Below are positions 1 to 64,000 of a DNA stretch of 64,000 bases, piece by piece. The DNA is taken from the IMG/VR virus record IMGVR_UViG_2061766007_002263; one strand, 5' to 3'. The number at the start of each line of letters is the position of its first letter. Position 1 is the first letter of the stretch. The notes below the pieces were generated by a model. The model was not told the origin of the DNA. It saw nothing but the letters and a program-made list of their open reading frames with translations, and made no database searches. The DNA is from a virus (lineage: Duplodnaviria > Caudoviricetes). The position numbers and the translations under genes were made by a program.

Positions 1-196
1 AATTTATTTTCTCTTTTATTCACATTCATTTATATTTTTCCGTAAATATACACATCAAGATAGTCAAGATAAAAAAATTATGAAAAATGCGCAAAAAAAA
101 ACACGTGCCTTTTACTAGAAAAAAGCACGTGCCATAAAAACAGAATGAAACAGAAACAATTAAATGGGGGATAAGTCTCTGTCCCAATCTGAATGA

Positions 197-418
197 CTAA
201 GATTTGAATGTTCTGTTGAGCTTGCTGAACTTTTTGTATGTTTCCAACGCAAACTTTTTTGCGTTCTTCAAGTCTTTTTCTATACGTGGCTTGCCGTTGC
301 AGTCTTTGACCGTAAACGTGTCGTCAACGTTGTATTTTATCATTGGTACGTGTTCATGCGAATCACATACGAGATACCATTTATTGTTTATCTGTTCTTT
401 TTTCCAAGTGTATTTCAT
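197..418 (-). CDS. hypothetical protein
   Basis: ORF with AAGGAGG RBS. Confidence 0.75.
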   Translation of the reverse strand: MKYTWKKEQINNKWYLVCDSHEHVPMIKYNVDDTFTVKDCNGKPRIEKDLKNAKKFALETYKKFSKLNRTFKS

Positions 419-436
419 TGTAATGTTCCTCCTTTT

Positions 437-718
437 TTAAGCGACCCTTGCGAGCGCATTGATTGCCTTTGACAGTTTATCTGCCTTGACATAAAGTATT
501 TCTGGAATGTGAATCTGACCGTTATCAACGAATACACCATGTATCACGTCATTGCAGTCCTTTATCACTTTGTCCATTGAATGACATACCATAGAACACT
601 GAGCGTCATTGAACTTTCCAGATTTCAAATCGTCAAGTGCTTGTGATTTTGTAAGGTTTGCTCTTGTATACATTGCCCAAACCTTGTTCAGCATTTCTCT
701 GCTTATAATCTTGTCCAT
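437..718 (-). CDS. hypothetical protein
   Basis: ORF after motif 750. Confidence 0.75.
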   Translation of the reverse strand: MDKIISREMLNKVWAMYTRANLTKSQALDDLKSGKFNDAQCSMVCHSMDKVIKDCNDVIHGVFVDNGQIHIPEILYVKADKLSKAINALARVA

Positions 719-768
719 AGAATGTCACTCTTTCCTTATGTCGTAATTATTATAGTGATGTAACAAAT

Positions 769-939
769 CTATCCTTTAAAAAACTTGTCAAGGGAAGGCA
801 GTCCGTAAACTTCCAGAAAATACAGTATCCAGAAGCAAACGTCAAAAATGACGCAACCAAAGATTGCCTTGTAAAATCTCTTGTCTTGCTTGAACGTGCC
901 GATAAAGAACAGAATCGGTGCAGCCGTTAAAAGAAGCAT
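769..939 (-). CDS. small membrane protein (56 aa, below ORF-track cutoff)
   Basis: MLLLTAAPILFFIG...DKFFKG*; RBS present; stop lies inside motif 750. Confidence 0.65.
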   Translation of the reverse strand: MLLLTAAPILFFIGTFKQDKRFYKAIFGCVIFDVCFWILYFLEVYGLPSLDKFFKG

Positions 940-959
940 AAAACTACCTTCCCTTTTTC

Positions 960-1142
960 TTAAAAGAACAACTCACGAAGTTTCTTGTTGCAACTGATAA
1001 CAATGATTCCACCAAGCATTGCGATAAGAAAACCCAATGCAAACGGTGAGCCTTCAAAAAACTTGTTAAACGAGTATACATGATTCTCATACTGTCCACA
1101 AGCGAACAACCAATCAAAACCTTTTTCCATAGCTTCCAACAT
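960..1142 (-). CDS. small membrane protein
   Basis: hydrophobic segment; motif 1181 upstream. Confidence 0.7.
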   Translation of the reverse strand: MLEAMEKGFDWLFACGQYENHVYSFNKFFEGSPFALGFLIAMLGGIIVISCNKKLRELFF

Positions 1143-1303
1143 AATTTTTAACCCCCTAATTATCGTTGATGTCTTATTTATTATAATCTTAATTGATACT
1201 TATCCCGACAAAAAAAGGAACAAGCACGGCATAGGAAAGGGGGATTTCCTAATAAAAAAGCCGTGAACTTGCCCCAAAAAATTTTCCGTTGATTAAGGGT
1301 TTT

Positions 1304-1531
1304 TCAGATAGCCGTTTCAAGGCTATGGATTTCTTTTAGCAAATCCGAACAAATGCAACCCATATCCTTTAAGTCGCTTTTTGCAGAGTTCACATTGTCT
1401 GTTGAATAAATGTTCTTGGCAAAATGACTATAAAACTTGTCAAGATGTCCCATCAAGTTTGCAATGTAATTCAAATGGGTACTTGAAGAAGGATTTTCAC
1501 GAATCATTGTCTGAACTGTCTTCATTTTCAT
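1304..1531 (-). CDS. hypothetical protein
   Basis: ATGA overlap with upstream gene. Confidence 0.7.
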   Translation of the reverse strand: MKMKTVQTMIRENPSSSTHLNYIANLMGHLDKFYSHFAKNIYSTDNVNSAKSDLKDMGCICSDLLKEIHSLETAI

Positions 1532-1893
1532 AGTTCTCCGTTGTATGTGAACTTTTTGCCTACATTAAAGCGAAGCATTGAACTAATCCCTCTACGCATA
1601 AGACTTTCATAGTTTTCTGCTTTCTCAATGTATTTCATAGGAATCTTTACAGTAGCAATACCTTTACATTCCCAATCACCATTCGTGTAGCCAACGGAAA
1701 CAAAATAACCACAATCACTTGAAACTTGTTTCATCCCTTTTTTCCAAACTTCAAATTTAAGTGTGTTTCCTTTTCGTGAAAGATACTTGAATTTGTATGA
1801 AGGACTGTGCCAATCCCAAGAATCCCAAATCCAACCTTTATCGCTAAAAGCGACTACGTCTCTATTCCTTGAATTGATTATTCTGATATCCAT
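1528..1893 (-). CDS. hypothetical protein
   Basis: RBS AAGGGGG; motif 1924. Confidence 0.75.
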   Translation of the reverse strand: MDIRIINSRNRDVVAFSDKGWIWDSWDWHSPSYKFKYLSRKGNTLKFEVWKKGMKQVSSDCGYFVSVGYTNGDWECKGIATVKIPMKYIEKAENYESLMRRGISSMLRFNVGKKFTYNGEL

Positions 1894-1931
1894 AGTGTAC
1901 TATCCCCCTTGATACTATGTTTATTATAATC

Positions 1932-2165
1932 TTAGCGATTACTTATCCTGACGGCATCTTCGATTGTCATAATTCTTGCCATATCACGATAATAAGGCAA
2001 CTTTGACAAAGTGAACATAGCACCAAAACGAGTCTTGAACTTTTGTGCATAATTCAAATCAGAAATACATTCAACACCCAGTTTGTCTATTTTCTCCAAG
2101 AACATAGCACGATGAGAGCCATTCTGCATTTTTGTTTTACCTACATAGATAACATACCTTTCCAT
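1932..2165 (-). CDS. hypothetical protein
   Basis: RBS GGAG. Confidence 0.7.
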   Translation of the reverse strand: MERYVIYVGKTKMQNGSHRAMFLEKIDKLGVECISDLNYAQKFKTRFGAMFTLSKLPYYRDMARIMTIEDAVRISNR

Positions 2166-2207
2166 AGTATCTCCGTTATAGATTAAAAAGGGTAATTGCT
2201 CGCTCTA

Positions 2208-2441
2208 TTATAGTTTCTTCATGAGTACACGACCAACGGCAAGTTTAATGTCGTTATCGTTCCAAGTACCATTTTCTTTGAAAGCCGAAGTTTCTGCGAC
2301 ATTTGCAACTACCTCATCAAGAATAGCACGGCGAATGTCATAAACATAATCGTCCGAGATTGCCGACTTCAAGTTTCTTTCCAAGAAGTAGTAAACACCG
2401 TCTTTAAGCCTTTCATAGTCTGTTTTACTGTCGGGCCACAT
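2208..2441 (-). CDS. hypothetical protein
   Basis: RBS AGGAG; motif 2467. Confidence 0.75.
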   Translation of the reverse strand: MWPDSKTDYERLKDGVYYFLERNLKSAISDDYVYDIRRAILDEVVANVAETSAFKENGTWNDNDIKLAVGRVLMKKL

Positions 2442-2504
2442 AGTTTGTTCTCCTATACGATTATTATTATAATGTTATGAGACATTTATCCTTCGAAGTT
2501 TTAA

Positions 2505-2822
2505 AAAAGAAAAGGGGCGAACAACCGTGTGTTTCGCCCCTTGTATTATATTATCTATCTCATTATATATTCTACCTTATAATTAAAGTGCTATGGATAG
2601 TGCATAAACGTTCCTCTTAATCGGTCGGTTACAGAACCCATAATCACTACCAACTATTTCGTCTGCAACCTTAAAAATCAAACGCTGCTGAATTATAACA
2701 AACTATAGTATCATAAGTTGCTATGTCATAAGCCGACCTTCCACCTTTGGTGGTTTTATAAACTTATTTATGATTGACGAGTTGTGAACGCTTTTAGCGT
2801 CTGTTTCACAACATCCTACGCT
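2505..2822 (-). ncRNA. candidate structured non-coding RNA (~300 nt)
   Basis: Lies between motif 2830 and terminator 2512-2542. No convincing ORF. Hairpins at 2781-2812 and 2741-2753; long-range pair 2623-2628/2733-2738. Confidence 0.45.
2512..2542 (-). terminator. intrinsic terminator
   Basis: AAGGGGCGAA...TTCGCCCCTT stem followed by a U-tract on the minus strand. Confidence 0.75.
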
Positions 2823-2862
2823 TTACTTATTATAACCTTTTGGGATGTCTATCCCGCAAAGT

Positions 2863-3039
2863 TTAGAATTCAATTTTCAAGAGTTCTTCACGAATTTTAG
2901 CCAATTCCTTGCCGACAGTTTCGACATAAAAATTGTTTACTTCACCAACCTTTGCTCCGTCCTTCAACGACTTTTCAATAGCGTCTACGGCATTGCCAAT
3001 GTTGCGCTCAAGATACGCTAATGCTCTTGCTTTCATCAT
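2863..3039 (-). CDS. hypothetical protein (58 aa)
   Basis: MMKARALAYLERN...; RBS AAGGAG; motif 3067. Confidence 0.7.
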   Translation of the reverse strand: MMKARALAYLERNIGNAVDAIEKSLKDGAKVGEVNNFYVETVGKELAKIREELLKIEF

Positions 3040-3299
3040 TGTGTATTGCTCCTTATGTCCTATTTATTATAATCTTTGTAGGTATCTATCCTGGAAACTG
3101 CAAACTAATCTTGCCCCTTATATATACATAAATAACGGTTGATAGATTCTGACTTTTTAGGTTGGAGTTAGTTTACATATAATAATAAAAGATTAAAAAA
3201 ACTTGAAAAAAAATTCCAATAAAAAAGGCATAAAAAAAAGGGCAAATGGTCTAGGGGGATAAAATGACCACTTGCCCTCGTGATAATCAAGAAAAAGAT

Positions 3300-3494
3300 T
3301 TACTGTTTTTTAATCCAGTCCACGATGTCATCCGTGGTGTCTTTTACTACTTCACCAGCTTCCTCGGCATGGTCTCCGAAGTTACTGACAAACTCTTTAG
3401 CGTCTTTTTTAAACGCTTTGAAATCAAAGTTGCCGTACTTATAAACGACAAAAATACCTAAAGCCAATAAAGCAATTAAAATCAGTTTCTTCAT
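3300..3494 (-). CDS. small membrane-anchored protein
   Basis: N-terminal hydrophobic helix; motif 3524. Confidence 0.7.
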   Translation of the reverse strand: MKKLILIALLALGIFVVYKYGNFDFKAFKKDAKEFVSNFGDHAEEAGEVVKDTTDDIVDWIKKQ

Positions 3495-3542
3495 GGTATG
3501 TGTTTTCCTTTACACAAATCTTATTATAGCGTTTTTACGCCG

Positions 3543-3770
3543 CTATCCTTTAAGTTCAAGGATTTCTGTTGGTTTATAGTAGAACTGCGAAACATAAGGG
3601 AATGGCTCATCGTAATCATCGTCATCGTCAGAGCAGTACGCTTCTGTCTGTGACTCTTCTGTTCTGCGCTTGCAATACGCTTTTATCTTGTCCTCTGAAC
3701 AAATAGCCGTACCAATAAGCCATGAATGACCGTCTGATTTCTCGTATACCGCCCAAGCAGATTTTTTCAT
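3543..3770 (-). CDS. hypothetical protein
   Basis: start moved to MKKSAW (GGAG RBS); ends Gly-stop in motif 3524. Confidence 0.7.
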   Translation of the reverse strand: MKKSAWAVYEKSDGHSWLIGTAICSEDKIKAYCKRRTEESQTEAYCSDDDDDYDEPFPYVSQFYYKPTEILELKG

Positions 3771-3772
3771 GG

Positions 3773-3898
3773 TTATCTCCAAAGAAGCGTTTCTGGATAC
3801 TGAATTATAACGTCTGCCGTATGCGCAACGGCTTCTTCCATGTCGTATACACCGTTCGCAAGCATCTCTCTAATCACACTGATTTTGTCATAAGACAT
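3773..3898 (-). CDS. hypothetical protein (41 aa)
   Basis: MSYDKISVIREML...; GGGGG RBS; motif 3942. Confidence 0.55.
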   Translation of the reverse strand: MSYDKISVIREMLANGVYDMEEAVAHTADVIIQYPETLLWR

Positions 3899-4096
3899 TT
3901 GATTTCCCCCATTGGTCTGTTTATTTTCGGCAACCATTATTTTATAGTGTTGTGTTTATATTATCCTTTCAAAAAATATGAACTTTCGGCTATAAGGATA
4001 ATTTTAGCATATAAATATAAATATCTATAAAAGTTTTTTAAAGTTATAAAAACTTGTGAAAAAAATAAAAATTACGTCCCAAAAAAATCTTAAAAA

Positions 4097-4984
4097 TTAC
4101 ACGTTTTTCAAACCGCTCAACAAATATTCTATTACTTTTACAGTCCACCCGTTACCTACACCGTAAATACGTTTTGTGTCTGATTTAAGCACTTTCGTAT
4201 AGTTATCCGGCAATGTCTGCAATCGTTCCGCTTCAATTGGATGTATGTATCTGTAAGATGTTCCGCCCAACCAAAAGTTCACTTTATCCCGGCCGTTTGC
4301 CGATACTGTATTGGTTTTTCCCGCAATCCTTGCACGATTCTGCTGAGAATAATATCCCTTTCCGGAGCTGTCCCATTTAACTACACAACCGTCCACCGAA
4401 ATGCGCATTGTATCTTTATATTTCTCAAAAGACTTGACTTTATAATTATTATCATATACAATGTCTTGTATAGTGTCCGTACATGGAGCGGGACGCTTTC
4501 CTAACGGTATGTTAGTCCAGTAGTATCTATGTCTGACCTGAGCTGAGAAATCCGCCGAGTTTATCTCGACAGGTTCATGTCCAAAAGATTTTGTTATCTC
4601 CGCTTTTATCTCGTCCGACATACTTGCGTTGTTCTCGTACAAATAGTATTTTGGTTTAGCTTCCTTTAATGCACGTATATACTGACTGAACAAATCCCAA
4701 CCAATGCCGCTTGAAGTAGTTTCTCTGCCTTTACCACCACGACTGATAGACCATAGGGTACACGGACTGCCCCCGATAAGCAAATCATATTCGCCCTCAT
4801 GGTATTCCGCTTTGAATACATCACCTTTATGCGCTATGTCTTTCCAATTATCTTCCGATACCTTTATCGCGTTCTCATCTATCTCGTATGCATCATACTT
4901 CTCGACTTTAATTCCCAATCTGTCCAGTGCCACACGACCACAGCTTATGCCGTCAAATAATGATAATACCCTTACTTTTTCCAT
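4097..4984 (-). CDS. DNA (cytosine-5)-methyltransferase
   Basis: motif I LSLFDGISCG, catalytic GGSPC, motif VI ENN, motif VIII QVRHRYYW, motif X GNGW. Confidence 0.92.
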   Translation of the reverse strand: MEKVRVLSLFDGISCGRVALDRLGIKVEKYDAYEIDENAIKVSEDNWKDIAHKGDVFKAEYHEGEYDLLIGGSPCTLWSISRGGKGRETTSSGIGWDLFSQYIRALKEAKPKYYLYENNASMSDEIKAEITKSFGHEPVEINSADFSAQVRHRYYWTNIPLGKRPAPCTDTIQDIVYDNNYKVKSFEKYKDTMRISVDGCVVKWDSSGKGYYSQQNRARIAGKTNTVSANGRDKVNFWLGGTSYRYIHPIEAERLQTLPDNYTKVLKSDTKRIYGVGNGWTVKVIEYLLSGLKNV

Positions 4985-5069
4985 TTCAATTATGTCCTTT
5001 AGAATATAGAAACATATTAAAAAAAGCATGAGAAAACATTTCCCATGCTTTTCTGATTAGCTTTCTTTT

Positions 5070-5186
5070 TCAAATGCTTACGTAATCAGCTTTGCAGCCT
5101 TTATGCGTAAAAGCATACTTCTTAGCGTCTGTTTCTGACAGACATACTTTCACGGTTTTTCCAGTGCCGTCAGTTACGACCCACAT
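5070..5186 (-). CDS. hypothetical protein (38 aa)
   Basis: MWVVTDGTGKTVKVC...; GGGGAG RBS; motif 5213. Confidence 0.6.
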   Translation of the reverse strand: MWVVTDGTGKTVKVCLSETDAKKYAFTHKGCKADYVSI

Positions 5187-5317
5187 TTGTTTCTCCCCTG
5201 GGATAAACTGAATTATAATCTTGTGAAAAGTTTATCCCCCTAAGTCTTTCAATCAAAGACTTAAAATAACGTCAAGCGATTTTGTCAGTTATTTAGTGAG
5301 AATATTAAACTACTTTT

Positions 5318-5620
5318 TTAATCAGTGACTCTTAAAAAGAACGCCAACTCTTTGTCTTTAAGGTTTTCACAAGCAAATGCATCCGCTTTTTTCCAAAGTC
5401 TGTCATACAGCCCCGCGAATATCATGTTGCTTTTGCTATAATGTTCCCACAGCTTCAAATTAAGTGTTACAACCAACTCAGTCAAATAGACATAATTTGT
5501 TTTCCACTCATTAAAGGCACGATTGAATGTGTCCTCAATCGCACTTTCGCCGAACTTGTCCGCAATAGTGAAGTCCATAGGAAAGGTCGTTGTCATTTTA
5601 TAGCCGTTTAACAATTCCAT
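5318..5620 (-). CDS. hypothetical phage protein
   Basis: RBS GAGG; motif 5642. Confidence 0.8.
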   Translation of the reverse strand: MELLNGYKMTTTFPMDFTIADKFGESAIEDTFNRAFNEWKTNYVYLTELVVTLNLKLWEHYSKSNMIFAGLYDRLWKKADAFACENLKDKELAFFLRVTD

Positions 5621-5730
5621 AATTTATGTCCTCTTAGGATATTATAATTGTCCTTAGCTCTTATCCTTATAAAGGAATAACCAAACCTACCCCATACTCC
5701 AACAACTAAGGTCAAGCGTTACTACTTATA

Positions 5731-6153
5731 TTAATGTCCTTCGTGAACCAGTACAATGTCAGTACCTCGCCAATCGTACATCTTAAAGCTGTTTAAGACA
5801 TTGTAAAGCATTGTGTCCCTACGGTAAGGATTGCCATTGTAGTCTCTTTTGGACTTTTCCATATCTTCTTCAAGCCACTTGATTACCTTTTTAATGTCGT
5901 CTGTGTAAGTCATACGTTCGCCATAAGGGTCTTTGTAATGCTTATCACGGAATTCGTCATAGCCGTAGCAAGTTCCATGCTCGCCATTACCTACTGAAAA
6001 GAAGTGGAAATCTTCTACCGTCTTATCAAACAGTTTAGGGAAGTCATAGGACATTCCACGAAGTTCGACAGTTATCAACAGTTCGGCATAATGTACTTTT
6101 TCGTTTGGAAACTTGTTGATACTTACCAGGTGTACGGTATTGTCATAACCCAT
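5731..6153 (-). CDS. hypothetical protein
   Basis: ORF, RBS, motif 6233. Confidence 0.78.
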   Translation of the reverse strand: MGYDNTVHLVSINKFPNEKVHYAELLITVELRGMSYDFPKLFDKTVEDFHFFSVGNGEHGTCYGYDEFRDKHYKDPYGERMTYTDDIKKVIKWLEEDMEKSKRDYNGNPYRRDTMLYNVLNSFKMYDWRGTDIVLVHEGH

Positions 6154-6276
6154 AATAGTTGCCTCGCTTTGCGATTAGTAGGTTGATTGGTATAACGGAC
6201 TCGAAACTCGATTACCTTTACTTTTTTAATTATTATAACCTTGTTCAAGTGTTATCTTGAGCAAGGCTCAAAGTTT

Positions 6277-6504
6277 TTAATTCATTGTCGATTCGATTTT
6301 GAATCCCAATGATTCCAGTTCTTTTTTGTCAAACTTGAAAAGCTTTATACCGTCATTGCTTACGTAGAATTCAAAAAGCCGTTTATCGCCTGTCCAAATG
6401 TCTGTCATAGTAAACGTTTCTTCTCGTCCGTCTGGATGATAGAATGTATTTCCCGCAGTGTTGGTTTCGTATACTACACCGTCTACCTTTTTATGATATC
6501 CCAT
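6277..6504 (-). CDS. hypothetical protein
   Basis: ORF with RBS. Confidence 0.7.
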   Translation of the reverse strand: MGYHKKVDGVVYETNTAGNTFYHPDGREETFTMTDIWTGDKRLFEFYVSNDGIKLFKFDKKELESLGFKIESTMN

Positions 6505-6517
6505 TTTGCATTTCCCC

Positions 6518-6703
6518 TTAGTCGTTCAGTTCGTCCAATACGTCATATAAGTACGGCAAAAGATTCTGTATCACTTCTTCTTTTGTTGAACCTGTTACAC
6601 TTATACCACTTGAGGTGTCGTCACCAAAATAGACCGTGTAACCCATCTCACCGTCTTCTTCCCACTTGGTAAAAGAAATGTTCATGTCTTTAACATTTTC
6701 CAT
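6518..6703 (-). CDS. hypothetical protein
   Basis: ORF, motif 6728. Confidence 0.7.
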   Translation of the reverse strand: MENVKDMNISFTKWEEDGEMGYTVYFGDDTSSGISVTGSTKEEVIQNLLPYLYDVLDELND

Positions 6704-6843
6704 TTAATTTCCCTCACAATAATTTTATTATACTATTGATAATTAGTTATCTTTTTTAATACTGTTACGTTCATTGTTTAAGTTTCTTACGCATATAAAA
6801 TTATAACCTTGTTCAAGTGTTATCCTGAACAAGGCTCAATTTT

Positions 6844-7095
6844 TCACCAACAATGACCTACATTGAACTCGTCAAGGTCGTTTTCCAAAAAGCCCAAGTC
6901 AACATCGTCTGCCTTAATGTGTGTTGCACGGATAAGGAATGAATTGTTGCTTGAATGGTACATTATGTCCAGTTCGCCTGTCAGTTCATTACGAACAACG
7001 TCTACATTGTCTGAACTGTATTCATTCAGTTCTTCTTTAACCATAGAAAAAATCTGATAGGCTTTTCTTCCCTTGTCGGGGTATGCCTTGCTCAT
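6844..7095 (-). CDS. hypothetical protein
   Basis: RBS GAGGAG; motif 7123. Confidence 0.75.
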   Translation of the reverse strand: MSKAYPDKGRKAYQIFSMVKEELNEYSSDNVDVVRNELTGELDIMYHSSNNSFLIRATHIKADDVDLGFLENDLDEFNVGHCW

Positions 7096-7161
7096 AGTTG
7101 TTATCTCCTCACACTATCCGGATTATAACTGTACGGGAATCTTATCCCGTATAATCAAATC

Positions 7162-7554
7162 TTATTTCACAAGTTTTGCAACAAGTTCTTTAAGCTCCCT
7201 TACTTCATTCAGAAGCTCGTTCTGCTTGATTGTTTCAACATCCCATTTAATGCGAACAGACGCGAAATAAGATGAAGCGTTTGGCGAGTTTGGATTTGCC
7301 TTTCCAACATAGCAAATTCCCTTGTCAGGAAAGAACGAATGAATACCAATGTCACGACTACCATACTTTGAAAAGCCAACCTTGCGAATAGCGGCAATGA
7401 TTGATTCCTCACAGATTTCCTTTCCTTGCAACTCCCTGCGCAAATCGTCTACATTGGTATAATTGTTGCTTAATGCGGACATGGAATTGGATTCGATTGA
7501 TGTCCAACCGAATACATTTACCGATTTATTTGTAGTTGTCTTTTTTGTAGCCAT
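7162..7554 (-). CDS. hypothetical protein
   Basis: RBS; motif 7583. Confidence 0.78.
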   Translation of the reverse strand: MATKKTTTNKSVNVFGWTSIESNSMSALSNNYTNVDDLRRELQGKEICEESIIAAIRKVGFSKYGSRDIGIHSFFPDKGICYVGKANPNSPNASSYFASVRIKWDVETIKQNELLNEVRELKELVAKLVK

Positions 7555-7649
7555 AGTTTAGTTCCCCCTTATGCTTTAATTATTATAATCATAACAAACA
7601 CTTATCCCGTGAAAATAATAAAGGCAGAACCGTAGTTCTGCCGTTTATT

Positions 7650-8417
7650 TTAGTTCGATTCAATCAATTTCCAACCAAGACGCTTTTGGATTTCGTCTGT
7701 CTTAGAAACCATAATTTTGTCTACTTCTTCGTAGATTTCAAGCATCTTGTCGATTTCTTCAACTGTTGGTTTTTCGTGGTTGAAAGTTGAAAGCCAACTG
7801 TCGTCCAAAGTCTTTTCGCCATTGCTACCAACCATACCGAACAAAGCGATACCGAAATCGCCATACATACTAAAGTAGTCCGCAATCTTTCGTACTTTAA
7901 GAATGATGTCGTCGTGGTCGTCATGCCAAGTTCGTTCTACTTCATAGAAAACACTCAACAAGTCGTGAAACCAAAGGTCTGCAAGTTTACCTTCTTCATT
8001 GTAGTAAGGTGTACTGCTTGAACCCCAAAGAGGTCTAGCCGCCAAAGACCCAAAATTAGAATATTCACGGCTCATAAAAAAGTATGAACCATAGCTATAA
8101 CTTGCACGAATAATTTCTCGTGGGTCGTTCTTTTTAAGCCAAGCCTTCAAAGATACGGTCTTTACATAACCGTACTTGTCTTTTGGCAGACTGTCCTTTT
8201 CATTCAAGAACTTGTTAATCAAGTCAAGAAGGTATGTCGCCCAACCGTATTGTTCTCGGTACTTGTAATACTTGTCGATAAAGGCAATCTTTTCTTCTTG
8301 AGTAAAGGTTTTCTCCCAAGCGAAAATGTATGGGCGATTGGATTTTCTCCCAACTATTGTCTGCGGGTGATTCTTTACTTCATTATAAAGAACCAAATCT
8401 TCTACTTTGTAATCCAT
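7650..8417 (-). CDS. hypothetical protein
   Basis: 255-aa ORF; motif 8440. Confidence 0.82.
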   Translation of the reverse strand: MDYKVEDLVLYNEVKNHPQTIVGRKSNRPYIFAWEKTFTQEEKIAFIDKYYKYREQYGWATYLLDLINKFLNEKDSLPKDKYGYVKTVSLKAWLKKNDPREIIRASYSYGSYFFMSREYSNFGSLAARPLWGSSSTPYYNEEGKLADLWFHDLLSVFYEVERTWHDDHDDIILKVRKIADYFSMYGDFGIALFGMVGSNGEKTLDDSWLSTFNHEKPTVEEIDKMLEIYEEVDKIMVSKTDEIQKRLGWKLIESN

Positions 8418-8451
8418 AGGAATCCCCTTTTCAATTATATTATAACCTTAG

Positions 8452-8685
8452 CTACTTCTTATCCCGCAGCTCAGATTCCTTGAACTTACTGTCCCTAACA
8501 TAACGACCCAGTTTGTTATTCCAAATGTAGATATACATTTTATGCATACTACCTACAAACTTTCTGTAAAAGTCTGTGTAAAACTTTTTACATTCTTTGT
8601 AGGTATTGTACTCGTCAATAGCAAATAATGTACCTTTCCAATCATACAAAGAAACTGTATATTTCGGAATGGTGTATCCCTTCAT
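8452..8685 (-). CDS. hypothetical protein
   Basis: RBS; motif 8708. Confidence 0.7.
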   Translation of the reverse strand: MKGYTIPKYTVSLYDWKGTLFAIDEYNTYKECKKFYTDFYRKFVGSMHKMYIYIWNNKLGRYVRDSKFKESELRDKK

Positions 8686-8794
8686 AGAAATCCTCTTTCC
8701 GATTAGATTATAACCTTGTAGATTTGTTATCCTGGTATAAATTAAAAAGGGTCGGCATTTAATACCAACCCTTTCCGTTATTTAAGCATAGAGT

Positions 8795-9223
8795 TTAATC
8801 TCCCCAACCTTGATTCGGGTCATCCCAACAAGGTTCTGCGTTCTCATAGGCACACTCGTATTCAACGATTTTCAACGGATATTTCATTGTTTCCGCTCTG
8901 TTGTAGTTGCCTTTTTCATACTGGCTTATGTCCTTGTTTACTGGCGTGTAATACAAGCCAATCGCATTACTACGGCTTTCTTGCTTGTCTTTTCCCTCGA
9001 CACCGTTCCACTTTGCAAGAGCTTCATAAGCGTCTACTTCTTTTCCGTTATCGTCATAGAAGCATCCATAGCCGTCATAATTATCGTCTACTTTGTAGCA
9101 GCCACCGCCGAACTCTTTTGGAATAAGCAGAAATGCTTTTTTAGTACGAGTATTCGTTTCTGGTATGTCATAGCAAATCAATTCTCGTCTTGTATCAGAG
9201 CAAATCCAACTGAACTGTCCCAT
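8795..9223 (-). CDS. hypothetical phage protein
   Basis: RBS AAGGAG; motif 9253. Confidence 0.8.
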   Translation of the reverse strand: MGQFSWICSDTRRELICYDIPETNTRTKKAFLLIPKEFGGGCYKVDDNYDGYGCFYDDNGKEVDAYEALAKWNGVEGKDKQESRSNAIGLYYTPVNKDISQYEKGNYNRAETMKYPLKIVEYECAYENAEPCWDDPNQGWGD

Positions 9224-9287
9224 CGTTTCTAATCTCCTTTATGCAAACAAGATTATACTCATGCGGATAGTCTATCCTTTAAGATTG

Positions 9288-9515
9288 CTATTCTTCGTCG
9301 TCTTCCAGTCCTTTTACCATAGAGAAATCATAATGTTCCCCTTCACAAGCCTTTAACTGTTCGATGTCGTGGTATTCAGTCCTTGCCCAAATAATGTTGT
9401 TCATTGTCTCAACCGAATAGCCATTAAGAGCCACTACAAGCTGAACTTCCGCGTCAGTCGCTATCTCATTGGCAATGATAAAATTATAGAGTTCACTGGT
9501 ATCCATATTCGTCAT
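9288..9515 (-). CDS. hypothetical protein
   Basis: RBS; variant motif at 9536-9560. Confidence 0.72.
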   Translation of the reverse strand: MTNMDTSELYNFIIANEIATDAEVQLVVALNGYSVETMNNIIWARTEYHDIEQLKACEGEHYDFSMVKGLEDDEE

Positions 9516-9609
9516 CCCCTTTTTAGTAATGTTTACTATTTAGTTTGAGATAGCGTATCCTTAGAAAAAGAACCTTGTGGAAATCTATTCTCGCAAGGTT
9601 CTTTATCGG

Positions 9610-9891
9610 CTATTCTTCCTCAATTTTATCTTTGAAAAACTCCGCTATGTCTTTCTTTGAAAATGAACCCACGGAAATGCCTTCTTGTTTAAGGAACTCT
9701 TTTACGTGCCTTAAAGTAGTCTGGCTTACGTTCCATGCATCAGTAAGATAAGGCTTGCCATCACGGATACGCACGACTTCATGCCCATAAGAAAGCAGAA
9801 ATTTGTTTCCGTTGTCCTCTACCTCAACCATTGCTTTTGAGTAGAATGACTGCTTTGAATCATAGATTGTAGCAAGTTCGTAACGTTTCAT
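9610..9891 (-). CDS. hypothetical phage protein
   Basis: RBS AAGGAG; motif 9916. Confidence 0.8.
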   Translation of the reverse strand: MKRYELATIYDSKQSFYSKAMVEVEDNGNKFLLSYGHEVVRIRDGKPYLTDAWNVSQTTLRHVKEFLKQEGISVGSFSKKDIAEFFKDKIEEE

Positions 9892-9915
9892 TGTTATCTC
9901 CTTATAGGCAATTTA

Positions 9916-10203
9916 TTATAATGTTGTGGATGCGTTATCCTTTACAAATTCCCATTCCGTGTACATTTCGGACAAGTCTTTTAAAGGAAAGAAATTGTCA
10001 TAACCACAATCGAAAAGGTCTACCGCTTCATCCTTGTCATCCCCTTGAAAACGAAAACCCCATTCGCCTTCATTAAACTCTATAGTGGCAGAAAGTTCGG
10101 TATCTCCGTCACTCAAGGAAACATGGTCGCCATTCAAACAAGCATTACCATCATTGTCTTTCGGCAAACTGTCAAGCAGTTTCTTCTCGTCAAAGTTTAT
10201 CAT
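9916..10203 (-). CDS. hypothetical protein, paralogue of 11305..11595
   Basis: start MINFDEK at an ATGA overlap; shares SLPxDxDGxxCxxGDxV. Confidence 0.72.
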   Translation of the reverse strand: MINFDEKKLLDSLPKDNDGNACLNGDHVSLSDGDTELSATIEFNEGEWGFRFQGDDKDEAVDLFDCGYDNFFPLKDLSEMYTEWEFVKDNASTTL

Positions 10204-10415
10204 AGTCCTAAATCCTTCTTTACTTCTTCTATAAGGTCGTTGAAGTTTCGTACTGCGTCTTTTTTTCCTCTGGTCTGAAACCAAACGTTTCCATTAACAG
10301 TTCCTTCAAACCAATTTTTTTCTGTAGTCGGTTTAAGTCTCAACATTACCGAGCCTTTCGGTCCGTGAATGTATTGATTCCAACCTTTGCCATTCATAAG
10401 TGCTTTTGTTTCCAT
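10200..10415 (-). CDS. hypothetical protein
   Basis: RBS; motif 10446. Confidence 0.72.
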   Translation of the reverse strand: METKALMNGKGWNQYIHGPKGSVMLRLKPTTEKNWFEGTVNGNVWFQTRGKKDAVRNFNDLIEEVKKDLGL

Positions 10416-10633
10416 GAATGTTATTCCCCTTTTATGTCCTATAGATTATTCTGTTTTAAATACACTATCCTTCAAAAAGTGTTTTGATTATTTTCCGAAA
10501 ATATCCCTTTCGCTCAAAAAGCGTGTCTCTCGCTATTATATATAAGCATTTTTTAGAAATATAAAATTATTATGATTTTAATGAAAAAAAATACTGATAA
10601 AGCCATAAAAAAACCTTACCAGTATTCCAATTT

Positions 10634-11176
10634 TTATGCTAATTTTGCAACCCTTTCTTCAAGTTCAGTGTGTTCTTTTTCAAGATGATACTTCACAAGG
10701 TTTCTTGCAAGTCTATTCCATCCCTTGCCGTCAGATTCCAACGCACATTTTAAGCCGTCATAAAGTTCATTTATGGTTTCGTCACAAGTTATTGAAACCT
10801 TGAGTCCTTTATTTACGTATTCGTATCTCCCAATCCATTCAACGATAGTCGGAACAACTAAATCCGTCTTATAATAATTCGTCCTATAATAAAGCGTATC
10901 ATCTTCTGGATTATAAAGAAATGAGTTGAACCTAATACCTACTTCACGATTTTCTTCTTTTGTTGTATTAAAGTACAACCGTGGTCCGGGTATTGATGAG
11001 TTTTGTGAATCCACAAATGACACGTAATCTTTCATGAAGTTATAGACTTCACTCATAATCGTTGAAAGTCTGTCGCCCATTTCATAGATTTCACGGTCAC
11101 GCTTTGCAACCAAGTCGGCAATCTTGAGCTTAAGTTCGTCATTGTGTTTTTTCAATTCGTCAAGTTCTTTGTCCAT
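10634..11176 (-). CDS. hypothetical protein
   Basis: RBS; motif 11206. Confidence 0.8.
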   Translation of the reverse strand: MDKELDELKKHNDELKLKIADLVAKRDREIYEMGDRLSTIMSEVYNFMKDYVSFVDSQNSSIPGPRLYFNTTKEENREVGIRFNSFLYNPEDDTLYYRTNYYKTDLVVPTIVEWIGRYEYVNKGLKVSITCDETINELYDGLKCALESDGKGWNRLARNLVKYHLEKEHTELEERVAKLA

Positions 11177-11304
11177 TGTATAGTCACCCCTTTACAATCT
11201 ATAAATTATTCTGTTCTGAACAATTTATCCTTTAAGAGTTCTTTTTGCCCTTTTCAATTCTCAAATTATAACCATAAGGGGGGAAATTACCCCCTATAAG
11301 TTAC

Positions 11305-11595
11305 TTAATCCTGATAGAACTCCCAATCCCCAAAGTATACGTCAATGAATGTTCCGTAACTCAGAATTCTTTCACCATGAAAAAACTTGTCTGCTTTATC
11401 GAAATCTTCCTTATCAATGACAAATGCCCAGTTCATGTAGTCGTCTACATCAAGAGTAGCATGAATTATGGTGTTATCTTGCTTGCGAACAATCTGAACC
11501 TTGTCACCACTGAAACATCCGTATCCGTCTGCGTCATGCGGTAAACTCTTTTCAAGTTTTTCATTGAGAGTAGCCAAATCCACTTCTAACCACAT
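11305..11595 (-). CDS. hypothetical protein, paralogue of 9916..10203
   Basis: RBS; motif 11625. Confidence 0.76.
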   Translation of the reverse strand: MWLEVDLATLNEKLEKSLPHDADGYGCFSGDKVQIVRKQDNTIIHATLDVDDYMNWAFVIDKEDFDKADKFFHGERILSYGTFIDVYFGDWEFYQD

Positions 11596-11693
11596 AGTTT
11601 GATTCTCCTTTTACATGAGATAAATTATAATCTACTAGATTCCTTATCCCGTAGATTATCGGATTCATAGAGAATGTGTATCTCTCTTATGAA

Positions 11694-11927
11694 TTACGGA
11701 AGTTCGTATTCCTTATTGTTCTCGTCTACAACAAGAAGCCAATGTTTCGGAATATGGAACTTTTTTTGGAAGAAAGACACGTCAAAAAGTGACTTAAAGA
11801 ACGCATAGCAATTATATTCTTCTATGTCGCCACAATCACCACCATTTTCTTCCATTCTTTCCAAGAAGTATTCTCTGGTAGACTTATCAACGAACTCATT
11901 TGGTCTAAACTGAACCATAAGCATCAT
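11694..11927 (-). CDS. hypothetical protein
   Basis: RBS; motif 11956. Confidence 0.72.
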   Translation of the reverse strand: MMLMVQFRPNEFVDKSTREYFLERMEENGGDCGDIEEYNCYAFFKSLFDVSFFQKKFHIPKHWLLVVDENNKEYELP

Positions 11928-12032
11928 AGTATTTACCCCTTCACTGAATGATAAATTATAGTCTTTCTATAGTCCTATCCTGAAATAAAAAAAGCAACCG
12001 ATTCCAAAAATCGGTTGCTTAGAAAAGTTCAA

Positions 12033-12662
12033 TTAAAAAATTGTCAAGTATCCGTCTTTTTTTAAGTCGGTTACAAGTTCACGGCTTGCAAGGTTATCAA
12101 ATGATTTATTCATAAGTCGGCAATTTGTTTCACTCAAGCAAGGCTCGCCATTAAAGTTCGTTGTTTCACGCAAAAGAATGTAATTCTTTATGTTCTTGCT
12201 TGTGTAAGGTTTTTTCTGAACGCAGATATAAAAATCCGTGTTTTCCGCAACCTTTACACCATTATTCCATTCAATGTCGTAGTTTGCACGGCACTTTACA
12301 ATGTCGCCAATATTGAATTTCTTTGCGTTTGCCTTTTTATCGGCAAGGCTTTTCAACTGTTTTTCAACCCACGCTTTATCCGCATCGTTTGACGGCTTGA
12401 AGGCTTTAAGTATGCTTGACGGAACACCACTCTCATAAGGGTTGCACTGAATGTCTTTGTAGTAGAATTCGCCATTTCTTTTTGAACCCTTCATTAAAAG
12501 AACCCAATCTTCGCCCTTTGGACTTTCCATAAGATAGAAAAAGTCATTGCCCTTTTGAACAGATTTCTTAATCTTGTGATTGTATTTTGGAAACTTTGCC
12601 ATTTCGTCTGCCATACAATCTTTAAGGCTTTTAGAACCAACATAATAACTTGTCCAACCCAT
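12033..12662 (-). CDS. hypothetical protein
   Basis: 209 aa; motif 12689. Confidence 0.82.
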   Translation of the reverse strand: MGWTSYYVGSKSLKDCMADEMAKFPKYNHKIKKSVQKGNDFFYLMESPKGEDWVLLMKGSKRNGEFYYKDIQCNPYESGVPSSILKAFKPSNDADKAWVEKQLKSLADKKANAKKFNIGDIVKCRANYDIEWNNGVKVAENTDFYICVQKKPYTSKNIKNYILLRETTNFNGEPCLSETNCRLMNKSFDNLASRELVTDLKKDGYLTIF

Positions 12663-12712
12663 AGTGGAACCCCCTTATAGCAGATAGATTATAACCTTGC
12701 AGAGTATTTATC

Positions 12713-12937
12713 CTACAAAAGTTTGCGAACTTCCATCATAGCGTCTGCAATCTCGTAAGCAAATTCCGCAGATACTTTTGGATTTTCTGAATTAAAGTAT
12801 CCGTTTGAAATCAAGCCATTCAAAGCGTTCATAGCAAAAGTATCACGCAAAGTCGGTGTTTCTTTTTCTCTATCAGAGAGAAACTGTTCAACCTTTGCAA
12901 TAAAAATCTGCCCTTCTCGCATTTCCCAAACACCCAT
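12713..12937 (-). CDS. conserved small phage protein (LRDxFA...AYxxADAM type)
   Basis: recognisable phage motif; RBS GGAG. Confidence 0.75.
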   Translation of the reverse strand: MGVWEMREGQIFIAKVEQFLSDREKETPTLRDTFAMNALNGLISNGYFNSENPKVSAEFAYEIADAMMEVRKLL

Positions 12938-12941
12938 AGCG

Positions 12942-13115
12942 TTATCTCCACTGTTTTACGATTATAGCGTATTCGCTACCATCTTCTGACTGAACGACGA
13001 ATCCTTTGTCATAAGTAGCATAGCTACTATCTTCTATTCTGATAATGGAACTCAGACCTTCAAGATTCTCTGAACAAGCGTCCATTAGGGTATCAATGAT
13101 TTTTTCTTCGTCCAT
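12942..13115 (-). CDS. hypothetical protein (57 aa)
   Basis: MDEEKIIDTLMDAC...; AGGAG RBS; motif 13141. Confidence 0.7.
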   Translation of the reverse strand: MDEEKIIDTLMDACSENLEGLSSIIRIEDSSYATYDKGFVVQSEDGSEYAIIVKQWR

Positions 13116-13140
13116 TGTTTTATCTCCTATGTCTAAAAAA

Positions 13141-13812
13141 TTATAACCTTACGAAATGCCTATCCTGCAATAAAAGTAAAAGCCTTGCCAACTGACTGAC
13201 AAGGCTTATTTTGATTACAGTTTTTCTTCGATGTAACGCTTTGCGATAGAACGCAGTAAATCATCGTCAAGATTGTCAAATACCCAATCTTCGTTAATGT
13301 CGGCTTTTTTTACAAATCCGTTATCATATACCCAATCAATAGCCGCGCTTTTAAACGCAGATGAACTTTTGCTATATTTAATAGCATCAATGATACCTTC
13401 GCAAGAATCTTCGCTTACTTCGTCATAATTGATAAGGTTGATTGCACGGTCAATGACTGTTGCGTTTTCTGCCATTGCGTATTCGTTTTCGTCACCGATT
13501 TCAAATCCACTCTGCTTTGCAACCTTAATGATTTCATTGAAAGTTCCTTGTGTAATTCCGTTGTTGTGTGCGCCCATCTGCAAGTAGTCAATAACCATAG
13601 CAACTGAATTGTCGATAGTCGGTTTATTTGCGTTTACGCGTTTTTTGACAATCTGCTCGATAGAACTTGAAAGTTCTAACAAAATTTCTGACGTTTCCGT
13701 TGACGTTTCCATTGTTTAATCTCCTTATGCCAAATAAATTATAATCTTACGAAATGTCTATCCCGCAAAAGTAAAAGCCTTGCCAACTGACTGACAAGGC
13801 TTATCTCGATTA
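13141..13812. repeat. ~75-bp direct repeat (motif plus terminator) at 13141-13218 and 13739-13813
   Basis: shared TTATAAYCTTACGAAATGYCTATCC...AAGTAAAAGCCTTGCCAACTGACTGACAAGGCTTAT flanking gene 13215..13712. Confidence 0.85.
13215..13712 (-). CDS. hypothetical protein
   Basis: RBS; motif 13739. Confidence 0.8.
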   Translation of the reverse strand: METSTETSEILLELSSSIEQIVKKRVNANKPTIDNSVAMVIDYLQMGAHNNGITQGTFNEIIKVAKQSGFEIGDENEYAMAENATVIDRAINLINYDEVSEDSCEGIIDAIKYSKSSSAFKSAAIDWVYDNGFVKKADINEDWVFDNLDDDLLRSIAKRYIEEKL

Positions 13813-13867
13813 CGAATTTTCTTTACAATCCTCATAACCTTTATAGGTCTTTTCAGATAATCATTTT

Positions 13868-14386
13868 TTATGTCTTTTTCATTTTTGCGACAAGATTATA
13901 AAACTTATTGTTCTCTGGATAAGTGCAATTGAAACCTGGGGTAACAGTAATTTTTGCAAGAGCAATTATTACTTTTTTCATTAGCTCAATTTCTGATTTA
14001 AGTTCATTGGCTTCGGTGAGTTTCTTGTCTTGAACGTCAATTAAATCATTCAATGTTTCAACTGTTTTAACATTTTGTTTAACAACGTTTCTAAAACCGT
14101 TCACCTCATCAAGCAACCTTTTGTTTTCTTCTACCAACTCATTTTCCCTTTGGTTTGCCAGTTCAAGAAATTGTTTCAAATCCGGATGTTGTTCGGCAAG
14201 AAGTTCTTCGAGTTGTTTGATTTTTTTATTTTTTATTCCTTCATATAGCTCTTTTGTTGCTTCTAAGTAACCATATTGATAAGTCCTTATGTCGTGTATC
14301 TGTCTGAATGACAAGCATTGTTTTCTAAAACTTTCAGCACCTTTTTCTAAAATCTGTTCATCTGTCATTTCATTAAGTTCTTGCAC
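13868..14386 (-). CDS. coiled-coil hypothetical protein
   Basis: heptad-rich ORF; motif 14413. Confidence 0.75.
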   Translation of the reverse strand: MQELNEMTDEQILEKGAESFRKQCLSFRQIHDIRTYQYGYLEATKELYEGIKNKKIKQLEELLAEQHPDLKQFLELANQRENELVEENKRLLDEVNGFRNVVKQNVKTVETLNDLIDVQDKKLTEANELKSEIELMKKVIIALAKITVTPGFNCTYPENNKFYNLVAKMKKT

Positions 14387-14452
14387 TGTATCTTTGCCGT
14401 CCTATACCAAAATTATAACCTTGTAGGACATTTATCCTACAAGGTTTTAACA

Positions 14453-15067
14453 TTATTCCGCAGCCATACCGATTACATAGTATCTGTGGATTTCACGAAC
14501 CACTGAACCACTTTTTACAGTCTTTGGCTTAGACTTTGAGTTCTTTACGACAAGGGTAAACTTTGCCTTATCTTCTGAACCACTGACAAGAACTTTTGTC
14601 TTTTCCCACCAAGCGTCATTTCCACTGTCAATAGTGTACTTTTTTGCTTTATTGTCGGCAAGTGTCTGTGTGCTTTCAACGCCAAGTTCCTTCTTACGCA
14701 TATCATTATCGTATCCATAGATAACAAAGCGTGTCTGATAAGTCGGCTTTTTGACATTTGTAGCCTTTACCTTTTTTACAGACCAAGTTTCGTAGCCAAC
14801 TACACCCAAGTCGAAAACTTCGCTAGACCTTTTGCTCATAGCATCGAATCTGTCATTGACCATTTTCTGATACTTTTTCTGTGTACGGAAATTTTTGTAG
14901 TTTGATTCTGTGCATTTGTCAAAGACTTTGTGTGTCTTGTAAATACTTGCACAAGTATTCCAATCGCCACTATAAATGTCGTCACTGTGCGACCAAGAAC
15001 GGATTTCCGAAGAAGTCATAAACTCCTTAGCCAAGTTTACACATTTACTGATACCACAAGCACCCAT
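14453..15067 (-). CDS. hypothetical protein, paralogue of 36074..36688
   Basis: shared DIYSGDWNTC and VVREIHxYYVIG.AAE. Confidence 0.85.
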   Translation of the reverse strand: MGACGISKCVNLAKEFMTSSEIRSWSHSDDIYSGDWNTCASIYKTHKVFDKCTESNYKNFRTQKKYQKMVNDRFDAMSKRSSEVFDLGVVGYETWSVKKVKATNVKKPTYQTRFVIYGYDNDMRKKELGVESTQTLADNKAKKYTIDSGNDAWWEKTKVLVSGSEDKAKFTLVVKNSKSKPKTVKSGSVVREIHRYYVIGMAAE

Positions 15068-15157
15068 AGTTTTATCTCCTTATGTTTTAATTATTATAAC
15101 CTTGTTGGTTCTTTATCCTGAAAAAATAAAAAGGGGTGAATAACCACCCCTTGTGTT

Positions 15158-15736
15158 TTATGCGTATCTTGCAAGAGTTGCATGGATGTAATCTTCTCCG
15201 TGTACCAATTCACGGATTACATCCCAACCTTGTGTACCGATTCTATTCCAAGCCTTGTCGAGATAGAAGCCACGGAATGAATCCATAGTATCTATCATTG
15301 TGGCTATAGCTTTAAGTTTATTTCTTACCTTTGTACCGTCTAATGAACGGCAACGGCTTAGAACTTCGTCTGCAAATGGAACGCCTAAACCGTAGGCAAC
15401 AACGTCCATAGGTGAAATTTTTTCGTTGTAATCCACACCACAACACAAGTGAAGCTTGTCACGGCTCTTCTTACACATGGATTTTCCGTCTACAATAATG
15501 AAAAGGTCGATTGCCACTTTACCCTTATCGGCATCGTCACCAGACCACTCATACAAATCTGCTGTGCGAACCACGTACTTGTAATCGAACGTCAGTCCTT
15601 CTTCTTCATGGTGGTAATCCTTTTTCGTAATGTACCAAGATTCAGTGTCATAATCAAGGATGTTAAAGACTTTTTTCAAAGGCTTTGAACGAATTACCAC
15701 AGTAGACATACCACCAAACTCTAATGTTTTTGCCAT
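15158..15736 (-). CDS. hypothetical protein, paralogue of 25223..25804
   Basis: shared EEGLxFxYKYV and RGFYLDK..N.IGT.GWD. Confidence 0.85.
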   Translation of the reverse strand: MAKTLEFGGMSTVVIRSKPLKKVFNILDYDTESWYITKKDYHHEEEGLTFDYKYVVRTADLYEWSGDDADKGKVAIDLFIIVDGKSMCKKSRDKLHLCCGVDYNEKISPMDVVAYGLGVPFADEVLSRCRSLDGTKVRNKLKAIATMIDTMDSFRGFYLDKAWNRIGTQGWDVIRELVHGEDYIHATLARYA

Positions 15737-15766
15737 TGTCCTACCTCTGCTTAAAAGATTATAACC

Positions 15767-15997
15767 TTAAAGACCCAATTTTTTTCTGCAATCACGCCAA
15801 CCTTGTACATAAGCATTGTTGATTGCTAAGGCAGTAGTCTCCATAATTTCTATAAAATCATGACAACCACTTGCTCTAATAATTGTGCCATTTTTATAGA
15901 CGATTTCAATATTTTTTCCACAGCGATTGATTTTGTCAATTTCTCCTATTGGAAGCTCCACAGTTGTTCCAAAATGTTTGTATTCTACTGTTCCCAT
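15767..15997 (-). CDS. hypothetical protein
   Basis: RBS; motif 16025. Confidence 0.72.
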   Translation of the reverse strand: MGTVEYKHFGTTVELPIGEIDKINRCGKNIEIVYKNGTIIRASGCHDFIEIMETTALAINNAYVQGWRDCRKKLGL

Positions 15998-16092
15998 TGT
16001 TCTTTTCTCCCTACCTTTAAAAAATTATAACCTTGCAAGATTCTTATCCTGCAAGGTTATTTTTATGTTTGTTTAGCCATTGTTTATCAATC

Positions 16093-16392
16093 TCATTCCA
16101 AGTCACAGTTGTTGTCTACGTCAAAGTCCCAATCAACTTCTGGTCGTTCCCAATCCCATTCCCAACCGTTCTTGTCGCAAGCGTCATCAAAAGCACATTC
16201 AACAGAACCGTCAGATTCGTCTGAATAGTTTGCGGCTTTCACTTCTTCTTTTACCTTATCAAGTTTCACACCGTTAGGAACAAGAACTTGTATGTTACCA
16301 TAATTGCGCGTCATTCCATATTGGTCTTCCATGTTAATAGAAACGACATAGCGTGTATGGTCTCTTGTTACAAGTCCGTCAGTTTTTATCAT
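16093..16392 (-). CDS. acidic hypothetical protein
   Basis: ATGA overlap. Confidence 0.72.
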   Translation of the reverse strand: MIKTDGLVTRDHTRYVVSINMEDQYGMTRNYGNIQVLVPNGVKLDKVKEEVKAANYSDESDGSVECAFDDACDKNGWEWDWERPEVDWDFDVDNNCDLE

Positions 16393-16595
16393 AGTGTTCC
16401 CCCATTTTCTTCGTCAAGACCTTCTCTTTCGATTCCTTCGATTTTTTCAATGTAGAACTGACCAATCTGTGAACCGAAATCTTTCAAGTCGGTTGACTGT
16501 GCAATAAGGTCATTACCTGCATATGCGTAATATACATTTTTACCATCACAACCATGCTCACACTGAACGTTTAGCAAATCAGTAAACAAATCCAT
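16389..16595 (-). CDS. hypothetical protein
   Basis: RBS; motif 16620. Confidence 0.7.
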   Translation of the reverse strand: MDLFTDLLNVQCEHGCDGKNVYYAYAGNDLIAQSTDLKDFGSQIGQFYIEKIEGIEREGLDEENGGTL

Positions 16596-16659
16596 AGCTT
16601 TTCCCCTATGTCATTTAAATTATAACCCTACGAGGTTTTTATCCCGTAGGGCTTTTCTA

Positions 16660-17109
16660 TTAGAAGTCGAACCAAGCAATTCCGTAGTAGAAACCATACT
16701 TGACACCAACTTCGTCTGAAAGTTTTTCAATGTTTGGCAGTTTAGCGTTGATTTCATTCAAGTCGCCAATACCATCTGCAATACGCAACTGAACACCAAT
16801 CATGTAGTAGGTTTCGTCACTTGCGGTAAAGTAAATGTCTGAATTCAATTTGTATTCACTTGCAAGTCCTTCTGCAAAATTACGACCACTTTCGGAATCA
16901 ATGAAACCGTTTTCAAGCATATCTTGAACGCTTTCGCTGTTAGTATCTTCTACCAAACCTTGAATAAGGTTTTTGTGTGTGTCTTCCTTCACGAACTTTT
17001 TTGCAAGGTCAAAAATGAAGTCGTCATCAAGACCGATTCCGTACCAAGCAGTTCCCTCGCACTGACTTGACATAGGCTCTTCAAATACACTAGCAATTGT
17101 TTTTTCCAT
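16660..17109 (-). CDS. hypothetical protein
   Basis: RBS; motif 17137. Confidence 0.78.
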   Translation of the reverse strand: MEKTIASVFEEPMSSQCEGTAWYGIGLDDDFIFDLAKKFVKEDTHKNLIQGLVEDTNSESVQDMLENGFIDSESGRNFAEGLASEYKLNSDIYFTASDETYYMIGVQLRIADGIGDLNEINAKLPNIEKLSDEVGVKYGFYYGIAWFDF

Positions 17110-17177
17110 TGTTGTTATCTCCTTACTTTTAAAAAATTATAACCTTGCAGATTTTCTATCCTGCAAGGTCATTTGGT

Positions 17178-17597
17178 TTATGCGGCAAGGTCTGACATTT
17201 TCATGTATTCGTCTTTATGACTATTCCAACATTTCAAAAGATAGTCAATCGCACTTTCAATGTCATCTTCATTTTCAATGAAAAAGTCTACATCGTAGAC
17301 TTCGCCTTCTGTCGGTTCATAAGGCATAGTCCAGTCACAGTCAAAGTCACATTGCATAATGTTTTTATGCGACTGATAGGCAATCTTTGCACAAAGTTGA
17401 TAACCGTCTTTGTGGAAAGGTGTGTCATTGTCCCAACCGTTATCACCGTCATAAGTCCAACCAAGAACGATAGCAAAGTCATTCTTTTCAGTTTGACCGT
17501 CTGCAAGTAGCCAAAAGTATGTACTTTCTTTGCCGCCTTTCAAAGACTGAACGGCATTACGGAAACCGTCTTTGAACTCAGAAAGTTTTTTAATCAT
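17178..17597 (-). CDS. hypothetical protein
   Basis: RBS; motif 17622. Confidence 0.78.
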   Translation of the reverse strand: MIKKLSEFKDGFRNAVQSLKGGKESTYFWLLADGQTEKNDFAIVLGWTYDGDNGWDNDTPFHKDGYQLCAKIAYQSHKNIMQCDFDCDWTMPYEPTEGEVYDVDFFIENEDDIESAIDYLLKCWNSHKDEYMKMSDLAA

Positions 17598-17693
17598 AGT
17601 TTATCTCCTATAACTTTTACATTATAACCCTAATGTGTTTCTATCCTGACACTAACAAATAGAACTGTCACAGTAACTATCGACACACGTTTT

Positions 17694-18038
17694 CTACAAG
17701 CCCAATTCTTCGCCTTTTGCGATTTCTTTCCTACCTATCAAGATACAAAGAAACTTTTCATTTCCATCATACCCATAGGATTCCGTAGTGCAGCCTGTAT
17801 TACACAAAATTGAGTTATCGTAATCTTCGCAAGTCATCAACTTGAAATCTTTAACCTTATAGTCAAGACAATAACGGTTAAGTCTTTCCTCTTGACCTTT
17901 CTTGCAATAGCCATACCCTTGTTCGGGATTATAAGAATCACAATAATCCGTATGGAAATGGTCACCTACAAAAATTTCGATAAAGTCATAATGGTCTTTA
18001 TTTCTTTCGATAACTTCTTTTACAGTAAAAATGCCCAT
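17694..18038 (-). CDS. hypothetical protein
   Basis: start MGIF; motif 18065. Confidence 0.75.
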   Translation of the reverse strand: MGIFTVKEVIERNKDHYDFIEIFVGDHFHTDYCDSYNPEQGYGYCKKGQEERLNRYCLDYKVKDFKLMTCEDYDNSILCNTGCTTESYGYDGNEKFLCILIGRKEIAKGEELGL

Positions 18039-18083
18039 AGTCAAAATTCCTTATGCTAGGATTATTATAACCCTAGCGTATTA

Positions 18084-18578
18084 TTATCCTGCATAAGATT
18101 CATCAAGGTCTTCAAGTTTTTCTGCAAGTTCGTCATAGTTCAATGTGAAGAAAGAAAATTCTCCGTCACTGTCGCTATTTTCAAAACTTGATACACCAAG
18201 TTCGTTATTGATAAACCTTACAAGTTTATCAACCAAGTAGTCTTGCATTTCTTTGTCTACATTTTTATCCGTATTGACCATGTTTTCAGTAGGAAACATA
18301 ATGCAAGCGTTGTCAAGTAATTTTGTTCCATCTACAAGAACAAAATCGGCATGACCTTCTTCGCTTGAAGTAGCATTGCAAACACCGATAAACAAATGTT
18401 CGTCAATGTCAATTCTGCGTGGAAGTTCCTTAGACCAAAAATGCTTTGCAAGAACACCGTTAAGTTTGTCCAAAACATTTTCGACCGACAAAACATCATA
18501 CATACGATAAAGTGTTTTTTTGTTTTTGTCACTGTCTTGCAGACATTCGTGTTCCAAAAATCTTTCTTTAGCGTTCAT
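18084..18578 (-). CDS. hypothetical protein, paralogue of 19129..19599
   Basis: shared EHECLQDxDKNKKTLYRMYD and FFTLNYDELAEKL. Confidence 0.85.
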   Translation of the reverse strand: MNAKERFLEHECLQDSDKNKKTLYRMYDVLSVENVLDKLNGVLAKHFWSKELPRRIDIDEHLFIGVCNATSSEEGHADFVLVDGTKLLDNACIMFPTENMVNTDKNVDKEMQDYLVDKLVRFINNELGVSSFENSDSDGEFSFFTLNYDELAEKLEDLDESYAG

Positions 18579-18590
18579 AGTTTGTACCTC

Positions 18591-18704
18591 TTAGACGTAA
18601 TCTACGGAATATTCCTTACAACCACATTTCTCACATACAAAGTTAATTGTATTGTGCAGTTCCTGAACATGGCTGCATCTTCTGCACGTATAGAATACTT
18701 TCAT
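18591..18704 (-). CDS. zinc-ribbon mini-protein (37 aa)
   Basis: MKVFYTCRRC...CEKCGC; AAGGAGG RBS; motif 18734. Confidence 0.65.
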   Translation of the reverse strand: MKVFYTCRRCSHVQELHNTINFVCEKCGCKEYSVDYV

Positions 18705-18799
18705 TTTGCTTTTTCCTCCTTATGATTTTTAAATTATAGTCTTATAGATTGCCTATCCTTAAAAAAGAAAGGCGGAGTTTTATACTCCGCCCTATAATT

Positions 18800-19075
18800 T
18801 TAAGATTTGTAATGAGCGATTGAGCCTTCGTCAATATCGAGGGTCAACCGTAGTATAGAATCATTGATTCCACGAACTACGCCAACGTCCAGAACCTGAA
18901 CATTCGGCATTGCTTCCAACTGTCTGTAAGACATCTCAACAAACTTGTCAAGATTTACGGCTTTCTCAACGTACTGGGTAGCCTTATTCTCACGTGTCCG
19001 CAAAATTGTATTGCCGACAAAATACCTTGCATTTGAATTGCTACTTATTACGGTAAGAATGTCTTTCAGTTTCAT
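18800..19075 (-). CDS. hypothetical protein
   Basis: RBS; motif 19110. Confidence 0.72.
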   Translation of the reverse strand: MKLKDILTVISSNSNARYFVGNTILRTRENKATQYVEKAVNLDKFVEMSYRQLEAMPNVQVLDVGVVRGINDSILRLTLDIDEGSIAHYKS

Positions 19076-19128
19076 AGCGTTCAGGCCCCCTTTTTCAACA
19101 GTCTTTCAATTATAACCCTAGCGTATTT

Positions 19129-19599
19129 TTATCCTGCGTGATTCGTCAAAGTTGCCAATTTTTCTGCAAGTTCATCATAGTTCAATGTGAAGAAAGCTAA
19201 ACCTGTGTATTTACTAGACAGAACGAAGCTCTTTACACCGAGTTCATTATTAACAAATTTTACAAGTTCACCAACCAGATAAATTTGCAGTTTCTCTGAA
19301 ATGTCTTGTTCTTTATCAGAACAATTCTCACAATGAAATAGAAGGCAAGCATTGTCAAGCAAGTTCGTTCCGTCTACAAGAACATAGTCAGCGTCATTAT
19401 TGTTACAACAAGCTATTGCAAAGTTATTCCTTTCAAAGTTTATTCTTTTAGGCAGTTCCTTTTTCCAGAACCGTTCCGCGAGATAGTCATTCAGCTTGCC
19501 CAAAAGGATTTCAACTGTACTGGCATCATACATACGGTAAAGTGTCTTTTTGTTTTTATCACCGTCTTGCAGACATTCATGTTCCATAAACTTTTCCAT
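19129..19599 (-). CDS. hypothetical protein, paralogue of 18084..18578
   Basis: see paralogue; motif 19627. Confidence 0.85.
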   Translation of the reverse strand: MEKFMEHECLQDGDKNKKTLYRMYDASTVEILLGKLNDYLAERFWKKELPKRINFERNNFAIACCNNNDADYVLVDGTNLLDNACLLFHCENCSDKEQDISEKLQIYLVGELVKFVNNELGVKSFVLSSKYTGLAFFTLNYDELAEKLATLTNHAG

Positions 19600-19707
19600 A
19601 GTTTTAGCCTCCTTACGCTTTAGCTATTATAATCTTGCAAAGCTGCTATCCTTAGAAAAAGGGTTGTCTGTGCCGATTTCCCTGGCAGTACTAGGAAATC
19701 TTATAGT

Positions 19708-20061
19708 TTATGCGGATTTCTCCGTTAAAGTTTCGTCTGATTTTTTAAGGAACGGCTTACATTCAATGTGTTCGGCAATTATAACTACCTTTGCCATTGT
19801 TTTTCCGGATTCTTCGTCAGTCCAACGCTCTTGTTTAAGCCTTCCAACTACACGAATACCACGACCTTTCTCTGAATGTGTTTCAAGGAACTCCGCAATT
19901 TTTCCATAAGCCTTGATGTCAAAGAATGAAGTTTCTGTGACCATCTCGCCTTCGGAAATTTTGTAATTGCGGTCTACTGCAATCGTAGCCATTACTGTGT
20001 CGTCTTTTTTTGACGTGTTTACGATACGTCCTTCCAAAATAATACTGTTAAGTCCGTTCAT
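19708..20061 (-). CDS. ssb: single-stranded DNA-binding protein (OB fold, no acidic C-terminal tail)
   Basis: LNSIILEGR, ETSFFDI, KGRGIRVVGRLKQERW, VVIIAEHIE. Confidence 0.88.
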   Translation of the reverse strand: MNGLNSIILEGRIVNTSKKDDTVMATIAVDRNYKISEGEMVTETSFFDIKAYGKIAEFLETHSEKGRGIRVVGRLKQERWTDEESGKTMAKVVIIAEHIECKPFLKKSDETLTEKSA

Positions 20062-20130
20062 GATTTTATCTCCTCTTATGCCTAGATTATTATAACCCTA
20101 CAAGATTCCTATCCTGTGAAGTTTTTTGAT

Positions 20131-20391
20131 TCACGCTTTGTAGAATGATTTTGTGTAAATACCGTCAGACGACTTTGCAAATTCGTTGAATGGGTCTTTT
20201 GAATGATACCCGCAACGGTCAAGAAAGTTTTCTGCTTCGTTTTCATTTTTAAAGCCGCAGACAACAAACTGATTTTTAACATGGTCACTGGTAGTCAAAA
20301 TCACTTTATGTGTTTTCAACATTTCTTTACAGACCTTGTTAATTATTACAAGCCGATTTGTCTTTCCAAGTTTTCTTACTACTGAATCCAT
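20131..20391 (-). CDS. hypothetical protein, paralogue of 28300..28551
   Basis: shared GFKNxxEA...L.R.GY.SK.P..EF. Confidence 0.78.
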   Translation of the reverse strand: MDSVVRKLGKTNRLVIINKVCKEMLKTHKVILTTSDHVKNQFVVCGFKNENEAENFLDRCGYHSKDPFNEFAKSSDGIYTKSFYKA

Positions 20392-20575
20392 AAAAACCTC
20401 TTACGCCGCTATTGATTATAACCTTGCCGGAAAGTTATCCCGCTTTTATAAAAGAAATGCTATATATTATAATATAAGGAAATTCTCTAAGAAAAAACTC
20501 TAAAAAAGATAAAAAAAGGCGGCAAAAAAAATACTTGCCGCCTTTGGATTTTCACCTACTGATTATAAAGAAAAC

Positions 20576-21262
20576 TTATTTCTTATTTGACGCAAAAACG
20601 TCTCGGAAATCTGATTCTGTAAACAAGTGGTCTGCTTTCAATTCGTGGTTTGTAGCAAAGTCAACACCGTCAGTAGAAAAACTGTGGTTCAGTGCCGAAG
20701 GTTTCTTCGGATTAACTGTTGAAGTAGAATATAAATCGTCTTTTGTAGACGGTCTGGTATTATTGAAGATGTCGTCTTTTTCGCCCTTGTAGTTATCATT
20801 CGTAACTTCACCATAGCCCGTACCGGGTCTGTGAACATGAACTGACCACTGTGTAAAATCACCTACAAGTTTCTTTCCGAAATCATAAAGCTCGTCAAAG
20901 TCTACTTCCTCAACTTCACCGTCTTTAATCTTCATGGGGAACACCATAAATGATTTTTCGCTCTCACCCTCAAATACGCCCCAAACTTTCTTGAAACTGA
21001 AACCGCTTTTTTCAAGTTCCTTTTTAAGTTCGTTTGTGCGTTGTCCGTTGTCCAAGCCTTTTCCGTCACCATGAATAACATCCGACGAATTGATGTACTG
21101 GTCCGTAAGATAATGAACAGGCTCACCGTTTTCGTCAACGATTGTATTACCACTACCATCTTCCAGTGTTTCTGTAGTAGAAATACTAGCAGAAATAATA
21201 ATGTAGCCTATTTTATCCCATCTGTCAAGGTCTTTTTTAATGTTTTCTGTAAGTCTAATCAT
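20576..21262 (-). CDS. putative SAM-lyase-like (DUF3293-related) protein
   Basis: GYIIISA...NxxRxxELxxxLxxxG...GVF..E.EKSFMV...FTQWSV pattern recalled from phage SAM lyases; not searched. Confidence 0.45.
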   Translation of the reverse strand: MIRLTENIKKDLDRWDKIGYIIISASISTTETLEDGSGNTIVDENGEPVHYLTDQYINSSDVIHGDGKGLDNGQRTNELKKELEKSGFSFKKVWGVFEGESEKSFMVFPMKIKDGEVEEVDFDELYDFGKKLVGDFTQWSVHVHRPGTGYGEVTNDNYKGEKDDIFNNTRPSTKDDLYSTSTVNPKKPSALNHSFSTDGVDFATNHELKADHLFTESDFRDVFASNKK

Positions 21263-21276
21263 AAATAATTAGTTGA

Positions 21277-21374
21277 AGAAAAAAAATCCACACAAAAAAT
21301 GTGTGGATTTTTTGGAGACTCGCTACAACGATATGTAGATTTTATTGTTGCGGTGTTCCCTACACTGGACTTTG
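21277..21374 (-). ncRNA. candidate ~95-nt sRNA or attenuated leader
   Basis: motif 21381 followed by ORF-less sequence with an imperfect stem and terminator 21281-21313. Confidence 0.35.
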
Positions 21375-21399
21375 ATTTTATTATAGTCTTTGTTAAATG

Positions 21400-21741
21400 T
21401 TATCCTTGATTATGGTTTTTAATTCTATTCTCTCGCCATTTCCTAAAAGTCATAGGTTCTGGCTCTGATTCGGTTTTCAGCTCATCCAAAAGAACTACTG
21501 TTATGTTCTTTTCAAAAGACGGAATATCCTTAACGTCCAACTTCCCAAGAATCTCCACCATTTCATTATTCAAGACCTTAAAGTTTTTTTCGTAATTCTC
21601 GCGGCTCTCATAATCCTTTACGAAAGAATAACTGCGTTTCATTACGAAAAATGAACATTTTTTAAGTTTACCTACATGGAGACCTTCAAACTCCAAACTT
21701 TTGCCATTACATAAGGTAAAGTTTTCCGCTACTCTAAACAT
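21400..21741 (-). CDS. hypothetical protein
   Basis: RBS GAGGAG; Gly-stop inside motif 21381. Confidence 0.75.
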   Translation of the reverse strand: MFRVAENFTLCNGKSLEFEGLHVGKLKKCSFFVMKRSYSFVKDYESRENYEKNFKVLNNEMVEILGKLDVKDIPSFEKNITVVLLDELKTESEPEPMTFRKWRENRIKNHNQG

Positions 21742-21834
21742 ACTCTTGTTTCTCCTCTTTTAGCACTTTGTTTTCAAGGTAGCAATTTAAGGAACTAAAT
21801 CACCTTGTTTTGCTTTTTAGATATTAACATAAAA

Positions 21835-23318
21835 TGAAACTTCGTAAGATTCCACCTTTTAAGGTGGACATTTAGAAGTCTCTATAATCTTTTTAGTTCA
21901 AGCATACTAATTATTTATATATTAACATAGCATTAAGCATAGCAAGTTTATGTTAGAGTTCTTTAGTTTCAACTAAATAATTACATAAAAAATGAAAACT
22001 TTAGAAGAAAGACAGAAAATTAAAAATTCTCTAATTGAAACTCGTGAAAGACGGAAAAATCAGTCTATTAAAGTTATTGAGTTGAAGGTGAATTGTCACC
22101 AAACTTCTAAAGAAACTTTCAAAAAAATGAATTTTGTATTTACACAAGCAAAATGGATTGTAAATGAAATGATTCGTTTAGGTGAAACTCAAAATTTTTT
22201 TGATTATAATTATCTTGAACATAAAGAAGTAATTCATTTAGACAAAGACGGCAATGAAATTAAATCTAAAATTGAATTACCGTCTATTTTGCATAGAGGT
22301 ATTGTTAATCAGAAAAAACAAGATGTTGTGAATGAATCTAAAGCTAAGAAAAAAGGAAGAAAAGTTGGAAAACTAAAATATAAGTCTGAAATCAACTCAA
22401 TAAACATTCTTACTGGACCTTGGCTTAAAATCCGTGATAATTCTCATATCACAATCCCTGGATTTGTAAATTTAAAAGTCTATGGTTTAAACCAACTCAA
22501 AAAATATAAAGAATATGAACTGGCAAATGCGAAATTCATAAGAAAGCCGAGTGGGTTTTATATTCATGTTTCAGTTTGTGTACCAAAAATAAATAGTGTT
22601 CCAAAAAAGAACCACAAAGAAGTTGGTCTTGATTTTGGAATTAAAGATAATATCATAACTTCTGATGGAGAAAAGTTTAATTGTAAAGTGCCAGAAAGTG
22701 ACTACTTGAAGTTTCTTCAAAAACAATCGAAAAGAAAACAGAAAGGGTCAAAGCATTATTACAAATTACGGAATCAAATTCAGAAAGAATATGAGCATTT
22801 ATCTAATAAAAAATCCGACGAAGCTAATAAGCTGATTTCTTATTTTTTGAAAAACTATGACATTATTTATTTCCAGGACAAAAGCATTTCAGAATGGAAA
22901 AAGAAAAAAAGAAGTAAGAAAACCGGCAAAAAAGTAAATTGTTTTTCTTTTGGAAAACAAGTTCAGTCTTCTTATTTAGGAAGAGTAAAGGCAAAATTAG
23001 TTTCGTTAGAAAACGAGAAGTCTTTTAAAATTTCTAAATGGATTCCAACTACAAAGTTTTGTCCGAATTGTGGATGCTTGAATAAGATTGGATTAGAAGA
23101 AAGGACTTATCGTTGTGACTGTGGATATTTTTTTGACAGGGATATTCACGCAGCAAAAAATGTAAAATTGTTTGGCTCGACAAAAAGAGCTGAGTGCTTG
23201 GAACAAGCCTCCGTGGAGACATTAGCCTCTGCTTTATCAGAACTATATTCTGATACAGTAAGCTAAGTCGTAGAAGCGAAAATTGAAGCTTCCAGCCTTT
23301 AGGCTGGCAGTAGTTCAC
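21835..23318 (+). mobile_element. IS200/IS605-family (IS1341-like, tnpB-only) element; left boundary approximate
   Basis: left hairpin TCCACCTTTTAAGGTGGA; right end GAAGCTTCCAGCCTTTAGGCTGGCAGTAGTTCAC; no tnpA. Confidence 0.8.
21992..23266 (+). CDS. tnpB: TnpB RNA-guided nuclease family protein
   Basis: RuvC-I GLDFGIK, zinc finger CPNCG/CDCG, RuvC-III DRDIHAAKN; RuvC-II reads YFQD. Confidence 0.92.
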   Translation: MKTLEERQKIKNSLIETRERRKNQSIKVIELKVNCHQTSKETFKKMNFVFTQAKWIVNEMIRLGETQNFFDYNYLEHKEVIHLDKDGNEIKSKIELPSILHRGIVNQKKQDVVNESKAKKKGRKVGKLKYKSEINSINILTGPWLKIRDNSHITIPGFVNLKVYGLNQLKKYKEYELANAKFIRKPSGFYIHVSVCVPKINSVPKKNHKEVGLDFGIKDNIITSDGEKFNCKVPESDYLKFLQKQSKRKQKGSKHYYKLRNQIQKEYEHLSNKKSDEANKLISYFLKNYDIIYFQDKSISEWKKKKRSKKTGKKVNCFSFGKQVQSSYLGRVKAKLVSLENEKSFKISKWIPTTKFCPNCGCLNKIGLEERTYRCDCGYFFDRDIHAAKNVKLFGSTKRAECLEQASVETLASALSELYSDTVS

Positions 23319-23398
23319 GGCTTTCTGTTTCAAAAACCGCATTATTTTTAATTAACACAAAAACCCACGCATTTCTACGTGGGCAGATTTCTCAAATT

Positions 23399-23968
23399 TT
23401 AATCCGTTTTCTCTAAGGATTCCTCATACTCGTCAGGCGGAGTCTCACCATCCCAACCTTCCACAAGTTTTTTCAGTTTGTTGAAACAATCCTCGCAATA
23501 CTCATAGTACGAGTACCAATTAGCCAAATAATTGTTCTCGCCAAACGTTAGGTATTTGACCAGTTTCTCTTTAAACTCGTCAGACAGACCTTGTTCCTCG
23601 CACCAATCTTCCGGATAATGGATTGTTTCCACTTTCTCATTACATTCGTCGCATACTAACTCGTCAAAGCCCATTTCGCTTTCAAGGTCGTCCGCATACG
23701 AATCCCAGCTACTGCAAGTCGTAAGATTTCCATAGCCGTCAACCTCATAGTATGAATCACACATATCATTGATAATGTCACTGATACAGTGCGCAACGCC
23801 TTGCCAACCACAACTGTCAAGACGATTGCGAACGAAATCGTCTACCTGGTCGGTAGAGAGAAGGTCTTCAAAAAGTTCTTCATGTCCTTCTTCATTCGCA
23901 AGATTTATCAACGCCCCAAAATCATTTCTATTGTTTGCTTTCCAATCTTCCCATTGTTCTCTCGTCAT
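23399..23968 (-). CDS. acidic hypothetical protein, paralogue of 27768..28277
   Basis: shared MTRxxWxxWK, W.SYADD.E.E..FDE.VC..C. Confidence 0.83.
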   Translation of the reverse strand: MTREQWEDWKANNRNDFGALINLANEEGHEELFEDLLSTDQVDDFVRNRLDSCGWQGVAHCISDIINDMCDSYYEVDGYGNLTTCSSWDSYADDLESEMGFDELVCDECNEKVETIHYPEDWCEEQGLSDEFKEKLVKYLTFGENNYLANWYSYYEYCEDCFNKLKKLVEGWDGETPPDEYEESLEKTD

Positions 23969-24076
23969 TGTCTTGGTCTCCTTATACTAGAGTTATTATA
24001 GTCTTATAACTGTATTATCCTTACAAATAAAGAAAAGGCTCGCAAGGGATATTTACCCCTCACAAGCCGTATCAAT

Positions 24077-24862
24077 TTACCAAACCAAGCCTAAACTTTT
24101 GTAAGCGTCATTGACGTATACTTTAAGTTTCTCTTTTAATTCGTCCACTGTATCATAAGCGAACTCATTCAGATAAATAACATGATTTCCTATGTCAGAA
24201 CCGTCCGCCGAAACCATTCCGAGTTGTCTCGCCCATCCGCCTACCCTATCACGTCCATATCCCAAATCGTCATTAAGGTACGATTCCAGACGTGCAAGAT
24301 GCTTGCCGTTGTTCAAGTCATTCCTTGAATTGTCATTGTCATACAGTTTAAGGGCAACACCTATAAAAGCTGGTGTATTCTCATAGTAGTCCATGTCATA
24401 ATCGTTGAACTTATCCCAAAGCTTGTCATGCTTAGGGTCAAGGTCGTAGTGCAACCCTTCTTCAAAAAGTGAAGGTGTAGGGTCTTTTTCATATGGATTA
24501 TAATTGTTATACCAGTCTATGAACGCATCAAGGCTGTCAAACTCTGATTCCCATTCACTTCCTAAAATGTAGTCTTTGTAGAAACTGGAATAATCTGGTT
24601 CCATAAGGTTATCCAGAATTTTCTGCGCATTTTCAGCACGTTCCTTCTGTCCTTCAGAGCCTTCTTTTTTGAACGTAAGTTCGTTGTTCCTTACGTAATA
24701 GTATGCCTTTACGTCCACAAAGCCATCAGTAAAGTTTATGAAACCTTCATAGGATGAACCGTCAGAAACGTCCGTATTGTAACATAAGCCCTCGTCTCCG
24801 AACTTGTCATCACATTCCATAATTTCTTTGAGTTCGTCCATAACAGAATTGTCTTTAATCAT
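24077..24862 (-). CDS. acidic hypothetical protein
   Basis: 261 aa; motif 24891. Confidence 0.82.
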   Translation of the reverse strand: MIKDNSVMDELKEIMECDDKFGDEGLCYNTDVSDGSSYEGFINFTDGFVDVKAYYYVRNNELTFKKEGSEGQKERAENAQKILDNLMEPDYSSFYKDYILGSEWESEFDSLDAFIDWYNNYNPYEKDPTPSLFEEGLHYDLDPKHDKLWDKFNDYDMDYYENTPAFIGVALKLYDNDNSRNDLNNGKHLARLESYLNDDLGYGRDRVGGWARQLGMVSADGSDIGNHVIYLNEFAYDTVDELKEKLKVYVNDAYKSLGLVW

Positions 24863-24967
24863 TGCTCTTGGTCTCCTTACGTTTTTAGTATTATAGTGTT
24901 GCCGCTACGCTATCCCTTAAAACAAAAAACGGCCAGAACATTTCAGTCCTAACCGTCAACAACCGTT

Positions 24968-25213
24968 TTAGTACTCCAACTTTTTGCTACCAGTGATTTT
25001 CATGCGAACGAACGCTTTTTGAAAAAGGTTCATGTCCTTTCTATTCTGCAAGATATCAAGAAACAAATCTTTGTTATCTTGCATAGTTTTTTTAGAGCCA
25101 AGATGACATAAAAGAATTTCCTCTACGTCCGACCCGTCTGTTTCAGACCAGTCAACATCCCATTTCAATTGTTCAAGAGCGTCCTCAAATTTTTTCTGTA
25201 TTGCGTCTGTCAT
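24968..25213 (-). CDS. hypothetical protein
   Basis: ORF with RBS. Confidence 0.7.
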   Translation of the reverse strand: MTDAIQKKFEDALEQLKWDVDWSETDGSDVEEILLCHLGSKKTMQDNKDLFLDILQNRKDMNLFQKAFVRMKITGSKKLEY

Positions 25214-25222
25214 ATTTTTCCT

Positions 25223-25804
25223 TTATGCAGTGAAACGTTTATAAGTTGTATCCGTCCAACTCTCACCAAGAACGGCATTTCTTATCATATCCCAACCAGT
25301 CGTTCCTATCATGTTGATTGTTTTATCCAGATAGAAACCCCTTAAATTGTCAAAAGTATTCAACAAAGTAGCTATGGAGTTAAGACATTCCTTGACTTTA
25401 GAGCCTTTCAAAGAGCGGCAGTTCTCGATAATTTCGCTTCCAAAATCGGCTACGAGACCTTCCATAATTATGTCAGACGGCAAAATATCAGAAGCGTCTT
25501 GAATACCAGTAGTCTGCATGATACTGGCTTTAACAGATTCACATAAGTCGATAGGAACAAAGAATAATGTTACCCCTATTTTTCCTCTGAAAGAATCGTC
25601 AGCGACCATTTCTTCCAAATCCTCAACACGAATAACATATTTATAACGGAAGTTCAAGCCTTCCTCGTTATGATTGTATGTCTTTTTTGAAACATAATAG
25701 GAAACATAGTCGTCATACGAAACTGTGTCCTCATCAAAACACTTGTTTACGGATTCGGCTTTGTTTACCGTTCCAGTTACACCATTAAAACACACTGTTC
25801 TCAT
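25223..25804 (-). CDS. hypothetical protein, paralogue of 15158..15736
   Basis: see paralogue; motif 25833. Confidence 0.83.
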   Translation of the reverse strand: MRTVCFNGVTGTVNKAESVNKCFDEDTVSYDDYVSYYVSKKTYNHNEEGLNFRYKYVIRVEDLEEMVADDSFRGKIGVTLFFVPIDLCESVKASIMQTTGIQDASDILPSDIIMEGLVADFGSEIIENCRSLKGSKVKECLNSIATLLNTFDNLRGFYLDKTINMIGTTGWDMIRNAVLGESWTDTTYKRFTA

Positions 25805-25868
25805 TGTTTTAGTCTCCCAGACATAAGCTATTTTACACTCTTTCTGGGGAATTATCCCCCAAAAAGAG

Positions 25869-26249
25869 TTATTCTTGCTTCATAAAGTCAAGTCCGTCTT
25901 TTACCCATAGACGAAGCTCATCAAGCTCACCAGTCAGCTCAAATGTATCGGAACGTCCGTTGCCGTCATAGTCATAAGGTTCTGAAACGTCAAGATAGAA
26001 TTTTCCGTCATCGGTAACGCTCAGAGTAACGTCCCAATAACCGTCACAACTGTCCATGTCGTTATAAAGACTTTCAAGGGAATCATACATTCCGAGATTC
26101 ACAAACAAATCGTCATAGACTTCAAGAGAAAAGTTGTATCCCTTGCCGAACTCATGCCCTTCTGGAAGGGGCAGGATTTCCCTTTCATCATAATCATAGA
26201 AATTTTCTTCCACAAAACCTTTTTTAATTTTTATTGTCTTGATGTCCAT
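25869..26249 (-). CDS. acidic hypothetical protein
   Basis: RBS; motif 26275. Confidence 0.78.
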   Translation of the reverse strand: MDIKTIKIKKGFVEENFYDYDEREILPLPEGHEFGKGYNFSLEVYDDLFVNLGMYDSLESLYNDMDSCDGYWDVTLSVTDDGKFYLDVSEPYDYDGNGRSDTFELTGELDELRLWVKDGLDFMKQE

Positions 26250-26345
26250 TGTTATCTCCTTTATAGATATTTGATTATACTCATACAGACTATCTATCCC
26301 TTAAAGAAAAAGCCTTTCCGTATAGAAAAGGCTTGCCTTAGTTTT

Positions 26346-26561
26346 TTATCGGTGTTCCGTTCCAAAGTTCTTTTTATGCCATCTTGTGAACGTATCTACT
26401 TTGCAAGGATTGTCCCAGTTTTCACGCTGTTTTGAGGTAATGAGATTATCTCTCGCCAGACCGTCTGTAAAAAAACTCCATGCCAACTGCATTTCATAAT
26501 AGTCATTAAAACCATTGTCAGAGTTTTCTATAAAACATCTCAAAGCGTCTGATTTTTTCAT
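26346..26561 (-). CDS. hypothetical protein
   Basis: RBS; motif 26592. Confidence 0.75.
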   Translation of the reverse strand: MKKSDALRCFIENSDNGFNDYYEMQLAWSFFTDGLARDNLITSKQRENWDNPCKVDTFTRWHKKNFGTEHR

Positions 26562-26610
26562 TATTCTCTTAATCTCCTTACAATTATTGTATTATAGTGT
26601 TACGAGTTTA

Positions 26611-27294
26611 CTATCCTTTAATAGTATTACCGTATACTTTAGACCAATACTGACCCTTATGTTCTCCGTTTATAATCCGTGCCTTGTTATCGGTATCTAC
26701 GAACATTATACCGAGTTTTTCCAGTTCGCCCCGCAAGTCTTTTGTTACAATGTTTGACGGCAGAATCACGTTTGAATTAAGCAAGCCTTTTATGTGCTTT
26801 GCAACCTCGTCTGTCGGAACAATACGCAACGGCTTATCCCATCTGGTAAGATAGACCAGACGTGTACCTGACATCTTGCCACGTACCAGACCTGCTTTCC
26901 ATTTATGAACACCCACGGAATCTTTAGCCAAATATGCTTTATATGGATTGTCGGAGTTTAACTCTGACTTAGGAATCGCAACTTCCATGATTGCCAGGCT
27001 ATTTCTGTCCTGTGCCGAAGAAAACTGGTCGTTAAGCATTACATTTGAACTGTGGATGTACGGATTATAACGTGCTTTTATCTTTGTTCCGTTGCCTTTG
27101 TCAAGAACGAAATATCCTTTATTGTCCACTAAATCTGGTCGCTCAATGGCTTGTTCCCATTCATTGAAAATGATAGGATTACGCAATTTGCCATTTACCT
27201 TTGCAGACACGGCAGGGTATGGATTTCCGTCTATCATCTGGACTGCTCTGTAAGCAAGAATTGTTTCTTCGCTATCTAAATCAATCATGTTCAT
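26611..27294 (-). CDS. hypothetical protein, possible ADP-ribosyltransferase-like fold
   Basis: start moved downstream of motif 27305; AYRA...YIHSS...MEVAIP pattern; function is inference. Confidence 0.7.
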   Translation of the reverse strand: MNMIDLDSEETILAYRAVQMIDGNPYPAVSAKVNGKLRNPIIFNEWEQAIERPDLVDNKGYFVLDKGNGTKIKARYNPYIHSSNVMLNDQFSSAQDRNSLAIMEVAIPKSELNSDNPYKAYLAKDSVGVHKWKAGLVRGKMSGTRLVYLTRWDKPLRIVPTDEVAKHIKGLLNSNVILPSNIVTKDLRGELEKLGIMFVDTDNKARIINGEHKGQYWSKVYGNTIKG

Positions 27295-27340
27295 AACAAG
27301 ATTATTATAGTGTTGTAAATGTTTTATCCCTAAGAAACTC

Positions 27341-27625
27341 TTACTGCGCAAAGAAAAACTCATTGTTTTTCTCACACAGCCTTATTTTATTGTCAGAAAG
27401 AATATTTATAGTGCCATGCGTAAGCAGAATAAAACCCTCAACAATTGTCTTCAGGTTTTTGAAATGAAGTCCGAATACCTTATAAAAAAGTTTATGAAAC
27501 TTTCTGGGACTACGCAATAAATCCCATTCGTCAAAAGTGAGCTGTTCCAACGTATTATTCGATTCATCCAGACCAAAAAAATCTATTTTACCTGAATAAT
27601 TCAACCATGCTATTTTCCTCAGCAT
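27341..27625 (-). CDS. hypothetical protein
   Basis: RBS; motif 27678. Confidence 0.65.
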   Translation of the reverse strand: MLRKIAWLNYSGKIDFFGLDESNNTLEQLTFDEWDLLRSPRKFHKLFYKVFGLHFKNLKTIVEGFILLTHGTINILSDNKIRLCEKNNEFFFAQ

Positions 27626-27767
27626 AAAGAAAACCCCCTCTTAAAAAAATATCAGACCTCCGATTATAATTCATAGATTATATTCTTTAAGGGGGTTTAT
27701 CCTTCAAAAGGAGAGAAAAAACACGGACTGGTTTGTTTAACATGGAGCAGCGTTCAAGAAAAAAATG

Positions 27768-28277
27768 TCAGTCAATGAGACCAACTTCGTCCTTTACAAA
27801 CTTGTCAAAACAATCTTTGCAGAACGTAGTGAACTCCACAAAATTTTCCTTACAATATTTGTTTACGGCTTTTGTTTTTTCTTTGGAGAATCCGAGTTCT
27901 TTGCACCATTCTTTTGGCAGCATAAAGTTTTCGTCACCATTGGCATTTCTGCCACAACCGTCACATACTATCTCGTCAAAGTCAATTTCGTTCTCGAAAT
28001 CGTCTGCATATGACTCCCAAGATTCGCAAGGACAAAGACAATCGGAACTGTCCAACTCAAAGTATTTGTCATTGGGACGATTTTTGATTTTATCCAGCAT
28101 CTCCAGTGTGGAACCCCAGCCGGAACACTCTGTTCGTTCCACTACCAGTTGGTCAATTTTATCCGAACTTACGAAATTGTCCGTTATTCCTAAACGCAAA
28201 TCATAGTTAAGATTTACAAGAGCATCAAAATCGCCATAATTCCTTTCTTTCCACTCTTTCCATTCTTTACGTGTCAT
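27768..28277 (-). CDS. hypothetical protein, paralogue of 23399..23968
   Basis: see paralogue. Confidence 0.82.
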   Translation of the reverse strand: MTRKEWKEWKERNYGDFDALVNLNYDLRLGITDNFVSSDKIDQLVVERTECSGWGSTLEMLDKIKNRPNDKYFELDSSDCLCPCESWESYADDFENEIDFDEIVCDGCGRNANGDENFMLPKEWCKELGFSKEKTKAVNKYCKENFVEFTTFCKDCFDKFVKDEVGLID

Positions 28278-28299
28278 AGTAATCTCCTATTTGTATCCT

Positions 28300-28551
28300 T
28301 TAGAATGTCGTGTAATCATACATGACTTTTTGGATTATGGCATTAGATGAGTTTACAAATTCCTTTATAGGATTTTTAGAATCGTACCCCATTCTTCCAA
28401 GCCATTCTACCGCTTCTATTTTATTCTTGAATCCATTAAGGATTGACGTGTTGTTTATAAGATTGCTCGTGGCAAGAACGATATTGTATTTCTTGGAAAG
28501 TTTGTTTTGTGCTTTCCTGAGTTTATTGTATGATACTGCTATAGTTTTCAT
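28300..28551 (-). CDS. hypothetical protein, paralogue of 20131..20391
   Basis: motif 28582. Confidence 0.76.
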   Translation of the reverse strand: MKTIAVSYNKLRKAQNKLSKKYNIVLATSNLINNTSILNGFKNKIEAVEWLGRMGYDSKNPIKEFVNSSNAIIQKVMYDYTTF

Positions 28552-28816
28552 TTGAATCCACCTCTGTTTTCAGAGTATTTATTATAACTATAAGGGTACT
28601 TTATCCTTCAAAAATCTAGAAATTTTTATATATAAATTTAGAATTCAAATCGGAATTCAGACTTGATTAAATTTTTATAAAAAACAAATCAAAATTTCAT
28701 ATTCCTTCCTTCCCCTCATCATATGTATAACTGGAATTTTCAAAAAATTCACGATTTTTTAGAAAAACTTTTAAAAAATCTTACATTTTCCTAAAAAATC
28801 GTGACGATTGGAGAGA

Positions 28817-29476
28817 TTAGAGAAAAAGGTCTCTAGAATCGTTTCCAAATGTTACAAAAGTCAATTTCTTTTTACGTTTCTGATTTTTGAAATTGCATGA
28901 ATACTGTGCGCCAATGTCAGTTTGTCTGTGCTCAAAATTATCTATGTCAGAGAACTTGACAGTTTTGAAACCCGGAACCTTATGAATCAAATTCATAATT
29001 TTTTTGGATTTCGGCTTGAATTTGTACACATTTGTAGGTCGGCTTTCAAGCCGTGCGGCTTTTTTGGCAAGCATTTCATTGAAAAAATCAAGCGAATCTG
29101 TATAGACGTATTCATTGCGAAATTCATGTATACCATATTTTAATGGATAAAAAGTCCGTGTACGTTCAATTTTACCGTCTAGTTCATGCAGACCAAATAA
29201 GCTGGCAGGGATACAAGCAGGGTCATAATCAAGAGATTTTTCAGATATTGTGATTGAAGCACCTCTAAAGTTAAGCTCATCTTTAAAAATCCAATTTGTT
29301 GAAACCGCAAGCCTTGTAACTTTGTTGTTCTTATAATCAATGAAATCAGCGTGGTATAGTTCCAGAGACGGAAAGTTCAATGTTTCTCCTTCTTTTAAAA
29401 GCCTGGCTACCTGTTCTCCATAAAACTTTTTAATGTCGTCAAACGTAAAAATAGTTCTGTCTGTCTTATAGTCCAT
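28817..29476 (-). CDS. hypothetical protein, paralogue of 33630..34268
   Basis: shared YKFK...K...GFKTVK..DID. Confidence 0.8.
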   Translation of the reverse strand: MDYKTDRTIFTFDDIKKFYGEQVARLLKEGETLNFPSLELYHADFIDYKNNKVTRLAVSTNWIFKDELNFRGASITISEKSLDYDPACIPASLFGLHELDGKIERTRTFYPLKYGIHEFRNEYVYTDSLDFFNEMLAKKAARLESRPTNVYKFKPKSKKIMNLIHKVPGFKTVKFSDIDNFEHRQTDIGAQYSCNFKNQKRKKKLTFVTFGNDSRDLFL

Positions 29477-29519
29477 AATATGTTCTTTTCATAGCTTTGA
29501 TTATAGTGTTGGTTTAATG

Positions 29520-30437
29520 TTATCCTTTAGGAAATATACCGTCAGTAGTCAGTCCATTAGGCAATTTGCCATATAGTGCCAATGCAAGCCGCATGGCTTC
29601 CGTTGAGATTTCTTCCATGCCGTAAAAGTCTGCTATAGTCCTTGCCACACGTATAATTGAATTCTTCGTAGGTACATAAAACTCATTCTCATACTGGCTT
29701 CTGGCAAGCAAACCAGTCGCACTTATGCTCATCCGACAGAACTCTTTCTGTTCCGTTACGGAAAGCTGGCTGTTGAGTTTACCCTGCCGTTTGTACTGTG
29801 TTTCATAAGCCTTGGCTATTTTATCACGCAGATACGAAAACGTCCAGTTTGCGTCCGGCTCTAGCTCCCATAAATCCTTGGCTGCCGTAAAATACTGTTT
29901 GTCATTATAAAAGTCAATGCGTATAGCTATTCTGTCAAGCCAATATCTGCTGAACTTCGCCCAAAATGTTTTGGTTTTTTTATAGAAGCGTTTACAAGTC
30001 TTGTTACATCTTCCATTACAACAACTTGTATCTATTACTAGCTGAAAATTGTTTTCAGATAAGTCTTTCAGTTTATAAAATGTTTTTTTCGAGAAGTCCT
30101 CACCGTTCTCAAAATAAAGTATGCCTTTGTCCGCTAGAACTACTTCCCGTTCAAGCCGTTTCTTTTCTGTATAGAACCTGAATGGTCTTGCAAAACTGTC
30201 CGACATTTCTTCGCCAACATCAATATAAGTCTGTTTTACTTCTTCTATTTCGTTTTTAAGCAGTTTAGGCTGAAGATATCGCATGAGCCTTGCAATTTTA
30301 GGTCTGTTTGGATTCCCGAAAACAAGAAAATTATGCCGACCCGCCACAGCTACAGCCACAGCGAATTTCACTACTTCCCGACCGGCTAAATCATCAAATC
30401 CTTCATAAATACCGTTATCGAAATCAGATTTTTCCAT
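29520..30437 (-). CDS. degenerate ComM/YifB-like (Mg-chelatase family) AAA+ protein
   Basis: AVAGRHN, RPFR, LDRIAIR, QYKRQGKLN, RVARTIAD retained; Walker A and B lost. Confidence 0.75.
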   Translation of the reverse strand: MEKSDFDNGIYEGFDDLAGREVVKFAVAVAVAGRHNFLVFGNPNRPKIARLMRYLQPKLLKNEIEEVKQTYIDVGEEMSDSFARPFRFYTEKKRLEREVVLADKGILYFENGEDFSKKTFYKLKDLSENNFQLVIDTSCCNGRCNKTCKRFYKKTKTFWAKFSRYWLDRIAIRIDFYNDKQYFTAAKDLWELEPDANWTFSYLRDKIAKAYETQYKRQGKLNSQLSVTEQKEFCRMSISATGLLARSQYENEFYVPTKNSIIRVARTIADFYGMEEISTEAMRLALALYGKLPNGLTTDGIFPKG

Positions 30438-30534
30438 TAGCGTTTTATTATAGTCATGGATTATATCCATCCTTCAAAAATAAAAAACCGACCCAACAAA
30501 AAGTCGAATCGGTTGTGAAATTATTTCAAGCAAA

Positions 30535-30825
30535 TCAGATGACATACTGATTGAAAATAGCGTTTGAAATCTCCCAAATCATGCACGGAACAGATTCATT
30601 AGATACCCCGACACTCAGCTCATTTTTCGTTACGAACTCGTCATCTTTTCCAAGATTATGAGTGAAATCAAAGCTAATTAAACCCAAATCATAGTCCACT
30701 CTGGACAACGATAGCCCATGCACCATGCGTTTTGCAAGCTGGTCTATAAGTTTGAGCGTACTATCATCAATAATGTCCATAGCAGGGCGGTCTATGTCCT
30801 TTCTAATAATCTCCACGTTGTCCAT
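30535..30825 (-). CDS. hypothetical protein
   Basis: upstream sigma70-like TTGATG-N17-TATTAT instead of the GGATA motif. Confidence 0.72.
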   Translation of the reverse strand: MDNVEIIRKDIDRPAMDIIDDSTLKLIDQLAKRMVHGLSLSRVDYDLGLISFDFTHNLGKDDEFVTKNELSVGVSNESVPCMIWEISNAIFNQYVI

Positions 30826-30910
30826 GTTTCCCTCTTTATGCCATAATAATTATTTGTCCTTTAGACATCAAAAAAGCAACCGTTCAATCGGTTGCATTTA
30901 ACGATTACAG

Positions 30911-31297
30911 TCAGTCAAACAAATCCGCAAGTTCTTCTGCAAGTCTGTCATAGGAACAGAAATAATTTGCACCGCCACAACAATCATTCTCATTCGCGGC
31001 GGAGCGATAAAGAACTTTGTCAAACCAGTGACCACAAATGTTATAACGGACGTCCCCTATGTGTACATAGGCGTATTTGTTGTCTTTTTTCAAGAGAGCA
31101 GAATACTCAAAGTATCCACCGTGGAACTTTACAAGTTCGGCTCCCGCTTTTTTAGCAATAGACTTCATTTCCTTTCTTGCGATAGGAAGAAATTCACCTT
31201 TGAAAAAGTTTGCGTGTGGGTAGTCGCCATAGTATTTCGGGTCTACATTGCAATTCTCAAAGTCGTAGTCCTTGAAAGATTTTACTGTTTTAGCCAT
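30911..31297 (-). CDS. hypothetical phage protein
   Basis: RBS; motif 31325. Confidence 0.8.
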   Translation of the reverse strand: MAKTVKSFKDYDFENCNVDPKYYGDYPHANFFKGEFLPIARKEMKSIAKKAGAELVKFHGGYFEYSALLKKDNKYAYVHIGDVRYNICGHWFDKVLYRSAANENDCCGGANYFCSYDRLAEELADLFD

Positions 31298-31393
31298 TGT
31301 CTTTATCTCCTTATGGTTTTACTATTATAGCCTTTTGATAGTTCTATCCTGTGAATAGAATAAAAGCCGACACATAAGGTTGGCTGTTATCTT

Positions 31394-31771
31394 TTAGCAA
31401 GGCTTAATTTCGGCTTTGAAAAAGGCTTTTATTTCGTTGTAGTAACCGATTGCCTCGCGGAAATCTGTAAAGAACTTTTCGTTCTGTTGATAACCACGGT
31501 TCGCAATCGTAACATCCACATAGTAAACAACATTATAAGTGTCATTGATTGATTCCAAGATACCCATACTGCTTGAATTCACAACGTCACCAAGACCAAT
31601 CTGTGTCATGTGAATGTCAAACACACCCCAGTCACCTTCAATTGTATGTGACGCTACAGTCTGTGCCAAATAATGTGGTTCTTCACGTTCGATAAAGCCT
31701 TCGTCTTTAAGTTTTTTGTATTCCCCTTTTTCAAGTTTCAAGAATACCAACTGATTTCTTTTAAGTTCCAT
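31394..31771 (-). CDS. hypothetical protein
   Basis: RBS; motif 31798. Confidence 0.78.
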   Translation of the reverse strand: MELKRNQLVFLKLEKGEYKKLKDEGFIEREEPHYLAQTVASHTIEGDWGVFDIHMTQIGLGDVVNSSSMGILESINDTYNVVYYVDVTIANRGYQQNEKFFTDFREAIGYYNEIKAFFKAEIKPC

Positions 31772-31841
31772 AGTCTTATCTCCTTATACAATTATTATTA
31801 TAATGTCGAGGAGTTTTTATCCCGACAATGTATCTAAAATC

Positions 31842-32153
31842 TTAAAAGAAATCCTCAATGTTTTTATAATGATTGGGAATGTTCACATTATCATTAAAGT
31901 TATTTAGGATATGAACCAATGTGGCTTCAAGTGTAGGGTATCTTCTTCCAACAGTGCCACCTTTCCACTCACCATTGAACAGTGTTTTACCGTCTACTCT
32001 CCAAGGTGTATTAGGACAATATGGCGCATTTTCATACTGAATTTCCAATTCAAAGGAAACGTCAGAATATGGAATTTTGTGAACTGTTTTATACGTTTCA
32101 CCCGCTTCCCAAGAGGGCTTCTTCAATATTTTAATAATTTCTGTCTTTTCCAT
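31842..32153 (-). CDS. hypothetical protein
   Basis: ORF. Confidence 0.72.
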   Translation of the reverse strand: MEKTEIIKILKKPSWEAGETYKTVHKIPYSDVSFELEIQYENAPYCPNTPWRVDGKTLFNGEWKGGTVGRRYPTLEATLVHILNNFNDNVNIPNHYKNIEDFF

Positions 32154-32162
32154 TTCTAACTC

Positions 32163-32498
32163 TTACAAGTTGAAAACTACTTTCTTTTTCTTTCCACAAC
32201 AGTTCTGCCGAAGTGATACATTATCTGCTCCGTACAACCAAAGGTTGTAGATTTCGTTATAATCACCGTCTGCATACATTTCTGCCAATGCACAGAATAC
32301 ACGCTCACGGACAATTGAATCACCCACATCCATAAGGTCGTAAATGTCCTTTCCTTTTTTCATTCCGTTAAAGGCTTGTGAAAAAGTGAGCTTAGGATTG
32401 ATTTTCGCACCAAGCTCGTCTGTCTTGTATGCTTTCATGTAGTAATCACGAACAAACGAAGTCTTTTTCCAAACTGGCTTTCCAGACCATTCTGCCAT
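32163..32498 (-). CDS. hypothetical protein
   Basis: RBS; motif 32526. Confidence 0.78.
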   Translation of the reverse strand: MAEWSGKPVWKKTSFVRDYYMKAYKTDELGAKINPKLTFSQAFNGMKKGKDIYDLMDVGDSIVRERVFCALAEMYADGDYNEIYNLWLYGADNVSLRQNCCGKKKKVVFNL

Positions 32499-32732
32499 AG
32501 TATTTATCTCCTTATGGTATAATTATTATAACCTTACAAGATTTTTATCCTGGCAACTTAATACGCAAGTTCTTGATAGTTATCCTTAAAAATGTATCAT
32601 AAAACACAAGTTTTTGCGTATTAAAAAAGCTGAGTTTTTAGCCTAACCCTTAATCTCTTTTTCCATAGTTTTCTCTTTATGGCTTATCTATTATAACCCT
32701 GCCAGTCTTTTATCCTAGCAAGGTTATTTATC

Positions 32733-33302
32733 TTAAGCAAGACCTTCTTTTTCTCGCCAAGCCTTTTCTTTTTCTGCGTATTCTTTCTGACGAGTTATTT
32801 CAGATTTGTATTGCCATTCCCAATTGTGTTCTTCGTCAGTCCAAGCGTGTCCGATTGTCTGTCCGTTGCTTCCACCCTCTTGACTGTTGTAGGAATAATT
32901 GATAGACATTCCATAGCCAACATTTGGGCAAAGTTTAGAAAAGTCTTCTTCTGAACCATAGTAACCTTTCTTGTTACGCTTGTACCAAAAGTTTCCACCA
33001 AAATTGGTAATTCGCATTTCTTTCCAAGCGTTCCAAAGAATTGTAAACTTGCTTGCAAAGTCTTCGCTTTCGATTTCCAAGTAGTATTCGCCACGGCTTT
33101 CAATCCATTCATACTTAAACTTTAAGTCAATCTTGCTTTCCTTGCAAATCTGCGAAATTAACTGTGGAAGATTTTCAAGCATTTTCTGCTTGCCGATTTC
33201 AACACGCTTTTTACAGTCGTCACGGTAAGCGTCCATTAACTTGCACTGTTCCAAGCCGTAGTGTTCAATAGCCCACTCATCTTCTGCGTACTTATCTTTC
33301 AT
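32733..33302 (-). CDS. hypothetical protein, paralogue of 37319..37948
   Basis: shared GGSNG..(I/L)GHA...W. Confidence 0.82.
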   Translation of the reverse strand: MKDKYAEDEWAIEHYGLEQCKLMDAYRDDCKKRVEIGKQKMLENLPQLISQICKESKIDLKFKYEWIESRGEYYLEIESEDFASKFTILWNAWKEMRITNFGGNFWYKRNKKGYYGSEEDFSKLCPNVGYGMSINYSYNSQEGGSNGQTIGHAWTDEEHNWEWQYKSEITRQKEYAEKEKAWREKEGLA

Positions 33303-33510
33303 AAGTACCTACCTTGTCGCCATATTCATAGCCCATAATACCGTGTTCAACATTACGAGCATCGTCAAATGGACTGTTTGCAACAATTTCTGCAACTGCT
33401 ATCGGCATACCATCTTTTTGGTCTGTCCTAGCGTGAATCCTTACACCGTACTGCTTGCAGAGTTTGTCAAGTTTATCAACAAATCTGTCAAGTTTTACAC
33501 TGTCTTTCAT
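33292..33510 (-). CDS. hypothetical protein
   Basis: RBS; motif 33536. Confidence 0.72.
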   Translation of the reverse strand: MKDSVKLDRFVDKLDKLCKQYGVRIHARTDQKDGMPIAVAEIVANSPFDDARNVEHGIMGYEYGDKVGTYER

Positions 33511-33629
33511 AGTTTAATCTCCTACATAACCAAGATTATAACCTTGTTGCTTCTTTATCCTGTATGTATAAATTTCGAGTTCAAATCTAAATTTAAAAAT
33601 CCCTAGAAAAAACTAGGGATTTCTAGTGG

Positions 33630-34268
33630 TTATCTGTTATGATTTCTCCAACTGCCTTTTTGAATAATCAGTTCTTTCGGCTTATTTTTAATAAAAACAC
33701 GGTAACACTTGCCGAATTTATCAGCTTCTACATAATCGATGTCGTTCAGTTTTACGGTCTTGAAACCTTTATACTTATTGACGATTGAAAGCACTTTTGG
33801 TGTTGCCTTGAATTTATACATTTTATTTATGCCAGAACTCTCACAACGGTCATAGTGTTTTTTGTCGGCGGCGGTAACAATCTTCAAGTCTTTTACATAG
33901 GAAGTATTGTTGTCCATTTCGTAAACACTATGCTTTCTGTCAAGCAAGTAGTACGTCTGCTTGTTGACAAGTTTACCAGAGCCGTTCCAAAGCGTATCAC
34001 CACGAACATTTTCAAAATCTTCTTCGACAATGTTCAAAGTATCAACTGTCGAATATAGCTTCAAGTCCGCACCACTTATATAATAAACGCTCATGTAGAT
34101 TCTACGAACAGTCTTTCCACCGTCTTTTGTCAAATCCATTTTGCCGAATTCGCCTTGTGTGCCTCTCATTGTCTTTGCATTAAAAACATAGCCTTCCACA
34201 AGCAATTCAGAAAGTCTATCAGTATAAGACTTGACGATTTCCTTTAACTTGATAATTCCATTTTCCAT
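33630..34268 (-). CDS. hypothetical protein, paralogue of 28817..29476
   Basis: start moved to MENG, downstream of motif 34297. Confidence 0.8.
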   Translation of the reverse strand: MENGIIKLKEIVKSYTDRLSELLVEGYVFNAKTMRGTQGEFGKMDLTKDGGKTVRRIYMSVYYISGADLKLYSTVDTLNIVEEDFENVRGDTLWNGSGKLVNKQTYYLLDRKHSVYEMDNNTSYVKDLKIVTAADKKHYDRCESSGINKMYKFKATPKVLSIVNKYKGFKTVKLNDIDYVEADKFGKCYRVFIKNKPKELIIQKGSWRNHNR

Positions 34269-34361
34269 AGTGTTTTGTCTCCTTGCACTTACAAAATTAT
34301 AACCTTGCAGAGTTTCTATCCTGTTAGTACGAATCACTTCCGAAGATAACTTTACCATTTG

Positions 34362-34622
34362 TCATTTTTTCAAAAGGTCAAGAACTTCGTCACGAACTTC
34401 TGAAACAGAATCTTCCAATTTATCTACGTCAAGTTTTACACCAAAGATTTCTGCAAGTGTATTAAAGGCATCACGAACCTTGTCACAAAGTTCATCTTCA
34501 TAAGCCAAGCAAGTTCCGACCAAAAAATACTTCTTTCCGTCTTTTTCAACGGTCATTGTTTCACACTTGCGAAGTTCACTTGCCTTGTTCTGCATCATTT
34601 CTCTTACAGTAAGTTTTTTCAT
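34362..34622 (-). CDS. hypothetical protein
   Basis: start moved to MKKL, downstream of motif 34648. Confidence 0.75.
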   Translation of the reverse strand: MKKLTVREMMQNKASELRKCETMTVEKDGKKYFLVGTCLAYEDELCDKVRDAFNTLAEIFGVKLDVDKLEDSVSEVRDEVLDLLKK

Positions 34623-34686
34623 AGGTATCTCCTTTTCAATAAAAAAATTATAACCTTGCAAGATTTCTATCCTGCAAGGTTATTTC

Positions 34687-34872
34687 TTACCACTGACCAC
34701 TTAAATCTTCATAAGTGTCGTTATCTTCAACGCTTACTGTTTCAATGTATTCCGCATTATTCTCCAACGCGGCGGAAGAAAAAATCGGGATTTCTTCAAA
34801 CTTTGCTTTGACCTCGCCCAGGTCCTTTCCTTCAATCACGATTTCACTTTTGAATGTTATGCGGACTTTCAT
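34687..34872 (-). CDS. hypothetical protein
   Basis: GAGG RBS. Confidence 0.7.
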   Translation of the reverse strand: MKVRITFKSEIVIEGKDLGEVKAKFEEIPIFSSAALENNAEYIETVSVEDNDTYEDLSGQW

Positions 34873-34955
34873 TAAAACCTCACTACTTCAAATCGGTCAT
34901 AAACATCGGCACCTGCAAAAGCGTAGCCGTCATAGTTTTCTTTAATTACAAACAT
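34872..34955 (-). CDS. hypothetical peptide (27 aa)
   Basis: MFVIKENYDG...; RBS; TAATG coupling to next gene. Confidence 0.45.
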   Translation of the reverse strand: MFVIKENYDGYAFAGADVYDRFEVVRF

Positions 34956-34969
34956 AGCGATTCTTCCTT

Positions 34970-35221
34970 TTATACTCTTCCAACTTCTTTTTCGTATACG
35001 CTACAAGCACCCATAACAAAATTATGAAGTTTTGTAAAGTCCACGCTGTCGTTGCTTACAATAAAAGACGGAACTGGACAAAGCAAATCGTCATCGACAG
35101 TCCAAAGATAGAACTTCTTATCATTGTCGTCTGATTGTTTCCGTCTGACTTCGTATTCCCAATTATTGTCGCTTACAAAGTGAATGGTAAGGTTAAGAAG
35201 GAAAATGTCCTTTTTGTCCAT
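34970..35221 (-). CDS. hypothetical protein
   Basis: start moved to MDKK, downstream of motif 35250. Confidence 0.74.
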   Translation of the reverse strand: MDKKDIFLLNLTIHFVSDNNWEYEVRRKQSDDNDKKFYLWTVDDDLLCPVPSFIVSNDSVDFTKLHNFVMGACSVYEKEVGRV

Positions 35222-35296
35222 TGTCGTTAATCTCCTTATGTTTTTGTAATTATAGCCTTGCATTAGGCTTATCCTGACACAAGGCTATTTTTCAGA

Positions 35297-35593
35297 TTAA
35301 TTAAGTCCGTTTACGTCTTCTCTTTGGTCGATACCGACTACGGAAATTGCACTACGAACCTCATCATAGAATTCTTCGGTAGTACAAATCGTCTCAAAAT
35401 AATGAATGTTTTTGTTTACAGTCATATACATATCGTCTTGTTCCTCAACAGAAAGGTCGTCCCAAGTAATCTTACCTTCCATAATTTCGTCAAAATCACG
35501 GATAAGGTCGTCCTTATCAAAAACGACATAATCCATTACGTCCTCAAATACTTCTGCTGGCTCTCCGTTTTCAAAGTCAATCGTAATTTTCAT
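35297..35593 (-). CDS. acidic hypothetical protein
   Basis: motif 35622. Confidence 0.75.
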   Translation of the reverse strand: MKITIDFENGEPAEVFEDVMDYVVFDKDDLIRDFDEIMEGKITWDDLSVEEQDDMYMTVNKNIHYFETICTTEEFYDEVRSAISVVGIDQREDVNGLN

Positions 35594-35657
35594 TGTTTCT
35601 TTTCTCCCTACGATATTTTTATTATAGTCCTATTAAGTTTGTATCCTTTAAAAACTC

Positions 35658-35963
35658 TCAACAATAAAAGTCAAACGCTCCGATACCACCATGTTCGTCT
35701 ATGATTGTATTGATTTTCTGGTCAAAGGTCATGTCTTTTTTCCGGTCCTTGTCGCTCTTAAACACATTGTAGCCAAAATCCTCAATTGTGGCGCATACCA
35801 GATAGCTTATGTTACTAATGTCCGTTTCTATCGGCTCTGGACGCTTTAAAACGGCATATGCAATCCAGTCCATGTCGCACCATTCTGATTTCGGCATATT
35901 TTCGTATTCCTCAACAGAATTAAGAGGTGTCCACTGTCCATAAGCGTTTACTGTCATTGACAT
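35658..35963 (-). CDS. hypothetical protein
   Basis: RBS AGGAG; motif 36033. Confidence 0.75.
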   Translation of the reverse strand: MSMTVNAYGQWTPLNSVEEYENMPKSEWCDMDWIAYAVLKRPEPIETDISNISYLVCATIEDFGYNVFKSDKDRKKDMTFDQKINTIIDEHGGIGAFDFYC

Positions 35964-36073
35964 GGTTTTAATCTCCTATCGCTATTTAAGCTTATCTTTT
36001 AATTTCTGCATATTTTCATTACTTTTAAAAAATTATAGTCTTACAAGGTGTCTATCCTTGCAAGACTTAATCT

Positions 36074-36688
36074 TTACTCCGCCGCAACCCCAATCACATA
36101 GTATTTGTGAATCTCACGGACAACCGTTCCGTTCTTTACGGATTTGGGCATAGATTTTACATTTTTGGAAACAATACTGAACTCTGCCTTTTCTTCCGAA
36201 CCAGATACAAGAACTTTTGACTTTTCCCACCAAGCGAATCCATTATTTTCAAGAACATAGTTTTTCGCTTTTTTGTCCGCAAGCTCTTGTGTCTTTTCAG
36301 TACTTAATGTTTTCGTATGTCCGTTATTGTCTTCCGTGTAGACAGAAAACATTGTCTGATAGACTGGCTTATTGTTACTAGAACGCTTTGTTTTTTTCAC
36401 AGACCAGACTTCATAGCCGACAATACCCAAGTCCATCGCTTCGCAAGACCATTTCGCCACATTATTACATACGTTGTCAATCATTTCGGCATACTTTTTC
36501 TGTCTCATGAAGTTTTTCAGATTTGTTTCAGTACACTTGTCAAAGACTTTATGTATCTTTTTCAAGTTTGAGCAAGTGTTCCAATCACCACTGTAAATAT
36601 CGTTACTGTCAGACCATGAATCAATTTCATTTGAGTTTAAAAAGCCTTTTGGCAGTTTAACCATTTTAGTAATAATACGAGCACCCAT
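36074..36688 (-). CDS. hypothetical protein, paralogue of 14453..15067
   Basis: see paralogue; motif 36718. Confidence 0.85.
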   Translation of the reverse strand: MGARIITKMVKLPKGFLNSNEIDSWSDSNDIYSGDWNTCSNLKKIHKVFDKCTETNLKNFMRQKKYAEMIDNVCNNVAKWSCEAMDLGIVGYEVWSVKKTKRSSNNKPVYQTMFSVYTEDNNGHTKTLSTEKTQELADKKAKNYVLENNGFAWWEKSKVLVSGSEEKAEFSIVSKNVKSMPKSVKNGTVVREIHKYYVIGVAAE

Positions 36689-36931
36689 AGTACTTTATCT
36701 CCTTATGTCCTCATGGATTATATAGTTATTAAGCTTTTATCCTCGAAACGCTTGCAAACTTACCACGACAATTATCTTTTAGTGAAACGTTGTACGCTCC
36801 GTTAAACCCTAAGTTGTAGACTTCACCGTAGTTATTGTTGGTATAATCTTGCAAAGACTTTATTCCCCAAGAAAAAAAACTCCGTCAAACCTTGTAGAAA
36901 GTCTGACGGTTTATGTGTAGCAAAAAAATCC

Positions 36932-37204
36932 TTACCAACGATAGATTTCTTTCAAAGGTCCTTTACGCTTCTTTGTCTGTCCGAAATGCGTTACATGATA
37001 ATAGCCACACTCTTTACAGTAGTATTTCCTTTTAGGCTTGTCATTGCCCCTTCCGATATGCGAGGAAGTCCGATGTCCTTTCAATCTTGCGAGCTGTTCA
37101 CCTGCTTCACGCTCCGTAAGGCACTGTTTTCCACATACGCAATACCGTACCTTAGACTGACCGAAATCTCCAATAAAATCTTTCATAGTCCTATACTTTG
37201 CCAA
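36932..37204 (-). CDS. basic zinc-finger protein
   Basis: CVCGK...YYCKECGYYHVT. Confidence 0.7.
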   Translation of the reverse strand: MAKYRTMKDFIGDFGQSKVRYCVCGKQCLTEREAGEQLARLKGHRTSSHIGRGNDKPKRKYYCKECGYYHVTHFGQTKKRKGPLKEIYRW

Positions 37205-37318
37205 GATAACCGATTGTTACTATGACCACCTGAATCTATCTCAGCTTGCAAAATAAAGGCAGTCAAGCCTACTTAAAAAAACTTTGTGAACCACCGAAAA
37301 AAATCGGTGGAATTATCA

Positions 37319-37948
37319 CTATTTTTTGTTAGGAATTTCAGAATCCCAAGCCAACTGACGCTCGAAATCTTCCTTGTTGCGTTCAAGCCGTCTTGCTTTT
37401 TCAGTTTGGATTTCCCAACCCTTTTCTTTAGAAAAGAAAGCGTGTCCGAGTTCTATGCCGTTAGAACCACCACCCCACATTTTAAGTGAATAGTAGATGT
37501 CGATTGAAAATCCGATTTCCGCGTCTTTTGAAGTATCAATGTCCTCGTATTCCCAACCACCATAGTACTTTTGTTTTGCGCCTTTCTTACCAGAGAAACG
37601 AATCCAAGTATAACCGTAGTTAAAGTTTCCGACAGTGATTTCCTCAAATGCCGCGTTAAGATAAAGGCTTTCTTTGTTAAGATTCTGGCTTTCATAGCTT
37701 ATGCCCAAACCATTTCTGCCGTGAACGACTTTGAAATCAAAGTTACAATTAAACCCAAAAGTCTTGTTGATAAGGTCGAAAAGACCTCTCATGATTCCGC
37801 TTGAATAATCCGCAATTTTTGCGAACAACTCTTCTTCACGGTGGATTTGTCCGTTATACCAGTCAACAAATGAATCCGTCCATTCTTTACCGTTCTTTTT
37901 AAGAAGGCCAGCATAAATAGAGCCGCTTTTTTCGATTCTTAATGTCAT
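37319..37948 (-). CDS. hypothetical protein, paralogue of 32733..33302
   Basis: motif 37978. Confidence 0.82.
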   Translation of the reverse strand: MTLRIEKSGSIYAGLLKKNGKEWTDSFVDWYNGQIHREEELFAKIADYSSGIMRGLFDLINKTFGFNCNFDFKVVHGRNGLGISYESQNLNKESLYLNAAFEEITVGNFNYGYTWIRFSGKKGAKQKYYGGWEYEDIDTSKDAEIGFSIDIYYSLKMWGGGSNGIELGHAFFSKEKGWEIQTEKARRLERNKEDFERQLAWDSEIPNKK

Positions 37949-38033
37949 TGTATCATAATCTCCTTACGGTTTACTTATTATAGTCTTACTTCAAGGCTAT
38001 CCTTAAAAGCCATAGCCTTGAAGTTTTCAAGGA

Positions 38034-38471
38034 TTATTCCTCAAATGGAATTCCATTATCAGAACAGTATTCCTGAATCGTTTTCAACGGAACACGGATA
38101 AGTTCCGACTGCCGCTCATTTATGTCAACGAGCCTTTGATACAAGCTGCTCTTGTCAGTAGCTAAAGGCTGGTCAACATAACTGCGCTCAACAATCTTCC
38201 AGCCCTTAATGTAATAAGTTCCGTTATCGTCTCCGTTTGCAAGGTTCGAATAAACGTCTACCCCAAGCGAAAGACCATCTCCGAAAAAATTCCCTATGAC
38301 AGTCGTAAGATATGCCCAACCATAGTCGTCACCCGTAGGCTCACGGAAACCTTTCATTTCACAATACGCAAGGAACGCTTCGATACTCTCAACACCACCG
38401 TTCCAGTGAACATAAATGCCGACACCTTTTTCCCTTTCAATCGCACTTGCGATAATAGCCCGGTTTCCCAT
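38034..38471 (-). CDS. conserved phage protein (GIYxHWNGG type)
   Basis: MGNRA...GIYVHWNGG; RBS. Confidence 0.8.
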   Translation of the reverse strand: MGNRAIIASAIEREKGVGIYVHWNGGVESIEAFLAYCEMKGFREPTGDDYGWAYLTTVIGNFFGDGLSLGVDVYSNLANGDDNGTYYIKGWKIVERSYVDQPLATDKSSLYQRLVDINERQSELIRVPLKTIQEYCSDNGIPFEE

Positions 38472-38488
38472 AAAATTGCTCCTTTTTA

Positions 38489-38767
38489 TTAAGAAGGTAT
38501 CTTAATACCTTCCAGATAACCTTTATTTTCCCATTCATTCGGAATGTCGTACTCTTCAAGTTCTTTTGCTTCAAGCACACGGTCAAGATAAACAACCGTC
38601 AATGTGTTGGACAACAATACGGAACGTATGACCCCGACATCTTTAGGAAGCGTCATGGGTCCCAGTCCATGTTTCAGTACATACTGGAATCCTTTTCCGG
38701 CTTTCTTGCCGTAAGAAATACGGTCTGGGTCACCATTACCTTTCCTATCTACAAGCACAAATGCCAT
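38489..38767 (-). CDS. hypothetical protein
   Basis: RBS GAGG. Confidence 0.72.
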   Translation of the reverse strand: MAFVLVDRKGNGDPDRISYGKKAGKGFQYVLKHGLGPMTLPKDVGVIRSVLLSNTLTVVYLDRVLEAKELEEYDIPNEWENKGYLEGIKIPS

Positions 38768-38783
38768 TTTCTCGTTTCCTCTT

Positions 38784-39059
38784 TTAGCTTATACGGCAGA
38801 ACTGAATCTCGCCCTCGAACAATGCGCTGTCGAAAAGTGCCTGTGATTCTTCAGAAGTGTATTCGTTGCAGAAGTCTTCGAACTCTTTTTCTCCCACCAA
38901 ATCAAAAAACTTTGTTGCATAATCATAGCTTGTGGCGAAGACTACCTCGTAGGATTCCTCGTCATTCTCGACCACGAAAATAAACTGCGCAAGTTTATGG
39001 CAGACTGGTATTTCCTTATAGTCCCAAGTATTGACAAGCTCCTTATAGCTTTTTTCCAT
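38784..39059 (-). CDS. acidic hypothetical protein
   Basis: RBS; motif 39088. Confidence 0.75.
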   Translation of the reverse strand: MEKSYKELVNTWDYKEIPVCHKLAQFIFVVENDEESYEVVFATSYDYATKFFDLVGEKEFEDFCNEYTSEESQALFDSALFEGEIQFCRIS

Positions 39060-39153
39060 AGTTGTTTATCTCCTTACATTCTACAGATTATTCTCTTGTC
39101 TAGCGTCTATCCTTCAAAAATAAGGTGGCTGTTTGAGCCACCTTTATAATTAT

Positions 39154-40116
39154 TTAATTGTAGTAATCAAAAGTTTCACCACAAAGCTGAAGCGCGGTGG
39201 ACACATGGCTTTCAGTAATCCCGTTGCTCTCATGCATATCCGCGATTGTTCTCGCAACTTTTATGATTCCACGTTTTACAAGAGCGGAAATACCTTTTAT
39301 TTCACAATAGCTTTCGAGCATGGTTGTTTCGCTCTTTCCCATAGGACAATAGGTTGACACCTCATCCGGCGTAAGGTCAGCGTTCAGTTTGCCCTGCCGC
39401 TTATACTGGAACTCCTGTCCTTTTTTAATCAGCTCACGCAGCTCTTCCAGTGTCCGTTCAGGCTCAAATGTCGTATGCGTCTCATAGAGCATTACACGTA
39501 TCTCCATACGGTCAAGAAGCGGTCCGCTGAACTTCTTCCAATACTGTTCTATTGAACGTGCTGAGCAAATACAAATACGGTCAGAGCCATAATTTCCACA
39601 TGGGCAAGGACTTGTAACCATAGCCAATTGAAAATCGGCTGGATACACATAACATTTACCCGCACGGCTCAACGTAACTGATTTTGTTTCCAGAGGAACA
39701 CGAAGCATTTGAAGAACAGACGTTCTGAATTCCGCCACTTCGTCAAGAAAAAGCATACCTTTATGCGCAAGGCTTATCTCACCCGGTTTGCAGTCGATGC
39801 CACCGCCGCACATACCTTCCAGAGAAGCAGTTTGATGCGGCATACGGAAAGGACGTGGTGTTTTCAAGTCGTCAGGACGTGGTATCCCCGCTACTTCGTA
39901 GATTTTATTGACTTCTTTCATCTCGTCTGCCGTAAGTTCCGGCATGAGCATAGGAAACATCGTAAACATCGCGGTCTTACCACAGCCAGGACTTCCTACG
40001 GCTATAATGTTGTGCCGACCACATACGGCTACAGCCATAGCATACTTCAGAAAATCAATGTTTTTTCCCTTAAAGGAATCAAACTTCTTATCATCAGCTT
40101 TCTCGAACTCAACCAT
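39154..40116 (-). CDS. ComM/YifB-like AAA+ ATPase lacking the N-terminal domain
   Basis: Walker A GSPGCGKT, RPFRMPHQTAS, PGEISLAHKGMLFLDE, PCPCG, SGPLLDR, KVARTIAD. Confidence 0.9.
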   Translation of the reverse strand: MVEFEKADDKKFDSFKGKNIDFLKYAMAVAVCGRHNIIAVGSPGCGKTAMFTMFPMLMPELTADEMKEVNKIYEVAGIPRPDDLKTPRPFRMPHQTASLEGMCGGGIDCKPGEISLAHKGMLFLDEVAEFRTSVLQMLRVPLETKSVTLSRAGKCYVYPADFQLAMVTSPCPCGNYGSDRICICSARSIEQYWKKFSGPLLDRMEIRVMLYETHTTFEPERTLEELRELIKKGQEFQYKRQGKLNADLTPDEVSTYCPMGKSETTMLESYCEIKGISALVKRGIIKVARTIADMHESNGITESHVSTALQLCGETFDYYN

Positions 40117-40221
40117 AGTTTTTATCTCCCTATGTGTTTGATTATTATACTCTTGTAAATGTTCTATCCTTTAAGTAATTAAAAAAGTCGGCGGCTTGAA
40201 AAACCACCGACTTGCTTAGTT

Positions 40222-40851
40222 TCAATCGTATAATTCGCTCATCTTGTATAAAGATTCAACCGAATTATTTGGGTCAAGAATCTTGCGTATCTTGGCAAGG
40301 TCTTTTTCTGGAATAGCACGGTACAACCATGAATGTCCGTATTGGTATGGCTTTCCGTTCACTTCGACCTCATACATTCCGTATGTTTTCAGAACTATGC
40401 AGTCAAGCGTATAGCCATGTATATCTCGTAAGCAATTTTCAATCCATTTCTTATAGTAATTGTCAGAATATCCGTACTCAATCCGCGCTTTTTCCCAAAG
40501 TGCTTTGGCATATTCATTGGCGATTGTTTCTCTTTCGTCCTCATGCTCTTTAAGGCACTTTTCCTGTTCCGGAGTACCTGCGTTCATGTCGTTAAGGTGG
40601 TACTTCTCCCACAAATCCTCAATCAAGTTATACAACTTATTATGCTTAAAATATGGCTTGACAGTATCCAAACACTGTCCGCCAGCATGGATATCAGTAT
40701 GTTTGGAATTCCAAACTTTACCAGATACAGTAAAAGCTGGTTTATCAGTGTCCGCGTTTTTCAGCGCAACCTCCAGATTCACGACATTAATCTTACGCCC
40801 TGTTTTATGGTAATCAATTTTTCCAAAATCAAGTGTTCTATACAAATCCAT
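40222..40851 (-). CDS. hypothetical phage protein
   Basis: GGQCLD, WEKYHLNDM; motif 40875. Confidence 0.82.
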   Translation of the reverse strand: MDLYRTLDFGKIDYHKTGRKINVVNLEVALKNADTDKPAFTVSGKVWNSKHTDIHAGGQCLDTVKPYFKHNKLYNLIEDLWEKYHLNDMNAGTPEQEKCLKEHEDERETIANEYAKALWEKARIEYGYSDNYYKKWIENCLRDIHGYTLDCIVLKTYGMYEVEVNGKPYQYGHSWLYRAIPEKDLAKIRKILDPNNSVESLYKMSELYD

Positions 40852-40918
40852 AATTAAAACCTCTTTTACAAGAATTATAATCTTGCGAGTAATTTATCCT
40901 GTAACAGTTTGTTTTTAG

Positions 40919-42311
40919 GAGACTTTCACGTTCTAAACCTTTGGGGCTTTAGCCTCTAAGATACAGAACGTGTAATATATTTTAGGAACTTTACTATAAT
41001 TTTCCTAAAAGAAAATATTCCTTTTTCCACTAATTAGAGTATGAGTAAGAACGAAAATATCCAAAAAGGATTATTAGAATTAAAAGCAAGAAGAAAGACT
41101 CAGCAAATCAAAGTCTATGAATTGAAGATAAATGTACATTCAACCTCAAAGGAGGATTTTGCAAAATTCAATTCTATGTTCGTTCAAGCAAAATGGGTTG
41201 CAAATGATTGTATTGCTTCTGAGGATATTTTCACTTACAAATATCAAGAACATAAAAAGGTTATCAATTTTGACAAAGATGGAAACAAAGTAGAAAGAAC
41301 AATCAATTTGAATTCCGGTATACACCAAGACATTATTCGTCAAATTAAACAGGACATTGTGAACCTTTCAAAGAAGAAAAAGAAAGGTGGAAAAGTAGGA
41401 AGGCTAAAATTCAAAAGACAAGTAAATACTATCAATTTGAGAGATTTGAAAGTATTGAATTCGAAAACAGTTTCAATCCCAGGCTTCAAAAACTTAAAAG
41501 TGTACGGACTTGAACAATTCATCAGTATTCCTGAATTTGAAATTGCAAGTCCAAAATTGGTAAAAAAAGCTTCAGGAATATACCTAAAAGTTCCTGTATG
41601 TATTCCAAAAGAAACTTCCAAAAGAAAATCCACAAACAAAGAGGTTGGGTTGGATTTTGGAATCAAGGATAACATAACTACATCTGATGGAGAGAAATTC
41701 AACTGTAGTGTGCAAGAATCTGAGTATCTAAAATTTCTACAACGTAAGTTGCACAAGAAACAAAAGAACTCAAAGCGATACCATAAATGTTTGAATCAAC
41801 TCCAAAAAGAGTATGAACATCTCACTAACAAAAAGAATGACGATTCTAACAAATTAATTTCCTACCTTTTGAAGAGCTATGATGTCATCTATTTTCAGGA
41901 CGAGCAAATTTCAAAATGGAGAAAGTTCAACAAAGGATTTGCTAGAAACATCCAACATTCCTATTTGGGAAGAGTGAAAGCAAAGCTTGTGGAGTTACAA
42001 AAGACAAGTAGAAGTTTTGAAATTTCAAAATGGTCTCCCTCTACAAAATTCTGTCCTCAATGTGGTTCTCTAAATGATGGAATCACACTTTCAGACAGAA
42101 TTTTCAAATGTTCATGTGGATATCAATTTGATAGAGATGTTCATGCAGCAAAAAACGTAAAATTGTTTGGCTCAACTAAAAGGGCTGAGTGGTTGGAACA
42201 ACCCCCCGTGGACTCATTGGTCACTACTGCACTAGAATTTTCTGGGACAGCAAATCAAGAGGTTGAAGCGAAAAACGAAGCTGTAGTGTCTTCAGACATT
42301 CGGTAGTTCAC
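40919..42311 (+). mobile_element. IS200/IS605-family tnpB-only element; left boundary approximate
   Basis: left nested hairpin CACGTTCT...GGGGCTTTAGCCTC...AGAACGTG; right end GAAGC...GTGTCTTCAGACAT..GTAGTTCAC. Confidence 0.78.
41041..42306 (+). CDS. tnpB: TnpB RNA-guided nuclease family protein
   Basis: GLDFGIK, CPQCG/CSCG, DRDVHAAKN; RuvC-II YFQDE; closely related to 21992..23266. Confidence 0.92.
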   Translation: MSKNENIQKGLLELKARRKTQQIKVYELKINVHSTSKEDFAKFNSMFVQAKWVANDCIASEDIFTYKYQEHKKVINFDKDGNKVERTINLNSGIHQDIIRQIKQDIVNLSKKKKKGGKVGRLKFKRQVNTINLRDLKVLNSKTVSIPGFKNLKVYGLEQFISIPEFEIASPKLVKKASGIYLKVPVCIPKETSKRKSTNKEVGLDFGIKDNITTSDGEKFNCSVQESEYLKFLQRKLHKKQKNSKRYHKCLNQLQKEYEHLTNKKNDDSNKLISYLLKSYDVIYFQDEQISKWRKFNKGFARNIQHSYLGRVKAKLVELQKTSRSFEISKWSPSTKFCPQCGSLNDGITLSDRIFKCSCGYQFDRDVHAAKNVKLFGSTKRAEWLEQPPVDSLVTTALEFSGTANQEVEAKNEAVVSSDIR

Positions 42312-42841
42312 CGTCCGTAAACCTTTTTAGCATAATGCAGATTCACACTGTATCCTTTGCTCAAAAGCTTCTCGTGCAAAGTCTGTGGGTCGTCATATTT
42401 ATGATTGTTATAATACGCTTCGCCACGTTTCGTGAGTTTTTTCACCTCGAAACAGTTTACTCCGTCATGATGATACGAATGTATGTTGAATACGCCTTTG
42501 TCGTCAAATATTTTAGTCTTATAGCAAAAACAGACGTTAAGACCATTAAAGCCTTTGAATACCCGACCCCCATAATGCCTTCCGTCCCAGTTTCCTATAA
42601 AACCAGTAATAATATACGTGCTGCCGTCATCAAAGAAATTCTTAAGCAGAGACGATTCCGAATCCCAAGATGTTTCATTGGAAATACGAATTTCCTCTTG
42701 AATTTCCTCGTCAGTCGGTTCCCAATCGGTTTCCTCTGGATATTCTTCAAGATGTCGCTCGATACAATACTTCTCCGCGTCATCCCAATCATAACCGTCA
42801 TGGTCATTATAAATTATTGTTTCCGTTTTTTTCTTTCCCAT
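42308..42841 (-). CDS. hypothetical phage protein
   Basis: GNWDGR, HHDG; stop codon supplied by the IS right end. Confidence 0.8.
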   Translation of the reverse strand: MGKKKTETIIYNDHDGYDWDDAEKYCIERHLEEYPEETDWEPTDEEIQEEIRISNETSWDSESSLLKNFFDDGSTYIITGFIGNWDGRHYGGRVFKGFNGLNVCFCYKTKIFDDKGVFNIHSYHHDGVNCFEVKKLTKRGEAYYNNHKYDDPQTLHEKLLSKGYSVNLHYAKKVYGR

Positions 42842-42942
42842 AGAAATTCCTTTTGAATGTATCTTAAGTATTATAACCTTTCAAATCGTTTATCCTTAGA
42901 AAAACAAAAAGGGCGGAATCAACCGCCCCTTTTCAAGTATTG

Positions 42943-43416
42943 TTAAAACTCCTCTGGATTTATAAATTCAATTTCTGTCGTACCAGACTTTACCTTACCG
43001 AAAAGGTCACCAAAATAGAAAATACCAATTTCACCCGGCTCTATTTCTACTTTAGTACCTTTTTCATTGGAGCAGACGTCTCCCACTGTCGCAAAAATCG
43101 GCTCGTCAGAAGCATTCTTAACATAAAGGTAATCACTGAACCAATTTCCAAAATAGTCTTCCATAAAATTAAGATTCTTTTTTGGAAACAAATCTATAGG
43201 TTCCGAATCGTCAAAATACTGAAAGTTTTCTTTATCAAACTCTCTTACTTCTTTTTTCAAATCGTCAGCCGTTTCGATTCTGGCAAGACGCTCCACAACT
43301 TCCTGACCATAACCTATTACGTCATTACCAACTCTGACGTACATATCACCGTTGAACTCATTAGAAGTTAGAATCTTCCGTTCTTTAGTAACTAATACAA
43401 ACTTACCTCTTGTCAT
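42943..43416 (-). CDS. hypothetical protein
   Basis: RBS; motif 43444. Confidence 0.8.
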   Translation of the reverse strand: MTRGKFVLVTKERKILTSNEFNGDMYVRVGNDVIGYGQEVVERLARIETADDLKKEVREFDKENFQYFDDSEPIDLFPKKNLNFMEDYFGNWFSDYLYVKNASDEPIFATVGDVCSNEKGTKVEIEPGEIGIFYFGDLFGKVKSGTTEIEFINPEEF

Positions 43417-43462
43417 AGCATTAATCTCCTTTCGCTTTTTCTATTATAATGTTGAAGTGGTT

Positions 43463-43747
43463 CTATCCTTCCAAAGAATCTTGCACTTCCAATTCAACCC
43501 GCGCAAACGGAAGATTCGTTTTCAAATCCCAGAACTCATAATAATCTGGAAATGCGGAACAATCTACGTCAATGTCTCCAAGAAGTTCTTTTTTAAGGAA
43601 TCCTTTGTCAGCGCAAGCGTTCAGAATGTCGTTAGCAGAAGCGTCCTCACTTACTTCTATAGGATTGCCGGTAAACTTGCCGACATTGTTCACTTCAAAA
43701 TCATCCTCATTTCCCCAAACGTCATAGACACAAAAAATGTATTTCAC
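43463..43747 (-). CDS. hypothetical protein
   Basis: GTG start, AAGGAG RBS; motif 43773; Gly-stop inside motif 43444. Confidence 0.75.
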   Translation of the reverse strand: MKYIFCVYDVWGNEDDFEVNNVGKFTGNPIEVSEDASANDILNACADKGFLKKELLGDIDVDCSAFPDYYEFWDLKTNLPFARVELEVQDSLEG

Positions 43748-44009
43748 GAACTAATCTCCTTTAGAGTTTTTATTATAGTGTTAAGAACATTCTATCCTTC
43801 GAAAATTGAACATGGCTCTAAAAAGGGTTTTTATAGTAAGGTGGCAAGAAAAATGCCACATCTTTAGTGTGGCGTATGAATTGCTACATCTAATAGTTAT
43901 GAAGCCCCGAAAAAAAAAATCCATTAAATTGCCAGAAAAAAAACGCATTAAAACCTTAGAAAAAAATCTTAAAGGATAACTCAAAAAAATCAGTATAATA
44001 TACTTTTAC

Positions 44010-44417
44010 ATGAATGAAACATTAGAGAAAAGCATTTCCAAAGTATCAAGAAGATTTTGTGAAATCTTCTATTGCAAAGAAAAAGAGCCGCCCGTAATGG
44101 AAGACGGATTCGTTACCTTATCATTTGTACCAGTCAACGACATTACAGACGCTACCATTAAATTACAAATATGTAAAAAAGGTGATTTTTACTTGCGCTT
44201 AGATTGTGGAACTCATTCCTACATGGCGTTTGCTGGTTGGACGGATGATTCGGACAACGATGAGACTATCCAAAAAATGGTTGCAGGAATTTTTGATTTT
44301 TTCTATAATTATACTACAGATGAAAACATCATAGGGCTGGTTCAATGGATAAAATGCACTGGTGCCTCGCCAAGTCTGATTTCTGCGATAAAAAAACTTT
44401 TAGAAAACATTTTTTAA
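44010..44417 (+). CDS. hypothetical protein
   Basis: plus-oriented motif at 43974. Confidence 0.75.
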   Translation: MNETLEKSISKVSRRFCEIFYCKEKEPPVMEDGFVTLSFVPVNDITDATIKLQICKKGDFYLRLDCGTHSYMAFAGWTDDSDNDETIQKMVAGIFDFFYNYTTDENIIGLVQWIKCTGASPSLISAIKKLLENIF

Positions 44418-44472
44418 TTGAAATATTTAATATCTCCATAGATTTTAAAATACTTGAAGGAGAAAATAATTT

Positions 44473-44898
44473 ATGAGTAAAAAAACTGATTATCTTACTG
44501 CGGACGAAGCAATCGGATTTCTTTCGTTGCTGAATAATTCAGCAGTTCAGAATTACATTAAAGAGCATGTCGAACTCGGAAATGTAAAAGATACTTTGGA
44601 AATAATCCCATGCAAAGAAAGCGATGCGATTCCTGAGACATACGCGGCACAAGGTGAGACGAACTCATGCATTATGTATGATTCTTCATCCTCCGACTAT
44701 ACAGTGGATGATGCCGAGAAAGCAATAGACGAGCTGTTGAAATATCTCAAGAAAGTTAAAGCACCAGTAAAGCTTACATCGCACGAGGATAACTTCTACT
44801 TCCTTGAGACGAATTATACCAAGATTCTGGACTGGGAATCGACATACACAAAAAGCTCCGAAAAAAAAACTAAGGATAACGTAGAAAAAACACTATAG
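44473..44898 (+). CDS. hypothetical protein
   Basis: AAGGAG RBS. Confidence 0.75.
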   Translation: MSKKTDYLTADEAIGFLSLLNNSAVQNYIKEHVELGNVKDTLEIIPCKESDAIPETYAAQGETNSCIMYDSSSSDYTVDDAEKAIDELLKYLKKVKAPVKLTSHEDNFYFLETNYTKILDWESTYTKSSEKKTKDNVEKTL

Positions 44899-44929
44899 TA
44901 TTCCTACCGTAAAGGAGTATGGGGAAAAC

Positions 44930-45991
44930 ATGAAGAAAAAAAATATCGCTATTTGTCTGATTTTACTGAGCCTCTGTGCGTCCGTGTTCGCAAAGCACGT
45001 TGTCTTGGAACGTGACGTAAACAACCACGTGGAAAGATACTACGACAAGACATGGTTCTCTGAGCAAGGCAAAGTAAGGATACATCTGAACGAGTTCTCT
45101 ACTGCCGATGGCAAGCGCAAGTTCGGATGGGCTTATGCCATAGAATCGGACATAGTAGACACGGTAGCCGACAGCTCGCTCATTGCGCTCACTGGCGAGG
45201 ACGAATGCCCATTAATGTACTACGTCGCAAACGGCAAATTTTACATAGGATACGTCTGGACTGGAAGCTATGAGACCGAGATTATTCCTGTACACTCGTT
45301 CTATGAGTTTGACGAAAAAGACGGCTACGATATATATTTCATGTTCGCATACGCTTCAGCGGTAGATTATACCCTTACATACGGAAACAGTATCCATTTC
45401 AGAGAAGTCTACGACAACAAGGGCGTATCCAAGTTCACCACTGGGGAAACACCGGAACTCTCGTTCCGCACGTCCGATTTCCCCGACTACGTAAAATACT
45501 CGGAATACAGAGTTACTAACGGATGTATCAACGGCAACAAGGTCTGGCTTGACGGCGAGTGGCGTGACATAACAAGAAATCCTTATAGAGACCAGTTCGG
45601 AATCCTCTGGGAGTCGTTCACCGACATCACTGGTTTCCACGTGCATTGTACCGAAAGCAGATACAAAGACCGCTGGTTTGAGCCGGCTGTGTTAACTTGT
45701 ACATTCCGTACCGTAGACATGGTGCTCGTAAGGGAAATGTCGAACGGCAGCAGTGAAACCGCCGGAAAAAAAATCTTTGAGAACCTGAAAAAATATGGGC
45801 TGTGGAAATCACTGGAATGTATGTACCTTGGAGACGGAACTACCGTAGGTGAATGGGGTCCGAACGAAGGTATAATCACATGCTGGTATGAGCCGTTCAT
45901 GCGGTACGGAAACATGCAGGACGGATTGAAAGACGTGGTTCAGAAAGACCAGCTCATAGATTTCCAGAAAGTCTCCGTAATAAGAAACTAA
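44930..45991 (+). CDS. exported protein with signal peptide
   Basis: MKKKNIAICLILLSLCASVFA; plus-oriented motif at 44874. Confidence 0.82.
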   Translation: MKKKNIAICLILLSLCASVFAKHVVLERDVNNHVERYYDKTWFSEQGKVRIHLNEFSTADGKRKFGWAYAIESDIVDTVADSSLIALTGEDECPLMYYVANGKFYIGYVWTGSYETEIIPVHSFYEFDEKDGYDIYFMFAYASAVDYTLTYGNSIHFREVYDNKGVSKFTTGETPELSFRTSDFPDYVKYSEYRVTNGCINGNKVWLDGEWRDITRNPYRDQFGILWESFTDITGFHVHCTESRYKDRWFEPAVLTCTFRTVDMVLVREMSNGSSETAGKKIFENLKKYGLWKSLECMYLGDGTTVGEWGPNEGIITCWYEPFMRYGNMQDGLKDVVQKDQLIDFQKVSVIRN

Positions 45992-46039
45992 AGAATTTCC
46001 CCCAGAAAAAAAAATCCATAAAATCCCCGAAAAAAAATC

Positions 46040-46072
46040 ACCCCTCTAGGTTAAAAAACCAGAGGGGTTTTT
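46040..46072. terminator. bidirectional terminator between convergent blocks
   Basis: CCCCTCTAGG...CCAGAGGGG stem with a T-tract. Confidence 0.7.
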
Positions 46073-46142
46073 TATTTTTATGTTTTTTTGTTTCGTTTTT
46101 CGTTTTAAAAAAAACGATAAAATATATGTCCGGCTAAATGTT

Positions 46143-47324
46143 CTATTTAACGGAATTGTCAAATACCTCGGAATCTTCGTCGTCCGTGTCCGTGTGCTTT
46201 TCCTTATCATGCAAAACTGACTTCCGCTTCAAAGGGCTTCCGAAGTTGGACAGGAGCTTTCCAGTACGTCTTCCGAACAACGCAAGTTTTGACAGTATAT
46301 TCGCATAATATGCTCCGCCTGGTATGAACGCGCCGAGAGCATAAGTAAACGCACCGAACACAATACTTATACCCGACAACGCAAATCCCGCCGCTTTCAA
46401 CGCCTTGCATCCTTTCGCATTTCCTTTAAGGGCGTTCTTGAACTTGTTGTCTTTAATTATCTCGTCATATTGTTTCTGAAGGTCTATGAACTTTTCGATT
46501 ATGTCTTTGAACAGCTCCTCGGCGGTAGGGTCTTTTGTAGTATCTATCTTATTCGAGATTATGTCGGCTTCTATAGCCATAACCATACTGAGCCATTTCT
46601 CACGGTTCATTACCGGTCCGTAAATAAACTCCTTGGAATCAGTTACGAACGTCTTGTCCATCCAGTCAAGCTCAGGGTCTATCAAATAAAAGAACTGCGA
46701 ATATTTGCTGCTCGTTTTCAACGCGCCGAGTGCTTTGAGCACGTTATATTTGTCCTGTGCTTTGTCATAAAGGTCTTTGTCAAGAAGCTTACAGCCAGGC
46801 TTAGTTGATGCGTCCAGCCTCTTCTCAAGATAAAAGTCCTTGAACTCAGTAGAAAGCTTCTCGGCTTTCTCAGACTCAAGCTTTACGGCTTCCTGCTTTT
46901 TCAGCTTATATTCGTCAAAGCATTTATATATATCAACACGATTAACTCCTGTAAGCCGCTGAATAAACGCCATGATATTTCTGAACTCAGCGTCCGGAAC
47001 CATCTTTGTTCCGCATATACTTGAAATGTCCACGGCATTGGCTTTAAGCTCATTGTCCGATAAAATGTTCATAATAATGCCGAACTTTTTCGGGTCAATA
47101 GTAAACATTTTCTTCAGCTCATTCGTACAGTTTTTAATCAGATTTGTTTTGGTTACGGGGCTTGATGTCAAGTCTAAGGTACTCGCATAAAGCTTACGCA
47201 TTTCATCCACAACCATCTCAAGTATGCCGTCTATATCTTTCTTGCTGAGAAGATTTTTGTATGTGATTTTGCTTGCCTCGAACTGCCTGTGCAGATTGTC
47301 GCGATAAATATTGTTGAAGTTCAT
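46143..47324 (-). CDS. putative virion/internal protein with a C-terminal hydrophobic segment
   Basis: in the head cluster; AAGFALSGISIVFGAFTYALGAF. Confidence 0.65.
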   Translation of the reverse strand: MNFNNIYRDNLHRQFEASKITYKNLLSKKDIDGILEMVVDEMRKLYASTLDLTSSPVTKTNLIKNCTNELKKMFTIDPKKFGIIMNILSDNELKANAVDISSICGTKMVPDAEFRNIMAFIQRLTGVNRVDIYKCFDEYKLKKQEAVKLESEKAEKLSTEFKDFYLEKRLDASTKPGCKLLDKDLYDKAQDKYNVLKALGALKTSSKYSQFFYLIDPELDWMDKTFVTDSKEFIYGPVMNREKWLSMVMAIEADIISNKIDTTKDPTAEELFKDIIEKFIDLQKQYDEIIKDNKFKNALKGNAKGCKALKAAGFALSGISIVFGAFTYALGAFIPGGAYYANILSKLALFGRRTGKLLSNFGSPLKRKSVLHDKEKHTDTDDEDSEVFDNSVK

Positions 47325-47325
47325 C

Positions 47326-47658
47326 TTACGGTGTTCCTCCCGGAGTACCAGTACTGCCCGTTCCACTCGACGCTGTTCCCGGCGGGACTACATTTATTTT
47401 CTGGCAGATTATCGGATTGTTAAGGTCTTTAAGCAGACTTTCGGCACTGGATGCCATATTTCTGAGTTTCTGTATCTGGCTCGAATGCTCATGCCGTTCC
47501 TTTATGGACTCTACACATTCGTTTATGTTCCTTACGAAATCAGTAAGCCCTGACTTGATTTTTTTGTAATTTTCCTTTGTTAGAGCCATACTGCCGCTCA
47601 AGCCTTTTACGGATTCCATGAACAAGCTCATGTCATATATTTCCTGATAGTCAATCAT
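47326..47658 (-). CDS. hypothetical (putative internal head) protein
   Basis: position; N-terminal FMES. Confidence 0.65.
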   Translation of the reverse strand: MIDYQEIYDMSLFMESVKGLSGSMALTKENYKKIKSGLTDFVRNINECVESIKERHEHSSQIQKLRNMASSAESLLKDLNNPIICQKINVVPPGTASSGTGSTGTPGGTP

Positions 47659-48023
47659 TACTTATTTTTCTCCTCCTGTACGGGCTGCGTATTCTCCGGA
47701 AAATTTACATTAAGGTCTATGGCAAGTACTTTCTGCTTCAAATCAGTCAGAGCCTTGATGTCGTCCTGCTTCTGCTGAACCGTAAGATTCTTGGCTTTCG
47801 AAACACTTATGACTTTAATCATGTTGTCAAGCTGCTTTATTATCGCGGTCCTCTGCTTCTGAAGTTTCTTCAAATTGGAAGCCGGGGAGCCGAACTTGGC
47901 AAGTATGCTTTGTATTATACCGGCTTCTTCAAGCCTGTATACATAAGCGTCTTTCTGAAGCTCATTCATTCTCTCCATATATTTGTTGATTTTATCAATC
48001 TGGGATTCAGTTATTTTCTTCAT
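47658..48023 (-). CDS. hypothetical (putative internal head) protein
   Basis: MKKITES; ACTAATTA immediately upstream. Confidence 0.7.
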   Translation of the reverse strand: MKKITESQIDKINKYMERMNELQKDAYVYRLEEAGIIQSILAKFGSPASNLKKLQKQRTAIIKQLDNMIKVISVSKAKNLTVQQKQDDIKALTDLKQKVLAIDLNVNFPENTQPVQEEKNK

Positions 48024-48106
48024 GTATAATTAGTGGCTCCGTGATGCATGCTTCACTTAGAAATCAAAAAACCGGACTCCGTATTGTCCGGTTTTCTATA
48101 AAGGGC

Positions 48107-48970
48107 TTATTTTGCCTCTGGATTTCCAGCTTCGGGCTTTGCCTCAGTCTCGTTTTCACTTTGTGCGGGCGTATCTTCGGGCTTCGTTTCCTCAGGTTTT
48201 GCCTCACCTTGATTCTCAGCCGGTTCTTCCGGATTAGTTTCCGTACCTTGTCCGGCGTCTCCTGCTCCTGTGGTTTCTTGATGGTCGTCGTTTCCAGGCT
48301 TGGCTTCGTCGTCTTTAAGAGCGTCGTCAAGCATCTTGATGCTGTTCTCTATGGATGTCTGGATTTCTTCCAAGTCCATCGTAGCATCCGGATTGTCCGG
48401 ATTAGCTTGCTTGATTTTTTCAATCTCGGTATTAACCTCGGACTGAACTTTAATCAGCTCGTCTTTATTGCCTTGTTGTTGTGCGGTTTCGGCGCGTTTC
48501 TCGAACTGCTCAAGCATAAGCATGTGCTGCTCTTCTTCTTTCTGAAGCTGTGCCTCCAAAGCTTTCATCTGCTCCGGATGAAACCGTGCCCTAGCCTCGT
48601 CATATTTTTTGTTCGCATTGATTATATCATTCGTAGCCTTGCTAAGCTGCTCCTTATACTTGGCGAGGTACCTTAAATCTCTCTGCCGTCTGGCATCTGT
48701 AGCCAACGGAGAGGTTTCGATAATCCTTTCCATGCCGGTAAGAGCTTCTATTATTTTCTGGGACGAACTTTCCACCGTAGGAGTGCCTTTGTTAAGCCAT
48801 GCAAGTACTCCATGCAATGACTTGGCTTTCTTGGCATTCCCATTGTTTGCCCCGGCTGCCGCTTCTCTGAAAAACTCTTTACGGAACAAATCTTTTGCGG
48901 ATTCGTCTGTATTCAAAGATTCACAGAGTTCTTCCAGAAGTTCTTTATTGAATTCAACCATTAATTTCAC
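48107..48970 (-). CDS. hypothetical (putative internal head) protein with acidic tail
   Basis: follows the protease gene; LCES/FREA. Confidence 0.7.
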   Translation of the reverse strand: MKLMVEFNKELLEELCESLNTDESAKDLFRKEFFREAAAGANNGNAKKAKSLHGVLAWLNKGTPTVESSSQKIIEALTGMERIIETSPLATDARRQRDLRYLAKYKEQLSKATNDIINANKKYDEARARFHPEQMKALEAQLQKEEEQHMLMLEQFEKRAETAQQQGNKDELIKVQSEVNTEIEKIKQANPDNPDATMDLEEIQTSIENSIKMLDDALKDDEAKPGNDDHQETTGAGDAGQGTETNPEEPAENQGEAKPEETKPEDTPAQSENETEAKPEAGNPEAK

Positions 48971-49046
48971 CTTCTTTTTAAAAACTTGTTTATATATTCA
49001 CGCATGCCCCTCATTTTCACGTGAGGGGCAATGCTTCGGGGGCTTA

Positions 49047-51620
49047 TTACATCAAGCCAAGTGAAGCGGCAAGTGAATCCAATGTATTGTCCGTGTTATT
49101 GCCCTGATAGAAATCAGATGTCTTTCCTTCCGCAGGAACATATGTCTGGCTCTCGTCAAGCAAATCCTGTGCCTCAAGGTCTTTTGCAACCGACATAAAC
49201 ATTCTCTGAGCCTCACGGAGTGAACGCGCGTTGAGGAAAGAGTTCTTGTACGGCTTTATAGCCTCGCCATAGCGGGCTTCAAGGTCGTTGTAATAAGAAG
49301 ATATGTTGCTCTCCATGCTCTTAACATAATTATCAACGCCGTCGCCAAGGCGGTTCTTAAGATTGCTTACCTCACGGCGGAGTATACGGATTTCACGCTG
49401 AGCAGCCTCGTCAAGCTTGGTCATATCAAGCTTAGTTTCAGGCTCCGGCTGTGATTCTTTCATCTTGAATGTATCGAGAGCCGCTTTAAGAGCTTCATTC
49501 TCTTTCTTCATTTCCTCGAATTCAGCTACGTTTACGCAGCCCGCAACAAGTGATTCCTGAAGCTTTTCTTTATTGCTGGACGCGGCTTTTACGGATTCCT
49601 TGAGCTCAAGAATATCATCCCCGGCTTTATCAAGCTTCGCGTTTGCTTCTTTAAGCTGCGTTTTGAGAAGTCCGTTTGCTTTCTCAAGCTTTGCGTTACC
49701 TTCCTTATATGACTCAAGCTCCTGATTTACTTTTGCAAGATTCTCCTGAAGCTCGTATACCTTTGAGCCGGCATTCTCGTCGAGCTCGTTATACTTTTCC
49801 TCAAGTACCCTTATCTGCTCGGAAAGAGAAACAATCTTAGAGTTCTTGTCAAGGTCGAGACTGTCGTTCGTAGCCTCAGCAAGCTCAAGCTTTGCTTTCA
49901 ATGACTTATACTCATTGACAATCTGCTGGTTGCGCTTTACAACAGCCTCGCAGAGTTTCTTGTAGTCATGTACCTGCTCAACGAGAAGCTTTCCAGACTG
50001 CATGATTGACTTGGCGGACTCGTTAGCCTCGTGAAGTGAGCTTACGTTAAGCTCTTCCTTTATCTTCTGGGCTTCCATAATGTCATTGTTGAGCTTGAGG
50101 TTAAGGTCATTCATAACCTTTCCGGCGCTCTCTTCCAAATCAGTAAACTTGCAGCTCCTTACGAGGTTTACGATTTCTTTTGCTTCTGCAAGAGCAAACA
50201 GCGTATTTTCTTTTGTGAAATCCTTATTGAGGAATTCATTGATGTGCTCACGGAGAACTTTAGCTTGTTCGTCTGAAAGCTTGCTCTCAAGGAACTCGTC
50301 ATCAACTTCATCCCCGACATTATCGCCTAGAACGTCGTTAGCGGCAGTATCAATTGTTGCGTCAACGTCCTTATCTCCTACGGCAAGCGTAGCTCCCGGT
50401 TCATCCGGAAGAATGGTTTCTTTCGTATCAACCAAGGGCTCAGCCGGGAGCTCAGGCTCAACCGGAACTGGTGATTCTTCAACTACGGGCTCGTCAACTT
50501 TGACTACAGTATCGCCATTTGACTGAACTGTTACGTCTGTCTGAGGAGCGTCCTGTGTTACGGTAACAGTTGTTTCTTTCATCTTGAGGCCAAACTCTAC
50601 CATTTCCTCAATCTTTTTCTGCGCTTCCTTGAGTCTTTCCTCAACGTTGTCCTCAAGGTCTGTGAGCTGTCCTTCCTGGATAAGCTTCTGTATTTCTTTC
50701 AAATCATCAAGCTGCTTGATAGGGTTCGTGATTTCCAAGTTCTCTTTGAGATAGTTATTGATGTATTTACGGAGCTCTTTTTCCTCAATCTTTGAGAGAG
50801 CCGACTTAACGCCTGTTTCTTTCGCGTCCATTGATATGTTCTCCTGAATTTTGTTTTCTGATTTGTTCTCGACGGATTCTGAAACTACCGTCTTCTTTGT
50901 ATATTCAATATTGCCAAGGTTGGTCTCGTTGTTTATAACGCCATAAACCGACTGTGACGGATTCAATACAACGTCCGCCAGACGCTCAATCTGGTATGTA
51001 TCCGGATTAACCGTCTCGCCGTCGTCCATGAGCTCACCGAATCCGGAAGAGCTGAATCCTACACGTCCACCAGCGTCAATGATTTCCTGCGCGAGATGAC
51101 CATACGTGCCAACAAATGTTCCGATTCCATAGACAAGATTGTTTTTATAGTCAATATCCATTCCAAGCCAGACTATGCTGCTGTTCTTGAAACTTCCTGG
51201 GTCTGAATCATCCGTAGGGTGATCCGCTAAACCACACAGACCCTTCCAACTGTCTTCCTGATTGTTCATTACGTTTTCCCACAGTTTCGCGGTATATCGT
51301 CTGTGGTTTCCGTTCAACGTTCCTGGTGGGTTAATACGCGCTACAGGCAATCTATAAATCCTGTGCTTGTTTACGTCCACCCCGCCCTCTTTCAGCTTAT
51401 TTATTACTTTCTGGACAATCAAATCGTCCACCTGAGCCTCACGAAGAACTTTAAGAACTTGATTCACACGAAGCGACTCAAGCATCTTCGATTTGCCTTT
51501 GGACGAATTAAGCTCGGTAATCCGGGCGTTCATGGACTCCTTGATAGCCGCAGGCGCGGAATCCGTAATGTCCCTGTAATAGCTGTTGGGCATTGTAAGT
51601 GTTTCTCTTAAATGCAACAT
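49047..51620 (-). CDS. prohead protease (T4 gp21-like) fused to a coiled-coil scaffold/core domain
   Basis: NGNHRRY, GLADHP, VGFSSSGFG, DVVLNPS; long coiled coil rich in (L/I)xE; start moved to MLHLRE (GGAG RBS). Confidence 0.85.
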   Translation of the reverse strand: MLHLRETLTMPNSYYRDITDSAPAAIKESMNARITELNSSKGKSKMLESLRVNQVLKVLREAQVDDLIVQKVINKLKEGGVDVNKHRIYRLPVARINPPGTLNGNHRRYTAKLWENVMNNQEDSWKGLCGLADHPTDDSDPGSFKNSSIVWLGMDIDYKNNLVYGIGTFVGTYGHLAQEIIDAGGRVGFSSSGFGELMDDGETVNPDTYQIERLADVVLNPSQSVYGVINNETNLGNIEYTKKTVVSESVENKSENKIQENISMDAKETGVKSALSKIEEKELRKYINNYLKENLEITNPIKQLDDLKEIQKLIQEGQLTDLEDNVEERLKEAQKKIEEMVEFGLKMKETTVTVTQDAPQTDVTVQSNGDTVVKVDEPVVEESPVPVEPELPAEPLVDTKETILPDEPGATLAVGDKDVDATIDTAANDVLGDNVGDEVDDEFLESKLSDEQAKVLREHINEFLNKDFTKENTLFALAEAKEIVNLVRSCKFTDLEESAGKVMNDLNLKLNNDIMEAQKIKEELNVSSLHEANESAKSIMQSGKLLVEQVHDYKKLCEAVVKRNQQIVNEYKSLKAKLELAEATNDSLDLDKNSKIVSLSEQIRVLEEKYNELDENAGSKVYELQENLAKVNQELESYKEGNAKLEKANGLLKTQLKEANAKLDKAGDDILELKESVKAASSNKEKLQESLVAGCVNVAEFEEMKKENEALKAALDTFKMKESQPEPETKLDMTKLDEAAQREIRILRREVSNLKNRLGDGVDNYVKSMESNISSYYNDLEARYGEAIKPYKNSFLNARSLREAQRMFMSVAKDLEAQDLLDESQTYVPAEGKTSDFYQGNNTDNTLDSLAASLGLM

Positions 51621-51732
51621 TCTTTTTACTCCATATATCTGGCATTTTAGCCACACGAGGTTTTTAATGCGTATTTTCCGGATAAAAAGACATCTATCCC
51701 CTTGTCCAAAAACTACATACTATAATTAGTTA

Positions 51733-53256
51733 GTGGTAATTCAATTCAAAACTTTAATATCTAAAGATATAAAGGAGAAAAATCTTTTGAAATGTCTCGC
51801 ATGCGGTAAAGATTGTAAAAACAAGTTTTGTCATACATGTATGATAATCAAATCAAAAAAGCATTTCTCAGACGACGAGCTTATACAGTTCAAAAAGCTC
51901 AAAGAATCAAAGATATCAAGCGTAAACGAGCTCAACAACAAGCTTTTTCAAAAGAATACCGTAATAAAGTTCAATTGCATAAAATGTGGCAAAGAATATT
52001 CCGGTCTATATCGTAACATGAAAAACAAAACTGAGCTTCTGTGTGCGCAGTGCGAGCTTGAGAAAGCCAACATGAACAAATATGGCGTGAAAAATGTTTT
52101 TCAGACTGAATCATGCAAATCAAAGATACGCGAGTCAGTAAAAAACAAATACGGAGTCGAGTGTTACCTGCAAACAGACGAAGCAAGAAAAGCAAGGAAA
52201 CGAGTCGATATAGACCACATGAAAGAACGCACCGACAATACGCTCAATCAATACTGCTCCAAGATAGAATATGACGAAACATACAATGTACGTATCAAAG
52301 ACGACTCAGGCATGCTGCATTATCAGAAAATAAACTGCACGTGCGCGTCTTGTGGAAAACAATATATTACGAATGTAAGGGTTCTACAAAGATGCCCTGC
52401 TTGTTTCCCTGAAGATTGGATGAACGGTACGTCCAAACTTGAAAAGTTTATCTACGAATACATATCCGGCATAAGCCCATACCCCGTAATACATAACGCA
52501 TTCGATGTATTGAAAAACAAAGAGCTCGACATCTACATACCGGACATTAACCTCGCATTTGAAGTTGACGGAGATTACTGGCATGGATGCAAATCAACCG
52601 ACAAACAAGTTTTCAACGATATAAAGAATCATTCCGGCGACAAGCAGAAAGAATGCTATAAGAAAGGCATCCGGCTCATAACAATAAAGGAGTGTGATTT
52701 CAGGAACCGACCCGAAGTATTCAAAAGGTTTATAAATGATTTGGTGCTGCCACGAAGAAAAATATACGCGAGGCAATGCAGCATTTACCAGATTGATACA
52801 AAAACCGCAAGGGATTTCTGCGAATATTACCATGTGAACGGCTACAGACAAGGTTCTGAAAAGTATGGATTATTCTATAACAATGAGCTGATATGCGTCG
52901 CCGTATTCGGAAAACATCCTAAGCACCAATACGAATGCATGCGATTATGCTACAAGACCGGCTACGACATAACCGGCGGATGGGCTAAAATTGTCAAGCA
53001 TTTTGGAAAACCTTTCATACACTACGTGAACCTTATGTATTTCATGGGCGAAGACAAAACAGGCATAGGGTACAGATTTAGTAAAGGCGACAGGACTCTA
53101 TCCAGGAACACATTACAAAAGCATACACAGCTTTATAAGTATTGCAAGGACATAAACCCGGATTTCTCGGACGTACAGAACTGCATTCATAACGGTTTCC
53201 TCGCTATATTCGACTGTGGAAACGACATAAGATTCTATAACCAGAGCAAGAATTAA
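51733..53256 (+). CDS. putative homing endonuclease (zinc fingers, KYGV repeats, PD-(D/E)XK, C-terminal GNAT/Mom-like region)
   Basis: CxxC pairs; ELDIYIP..LAFEVDGDYWH; RKIYAR..C...H..G...GL. Confidence 0.7.
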   Translation: MVIQFKTLISKDIKEKNLLKCLACGKDCKNKFCHTCMIIKSKKHFSDDELIQFKKLKESKISSVNELNNKLFQKNTVIKFNCIKCGKEYSGLYRNMKNKTELLCAQCELEKANMNKYGVKNVFQTESCKSKIRESVKNKYGVECYLQTDEARKARKRVDIDHMKERTDNTLNQYCSKIEYDETYNVRIKDDSGMLHYQKINCTCASCGKQYITNVRVLQRCPACFPEDWMNGTSKLEKFIYEYISGISPYPVIHNAFDVLKNKELDIYIPDINLAFEVDGDYWHGCKSTDKQVFNDIKNHSGDKQKECYKKGIRLITIKECDFRNRPEVFKRFINDLVLPRRKIYARQCSIYQIDTKTARDFCEYYHVNGYRQGSEKYGLFYNNELICVAVFGKHPKHQYECMRLCYKTGYDITGGWAKIVKHFGKPFIHYVNLMYFMGEDKTGIGYRFSKGDRTLSRNTLQKHTQLYKYCKDINPDFSDVQNCIHNGFLAIFDCGNDIRFYNQSKN

Positions 53257-53291
53257 AAACGCCGTCCTTTTCTTAGACGGCGTTTCAGTCA

Positions 53292-54032
53292 TTAATACCT
53301 TGCTGACATGTAAAAGTTCTTAGGGTTCATTTCGTCAGGAATGTTGTACACATAAAAATATGTACCATTATTAAGCTCTGTATTTACCGCGGACACTAAG
53401 CCGTCTTCGGAGCCGTCTGAAAAGAACGGCTGACGGCTTATACATATCTGCCGGAACTCTTGTGTAACAGTAAAGAACGGTTCATTTGACTGATATGCCA
53501 CAAGCTTGCTTTCTTTATCGTCGTCAAGATATCTCAATATCATTTTTCCGTCAGCTTCCATTTCGTTGTTGTATATACGGAAAATTACAACGTCGTTTTC
53601 CAGAACGCCGCGTTTCTCAAAATAGTTCTTGGTACGGTCACGTCTATTGTCCGGGTTCGCTTTGTCCGGATTATGCTCATTCGACTCCAGATAAAACCCA
53701 AGATTTGTCAGAATCTGTCTTTCTTGACCCGTTTGCGGGCGATAAACGCGATGCGTCGCCGTATACTGAGGAATAAGCGTAAGTTTGTCTGTGTTGAATG
53801 TAAACCGATATGGAGCTTCTGTTTTTCTTGGGAAATCAAGCCTCAACGAAAGGTTATATTCATGTTTTTCAAAAGTATCATGGCCATTTACAATCTCCGA
53901 AGAAAACTCCAAATTCTCAAGCTGCTCAAAAAACATATGCCTTATCTTGGTATTAGTCGTAATGTCATTCTCGTCGAATTTTTTCTGGGAAATTTCGGAG
54001 TGCCGCTCCACCCATTCTGAAAGTTTGCTCAT
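53292..54032 (-). CDS. hypothetical protein
   Basis: 246-aa ORF, GGAGG RBS. Confidence 0.8.
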   Translation of the reverse strand: MSKLSEWVERHSEISQKKFDENDITTNTKIRHMFFEQLENLEFSSEIVNGHDTFEKHEYNLSLRLDFPRKTEAPYRFTFNTDKLTLIPQYTATHRVYRPQTGQERQILTNLGFYLESNEHNPDKANPDNRRDRTKNYFEKRGVLENDVVIFRIYNNEMEADGKMILRYLDDDKESKLVAYQSNEPFFTVTQEFRQICISRQPFFSDGSEDGLVSAVNTELNNGTYFYVYNIPDEMNPKNFYMSARY

Positions 54033-54036
54033 TTAT

Positions 54037-54237
54037 TTATTTTTCCTCCTGCCAATCCTTTGCCGCGAAATCAACCAACGTAAGCTTTCTACGGGACCAT
54101 TCGAATTTCTCATTGTCCCAATAGTCAAACTCCGAGAAACCTTTCCCGGTATCCACAAGGGAAATGTAATCCCGTTTTGCCCATGACGCGCGGCGGATTT
54201 TAGTTTTTTTAGCTTTGACCAGTTCAAAAAATGTCAT
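54037..54237 (-). CDS. DUF2829/Tad2-like small protein
   Basis: MTF.E...KIRRASW...DFAAKDW signature. Confidence 0.55.
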   Translation of the reverse strand: MTFFELVKAKKTKIRRASWAKRDYISLVDTGKGFSEFDYWDNEKFEWSRRKLTLVDFAAKDWQEEK

Positions 54238-54357
54238 ACAGACAATTAGCGGTTAAACAAACTTTTCAGAATATCATTTAATATGAATTTCGAAAGAAAC
54301 GCATCCGGAGCGTTCCGTTCAAAAATAATTTTTCCGGAAAAAGAGGTGATTTACACA

Positions 54358-54534
54358 ATGGTTACGGTACAAGTCGAAAATGACAACATTGAGCTCGCAT
54401 TGCGCAAGTTCAAAAAGGCTATCGAAAAAGAATGCGTCCTTGATGAATACAAGAAACGCAGATACTTCGTCAAGCCTTCCACTATTCGACATCAGAAAAA
54501 AGTTGCCGCAAAACGTCAGCTCCACAAGAAGTAA
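54358..54534 (+). CDS. rpsU: 30S ribosomal protein bS21 (phage-encoded)
   Basis: IELALRKFKK...KKRRYFVKPS; GAGGTG RBS. Confidence 0.9.
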   Translation: MVTVQVENDNIELALRKFKKAIEKECVLDEYKKRRYFVKPSTIRHQKKVAAKRQLHKK

Positions 54535-54646
54535 AAGACTCCGAGCTGGCAAAAAAAGAACCCGGATTATTATATCCGGGTTTTCGTGTTTTAAAATAAA
54601 TATTTTTAAACATTACCATGAATGTTTTTTAAATACCCTATGTATA

Positions 54647-55069
54647 CTACTTTATTCTTTCACGGACTTCACGCAAGTCATCCTTAACATGCTCCATATC
54701 CGTCTTTACCGAAGCCATGTCCGTTCTCAGAACATTGACTGAATTGTTAACTTCGTCGATTTTGTCAAGACGAAGATTAAACTTCTCGATAGCTTCCTTC
54801 AAATTCTCTTCTTGTTTAAGATAATTTGCTTTGCTAATCTGCTTTTCTTCATCCAATTCTTTCTCCAGACGCTCAACTTTCGTATCTACATCTTTCTGAA
54901 GATTGTCCGCTTTCTCGTCCAAGTCGCTTTTAAGATTGATGAGCTTTTCGTCGTGCGAATCCAATCTGGACTTAATGCGCTCTTTGAATGTTACGATACC
55001 GGCAATAAAGCCGATAATCATAAACACCAAAGAAACAAGCCCCAATAAATTGTTCAAAAACCATTCCAT
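54647..55069 (-). CDS. membrane-anchored coiled-coil protein (holin-like?)
   Basis: N-terminal TM helix then heptads. Confidence 0.65.
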   Translation of the reverse strand: MEWFLNNLLGLVSLVFMIIGFIAGIVTFKERIKSRLDSHDEKLINLKSDLDEKADNLQKDVDTKVERLEKELDEEKQISKANYLKQEENLKEAIEKFNLRLDKIDEVNNSVNVLRTDMASVKTDMEHVKDDLREVRERIK

Positions 55070-55207
55070 AGTAATGTGTCCCTTAATAGATTAAGTGTAA
55101 TCATGATTCAAGGAATAAGACCCAGCACAACAAAATGCTGATATCCGATTTTGCCTCTCTCCTATCGTCATTTAATTAGTGGTAACTTGATTTTAATTTT
55201 AAATTCT

Positions 55208-56683
55208 CTACTGATTGGACAGGCACTTCCTGACTATCATCAAGTCCTTGTCATTAGCCCTGACAAACTGTATGCCCTTGTTCATCTGCGCATCGCTGAC
55301 CTCGCCCTCTCCGGCATTGGCTATTTTTTTGGTATACAGCTCCTTAGTCCTCGTACCTTTAGAATCCTCACTGTCAAGCTCCTGCAGAATTATCTCTATC
55401 TCCTCACGGTCGTCCTCTATCTGCTTCTGGTACTTGTTTATTTTCTTGGTATCAGACTCCATGGCTATCTTTCTCTCAAGCTCGTCTATCTCGTCCTCAA
55501 GTTTCTGTATCTTCTTGTCATGCTTGTATACGTCATAACCAGATACGCCTTTGATTTTACGATAATTCGGGTCCTCATACTTACGCGCGTCGTACCTCGT
55601 GTCATCGGATTCCATACCAAGTACATCCGGAATAAAATGTCCGGCATTATATACTTTCTCCAAATCATTGTCCAGTTTGGTACGGTTAAATACATGACTC
55701 AAAGTGTCCACGGTATTTTTCCAATCCTCATCATCACCATTCGCGTTCTTGTTAAGATAATCCACGAACTGTCCGGCGGACGTATCTTTCCAATAGTCTA
55801 TGTCGCTCGACTGCTTGTTAAGCCTTGTGTGTTTATAAGTGTCATGGTCAAAATGTTTGTTCAAGCCCCGTACAGTAGTGCTGAAGGACTTCTTGGATTT
55901 CACGTTCTCAAGCTCCGTATTCAATACGCTGCTGTTGGCGGCACATGTTGCTACCATGAAACCAAGGTATTTCTCGAATTCGTCTTTAGGATGAAACGAG
56001 CTGTTCGGCTTGATTACTTCCGACTCATTACGGAATTTTTCCGCTTCCTTGGTCAGCGCGTTCATTACCGGCAGGGTCTTGAGCTCATACTGCATGTATA
56101 TACCGTTGGCATAGACTACGTTGGAGCTCCTTATTTTTTGATATCCTGTTCCGGTTATCATGTCTACCGGCGTAAAAAGTCGGTTCCCTTTATTCGCCTC
56201 TATGAGGTTCTTGAGCTTATGCCATGAACCAACATGGTCATAGAAATCCTGTCCAACCTCGTCTGATTTGAGCTTATAGAAATCTTTTATAACGTCTATT
56301 CCGGCAATGTTGTTTCCAAGCCCGGAATTGACATAATCACGTGTCATCTTGGAGAAAATTGTGCATTGTATAGTGTCTTTGATAAACGACGGAAGGACTT
56401 TCAGGTTCCTATATGCATTACGATGAAGGTTGTAATCGTCCAGGGCTTGTTTGTAATAGTCAATCATACTTTTGGACAAGCCCTTGCATGTATTGTCGAA
56501 CACAAGGAACGGAAACGGGTCAAAAACGAAATAGGTATTAAGCCCGATGTACGAGCTGTCCGTTCCTATGGTTTTCGTATCTTCCTGAAACAAATCTCCG
56601 ACTATATTATCCATGGTAGATTCCATCTCAGTCTCCACCAACATATTCCTCAAATATTCCTCAAGCTCATTCATTACTGTCAT
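55208..56683 (-). CDS. hypothetical protein
   Basis: long ORF; start MTVM after AGGAG. Confidence 0.8.
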   Translation of the reverse strand: MTVMNELEEYLRNMLVETEMESTMDNIVGDLFQEDTKTIGTDSSYIGLNTYFVFDPFPFLVFDNTCKGLSKSMIDYYKQALDDYNLHRNAYRNLKVLPSFIKDTIQCTIFSKMTRDYVNSGLGNNIAGIDVIKDFYKLKSDEVGQDFYDHVGSWHKLKNLIEANKGNRLFTPVDMITGTGYQKIRSSNVVYANGIYMQYELKTLPVMNALTKEAEKFRNESEVIKPNSSFHPKDEFEKYLGFMVATCAANSSVLNTELENVKSKKSFSTTVRGLNKHFDHDTYKHTRLNKQSSDIDYWKDTSAGQFVDYLNKNANGDDEDWKNTVDTLSHVFNRTKLDNDLEKVYNAGHFIPDVLGMESDDTRYDARKYEDPNYRKIKGVSGYDVYKHDKKIQKLEDEIDELERKIAMESDTKKINKYQKQIEDDREEIEIILQELDSEDSKGTRTKELYTKKIANAGEGEVSDAQMNKGIQFVRANDKDLMIVRKCLSNQ

Positions 56684-57260
56684 TCTCCTGTTTGAACGCG
56701 ACATCCAGTTTCTGAGCGAGCTTAGGTATATAAAGCTCCATATCACCGGCTATCTGCGCCAAATGCTTTGTAAGATGTATGTTCTTATTAGTTAGTCCTC
56801 CAGAGCTCATATGCCTGTCATTCCATATTCCGTTACCCTTGGGTCCGGGAAACTTGAATATACTCAGGTCATTCAAATCCAAACCTTCCCAGCACCCCTG
56901 CATTGAAAAAGAAGGGTCGCTGGAATATAACCTTACATTGCATTTATAAATTACATTACGGAGCATTTCCTCAACTTTGGAATATTTCGCTTTCTTGGGG
57001 TCTTCGGTAAAATACTTGTCCACGTCATACCATCTGAAAACTATGTCGTATGTGCCCCCACCATCCGTAGCATCGGCTTTGAACCATGCCTCATAGTATT
57101 TTTCGCCTACGTTATAAAAGCTCGACTGCACATCAACCTTGCTGTCGCCGTAATGTTTCCTGTAATCCAAAAAACTTTGAGTGGCATTAGAGACGCCGGT
57201 TTTCAAAAGCTCATTAATCGTTGTTTCCATAAGAAGAGATAACATTATGGTCTTCCTCAT
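56667..57260 (-). CDS. hypothetical protein downstream of portal (degenerate SWIM-like motif)
   Basis: VRLYSSDPSF...LTKHL. Confidence 0.72.
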   Translation of the reverse strand: MRKTIMLSLLMETTINELLKTGVSNATQSFLDYRKHYGDSKVDVQSSFYNVGEKYYEAWFKADATDGGGTYDIVFRWYDVDKYFTEDPKKAKYSKVEEMLRNVIYKCNVRLYSSDPSFSMQGCWEGLDLNDLSIFKFPGPKGNGIWNDRHMSSGGLTNKNIHLTKHLAQIAGDMELYIPKLAQKLDVAFKQENDSNE

Positions 57261-59361
57261 TACGCTTGAAGTTCTCAGCTGCCATTTTCATAGCGTTTTT
57301 TATGTCGATGGTCTCCACTGTTTTCGGCTTATTTACCCTCAATGCCGCATTCAACGCTAAAGTTTCCTGCAGCTTGTTATACCCTTTCTTATTGCGGAGC
57401 TTCTTACCGGTTGCCATTTTGGTATAAGACTCATAGCTCGGATTATTCTCGATAATCTGTGGCACATTGAAATAGTGCTTACGTGTTCCGTTAAACTTGG
57501 ATTCCCAGACGAAATCCGTCATATGCTGTGACTCTATGAATTTCATAAAAATGTCATTCTTGGAATCACGATATCTCTCTTTGATTTCCTTAAGCCTCTT
57601 GAGCCGGGTCTCTTTAAGAAGATTCAAACTGCCGTCATTACGTTTACGGTTTTCCTCAAGCTCCTCGTCTCCTTCGTCACCGGTATCGTCGTCTTCGTCA
57701 TTATGTATAATGTTTTTAGCGAATGACGAGAGCTTAAGCCATTTCTCTATATCCGTCGGGTCAAGGAAAGAGTATTTGGACAACACATCTGTAATTACGT
57801 CTTCCGGAAGAGGCTCGCCTTCCTCTATTCCAAGCACTGTCTGTATAAGTTCGATTATGCCTTGTGAAAGCTCCAGAGAAGATTGCTGCGCGGACCTCTT
57901 TGAGTCCGTTTCCTCTTCCGCCGGGAATCTCATCGAAAGAACAAAAGGCGTATTATAGTCAAACTCGCCCGTTATGGCAAAATGCATACGGATAAGCTCA
58001 CCCAAGCCCTGAAGAAAAGCTGACTGTATGTTGTATATATGCCTTGCAAATACCTTAAGCTGCTCACGCAGCGCAACTCCCGACTCACCCCAAGACTCAT
58101 GGTTAGGGTCTATGTATCCTATAGGTACTCCACACGCCAACGCAACCTGCTTCTGATAATTCTCCAAGTCACCGATATAGTCATAATCTGATTTTGATTC
58201 CTTAACGTCTATGTCAACCAAGCCGTCCGGTATCCAAATCTTGGTATTTACAGTATAAGCCTCCGTACCTTGAGTTGACGGAGTTACACCGAGATTATCA
58301 TACTGCTGGCGTACAGTGTTTACAACGTCGAACGCCGTTCCCGGCAACATACCTTCCGTGTTCTTTACCTTATACATTGTAATAGGAAAAGACATGGCAC
58401 GTGCCAGTCCTTGGAGAGCCTGTGTAGAATGAGCCGCCTTGAAGTGGCTCAATGCATTAAGCAGAGGCGGACGACCATACGGAAAAAACTCGCCGCAGTC
58501 AAGCCTGAAATGCGTTATCGTCCACGGTGGTGCCACCATGCCGCCCTCAAGCTCAAAACCAAAGAGCTTGGTATCAAACATATCAGCCAAATTACTCGCC
58601 GCTTCAAAAGCATCCTGCCCTGAAAGCATATCCACAAGCTCGCCTATCTTTGTGCCACGGCTTCGGTCCGCGCTGTTCCATCCGTCGCGTTCCGCAAGGT
58701 ATTTCGCCATTTGTGCCGGTGAGAACTCAAGCCTCTCCGTAATCTGATTAGGGAACAAAGGTACGATTCTTTCTATCCCATTGGGGCTTGCTTTCTGAGC
58801 CCAGAACGATTCACCGTAAAGCTGCAATTCCAAACATGCCTTATGTATCGTGTTCTGCGTTATTCCCCAGGAGTTCATGAGCTGATATACCCTCTCAATA
58901 AACGTAGCGTTCGGCGACTCCACGGATATAAGACGGTCTTGTACGTCCTGTTGCGTGGCTTCGTCAGCGCATAGCTGGCATGCCTTATAAAGGAAGCAGT
59001 CGTTATAATAGGCATATGTAAGCTCGTTAAGCCTCCGTTGCCTGTCCTGTATGTCACTGTAAGATGTGCTTGTCTCAGTAAGATATGAGTCTAAATATCT
59101 TTCCAAGTCCTTCGAAAACTTCTGGGATTGATACACTGAGCCTATAGCCGCATTACGCACACGATATGCGTCGTTGTTAAGGTCTACACGTACCAGTTTT
59201 ATTCCGTACTTTTTCTCGAAGTCCGTGGCATTCTCGCTGTCAGATTTACCAGTCCGGAAACCAAACAGGCTGTTCAAGCGTTGTATGAATGAAGAGTTTA
59301 ATATAGCGGATTTCGGCTTATCGTTACTATGAAAAGTCATGCCGTTTTTATCTGTAGCCAT
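57214..59361 (-). CDS. portal protein (T4 gp20-like)
   Basis: ADEAT, LYGESFW, ITHFRL...PYGRPPL, IGDLENYQKQVALACGVP. Confidence 0.85.
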   Translation of the reverse strand: MATDKNGMTFHSNDKPKSAILNSSFIQRLNSLFGFRTGKSDSENATDFEKKYGIKLVRVDLNNDAYRVRNAAIGSVYQSQKFSKDLERYLDSYLTETSTSYSDIQDRQRRLNELTYAYYNDCFLYKACQLCADEATQQDVQDRLISVESPNATFIERVYQLMNSWGITQNTIHKACLELQLYGESFWAQKASPNGIERIVPLFPNQITERLEFSPAQMAKYLAERDGWNSADRSRGTKIGELVDMLSGQDAFEAASNLADMFDTKLFGFELEGGMVAPPWTITHFRLDCGEFFPYGRPPLLNALSHFKAAHSTQALQGLARAMSFPITMYKVKNTEGMLPGTAFDVVNTVRQQYDNLGVTPSTQGTEAYTVNTKIWIPDGLVDIDVKESKSDYDYIGDLENYQKQVALACGVPIGYIDPNHESWGESGVALREQLKVFARHIYNIQSAFLQGLGELIRMHFAITGEFDYNTPFVLSMRFPAEEETDSKRSAQQSSLELSQGIIELIQTVLGIEEGEPLPEDVITDVLSKYSFLDPTDIEKWLKLSSFAKNIIHNDEDDDTGDEGDEELEENRKRNDGSLNLLKETRLKRLKEIKERYRDSKNDIFMKFIESQHMTDFVWESKFNGTRKHYFNVPQIIENNPSYESYTKMATGKKLRNKKGYNKLQETLALNAALRVNKPKTVETIDIKNAMKMAAENFKRNEEDHNVISSYGNND

Positions 59362-59477
59362 TTACTAAAATAATTCTCCCGAAAAAAAAATAATATTTCG
59401 TGCTGAATATTTAGTACGCTGCTACAGAATATAACGGCAAACCTATGAAAAAAATATGAATTTCTTGTGAAAAAAAT

Positions 59478-60584
59478 TTACTCCAAATTATCAAAAACTT
59501 GCTCGTCATAGAATCCTTTTTCTATAGCGTTCAAGAAAAATGAAACGTCTTCCTCAGATACCGGGCGATAATTGTGCGCGTCTATTCCTACGTCCAGTCC
59601 GCCTTTTGTCTTGTCACCGTTCTTACCTTTGATAAGGCATCTGGAGTGTATATGTCCGAACAACGCGAACTCGTCTTTTCCCAGTTTATTCCCGGAAATC
59701 GGTTCATGCCTCAAGGTACATTTATAACCCCCGATGTCAATCTTGCATTCATCGTTGTCGTATACAATCACGTCTTTCTTGCCTTTAAGCTCTTTCATTA
59801 TCTCAGGTATCTTATCACGCTCATAATTGCCTTTCACAAAATGCAGTGTCTTAAAGTTAAGACAATCCAAGTATTTGAAGCTTTCCCCGAAATCACCGAG
59901 TATGTACAACTCGTCTTTCATTCTTACGCGCTTGTTCAAGTTAGAGATAATCTCCAAATCCATTTCACGTACAGTCTTGAACGGACGACGTGATAATGTC
60001 AGAGTCCTCTCCTGGCCGAGATGCAAATCAGACGTGAACCATTTCCTGCCACCAGTATCAAGCTCCTTTACGGCTGCGGCAAGCGTATCTTCCAATGTAT
60101 CATACACAGGAACACCCCTGTTCTCGGCATGAATACGAATATATCTATTGGCGTTCTTTGTATCGTCTTTAGGCATGTAGATGAAAATACTCGGACAATC
60201 CATGTAATCAAACAGCTCACAGTTCGTCGTGAATCCCGGATTCTTTTCTGTTCTCGCCGTACAGAACACAATAGCTGACGCTTTATGCATAGCCTCATAT
60301 TCCCATTCAGTTTGATTTTTCAAAAAATCCGGATTCTCAGAATTATAGCAGTCATTTGTAGGCGTAATTATGGTTCCGGTGAAACACAAGTTCTCAAGTA
60401 TCTTGAACGCCTCAGTCCGCCAATCATTATTGGCATAATCCTCTCTCGGACACGGTCCCGCAAGGAATATCGCATTTTTTATGTCACTCAAATCCGTCCA
60501 CGGTGATGTTTTGCTTGACTGAGGTTTTATAATTCTCATAGTTTCCTTTTTCTTTGCTTCACGATAAATTTCTTCGAAGTTCAT
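59478..60584 (-). CDS. nucleoside 2-deoxyribosyltransferase-like domain fused to a calcineurin-like metallophosphoesterase
   Basis: IFLAGP..WR..WE..A..AIVF; SDLHLG, LGDF, GNYE, HEP, GHIH. Confidence 0.8.
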   Translation of the reverse strand: MNFEEIYREAKKKETMRIIKPQSSKTSPWTDLSDIKNAIFLAGPCPREDYANNDWRTEAFKILENLCFTGTIITPTNDCYNSENPDFLKNQTEWEYEAMHKASAIVFCTARTEKNPGFTTNCELFDYMDCPSIFIYMPKDDTKNANRYIRIHAENRGVPVYDTLEDTLAAAVKELDTGGRKWFTSDLHLGQERTLTLSRRPFKTVREMDLEIISNLNKRVRMKDELYILGDFGESFKYLDCLNFKTLHFVKGNYERDKIPEIMKELKGKKDVIVYDNDECKIDIGGYKCTLRHEPISGNKLGKDEFALFGHIHSRCLIKGKNGDKTKGGLDVGIDAHNYRPVSEEDVSFFLNAIEKGFYDEQVFDNLE

Positions 60585-60755
60585 TGTTTCTCCTTTTCAA
60601 TATATAGTTGCATTAAAATTAAATGAACTAAGCATAACGGTACATTTTTGCGCAAATATTCTTTTTCGTGGGCAAACCCTTGTTAAGATACTTAATATCT
60701 TGAAGTATAGCTCAAAAAATCGGTGTGAACTGTAAAAAATAGGGGATAAAGGAAA

Positions 60756-60962
60756 ATGACTAGAGAAATATATGACATTATGCCAATCGCAGAAATACAT
60801 ACACCAAAAGAACAGTGTAATCAGATAGGCAAAAGAATTGCAAAGAAAGCAATACAAAACTTAATTGACAATTGTGACTATTATTGCATTGATTTGAAAT
60901 GTGCTTTAGATGTCTTTAGGAAAGAACTTTCTAAAATGTATAACAAGTATGACGGAGATTAA
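60756..60962 (+). CDS. hypothetical protein
   Basis: RBS; start of a plus-strand operon. Confidence 0.65.
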   Translation: MTREIYDIMPIAEIHTPKEQCNQIGKRIAKKAIQNLIDNCDYYCIDLKCALDVFRKELSKMYNKYDGD

Positions 60963-60989
60963 GGAGATAGGGACAAAGATATAACAGAA

Positions 60990-61289
60990 ATGGCAAAAGA
61001 ACAAAAGAAACAAAAGAGAATAAAAAAACTCTGGAAGAAATTAAATGAAGCAAAATTTAAGCGAGAGCATAAAAAAGTATTTTTTCCACACTTCTTATGG
61101 TGTGCTTTCTGCGTAACTAAGCCAAAGGTTGGATTTGTAAAGTTTGATTTTGACACTTGGAGTGAAGAAAGTTTTGTTCGTAAGGGATTTGCAAAATATG
61201 ATACTGAAACAAAAGACGTATATATCGAAACAGAAAAATATAAATTGATTTGGATTCCTTGTGGATTTAGATTTTTTATGTGGGTTTAA
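60990..61289 (+). CDS. hypothetical protein
   Basis: ORF in operon. Confidence 0.65.
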   Translation: MAKEQKKQKRIKKLWKKLNEAKFKREHKKVFFPHFLWCAFCVTKPKVGFVKFDFDTWSEESFVRKGFAKYDTETKDVYIETEKYKLIWIPCGFRFFMWV

Positions 61290-61302
61290 GGAGTAATGGA
61301 AG

Positions 61303-61605
61303 ATGACATTCAAAGATTGGTATAAAACTTTCGTTGATGAAAATGGTCGTTCGCCTACCATTGAAGAAGCGTATAACGCGGGCACAAAAAGTAACGGCGC
61401 AGTTTGGCATGATTTGAGCAAGAATCCGCAAGATTTGCCAAAAGATGATAGGGACGTTTATGTTGCAACGCTTTCACCTTACGAGGAAAAAGAAAACGCT
61501 TTCGAATATGATTTTGATTCCTGGAACGGAGAAGAATGGTTTATAACAGCGGTAAACGACGTTGTGGCTTGGCGCGAAACACCAATGTTTGAGGAGCAGG
61601 AATGA
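61303..61605 (+). CDS. DUF551-like phage protein
   Basis: WHDL..P.DLP...V...VVAWRE.P. Confidence 0.7.
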   Translation: MTFKDWYKTFVDENGRSPTIEEAYNAGTKSNGAVWHDLSKNPQDLPKDDRDVYVATLSPYEEKENAFEYDFDSWNGEEWFITAVNDVVAWRETPMFEEQE

Positions 61606-61820
61606 TACAAGAAGAACAATTTGTGATTGCGCATATGAATACTCTAGACTTATACAGAGATGATAAGTCTTTAAGATTTACTACGAGAGATGAAGCAAAA
61701 AAATTTCTTAATAAAACCTTAATATCTTGCCTACACTGTTTTTGGTTTATCTGCACGATAAAAGATTACAATCAATCTTGTGCGCGATGGGGAGTGCTTT
61801 ACAAGCAGATTAAAGATTGA
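61602..61820 (+). CDS. hypothetical protein
   Basis: ATGA overlap. Confidence 0.6.
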   Translation: MIQEEQFVIAHMNTLDLYRDDKSLRFTTRDEAKKFLNKTLISCLHCFWFICTIKDYNQSCARWGVLYKQIKD

Positions 61821-61824
61821 GTTT

Positions 61825-62292
61825 ATGACAGAAGAAGAAATACAGAAGATAAAAGAGCATATAGAAATACACGCAAGAAGAGAACCTGGAGCCGTAAAAA
61901 TTACACGAATTTTGTGGAAAGCGGTTGAAGAATTAGAAGCAACAAATGAACTTCAAGAAGAAATTGCGGAGCTGAAAAGCCGTGAGTATTATGTCGGAGA
62001 GATAAACAGAGAAAACATGGAGCTTCATCAGACAATCCATTTAATGGAAAATCGGATTTCAGAACTTGAAGAGAAGATAAATAAAATGAAAAAGTATGCA
62101 AAGCTCCTTCAAGACATTTGTGTTGTATTGGGAAACGATGATTATATGGTCGCGGTTCAACTTGAAGGAGTTGTCAAACACTTATGGGATACAAGCGAAG
62201 AAAAAGAAGGGCTAGAAATGTGTGATGACATTCTTAACAGACTCCTCGAAATTAAAGTGGACGAATGGGCGGAAATCACTAAGTGGGGTTAG
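61825..62292 (+). CDS. coiled-coil hypothetical protein
   Basis: start MTEEE. Confidence 0.7.
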   Translation: MTEEEIQKIKEHIEIHARREPGAVKITRILWKAVEELEATNELQEEIAELKSREYYVGEINRENMELHQTIHLMENRISELEEKINKMKKYAKLLQDICVVLGNDDYMVAVQLEGVVKHLWDTSEEKEGLEMCDDILNRLLEIKVDEWAEITKWG

Positions 62293-62404
62293 CAGAATAA
62301 ACCTCGACCTGATTTCCAGAGAATTAGGGGGGTGCCAATTCTAAAAGTCTTTAGCTTCTAGGTCGTTGAAGTGCCCTCTTAAAATTAAATATTAATAAAA
62401 AATT

Positions 62405-62439
62405 AAGCCCCCAAGAACTTTCGTTCTCAGGGGCTTTTT
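62405..62439. terminator. bidirectional terminator after the capsid gene
   Basis: AAGCCCC...GGGGCTTTTT. Confidence 0.7.
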
Positions 62440-62476
62440 CGGATTACTTAAGAATCAGAAGTTTCACAGACTGTGC

Positions 62477-64000
62477 TTATGCACGTGCTGTTGTGTCCTT
62501 AAGGTGCTCAAGTGTAATTATAGAAAGGTAGCGGCGGTTAAGGATTGCCCAATCACCGTATGTTGCCAAACCAGCTTCCTTGTAGAAGTTTTTACGCTGG
62601 ATTACACCAGTAGAGAAGAAGGGTACAAAGGTACCAAATGCAATGCTTATGTCTGCCTCATTTGAAGGGTTCTTCCATACTGTAAGAATCTCGTTTGTAG
62701 GGATTACTTCATCAGGTACCTTGAATGTTGGAATACCATCCAATTCACCGAACTGGTGTGCGCCCTCAGCCGGCATTGCGCCCTTGTTTGTGAACAAGTT
62801 GTTGAGGCGGAGGTATGTACCAGCAGACGGACCGCATACGAGGCGGCTTACACCACCACGCTTGATGTCGTTGTACATAACGTCACCAACTGTAGCTACT
62901 GCGGAAAGGAATGTCTGCGCGTTGTCGCGGTATCCTTCCTTTGTACCATTTGAGCCTGAAACAACATTTGTCGTGTTGTATGCAGCGTCGAATGAAACCT
63001 GATAAGCGGCTGGGTTTGTCTTAGCAGCCATGTAAGCGATACGGATTGCACGATAGTCAAGTTCCTGCTTGATAGCGGCTGCAGCGTATGTTACAAGGTA
63101 TTCCTCAGCGGATACACCGAAAGATGCGTCCAATGTGAGCTCAGAGAGCTGTGACCATGTTACACCGATTGTTGTTGGGCGTGGTCTGAACTCGTAGTCA
63201 GACATGCGGATTTCAACCTCACCAAGATAGTCGCCTACGAAATCCTCTTCTGAATCGAAACGAGCATATGCTTTGGCGAGAACTTCATTATTGTAAATCT
63301 TTGCCCAAGCTGTAGCGTCCGTTCCCTTACTGATAGTGATTTTATATCCTGCGTCTGTTTTTTCAGAGCTAACTTTAACGTCATAATCGCCGGCTACAAA
63401 CCAAGCCTTTGTTCTCTTGTCCTGAACGGCGATAACGTCTTTTTCAGTTGCGCCGTAAACAACGCCGTAACCGTCAATTACTTTCTCACCTTTTGGACCC
63501 CATTTCTTGGTCTCTGGCTTACCGTTATCTGGCTTGAAATCAAAAACAACCTTTTCTGGTGTTGCATTATCACCTTCACCAGCAGCCGCAAAATGCTCTC
63601 CGGCAATTGTAGCGAGCTCCTGGTTGATGCGGTCAGCAGTTGTCTCATAGATAGCGCGGCGAGCCTCAGCGTTGTTGATGTCGTTGAACTCGTCAGCGTC
63701 CTCATAGATACGTTTGTAATCGTCAACACGGTCAGTAAGAGCATTGCCGTTCTGTGTGTTGCTGTAAACAGGCTTAATGTACTTGATGCTGTCACGTGCT
63801 GTTTCCATAGCAAATTCTGTAAAGATTTTGCTGCGTACTACAGCCGGCATTGCAAGACGTACAAGACGGAGCATGTTCTCAGGTGTGAAACCAGAGAAAG
63901 AAGTAGAAACCTGAGTTTCTGTCAAGCGGCTCATGTGTGCTGCCTGGTTGTCAAGGAAGCAAGCGAGGTTGCGCTGTGTTGCTTCATCCAAAGATGTCAT
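62477..64000 (-). CDS. major capsid protein (T4 gp23-like); N-terminus probably beyond the window
   Basis: LDNQ, LVRLAMP, IKQELDYRAI, GELDGIPTF, FVPF; head-module context. Confidence 0.88.
   Translation of the reverse strand: MTSLDEATQRNLACFLDNQAAHMSRLTETQVSTSFSGFTPENMLRLVRLAMPAVVRSKIFTEFAMETARDSIKYIKPVYSNTQNGNALTDRVDDYKRIYEDADEFNDINNAEARRAIYETTADRINQELATIAGEHFAAAGEGDNATPEKVVFDFKPDNGKPETKKWGPKGEKVIDGYGVVYGATEKDVIAVQDKRTKAWFVAGDYDVKVSSEKTDAGYKITISKGTDATAWAKIYNNEVLAKAYARFDSEEDFVGDYLGEVEIRMSDYEFRPRPTTIGVTWSQLSELTLDASFGVSAEEYLVTYAAAAIKQELDYRAIRIAYMAAKTNPAAYQVSFDAAYNTTNVVSGSNGTKEGYRDNAQTFLSAVATVGDVMYNDIKRGGVSRLVCGPSAGTYLRLNNLFTNKGAMPAEGAHQFGELDGIPTFKVPDEVIPTNEILTVWKNPSNEADISIAFGTFVPFFSTGVIQRKNFYKEAGLATYGDWAILNRRYLSIITLEHLKDTTARA

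Follow-up and report, generated by a model that had tools for sequence, protein, structure and literature searches.

What is the element that recurs before the genes across some 44 kb of this viral DNA, and which protein reads it? An earlier note on the window (the whole stretch of 64,000 nucleotides analysed here) had described a GGATA-N15-TATAAT element of fixed geometry that marks off self-contained gene cassettes. The explanation set out below, which we consider likely as a whole, is that an uncultured phage uses the element as its standard early-class promoter, built as a compact module, read in two parts in the manner of sigma factors, and combining termination with initiation. The phage would be a jumbo phage of roughly 240 kb, a size estimated from its relatives, and apparently inhabits the ruminant gut.

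The fixed element is real. Exact matches to GGATA-N15-TATAAT number 60 in the 64-kb window, compared with 0.05 expected from shuffled sequences; 59 of these lie on the minus strand (749–43797), and the remaining one is at 43974 on the plus strand. The spacer is always 15 nt long, and window scans with spacers of 12–14 and 16–18 nt returned 0 matches. The stricter pattern AGGATAR-N9-A-N4-TATAAT occurs 45 times (0.01 expected), and conservation within the motif extends to A at −1 (46/60), R at +5 (59/60) and A at +15 (58/60). With TATAAT set at −12 to −7, GGATA occupies −32 to −28, and AGGATA approximately −33 to −28; positions −15/−14 are G-R, and the TG extension is absent. All copies are oriented like their downstream gene. 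At 52 of the 60 scored sites, the start codon lies 19–29 nt beyond the end of TATAAT, with an AAGGAGA-type Shine–Dalgarno (SD) sequence in between. Seven of ten one-mismatch copies also precede genes: AGATA at 6257 and 6752, AATAAT at 10470, 11230 and 39112, TATAAA at 3966, and TATAGT at 44874–44899 (plus strand), which lies 30 nt before the ATG of gene 44930–45991 and is the final copy ahead of the late/structural region. The flips with gene orientation reported at 43974 and 44874 are both genuine, the second being this TATAGT variant. The absence of the element from the structural region is equally clear, with no copies at 45–64 kb and none past 44.9 kb.

The array that these elements punctuate (1–44899, minus strand) is of early type and continues past the left edge of the window. 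It holds about 91 small genes with a median length of 97 aa, and 65 minus-strand promoters of one class at a median spacing of 559 bp; 37 units contain one gene, 20 contain two and three contain three. Nearly all array proteins are without a family match. Named products are limited to one C5 cytosine DNA methylase (4097–5029, minus), an SSB, and two ComM/Mg-chelatase-like AAA+ ATPases (39154–40116, minus, and its paralog at 29520–30470, 31% identity). A role in host takeover or anti-defence may be supposed from the ORFan status of the array genes. The idea of self-contained expression units fits what is found: in each, a promoter, an SD sequence, a start codon and in many cases a terminator precede small ORFans, and the region is of phage early type. 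No tRNAs or Rfam families were detected in the window. The 353-aa product of gene 44930–45991, just beyond the array, gave an uninformative result in the ESM Atlas.

Several loci depart from this layout. The sole exact plus-strand copy (43974–43999) is divergent from the minus-strand promoter at 43772–43797; its ATG, at 44010, follows TATAAT by only 10 nt and has no SD sequence, so that the mRNA is probably leaderless. Another promoter has no ORF downstream; the segment 21276–21405 (minus) is predicted to yield a structured RNA of about 95 nt ending in a strong intrinsic terminator, and is a candidate small RNA source. A TnpB (IS605 OrfB/Cas12f-like) gene at 21992–23266 (plus) is inserted opposite to the array direction, with ACTAAATA upstream at 21972. 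A second copy (41041–42306, plus) lies between two cassettes, with ACTAATTA 4 nt before its ATG. The closest TnpB relatives (49–51% identity) belong to a Clostridia MAG from buffalo cecum and a Bacilli MAG, neither of which contains the motif or the capsid gene; by this sequence likeness they may give a weak hint of the host phylum.

The earlier note had also placed a terminator before each element. This holds for about half of the promoters and fails for the rest, and three types of junction can be distinguished. In about 14 cases, a classic hairpin and T-run lie directly upstream of the promoter, as at 15093–15152 (minus), where the terminator hairpin with T-run (15131–15152) is followed by AGGATA-N15-TATAAT (15093–15118) and then by the SD sequence and ATG at 15067. 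At 12–18 sites, the hairpin encloses the GGATA box and extends into the −10 element. In the example at 16018–16060 (minus), GGATA sits in the loop of a terminator-like hairpin whose 3' arm consists of the TGCAAGGT spacer plus TAT of the −10 element, followed by AATTTTTT. Four further minus-strand composites are of this type: 17130–17172, with a 72-nt module 85% identical to that at 16049; 14407–14446, with the compensatory stem variant ACCTTGTA / TACAAGGT; 6795–6836, with a shifted 11-bp stem, CCTTGTTCA / TGAACAAGG; and 34641–34685, which has a 24-nt exact stretch in common with the module at 16049, 18.6 kb apart. The third type, found at eight sites, is gapless: the stop codon of the upstream gene falls on TAR of GGATAR. 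Thus, the promoter at 18064–18089 (minus) overlaps the end of gene 18084–18578, and TAA of its GGATAA is the stop codon of that gene; its twin at 19109–19134 (minus) is identical at 25 of 26 positions, and the homology of the paralogous units ends directly after TATAAT.

Terminator-like sites are enriched overall (26 vs 8.7 ± 3.1), and a terminator scan on its own calls four of the box-enclosing hairpins terminators. Enclosing stems of at least 8 bp occur at 12 sites, against 5.3 ± 1.9 with partners shuffled, and the T content after TATAAT is 3.2/6 at enclosing-stem sites vs 1.8/6 otherwise. Pairing between upstream flank and spacer (covariation) is globally not above the shuffle control, and only the tail of long stems exceeds it; the enclosing hairpin is therefore a subset feature and partly a by-product of the consensus.

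The late region carries a different sequence word. It is marked by a major capsid protein gene (62477–64000, minus), the product of which has a weak Gp23-type match (Pfam, E = 2.7e-5, just under the cut-off) and best matches of 20–24% identity among GenBank phage capsids; the phage thus appears only remotely T4-like. Late genes carry ACTAAWTA close to the ATG in place of the GGATA motif, and form a separate promoter-word class from the array. A relative sharing 59% capsid identity shows the late-type word enriched in front of its genes as well, and has no GGATA class. The motif is likewise absent from IMG/VR relatives with 47–59% capsid identity, and in one distant relative (G001) no two-part motif of this kind was found. 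Neither a megablast search of GenBank phages with 20 kb nor a search of IMG/VR for an exact 44-mer gave a match. Motif scans of IMG/VR and JGI metagenome contigs returned single chance matches only, and no motif-bearing relative. A relative's protein from JGI (P0030) was not found in IMG/VR, nor was the NCBI protein P0043 found in GTDB genomes.

The layout belongs to a known kind of phage early-gene architecture, the closest being the PeSL (promoter-early stem-loop) cassettes of the T4-type phages RB49/phi1, PST/T4 and nt-1/KVP40 (Arbiol et al. 2010, PMC2839356; Comeau et al. 2014, PMC4122927), which the earlier note had rightly named as the precedent. PeSL promoters are sigma70-like, and nt-1 has a middle-promoter variant, PmSL (PMC4122927). 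Both PeSL and the array have an intergenic composite of terminator stem-loop (here at about half of the sites), early promoter, SD sequence and start codon, the last two at the 3' end of the module. Both are dense in regions of small ORFans (here, all copies lie in 1–44.9 kb) and rare in structural regions, and both make every ORFan a transcriptionally insulated unit. They differ in that PeSL promoters have a TTGACA-like −35 element at about 17 nt, whereas here AGGATA stands at 15 nt, with a perfect −10 element and at most 3/6 matches to a −35 element. Conservation is also far stricter in the present array, a larger and uninterrupted one with about 65 modules in 44 kb. The PeSL stem-loop lies upstream of the promoter, as in about 14 modules here, while in 12–18 modules it encloses the box and overlaps the −10 element.

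Other known systems resemble the array in part. T4 middle promoters are read through AsiA/MotA sigma appropriation, and the MotA box has the sequence (a/t)(a/t)TGCTT(t/c)A. Like the array promoters, they combine a box near −30 that is not a −35 element with a primary-sigma −10 element at a short fixed spacing, so that −35 reading is replaced; the likeness of a box centred at about −30 with a sigma70 −10 is one of geometry only. The box itself is AGGATA here and TGCTT in T4, MotA/AsiA homologs were not found among the approximately 100 window proteins, and the class here drives what appears to be the bulk of the early genes. The SPO1 phage sigma factor gp28 recognises the −35 sequence AGGAGA, and that of Bacillus sigma-H is AGGAWWW. 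Their promoters have in common with the array an AGGA-type upstream box and a spacing as rigid as is usual for alternative sigma factors; however, their −10 element is not TATAAT, and no such sigma gene is present in the window. Integrons, too, consist of a long one-directional series of small, mostly unknown genes with a repeated element in between, some copies of which form hairpins. Integron cassettes are promoterless and need a tyrosine recombinase (IntI) and attC sites, whereas every unit here has its own promoter and the window yields no integrase family match.

Promoter function, membership of the early class (although it could be 'middle') and the kind of protein that reads the element are all inferred here. 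Two conserved blocks separated by a spacer of variable sequence and fixed length are the signature of a two-domain, sigma-type reader, and a region 2 like that of a primary sigma is suggested by the perfect TATAAT. GGATA is indeed not a TTGACA −35 element: none was found, the best match at 16–18 nt spacing being 3/6 at all 59 minus-strand sites, and a generic sigma70 scan (TTGACA-N16-18-TATAAT) was not enriched (42 found vs 42.9 expected). As the upstream box is not a host-type −35 element, the reader would be either host sigma-A whose region 4 has been remodelled by a phage protein, in the mode of T4 MotA/AsiA, or a phage sigma factor that enters with the DNA or is produced very early. Immediate-early genes under a phage factor would require that factor to be injected. 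The likeness to an activator box or phage sigma site drawn in the earlier note holds in so far as the box is placed where a T4 MotA box would be, and does not extend to a gene for such a factor. No phage sigma, MotA, AsiA, RNA polymerase or recombinase gene was detected by Pfam or PHROG among the approximately 100 proteins of the window, which is part of the genome. Pfam Sigma70_r2 had no match in four distant relatives, and no report of GGATA/TATAAT early promoters in phages turned up in a literature search.

That a phage-supplied factor of some kind reads the upstream box has, in our judgement, an even chance. In a more specific and more tentative form, a divergent phage sigma factor or sigma-appropriating protein, delivered with the DNA or expressed from a few other promoters, would read AGGATA as a private code for about 65 early units that the host cannot use, and promoter-embedded terminators would make these units portable, insulated and exchangeable by short-homology recombination. 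It is just as conceivable, though again short of probable, that the ordinary host primary sigma reads these promoters unaided, with the −10 element and A-A-G-R-Y doing most of the work and AGGATA acting as a phage-optimised or host-specific substitute for the −35 element. In well-studied phages, early promoters are served by the host holoenzyme, PeSL promoters are sigma70-like, the perfect TATAAT is a primary-sigma −10, and the window has no visible phage transcription factor. Moreover, a relative that differs in GC content (30%) lacks the GGATA class yet shares the late-type word, as expected of host-adapted early promoters. Against this, none of the 59 minus-strand sites has a −35 element, the spacing is 15 nt and not 17 ± 1, and an invariant box of 5–6 nt implies a specific reader. 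A host whose own sigma-A prefers an AGGATA box is possible, but none of 352 sampled Firmicutes genomes is enriched for the motif: the 201 Clostridia have at most about 18 copies each, near the reversed-pattern control, and the 151 Bacilli contain 8 copies of the strict pattern in total, compared with 45 in this 44 kb.

We think it improbable that GGATA is mainly an operator, through which a phage regulator switches the class off (early shut-off) or on while polymerase recognition proceeds via the −10 region alone. The box is short, asymmetric and invariant at −33 to −28, and among the small proteins of the window there is one with a match to a PHROG labelled 'transcriptional regulator'; yet the rigid 15-nt phasing with the −10 element and the single orientation suggest polymerase contact, not simple occlusion. 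Promoters with a −10 element only normally require a TG extension, and here −15/−14 are G-R. Scarcely any weight attaches to the repeats being mobile or selfish (MITE-like) or attC-like recombination sites instead of promoters. Copies are numerous and a subset forms hairpins, but only about a quarter do so; orientation and distance to SD sequence and ATG are constant, target-site duplications and terminal inverted repeats are absent, no integrase was found in the window, and the conserved part is a −10 hexamer of textbook form.

A separate matter is whether the modules, besides acting as promoters, are preferred crossover points for the gain, loss and shuffling of cassettes, by PeSL-type short-repeat recombination and possibly via excised circles, in the manner of an integrase-free library. 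We regard this as rather unlikely, although there is something in its favour. The modules form about 65 direct repeats of 60–72 nt with 60–85% identity, and crossovers and mini-circles have been demonstrated experimentally for PeSL in RB49/phi1 (PMC2839356). Among the proteins there are 11 paralogous pairs, the genes of which are all scattered singly among unrelated neighbours. Two pairs are alignable at the DNA level: for 18084/19129, homology stops right after the downstream TATAAT, and for 14453/36074, it is bounded by promoters on both sides. That both end at promoter modules fits the shuffling idea weakly; since the promoters are all alike and spaced at 559 bp, a homology boundary 'at a promoter' is to some extent inevitable. 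The modules that are most alike connect the blocks at 14–17 kb and 32–35 kb despite unrelated genes between them, but no two modules share an exact stretch of more than 24 nt, and 7–12 nt is typical. Two tested array genes have many relatives each at 85–96% identity, some of which list the same length for their longest contig, with no sign of rapid turnover, and a recombinase was not found among the window proteins.

To return to the favoured explanation, an early-class promoter read in two parts, each module would open with a terminator hairpin, where one is present, and continue with AGGATAR (about −33 to −27), a 15-nt spacer ending in A-A-G-R-Y, TATAAT, a leader of about 15 nt with AAGGAGA, and ATG. 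About 65 such modules would drive some 91 small, mostly ORFan genes as units of one to three. In about a quarter of them, the terminator hairpin of the upstream gene would enclose the box, its 3' arm being the conserved AAGGT spacer plus the first −10 bases and its U-tract TATAAT plus the T-run. Termination and initiation fused in this way would insulate each unit.

If the host simply reads the promoter, the array illustrates phage early-gene organisation neatly but is nothing out of the ordinary. It is also a large, clearly bounded set of candidate genes for host takeover and anti-defence, and the fusion of terminator and promoter is a very compact form of gene insulation with possible use in synthetic biology. 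If a phage factor reads the box, the approximately 65 near-identical promoters would provide a clean assay for finding that factor, and the system would represent a new route by which a giant phage of gut anaerobes seizes transcription from the first minute.

Exact matches to GGATA-N15-TATAAT number 60 in the window, compared with 0.05 expected from dinucleotide-preserving shuffles. The minus strand carries 59 of them, all between 749 and 43797; the remaining copy is a plus-strand one at 43974. Every copy has a spacer of 15 nt; the same two blocks separated by 12–14 or 16–18 nt have no match in the window, and the fixed geometry described in the earlier note is therefore borne out. Ten further copies deviate by one mismatch, and seven of these precede genes in the way that exact copies do. 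They carry an AGATA box (6257 and 6752), AATAAT as the -10 element (10470, 11230 and 39112), TATAAA (3966) or, on the plus strand, TATAGT (44874). Both plus-strand copies proposed earlier, at 43974 and 44874, are present, the latter in this one-mismatch form. Also in line with the earlier note, the class is absent from the structural region; scanning 45–64 kb returned no copy.

A logo of the 60 sites extends the consensus. The GGATA box is preceded by a purine (A in 46 of 60) and followed by R in 59, although just eight promoters use that R as part of a stop codon. Spacer position 15 is A in 58 sites, with A-G-R-Y next; positions -7 to -4 are T-rich, and a leader, cATAAGGAGAtaaaac, is conserved ahead of the ATG. 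The stricter pattern AGGATAR-N9-A-N4-TATAAT has 45 matches against 0.01 expected.

With TATAAT set at -12 to -7, the box occupies -32 to -28. That GGATA is unlike a TTGACA -35 element, as the earlier note held, is upheld on two counts: at a distance of 16–18 nt from the -10, TTGACA is matched at best in only 1–3 of 6 positions at all 59 minus-strand sites, and a generic sigma70 scan of 6–20.5 kb gives 42 sites versus 42.9 in shuffles, that is, no excess. Bacterial genomes were sampled from Clostridia and Bacilli on two grounds, strong Shine–Dalgarno usage and the best relatives of the phage's TnpB proteins (a Clostridia metagenome-assembled genome from buffalo cecum and one from Bacilli). In these classes, which may not be those of the host, the motif reaches a maximum of about 18 per genome among 201 Clostridia genomes, near the reversed-pattern control, and the strict pattern has 8 matches in total, below control, among 151 Bacilli genomes. 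From these three results we infer that the reader of the upstream box differs from standard host -35 recognition. Two invariant blocks joined by a spacer of fixed length and variable sequence correspond to the DNA recognition mode of two-domain, sigma-type readers; in the promoter of a single-subunit polymerase, conservation is expected along the whole length. One candidate for this reader is a phage protein acting like T4 MotA/AsiA, by remodelling sigma region 4 or taking its place; the other is a phage sigma factor. No gene for a sigma or a sigma-region-4 remodelling protein was found in the 64 kb of the window, which is part of the genome.

At 52 of the 60 scored sites, 19–29 nt separate the end of TATAAT from a start codon with a strong Shine–Dalgarno sequence. 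The minus-strand array of small genes (1–44 kb) comprises 91 genes by a simple gene call, with a median length of 97 aa. These are served by 65 promoters at a median spacing of 559 bp, in 37 one-gene, 20 two-gene and 3 three-gene units. Family matches are confined to a C5 DNA methylase, two ComM-like AAA+ ATPases and an SSB; nearly all other array proteins have none. Promoters 27329 and 43974(+) lie only about 10 nt from the ATG, so their mRNAs are probably leaderless. Other outputs may be non-coding. In the stretch 21276–21405 (minus strand), a promoter of the class precedes about 95 structured nucleotides that lack an ORF and end in a strong intrinsic terminator (folding z = -4.5); their predicted transcript is a candidate phage small RNA. 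Downstream of promoter 2854, about 340 nt (2491–2854, minus strand) hold no ORF of at least 35 aa on that strand; with folding z-scores of only about -2.4, this stretch is possibly a non-coding RNA or a long leader.

Terminator-like sites are threefold enriched between 6 and 20.5 kb (26 versus 8.7 ± 3.1 in shuffles), and folding the flanks of each promoter distinguishes three contexts. In type A (about 14 promoters), a classic hairpin with a T-run ends a few bases 5' of the box. In type B (12–18 promoters), the hairpin encloses the box: a 5' arm (e.g. ACCTTGCA) pairs with the conserved end of the spacer, TGCAAGGT, and often also with the TAT of the -10, while AATTTTTT comes after the 3' arm. 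Four of these hairpins were called as terminators by the terminator scan itself, and compensatory stem variants occur at 14437, 16644 and 6825. Stems of at least 8 bp are found at 12 sites, versus 5.3 ± 1.9 after random re-pairing of flanks with spacers, and T after the -10 is more frequent at such sites. Since AAGRY is also kept in hairpin-free promoters, promoter function is what constrains the 3' arm, and it is the 5' arm that has adapted. In type C, there is no gap at all; the TAA or TAG of GGATAR is the stop codon of the upstream gene, whose protein ends in Gly-stop. This is the case for eight promoters (774, 3548, 18089, 19134, 21405, 26616, 29525 and 43468, all on the minus strand). The earlier view that a terminator stands before each element is only about half right: in type A the hairpin lies just upstream, in type B it encloses the box, and type C leaves no gap. 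Two identical 28-nt terminator hairpins (AAGCCTTGTCAGTCAGTTGGCAAGGCTT; 13180–13207 and 13775–13802, minus strand) lie 595 nt apart before neighbouring promoters, which suggests local duplication or conversion of a terminator–promoter module.

Whether such modules are also selected junctions for cassette recombination is doubtful, and we consider it rather unlikely. They form direct repeats of 60–72 nt with 60–85% identity that together take up about 10% of the array, and the promoter-early stem-loop (PeSL) modules of phages RB49 and phi1 are able to recombine and release circles (PMC2839356). The 11 paralogous protein pairs in the window are all dispersed single genes with unrelated neighbours. 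Between units 18084 and 19129, one of two gene pairs alignable as DNA, homology covers the gene, continues across the promoter that overlaps its downstream end (25/26 identical) and ends right after TATAAT; in the other, 14453 and 36074, promoters bound the homology on both sides. Module similarity is slightly higher between neighbours than between distant modules (0.438 versus 0.408; permutation p ~0.001), and the most similar pairs connect the 14–17 kb block with the 32–35 kb block. However, exact identity between modules does not exceed 24 nt, and with promoters this closely packed, boundaries can hardly fail to coincide with them.

The window represents part of the genome of a large, uncultured phage. 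Megablast against GenBank phages gave no match to it, and the capsid protein (62477–64000; a borderline Gp23 match) shares no more than 24% identity with any phage capsid on deposit. Capsid relatives in IMG/VR share 39–59% identity, and the contigs bearing them reach 386 kb. Proteins 85–96% identical to those of two array genes occur on ENA, Logan and JGI contigs of about 165–250 kb, showing that a populous clade of close relatives exists.

The late region has its own short motif, ACTAAWTA, a few bases 5' of start codons. In the IMG/VR relative with 59% capsid identity, this word is enriched ahead of genes, CTAATT is the top-enriched hexamer there, and a search found no GGATA class. Taken together, these observations point to the GGATA class as probably early or pre-late in timing. 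At 48034 and 51730, and at 21273 within the early array (gene 20576–21262), all on the minus strand, ACTAAWTA lies 3–4 nt before an ATG without a Shine–Dalgarno sequence, which suggests leaderless late mRNAs. At 55180 and 59415 (minus strand), late genes follow it, and the next 37 nt contain no ATG. It also precedes both TnpB (IS605 OrfB/Cas12f-like) genes, at 21992–23266 and 41041–42306, in the second case 4 nt from the ATG; their expression may thus be tied to the late programme. Both are plus-strand genes between cassettes, opposed to the array direction, and their 3' parts share 80% identity over 123 nt (23120–23242 versus 42115–42237). The late region further encodes a 507-aa HNH-type homing endonuclease (PHROG 3339/559) on the opposite strand (51733–53256, plus) and a fusion-like protein (59478–60584, minus) whose N-terminal part resembles a nucleoside 2-deoxyribosyltransferase and which also has a calcineurin-like phosphoesterase part.

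Among known systems, PeSL cassettes are, as suggested before, the closest precedent. Function and layout agree, but the sigma70 -35 that defines PeSL is absent here and the stem-loop is placed differently. T4 middle promoters resemble the class in geometry only. Nor is the array an integron: every cassette brings its own promoter, and the window contains no integrase. An array as such is what one would expect of a large lytic phage; the parts worth experiment are the invariant, apparently non-host box with its rigid spacing and the terminator-within-promoter design.

Follow-up and report, generated by a model that had tools for sequence, protein, structure and literature searches.

Stop codons within the upstream box of a putative early promoter in an uncultured rumen giant phage

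Promoter-early stem-loops (PeSLs) are promoter-terminator cassettes of the T4-type phages RB49/phi1, T4/PST and KVP40/nt-1 (Arbiol et al. 2010, PMC2839356; Comeau et al. 2014, PMC4122927), with 'PmSL' variants mentioned for nt-1 (PMC4122927). They are the closest known system to the gene array that we describe here, which lies in a 64,000-nucleotide stretch of DNA (the window) from an uncultured rumen giant phage, IMG/VR record IMGVR_UViG_2061766007_002263. As with PeSLs, one early promoter is present in many copies, on one strand and before small, mostly ORFan genes; stem-loops lie upstream of the promoter boxes or overlap them; the repeated unit extends from the stop codon of the upstream gene to the next ATG; and gene modules are flanked by duplicated copies. 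The PeSL promoter has a sigma-70 -35 element at 17 nt, whereas here the box reads GGATAR and stands 14 nt from the -10. The published stop codon is found in an AT-rich stretch upstream of the -35, whereas here it falls inside the box in 8 of 68 copies, and at these eight junctions the stem-loop is absent. In the window, the Pfam match to a T4 Gp23-like major capsid protein was weak (24.2 bits, cut-off 24.4), and the best capsid matches in a phage collection had 20-24% identity.

The array contains 68 modules in a PWM scan, all co-oriented on the minus strand, compared to 2 on the plus strand (Table 1). Each consists of a T-rich/MA flank, GGATAR, a 14-nt spacer ending in AAGRY, TATAAT, about 8 nt, (C/T)ATAAGGAG and ATG. 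Of 60 strict copies, 59 have exactly this spacing between GGATAR and TATAAT. The minus strand has 59-68 sites resembling GGATAR-N14-TATAAT and the plus strand 1-2, and GGATAR itself occurs 103 times compared to 52 in shuffled sequence, a twofold excess. Nearly every small gene in the array is preceded by a module, and every unit comes with a -10, a leader and a Shine-Dalgarno sequence (SD) of its own; most of the array proteins tested had no match in Pfam or PHROG. Canonical promoters of the TTGACA type were not above shuffle level, and the -10 is a perfect TATAAT with GGATAR at 14 nt rather than a sigma-70-like -35/-10 pair at about 17 nt. With the box at about -33 to -28 relative to the predicted transcription start, we infer from this arrangement that GGATAR is the upstream box, in the -30 region, of an early phage promoter. 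T4 middle promoters combine a MotA box centred near -30 with a host-type -10, and the promoter here resembles them in lacking a -35 hexamer and in having a non-canonical box centred at about -30 with a fixed short spacing to a perfect -10. The box sequences differ, and the comparison concerns the promoter, not the stop codons.

Several searches for DNA of close relatives of the array found none. Megablast of 14 kb of the window against GenBank phages gave no match, and tblastn against phages with the capsid, ComM-like and 204-aa proteins gave remote matches or none. Scanning IMG/VR with the proteins 29520 and 26611 and with the 21400 family returned no relatives, and a scan of IMG/VR for the promoter pattern returned single chance matches only. 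The same pattern matched once at each of at least 120 loci in metagenome contigs, none of them related to the window among the matches listed. Scans for the 204-aa family in genome contigs and in IMG/VR gave one distant locus each, L133 (32% identity) and L134 (48%), neither with a GGATAR promoter.

Junctions between genes in the array have three designs. In the first (30 junctions), a separate terminator hairpin is followed by the promoter; in the second (12 junctions), the terminator hairpin encloses the box and its T-run follows the -10; in the third, there is no terminator, and the reading frame of the upstream gene runs up to or into the promoter. Terminator-like sites are about three times as frequent as expected from shuffling, and changes in hairpin arms between paralogous copies are compensatory. 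A general hairpin around the box was considered and rejected, as pairing across 59 strict copies was not above the shuffle control; stems occur at only about 10 box copies, in varying register.

Eight minus-strand genes have as their stop codon the TAR of a GGATAR hexamer located exactly 14 nt upstream of TATAAT (Table 1), as the first-pass annotation had described. These eight junctions have no hairpin, with mean MFE values of -7.5 and -4.9 compared to -14.1 and -16.8 in the two terminator classes, and they keep full promoter scores, upstream flank included (29.0 versus 29.6). The last three codons of these genes agree with the upstream consensus of the promoter, NMA-GGA-TAR. We also confirmed the reported overlap of the 12713 stop with the box and the reported read-through of the box by genes 1932, 8452 and 9916; the first two cross it in the other two frames. 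The -10 likewise supplies stops, at 9916 and 44896.

Table 1. Features of the array and of genes that stop on, overlap or read through a box.
Feature	Region	Strand	Description
Putative promoter array	749..43797	-	Early-gene region, uncultured rumen giant phage
Gene 769..939	749..939	-	56 aa, small hydrophobic; KFFKG*, AAA-GGA-TAG; box 769-774; -10 749-754
Gene 3543..3770	3523..3770	-	75 aa; LELKG*, AAA-GGA-TAG; box 3543-3548
Gene 9916..10203	9915..10203	-	Reads through box 9935-9940; stops on TAA inside TATAAT
Gene 12713..12937	12688..12937	-	74 aa; TAG overlaps first G of box 12708-12713 (TAG-GATAA)
Gene 18084..18578	18064..18578	-	164 aa; ESYAG*, GCA-GGA-TAA; box 18084-18089; paralogue of 19129
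Gene 19129..19599	19109..19599	-	156 aa; TNHAG*, GCA-GGA-TAA; box 19129-19134; paralogue of 18084
Gene 21400..21741	21380..21741	-	113 aa; NHNQG*, CAA-GGA-TAA; box 21400-21405
Gene 26611..27294	26591..27294	-	227 aa; NTIKG*, AAA-GGA-TAG; box 26611-26616
Gene 29520..30437	29500..30437	-	ComM/YifB-like ATPase, 305 aa; IFPKG*, AAA-GGA-TAA; box 29520-29525
Gene 43463..43747	43443..43747	-	94 aa; DSLEG*, GAA-GGA-TAG; box 43463-43468
ORF 44473..44898	44473..44899	+	Reads through plus-strand box 44874-44879; stops on TAG in -10-like TATAGT (44894-44899)

Comparison with homologues supports the idea that the terminal Gly and the stop are encoded by the motif and not by the protein. For genes that have homologues, none of the homologues beyond relatives of at least 85% identity has a terminal Gly. 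For example, homologues of 21400 (53-61% identity) end in ...RIKK or ...NKTI, 2-4 residues earlier and without Gly. Close relatives vary at this position: relative P0023 of gene 3543 has the identical ending, and relatives of 18084 end in AG or TG except for P0036, which ends in TV through a change of Gly to Val. In P0002, a relative of 43463, the TAG is replaced by a Gln codon, and translation continues through the promoter for another 14 residues, to a point just past the SD. The stop position also shifts among close relatives, as in P0024 compared to P0025-29. The search with the 18084 family found only full-length relatives of at least 85% identity, plus fragments. No variants extended to the box were seen in the clusters of at least 90% identity of seven control genes, chosen among frame-0 or read-through genes; this counts against the packing interpretation given below. 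The accompanying proposal that genes are truncated at the motif did not agree with the alignments, in which the testable window proteins are complete or 2-8 residues longer than their homologues: in the ComM-like protein 29520 the C-terminal domain is complete and the tail exceeds that of homologues by 3-9 residues, 21400 is slightly longer as described above, and 12713 is 2 residues longer, with five close variants ending earlier (...EVRK).

All stop and frame counts come from one 44-kb array, and within it the enrichment of stops on the box is real but modest, with p about 0.002-0.07 depending on the choice of null. Eight of 68 boxes (12%) are used as a stop and 60 are not. Nevertheless, among the 61 promoter junctions for which an upstream ORF could be identified, the box is the commonest single stop position, with 8 stops compared to 3 for the runner-up. 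Genes 18084 and 19129 are paralogous and share their ending and promoter, which leaves seven independent events. The predicted frame bias of motif overlaps was present, though modest: 8 of the 11 genes that overlap a box are in the stop frame (p=0.009), or 7 of 10 with the paralogue pair collapsed (p=0.02), and adding two doubtful ORFs gave p=0.03-0.07. Under a model in which ORFs in frame 0 are absorbed at the box, 2.1 stops were expected compared to 8 observed (p=0.002), or p=0.006 with 7 observed.

We think it probable that these are junctions without a terminator, at which the gene abuts the promoter and the invariant TAR serves as a backstop stop codon. The TAR would be preserved by selection on the promoter, and because it is invariant, any gene in the frame of the box ends there, gaining only NMA-Gly. 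In the other two frames, translation would have to continue 3-7 codons further into the promoter. Deletion of the spacer, or loss or shift of a gene's own stop, would then leave mostly frame-0 outcomes alive, which could account for why Gly-stop endings are in excess. No relics of terminators are present in the tails of the eight genes; it is therefore unlikely that a gene simply lost its stop and was then translated through a former terminator, and a deletion step is assumed. Deletion, stop-sliding or recombination may each have been the evolutionary route. In duplication and recombination of modules, box and stop would go with the unit of the upstream gene, since the joint is at or after the -10. 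Overall, the arrangement looks like tight gene packing around promoter cassettes of a known type, not integron-like capture, and the stop-codon mechanism is a consequence of packing rather than a new system. Overlaps in compact phages (ATGA or TAATG, or stops inside an SD or -10) similarly place a stop within the next gene's signal and leave a short, non-conserved C-terminal tail. Here, in contrast, one invariant promoter position repeatedly supplies the stop, and the Gly-stop ending therefore recurs in unrelated proteins.

The first-pass annotation likened the motif to the attC sites of integrons, which are also repeated elements at gene 3' ends, able to hold the gene's stop codon. However, integron cassettes are promoterless, whereas the units here have their own promoter, SD and often a terminator; an attC, itself an imperfect inverted repeat, marks every cassette 3' end, whereas no general imperfect palindrome is present at the box; and duplication joints here are at the -10 hexamer. 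No integrase was found among about 20 window proteins run against Pfam, which did include two TnpB genes. We therefore set the attC analogy aside for what appears to be a promoter element that only occasionally ends a gene.

An alternative interpretation, which we consider unlikely but ahead of the others, is a cassette joint with a built-in stop in the manner of PeSLs, in which promoter copies are the recombination sites, and a gene fragment arriving between two of them would immediately be expressed, the upstream copy providing the start context and the downstream box the stop. Promoter-mediated shuffling has a precedent in PeSLs (PMC2839356, PMC4122927), nine paralogue pairs are present within the array, and near-identical 40-nt promoter-hairpin copies at 6252 and 6820 flank a two-gene module. 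Gene 26611 is the one case that fits the proposed joining at the motif. Its product corresponds to exactly one domain of large polyvalent proteins (50-63% identity), here as a stand-alone copy, with homology spanning residues 4-6 to 223-226 of 227. The gene lacks an SD and starts with an ATG 9 nt downstream of the preceding -10, and its stop, inside the next box, comes 1-4 residues past the end of the homology, whereas the homologous proteins extend beyond this point by 34 to thousands of residues. On the other hand, domains of polyvalent proteins are commonly found as separate genes, the remaining testable genes are complete or longer rather than truncated, and most boxes are not used as stops. 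The duplications themselves also argue against a joint at the box. The 19129 and 18084 copies (family D10, 97%) are identical at 28 of 29 nt from the last sense codon GCA and the box through TATAAT, and identity ends at the -10. Since identity crosses the box and stops at the -10 at both readable duplication boundaries, the box moves together with its upstream gene and does not act as an acceptor for incoming genes. Less likely again is that the array is a working gene-capture system, in which modules recombine at the -10/start region, the TAR of the box providing a built-in stop in frame 0 and the TAA of TATAAT one in frame 1. If this were true, foreign gene fragments such as 26611, which has neither an SD nor its own stop, would at once be expressible as mini-genes.

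We give somewhat less credence still to coincidence without selective meaning, whereby 68 packed promoter copies are overlapped by genes, one third of which reach the TAR by frame. The small number of independent events, the frame test with the doubtful ORFs included (p=0.035-0.066) and the presence of stops at the -10 hexamer and other positions would agree with this. However, stops on the box are 3-4 times as frequent as the absorbing model expects, only 6 stops in total fall 1-16 nt upstream of the box, and genes that stop upstream of the box avoid its frame (7 of 48, p=0.003 in a post hoc test). Selection for regulatory coupling itself, in which ribosomes terminating on the box, or the missing terminator, tune the downstream promoter or couple the two genes, is highly improbable: upstream transcripts would enter the next gene at the eight terminator-less junctions and the arrangement is retained in relatives down to 85% identity, but the eight promoters and their downstream genes are not distinguishable from the rest, natural variants without the stop or without the Gly exist, and ribosomes act on RNA and the promoter on DNA, with no obvious direct mechanism linking them. 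Stop-codon recoding with a suppressor tRNA was rejected separately, as the window contains no tRNA and the standard code leaves its long late ORFs open.

The use of an invariant promoter position as a stop codon explains the meaningless Lys-, Ala-, Gln- or Glu-Gly ending common to unrelated early proteins of this phage, and extends the PeSL view of accessory-gene organisation and reshuffling in large phages to a non-sigma-70 case. Judging from the sequence, a single base change in the box may produce both a weaker promoter and a longer protein. The arrangement also has consequences for annotation, in that C-terminal tails in this array appear to be promoter-encoded, as do some predicted N-termini: an alternative reading of the ComM-like gene 29520, 316 aa long, translates the upstream promoter.

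Eight minus-strand genes, named by their end coordinates (769, 3543, 18084, 19129, 21400, 26611, 29520 and 43463), had been described in the first-pass annotation as ending in Gly-stop on a GGATAR hexamer (the box), and every one was confirmed to stop on a box. The rest of that census also held: the TAG of gene 12713 shares the first G of its box, 1932 and 8452 cross a box in the other two frames, and 9916 also reads through. Gene 9916 stops at the TAA within the TATAAT (-10) hexamer, and the plus-strand ORF 44473..44898 stops at the TAG of a TATAGT hexamer; the -10 hexamer supplies stop codons too.

GGATAR occurs 103 times in the window compared to 52 expected, nearly all of these in the 769-43797 interval of the minus strand. 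Alignment of the copies shows it to be one part of a larger module with fixed geometry: directly 5' of the box a T-rich stretch and an M-A dinucleotide, the box, a 14-nt spacer with AAGRY as its final five bases, TATAAT (59 of 60 strict copies have exactly this box-to-hexamer distance), approximately 8 variable bases, and (C/T)ATAAGGAG followed by the ATG of the next gene. The ATAAGGAG leader is present in the majority of array genes. A position-weight scan of the window found 68 module copies on the minus strand and two on the plus strand. Canonical TTGACA-N17-TATAAT sites were no more frequent in the window than in shuffles, and terminator-like hairpins were enriched about 3-fold relative to shuffles. 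Based on this anatomy, we infer that the module is an early promoter with a short leader and a non-canonical upstream box centered near -30. Three genes that start 9-10 nt past TATAAT and lack a Shine-Dalgarno sequence (SD) are probably expressed from leaderless mRNAs.

Coordinates of features in the window
Feature	Position	Strand	Remark
Stop of gene 9916	9916-9918	-	TAA within TATAAT
Stop of ORF 44473..44898	44896-44898	+	TAG of TATAGT
Plus-strand module copies	43974; 44874	+	where transcription diverges
SD-less starts	27292-27309; 30435-30452	-	ATG 9-10 nt past TATAAT
SD-less start	43994-44012	+	ATG 9-10 nt past TATAAT
Terminator hairpins enclosing a box	14417-14446; 36037-36067	-	T-run follows TATAAT
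ComM-like reading P0003	30438-30470	-	starts within degenerate box GGATGG
Neighboring small hydrophobic proteins (769..939 and 960..1142)	769-1142	-
Promoter-hairpin duplication	6820; 6252	-	40 nt, 38/40 identical; flanks two-gene module
The same two promoter-hairpin copies	6215-6260; 6785-6830	-	one box is AGATAA
Gene 26611	26611-27294	-	227 aa
TnpB genes (OrfB_IS605 + Cas12f1-like TNB)	21992-23266; 41041-42306	+	against early-array direction

Sixty-one promoters had an assignable upstream ORF, and these junctions were classed by the distance from stop to box. In 30 junctions the stop lies more than 25 nt upstream of the box start (mostly 42-107) and is followed by a separate hairpin (mean MFE -14.1 for the 60 nt upstream). 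In another 12 it lies 17-25 nt upstream, with a hairpin that wraps the box and a T-run after the -10 (mean MFE -16.8 around the box). Six junctions have the stop 2-16 nt upstream (mean MFE -10.9 and -8.9), eight have it on the box without a hairpin (-7.5 and -4.9), and five read through the box, two of these ORFs being doubtful (-10.3 and -6.0). Two of the terminator hairpins that enclose a box follow the paralogues 14453 and 36074, and their stem is kept by compensatory changes.

The box-stop promoters score like the rest (29.0 versus 29.6 bits), as does their now-coding flank (3.5 versus 4.0), and the last sense codons of the upstream genes (GAA, AAA, AAA, CAA, GCA, GCA, AAA and AAA) are therefore dictated by the promoter consensus. 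Comparison with homologues likewise indicates that the Gly-stop is encoded by the motif, because homologues lack the same Gly wherever their ends are comparable and the stop shifts in close relatives. Four homologues of 21400 (53-61% identity) align to ...RKW-E-R and finish 2-4 residues earlier without Gly, ending ...RIKK or ...NKTI. Gene 29520 encodes a ComM/YifB-like ATPase whose Mg_chelatase_C domain is complete; 12 residues follow its conserved GKLP motif, compared to 3-9 in the in-window paralogue 39154 and in eleven homologues. For 12713, PHROG matches stop at residue 71-72 of 74, and five close variants end ...EVRK, two residues earlier. Relatives of 18084 and 19129, found only at ≥85% identity over full length, retain the ending, except for one with Val in place of Gly. 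Homologues of 43463 and 3543 were looked up only in clusters of ≥90% identity, and 769 had no entry in the protein collection. The stop position moves among close relatives: P0002, a variant of 43463 present on four contigs, carries Gln in place of the TAG stop and 14 extra residues, which are translated promoter with TATAAT intact and end at a TAA just after the SD. The ComM-like reading entered in public collections as P0003 (316 aa) opens with 11 residues of translated promoter; P0004, of 305 aa, begins 9 nt past the -10. All comparisons with relatives are at the protein level.

A preference for the box frame was also borne out, beyond chance but modest, in one array with seven independent events. 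The TAR frame is used by 8 of 11 box-overlapping genes (p=0.009). Since 18084 is a paralogue of 19129 (56% identity, common AG ending, promoters identical at 28 of 29 nt from GCA-GGATAA through TATAAT), the independent events number seven; collapsing the pair gives 7 of 10 (p=0.02), and with the two doubtful ORFs counted as well p=0.03-0.07. Under a model with evenly spread stops and absorption of all frame-0 ORFs at the box, 2.1 box endings are expected, compared to 8 observed (p=0.002). Among genes stopping before the box, only 7 of 48 are in its frame (p=0.003, post hoc), and 8 of the 15 genes in frame end on it. Every count comes from one array.

The most likely explanation is ordinary packing of genes against a promoter in which a stop codon happens to occur. 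The invariance of TAR would come from promoter function, because 60 of 68 boxes never serve as stops. At a junction without a terminator, the upstream frame would reach or enter the promoter: a frame-0 protein would terminate immediately, gaining a harmless NMA-Gly tail; in frame 1, translation would proceed to a chance stop or, failing that, to the TAA within TATAAT; and in frame 2 it would continue to whichever stop comes. Frame 0 is therefore where a spacer deletion, or displacement of the stop of the gene itself, would be most likely to survive. This fits the excess of box stops, the dearth of earlier-stopping frame-0 genes, the natural variants and the tails, which are not conserved and slightly longer. 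No terminator relics are left in the tails of box-stop genes, so one has to suppose either that a deletion took place or that these junctions arose without terminators. As a stop-codon phenomenon this is of low to moderate interest; the observation itself is real.

The main alternative, capture of gene fragments at promoter copies, seems unlikely; 26611 is the sole case that fits. This gene looks like an undescribed polyvalent-protein domain serving as a stand-alone early phage gene. Its unnamed domain of about 220 residues has 789 representative matches, many in proteins of 3000-7000 aa with LPD14/25/38 and PBECR5 domains, and hundreds of giant polyvalent proteins contain an internal segment with 50-63% identity to it; the 26611 protein had no match in Pfam, PHROG or PDB. 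Homology spans residues 4-6 to 223-226, and the homologues run on where 26611 ends ...IKG. This clean cut-out, without an SD, with its ATG 9 nt past a -10 and its stop inside the next box, is what fragment capture would produce. The integron-like joining of incoming or truncated genes proposed in the first-pass annotation is not supported, given that each unit brings its own copy of the element, which is a promoter, that no general palindrome is present, base-pairing at the box being no stronger than in controls (stems occur in only about 10 copies, in varying register), and that the testable genes are not truncated.

A further point against integron-like joining is that both readable duplication boundaries, those of the 18084/19129 pair and of the promoter-hairpin, fall at the -10 hexamer: identity starts at or before the box and halts right after TATAAT, and hence the box and stop belong to the upstream gene's unit. 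In the promoter-hairpin copies, identity starts just past the upstream stop. Only a 13-codon mini-ORF lies between promoters 6820 and 6747.

The closest described system is the promoter-early stem-loops (PeSLs) of T4-type phages, repeated early promoters with stem-loops beside or over their -35/-10 boxes (PMC2839356, PMC4122927). The architecture is the same, and terminator-promoter fusions occur in this array as well. However, the upstream box here is GGATAR at 14 nt rather than a -35 at 17 nt, and in eight copies the stop lies within the box and the stem-loop is missing. Judging from these sequence features, the array is most likely a PeSL-like cassette array with a new type of promoter.

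The window carries a T4 Gp23-like capsid gene (a weak match) and two TnpB genes. No close relative was found in IMG/VR, GenBank phages or GTDB genomes, and a metagenome scan gave only chance matches among the matches listed. Contigs as long as 539-560 kb encode proteins ≥90% identical to some early proteins. The early genes (1-44000) include nine paralogue pairs (30-60% identity), among them two ComM-like ATPases and two 204-aa proteins, a family widespread across related contigs. Of the two small hydrophobic proteins, 960..1142 has an internal ...NKFFEG... similar to ...DKFFKG, the promoter-dictated end of 769..939, and the genes have in common a 12-nt stretch, ACAAGTTTTTT-AAGG; the NKFFEG stretch may be left over from a promoter flank now within the gene, or be due to chance.
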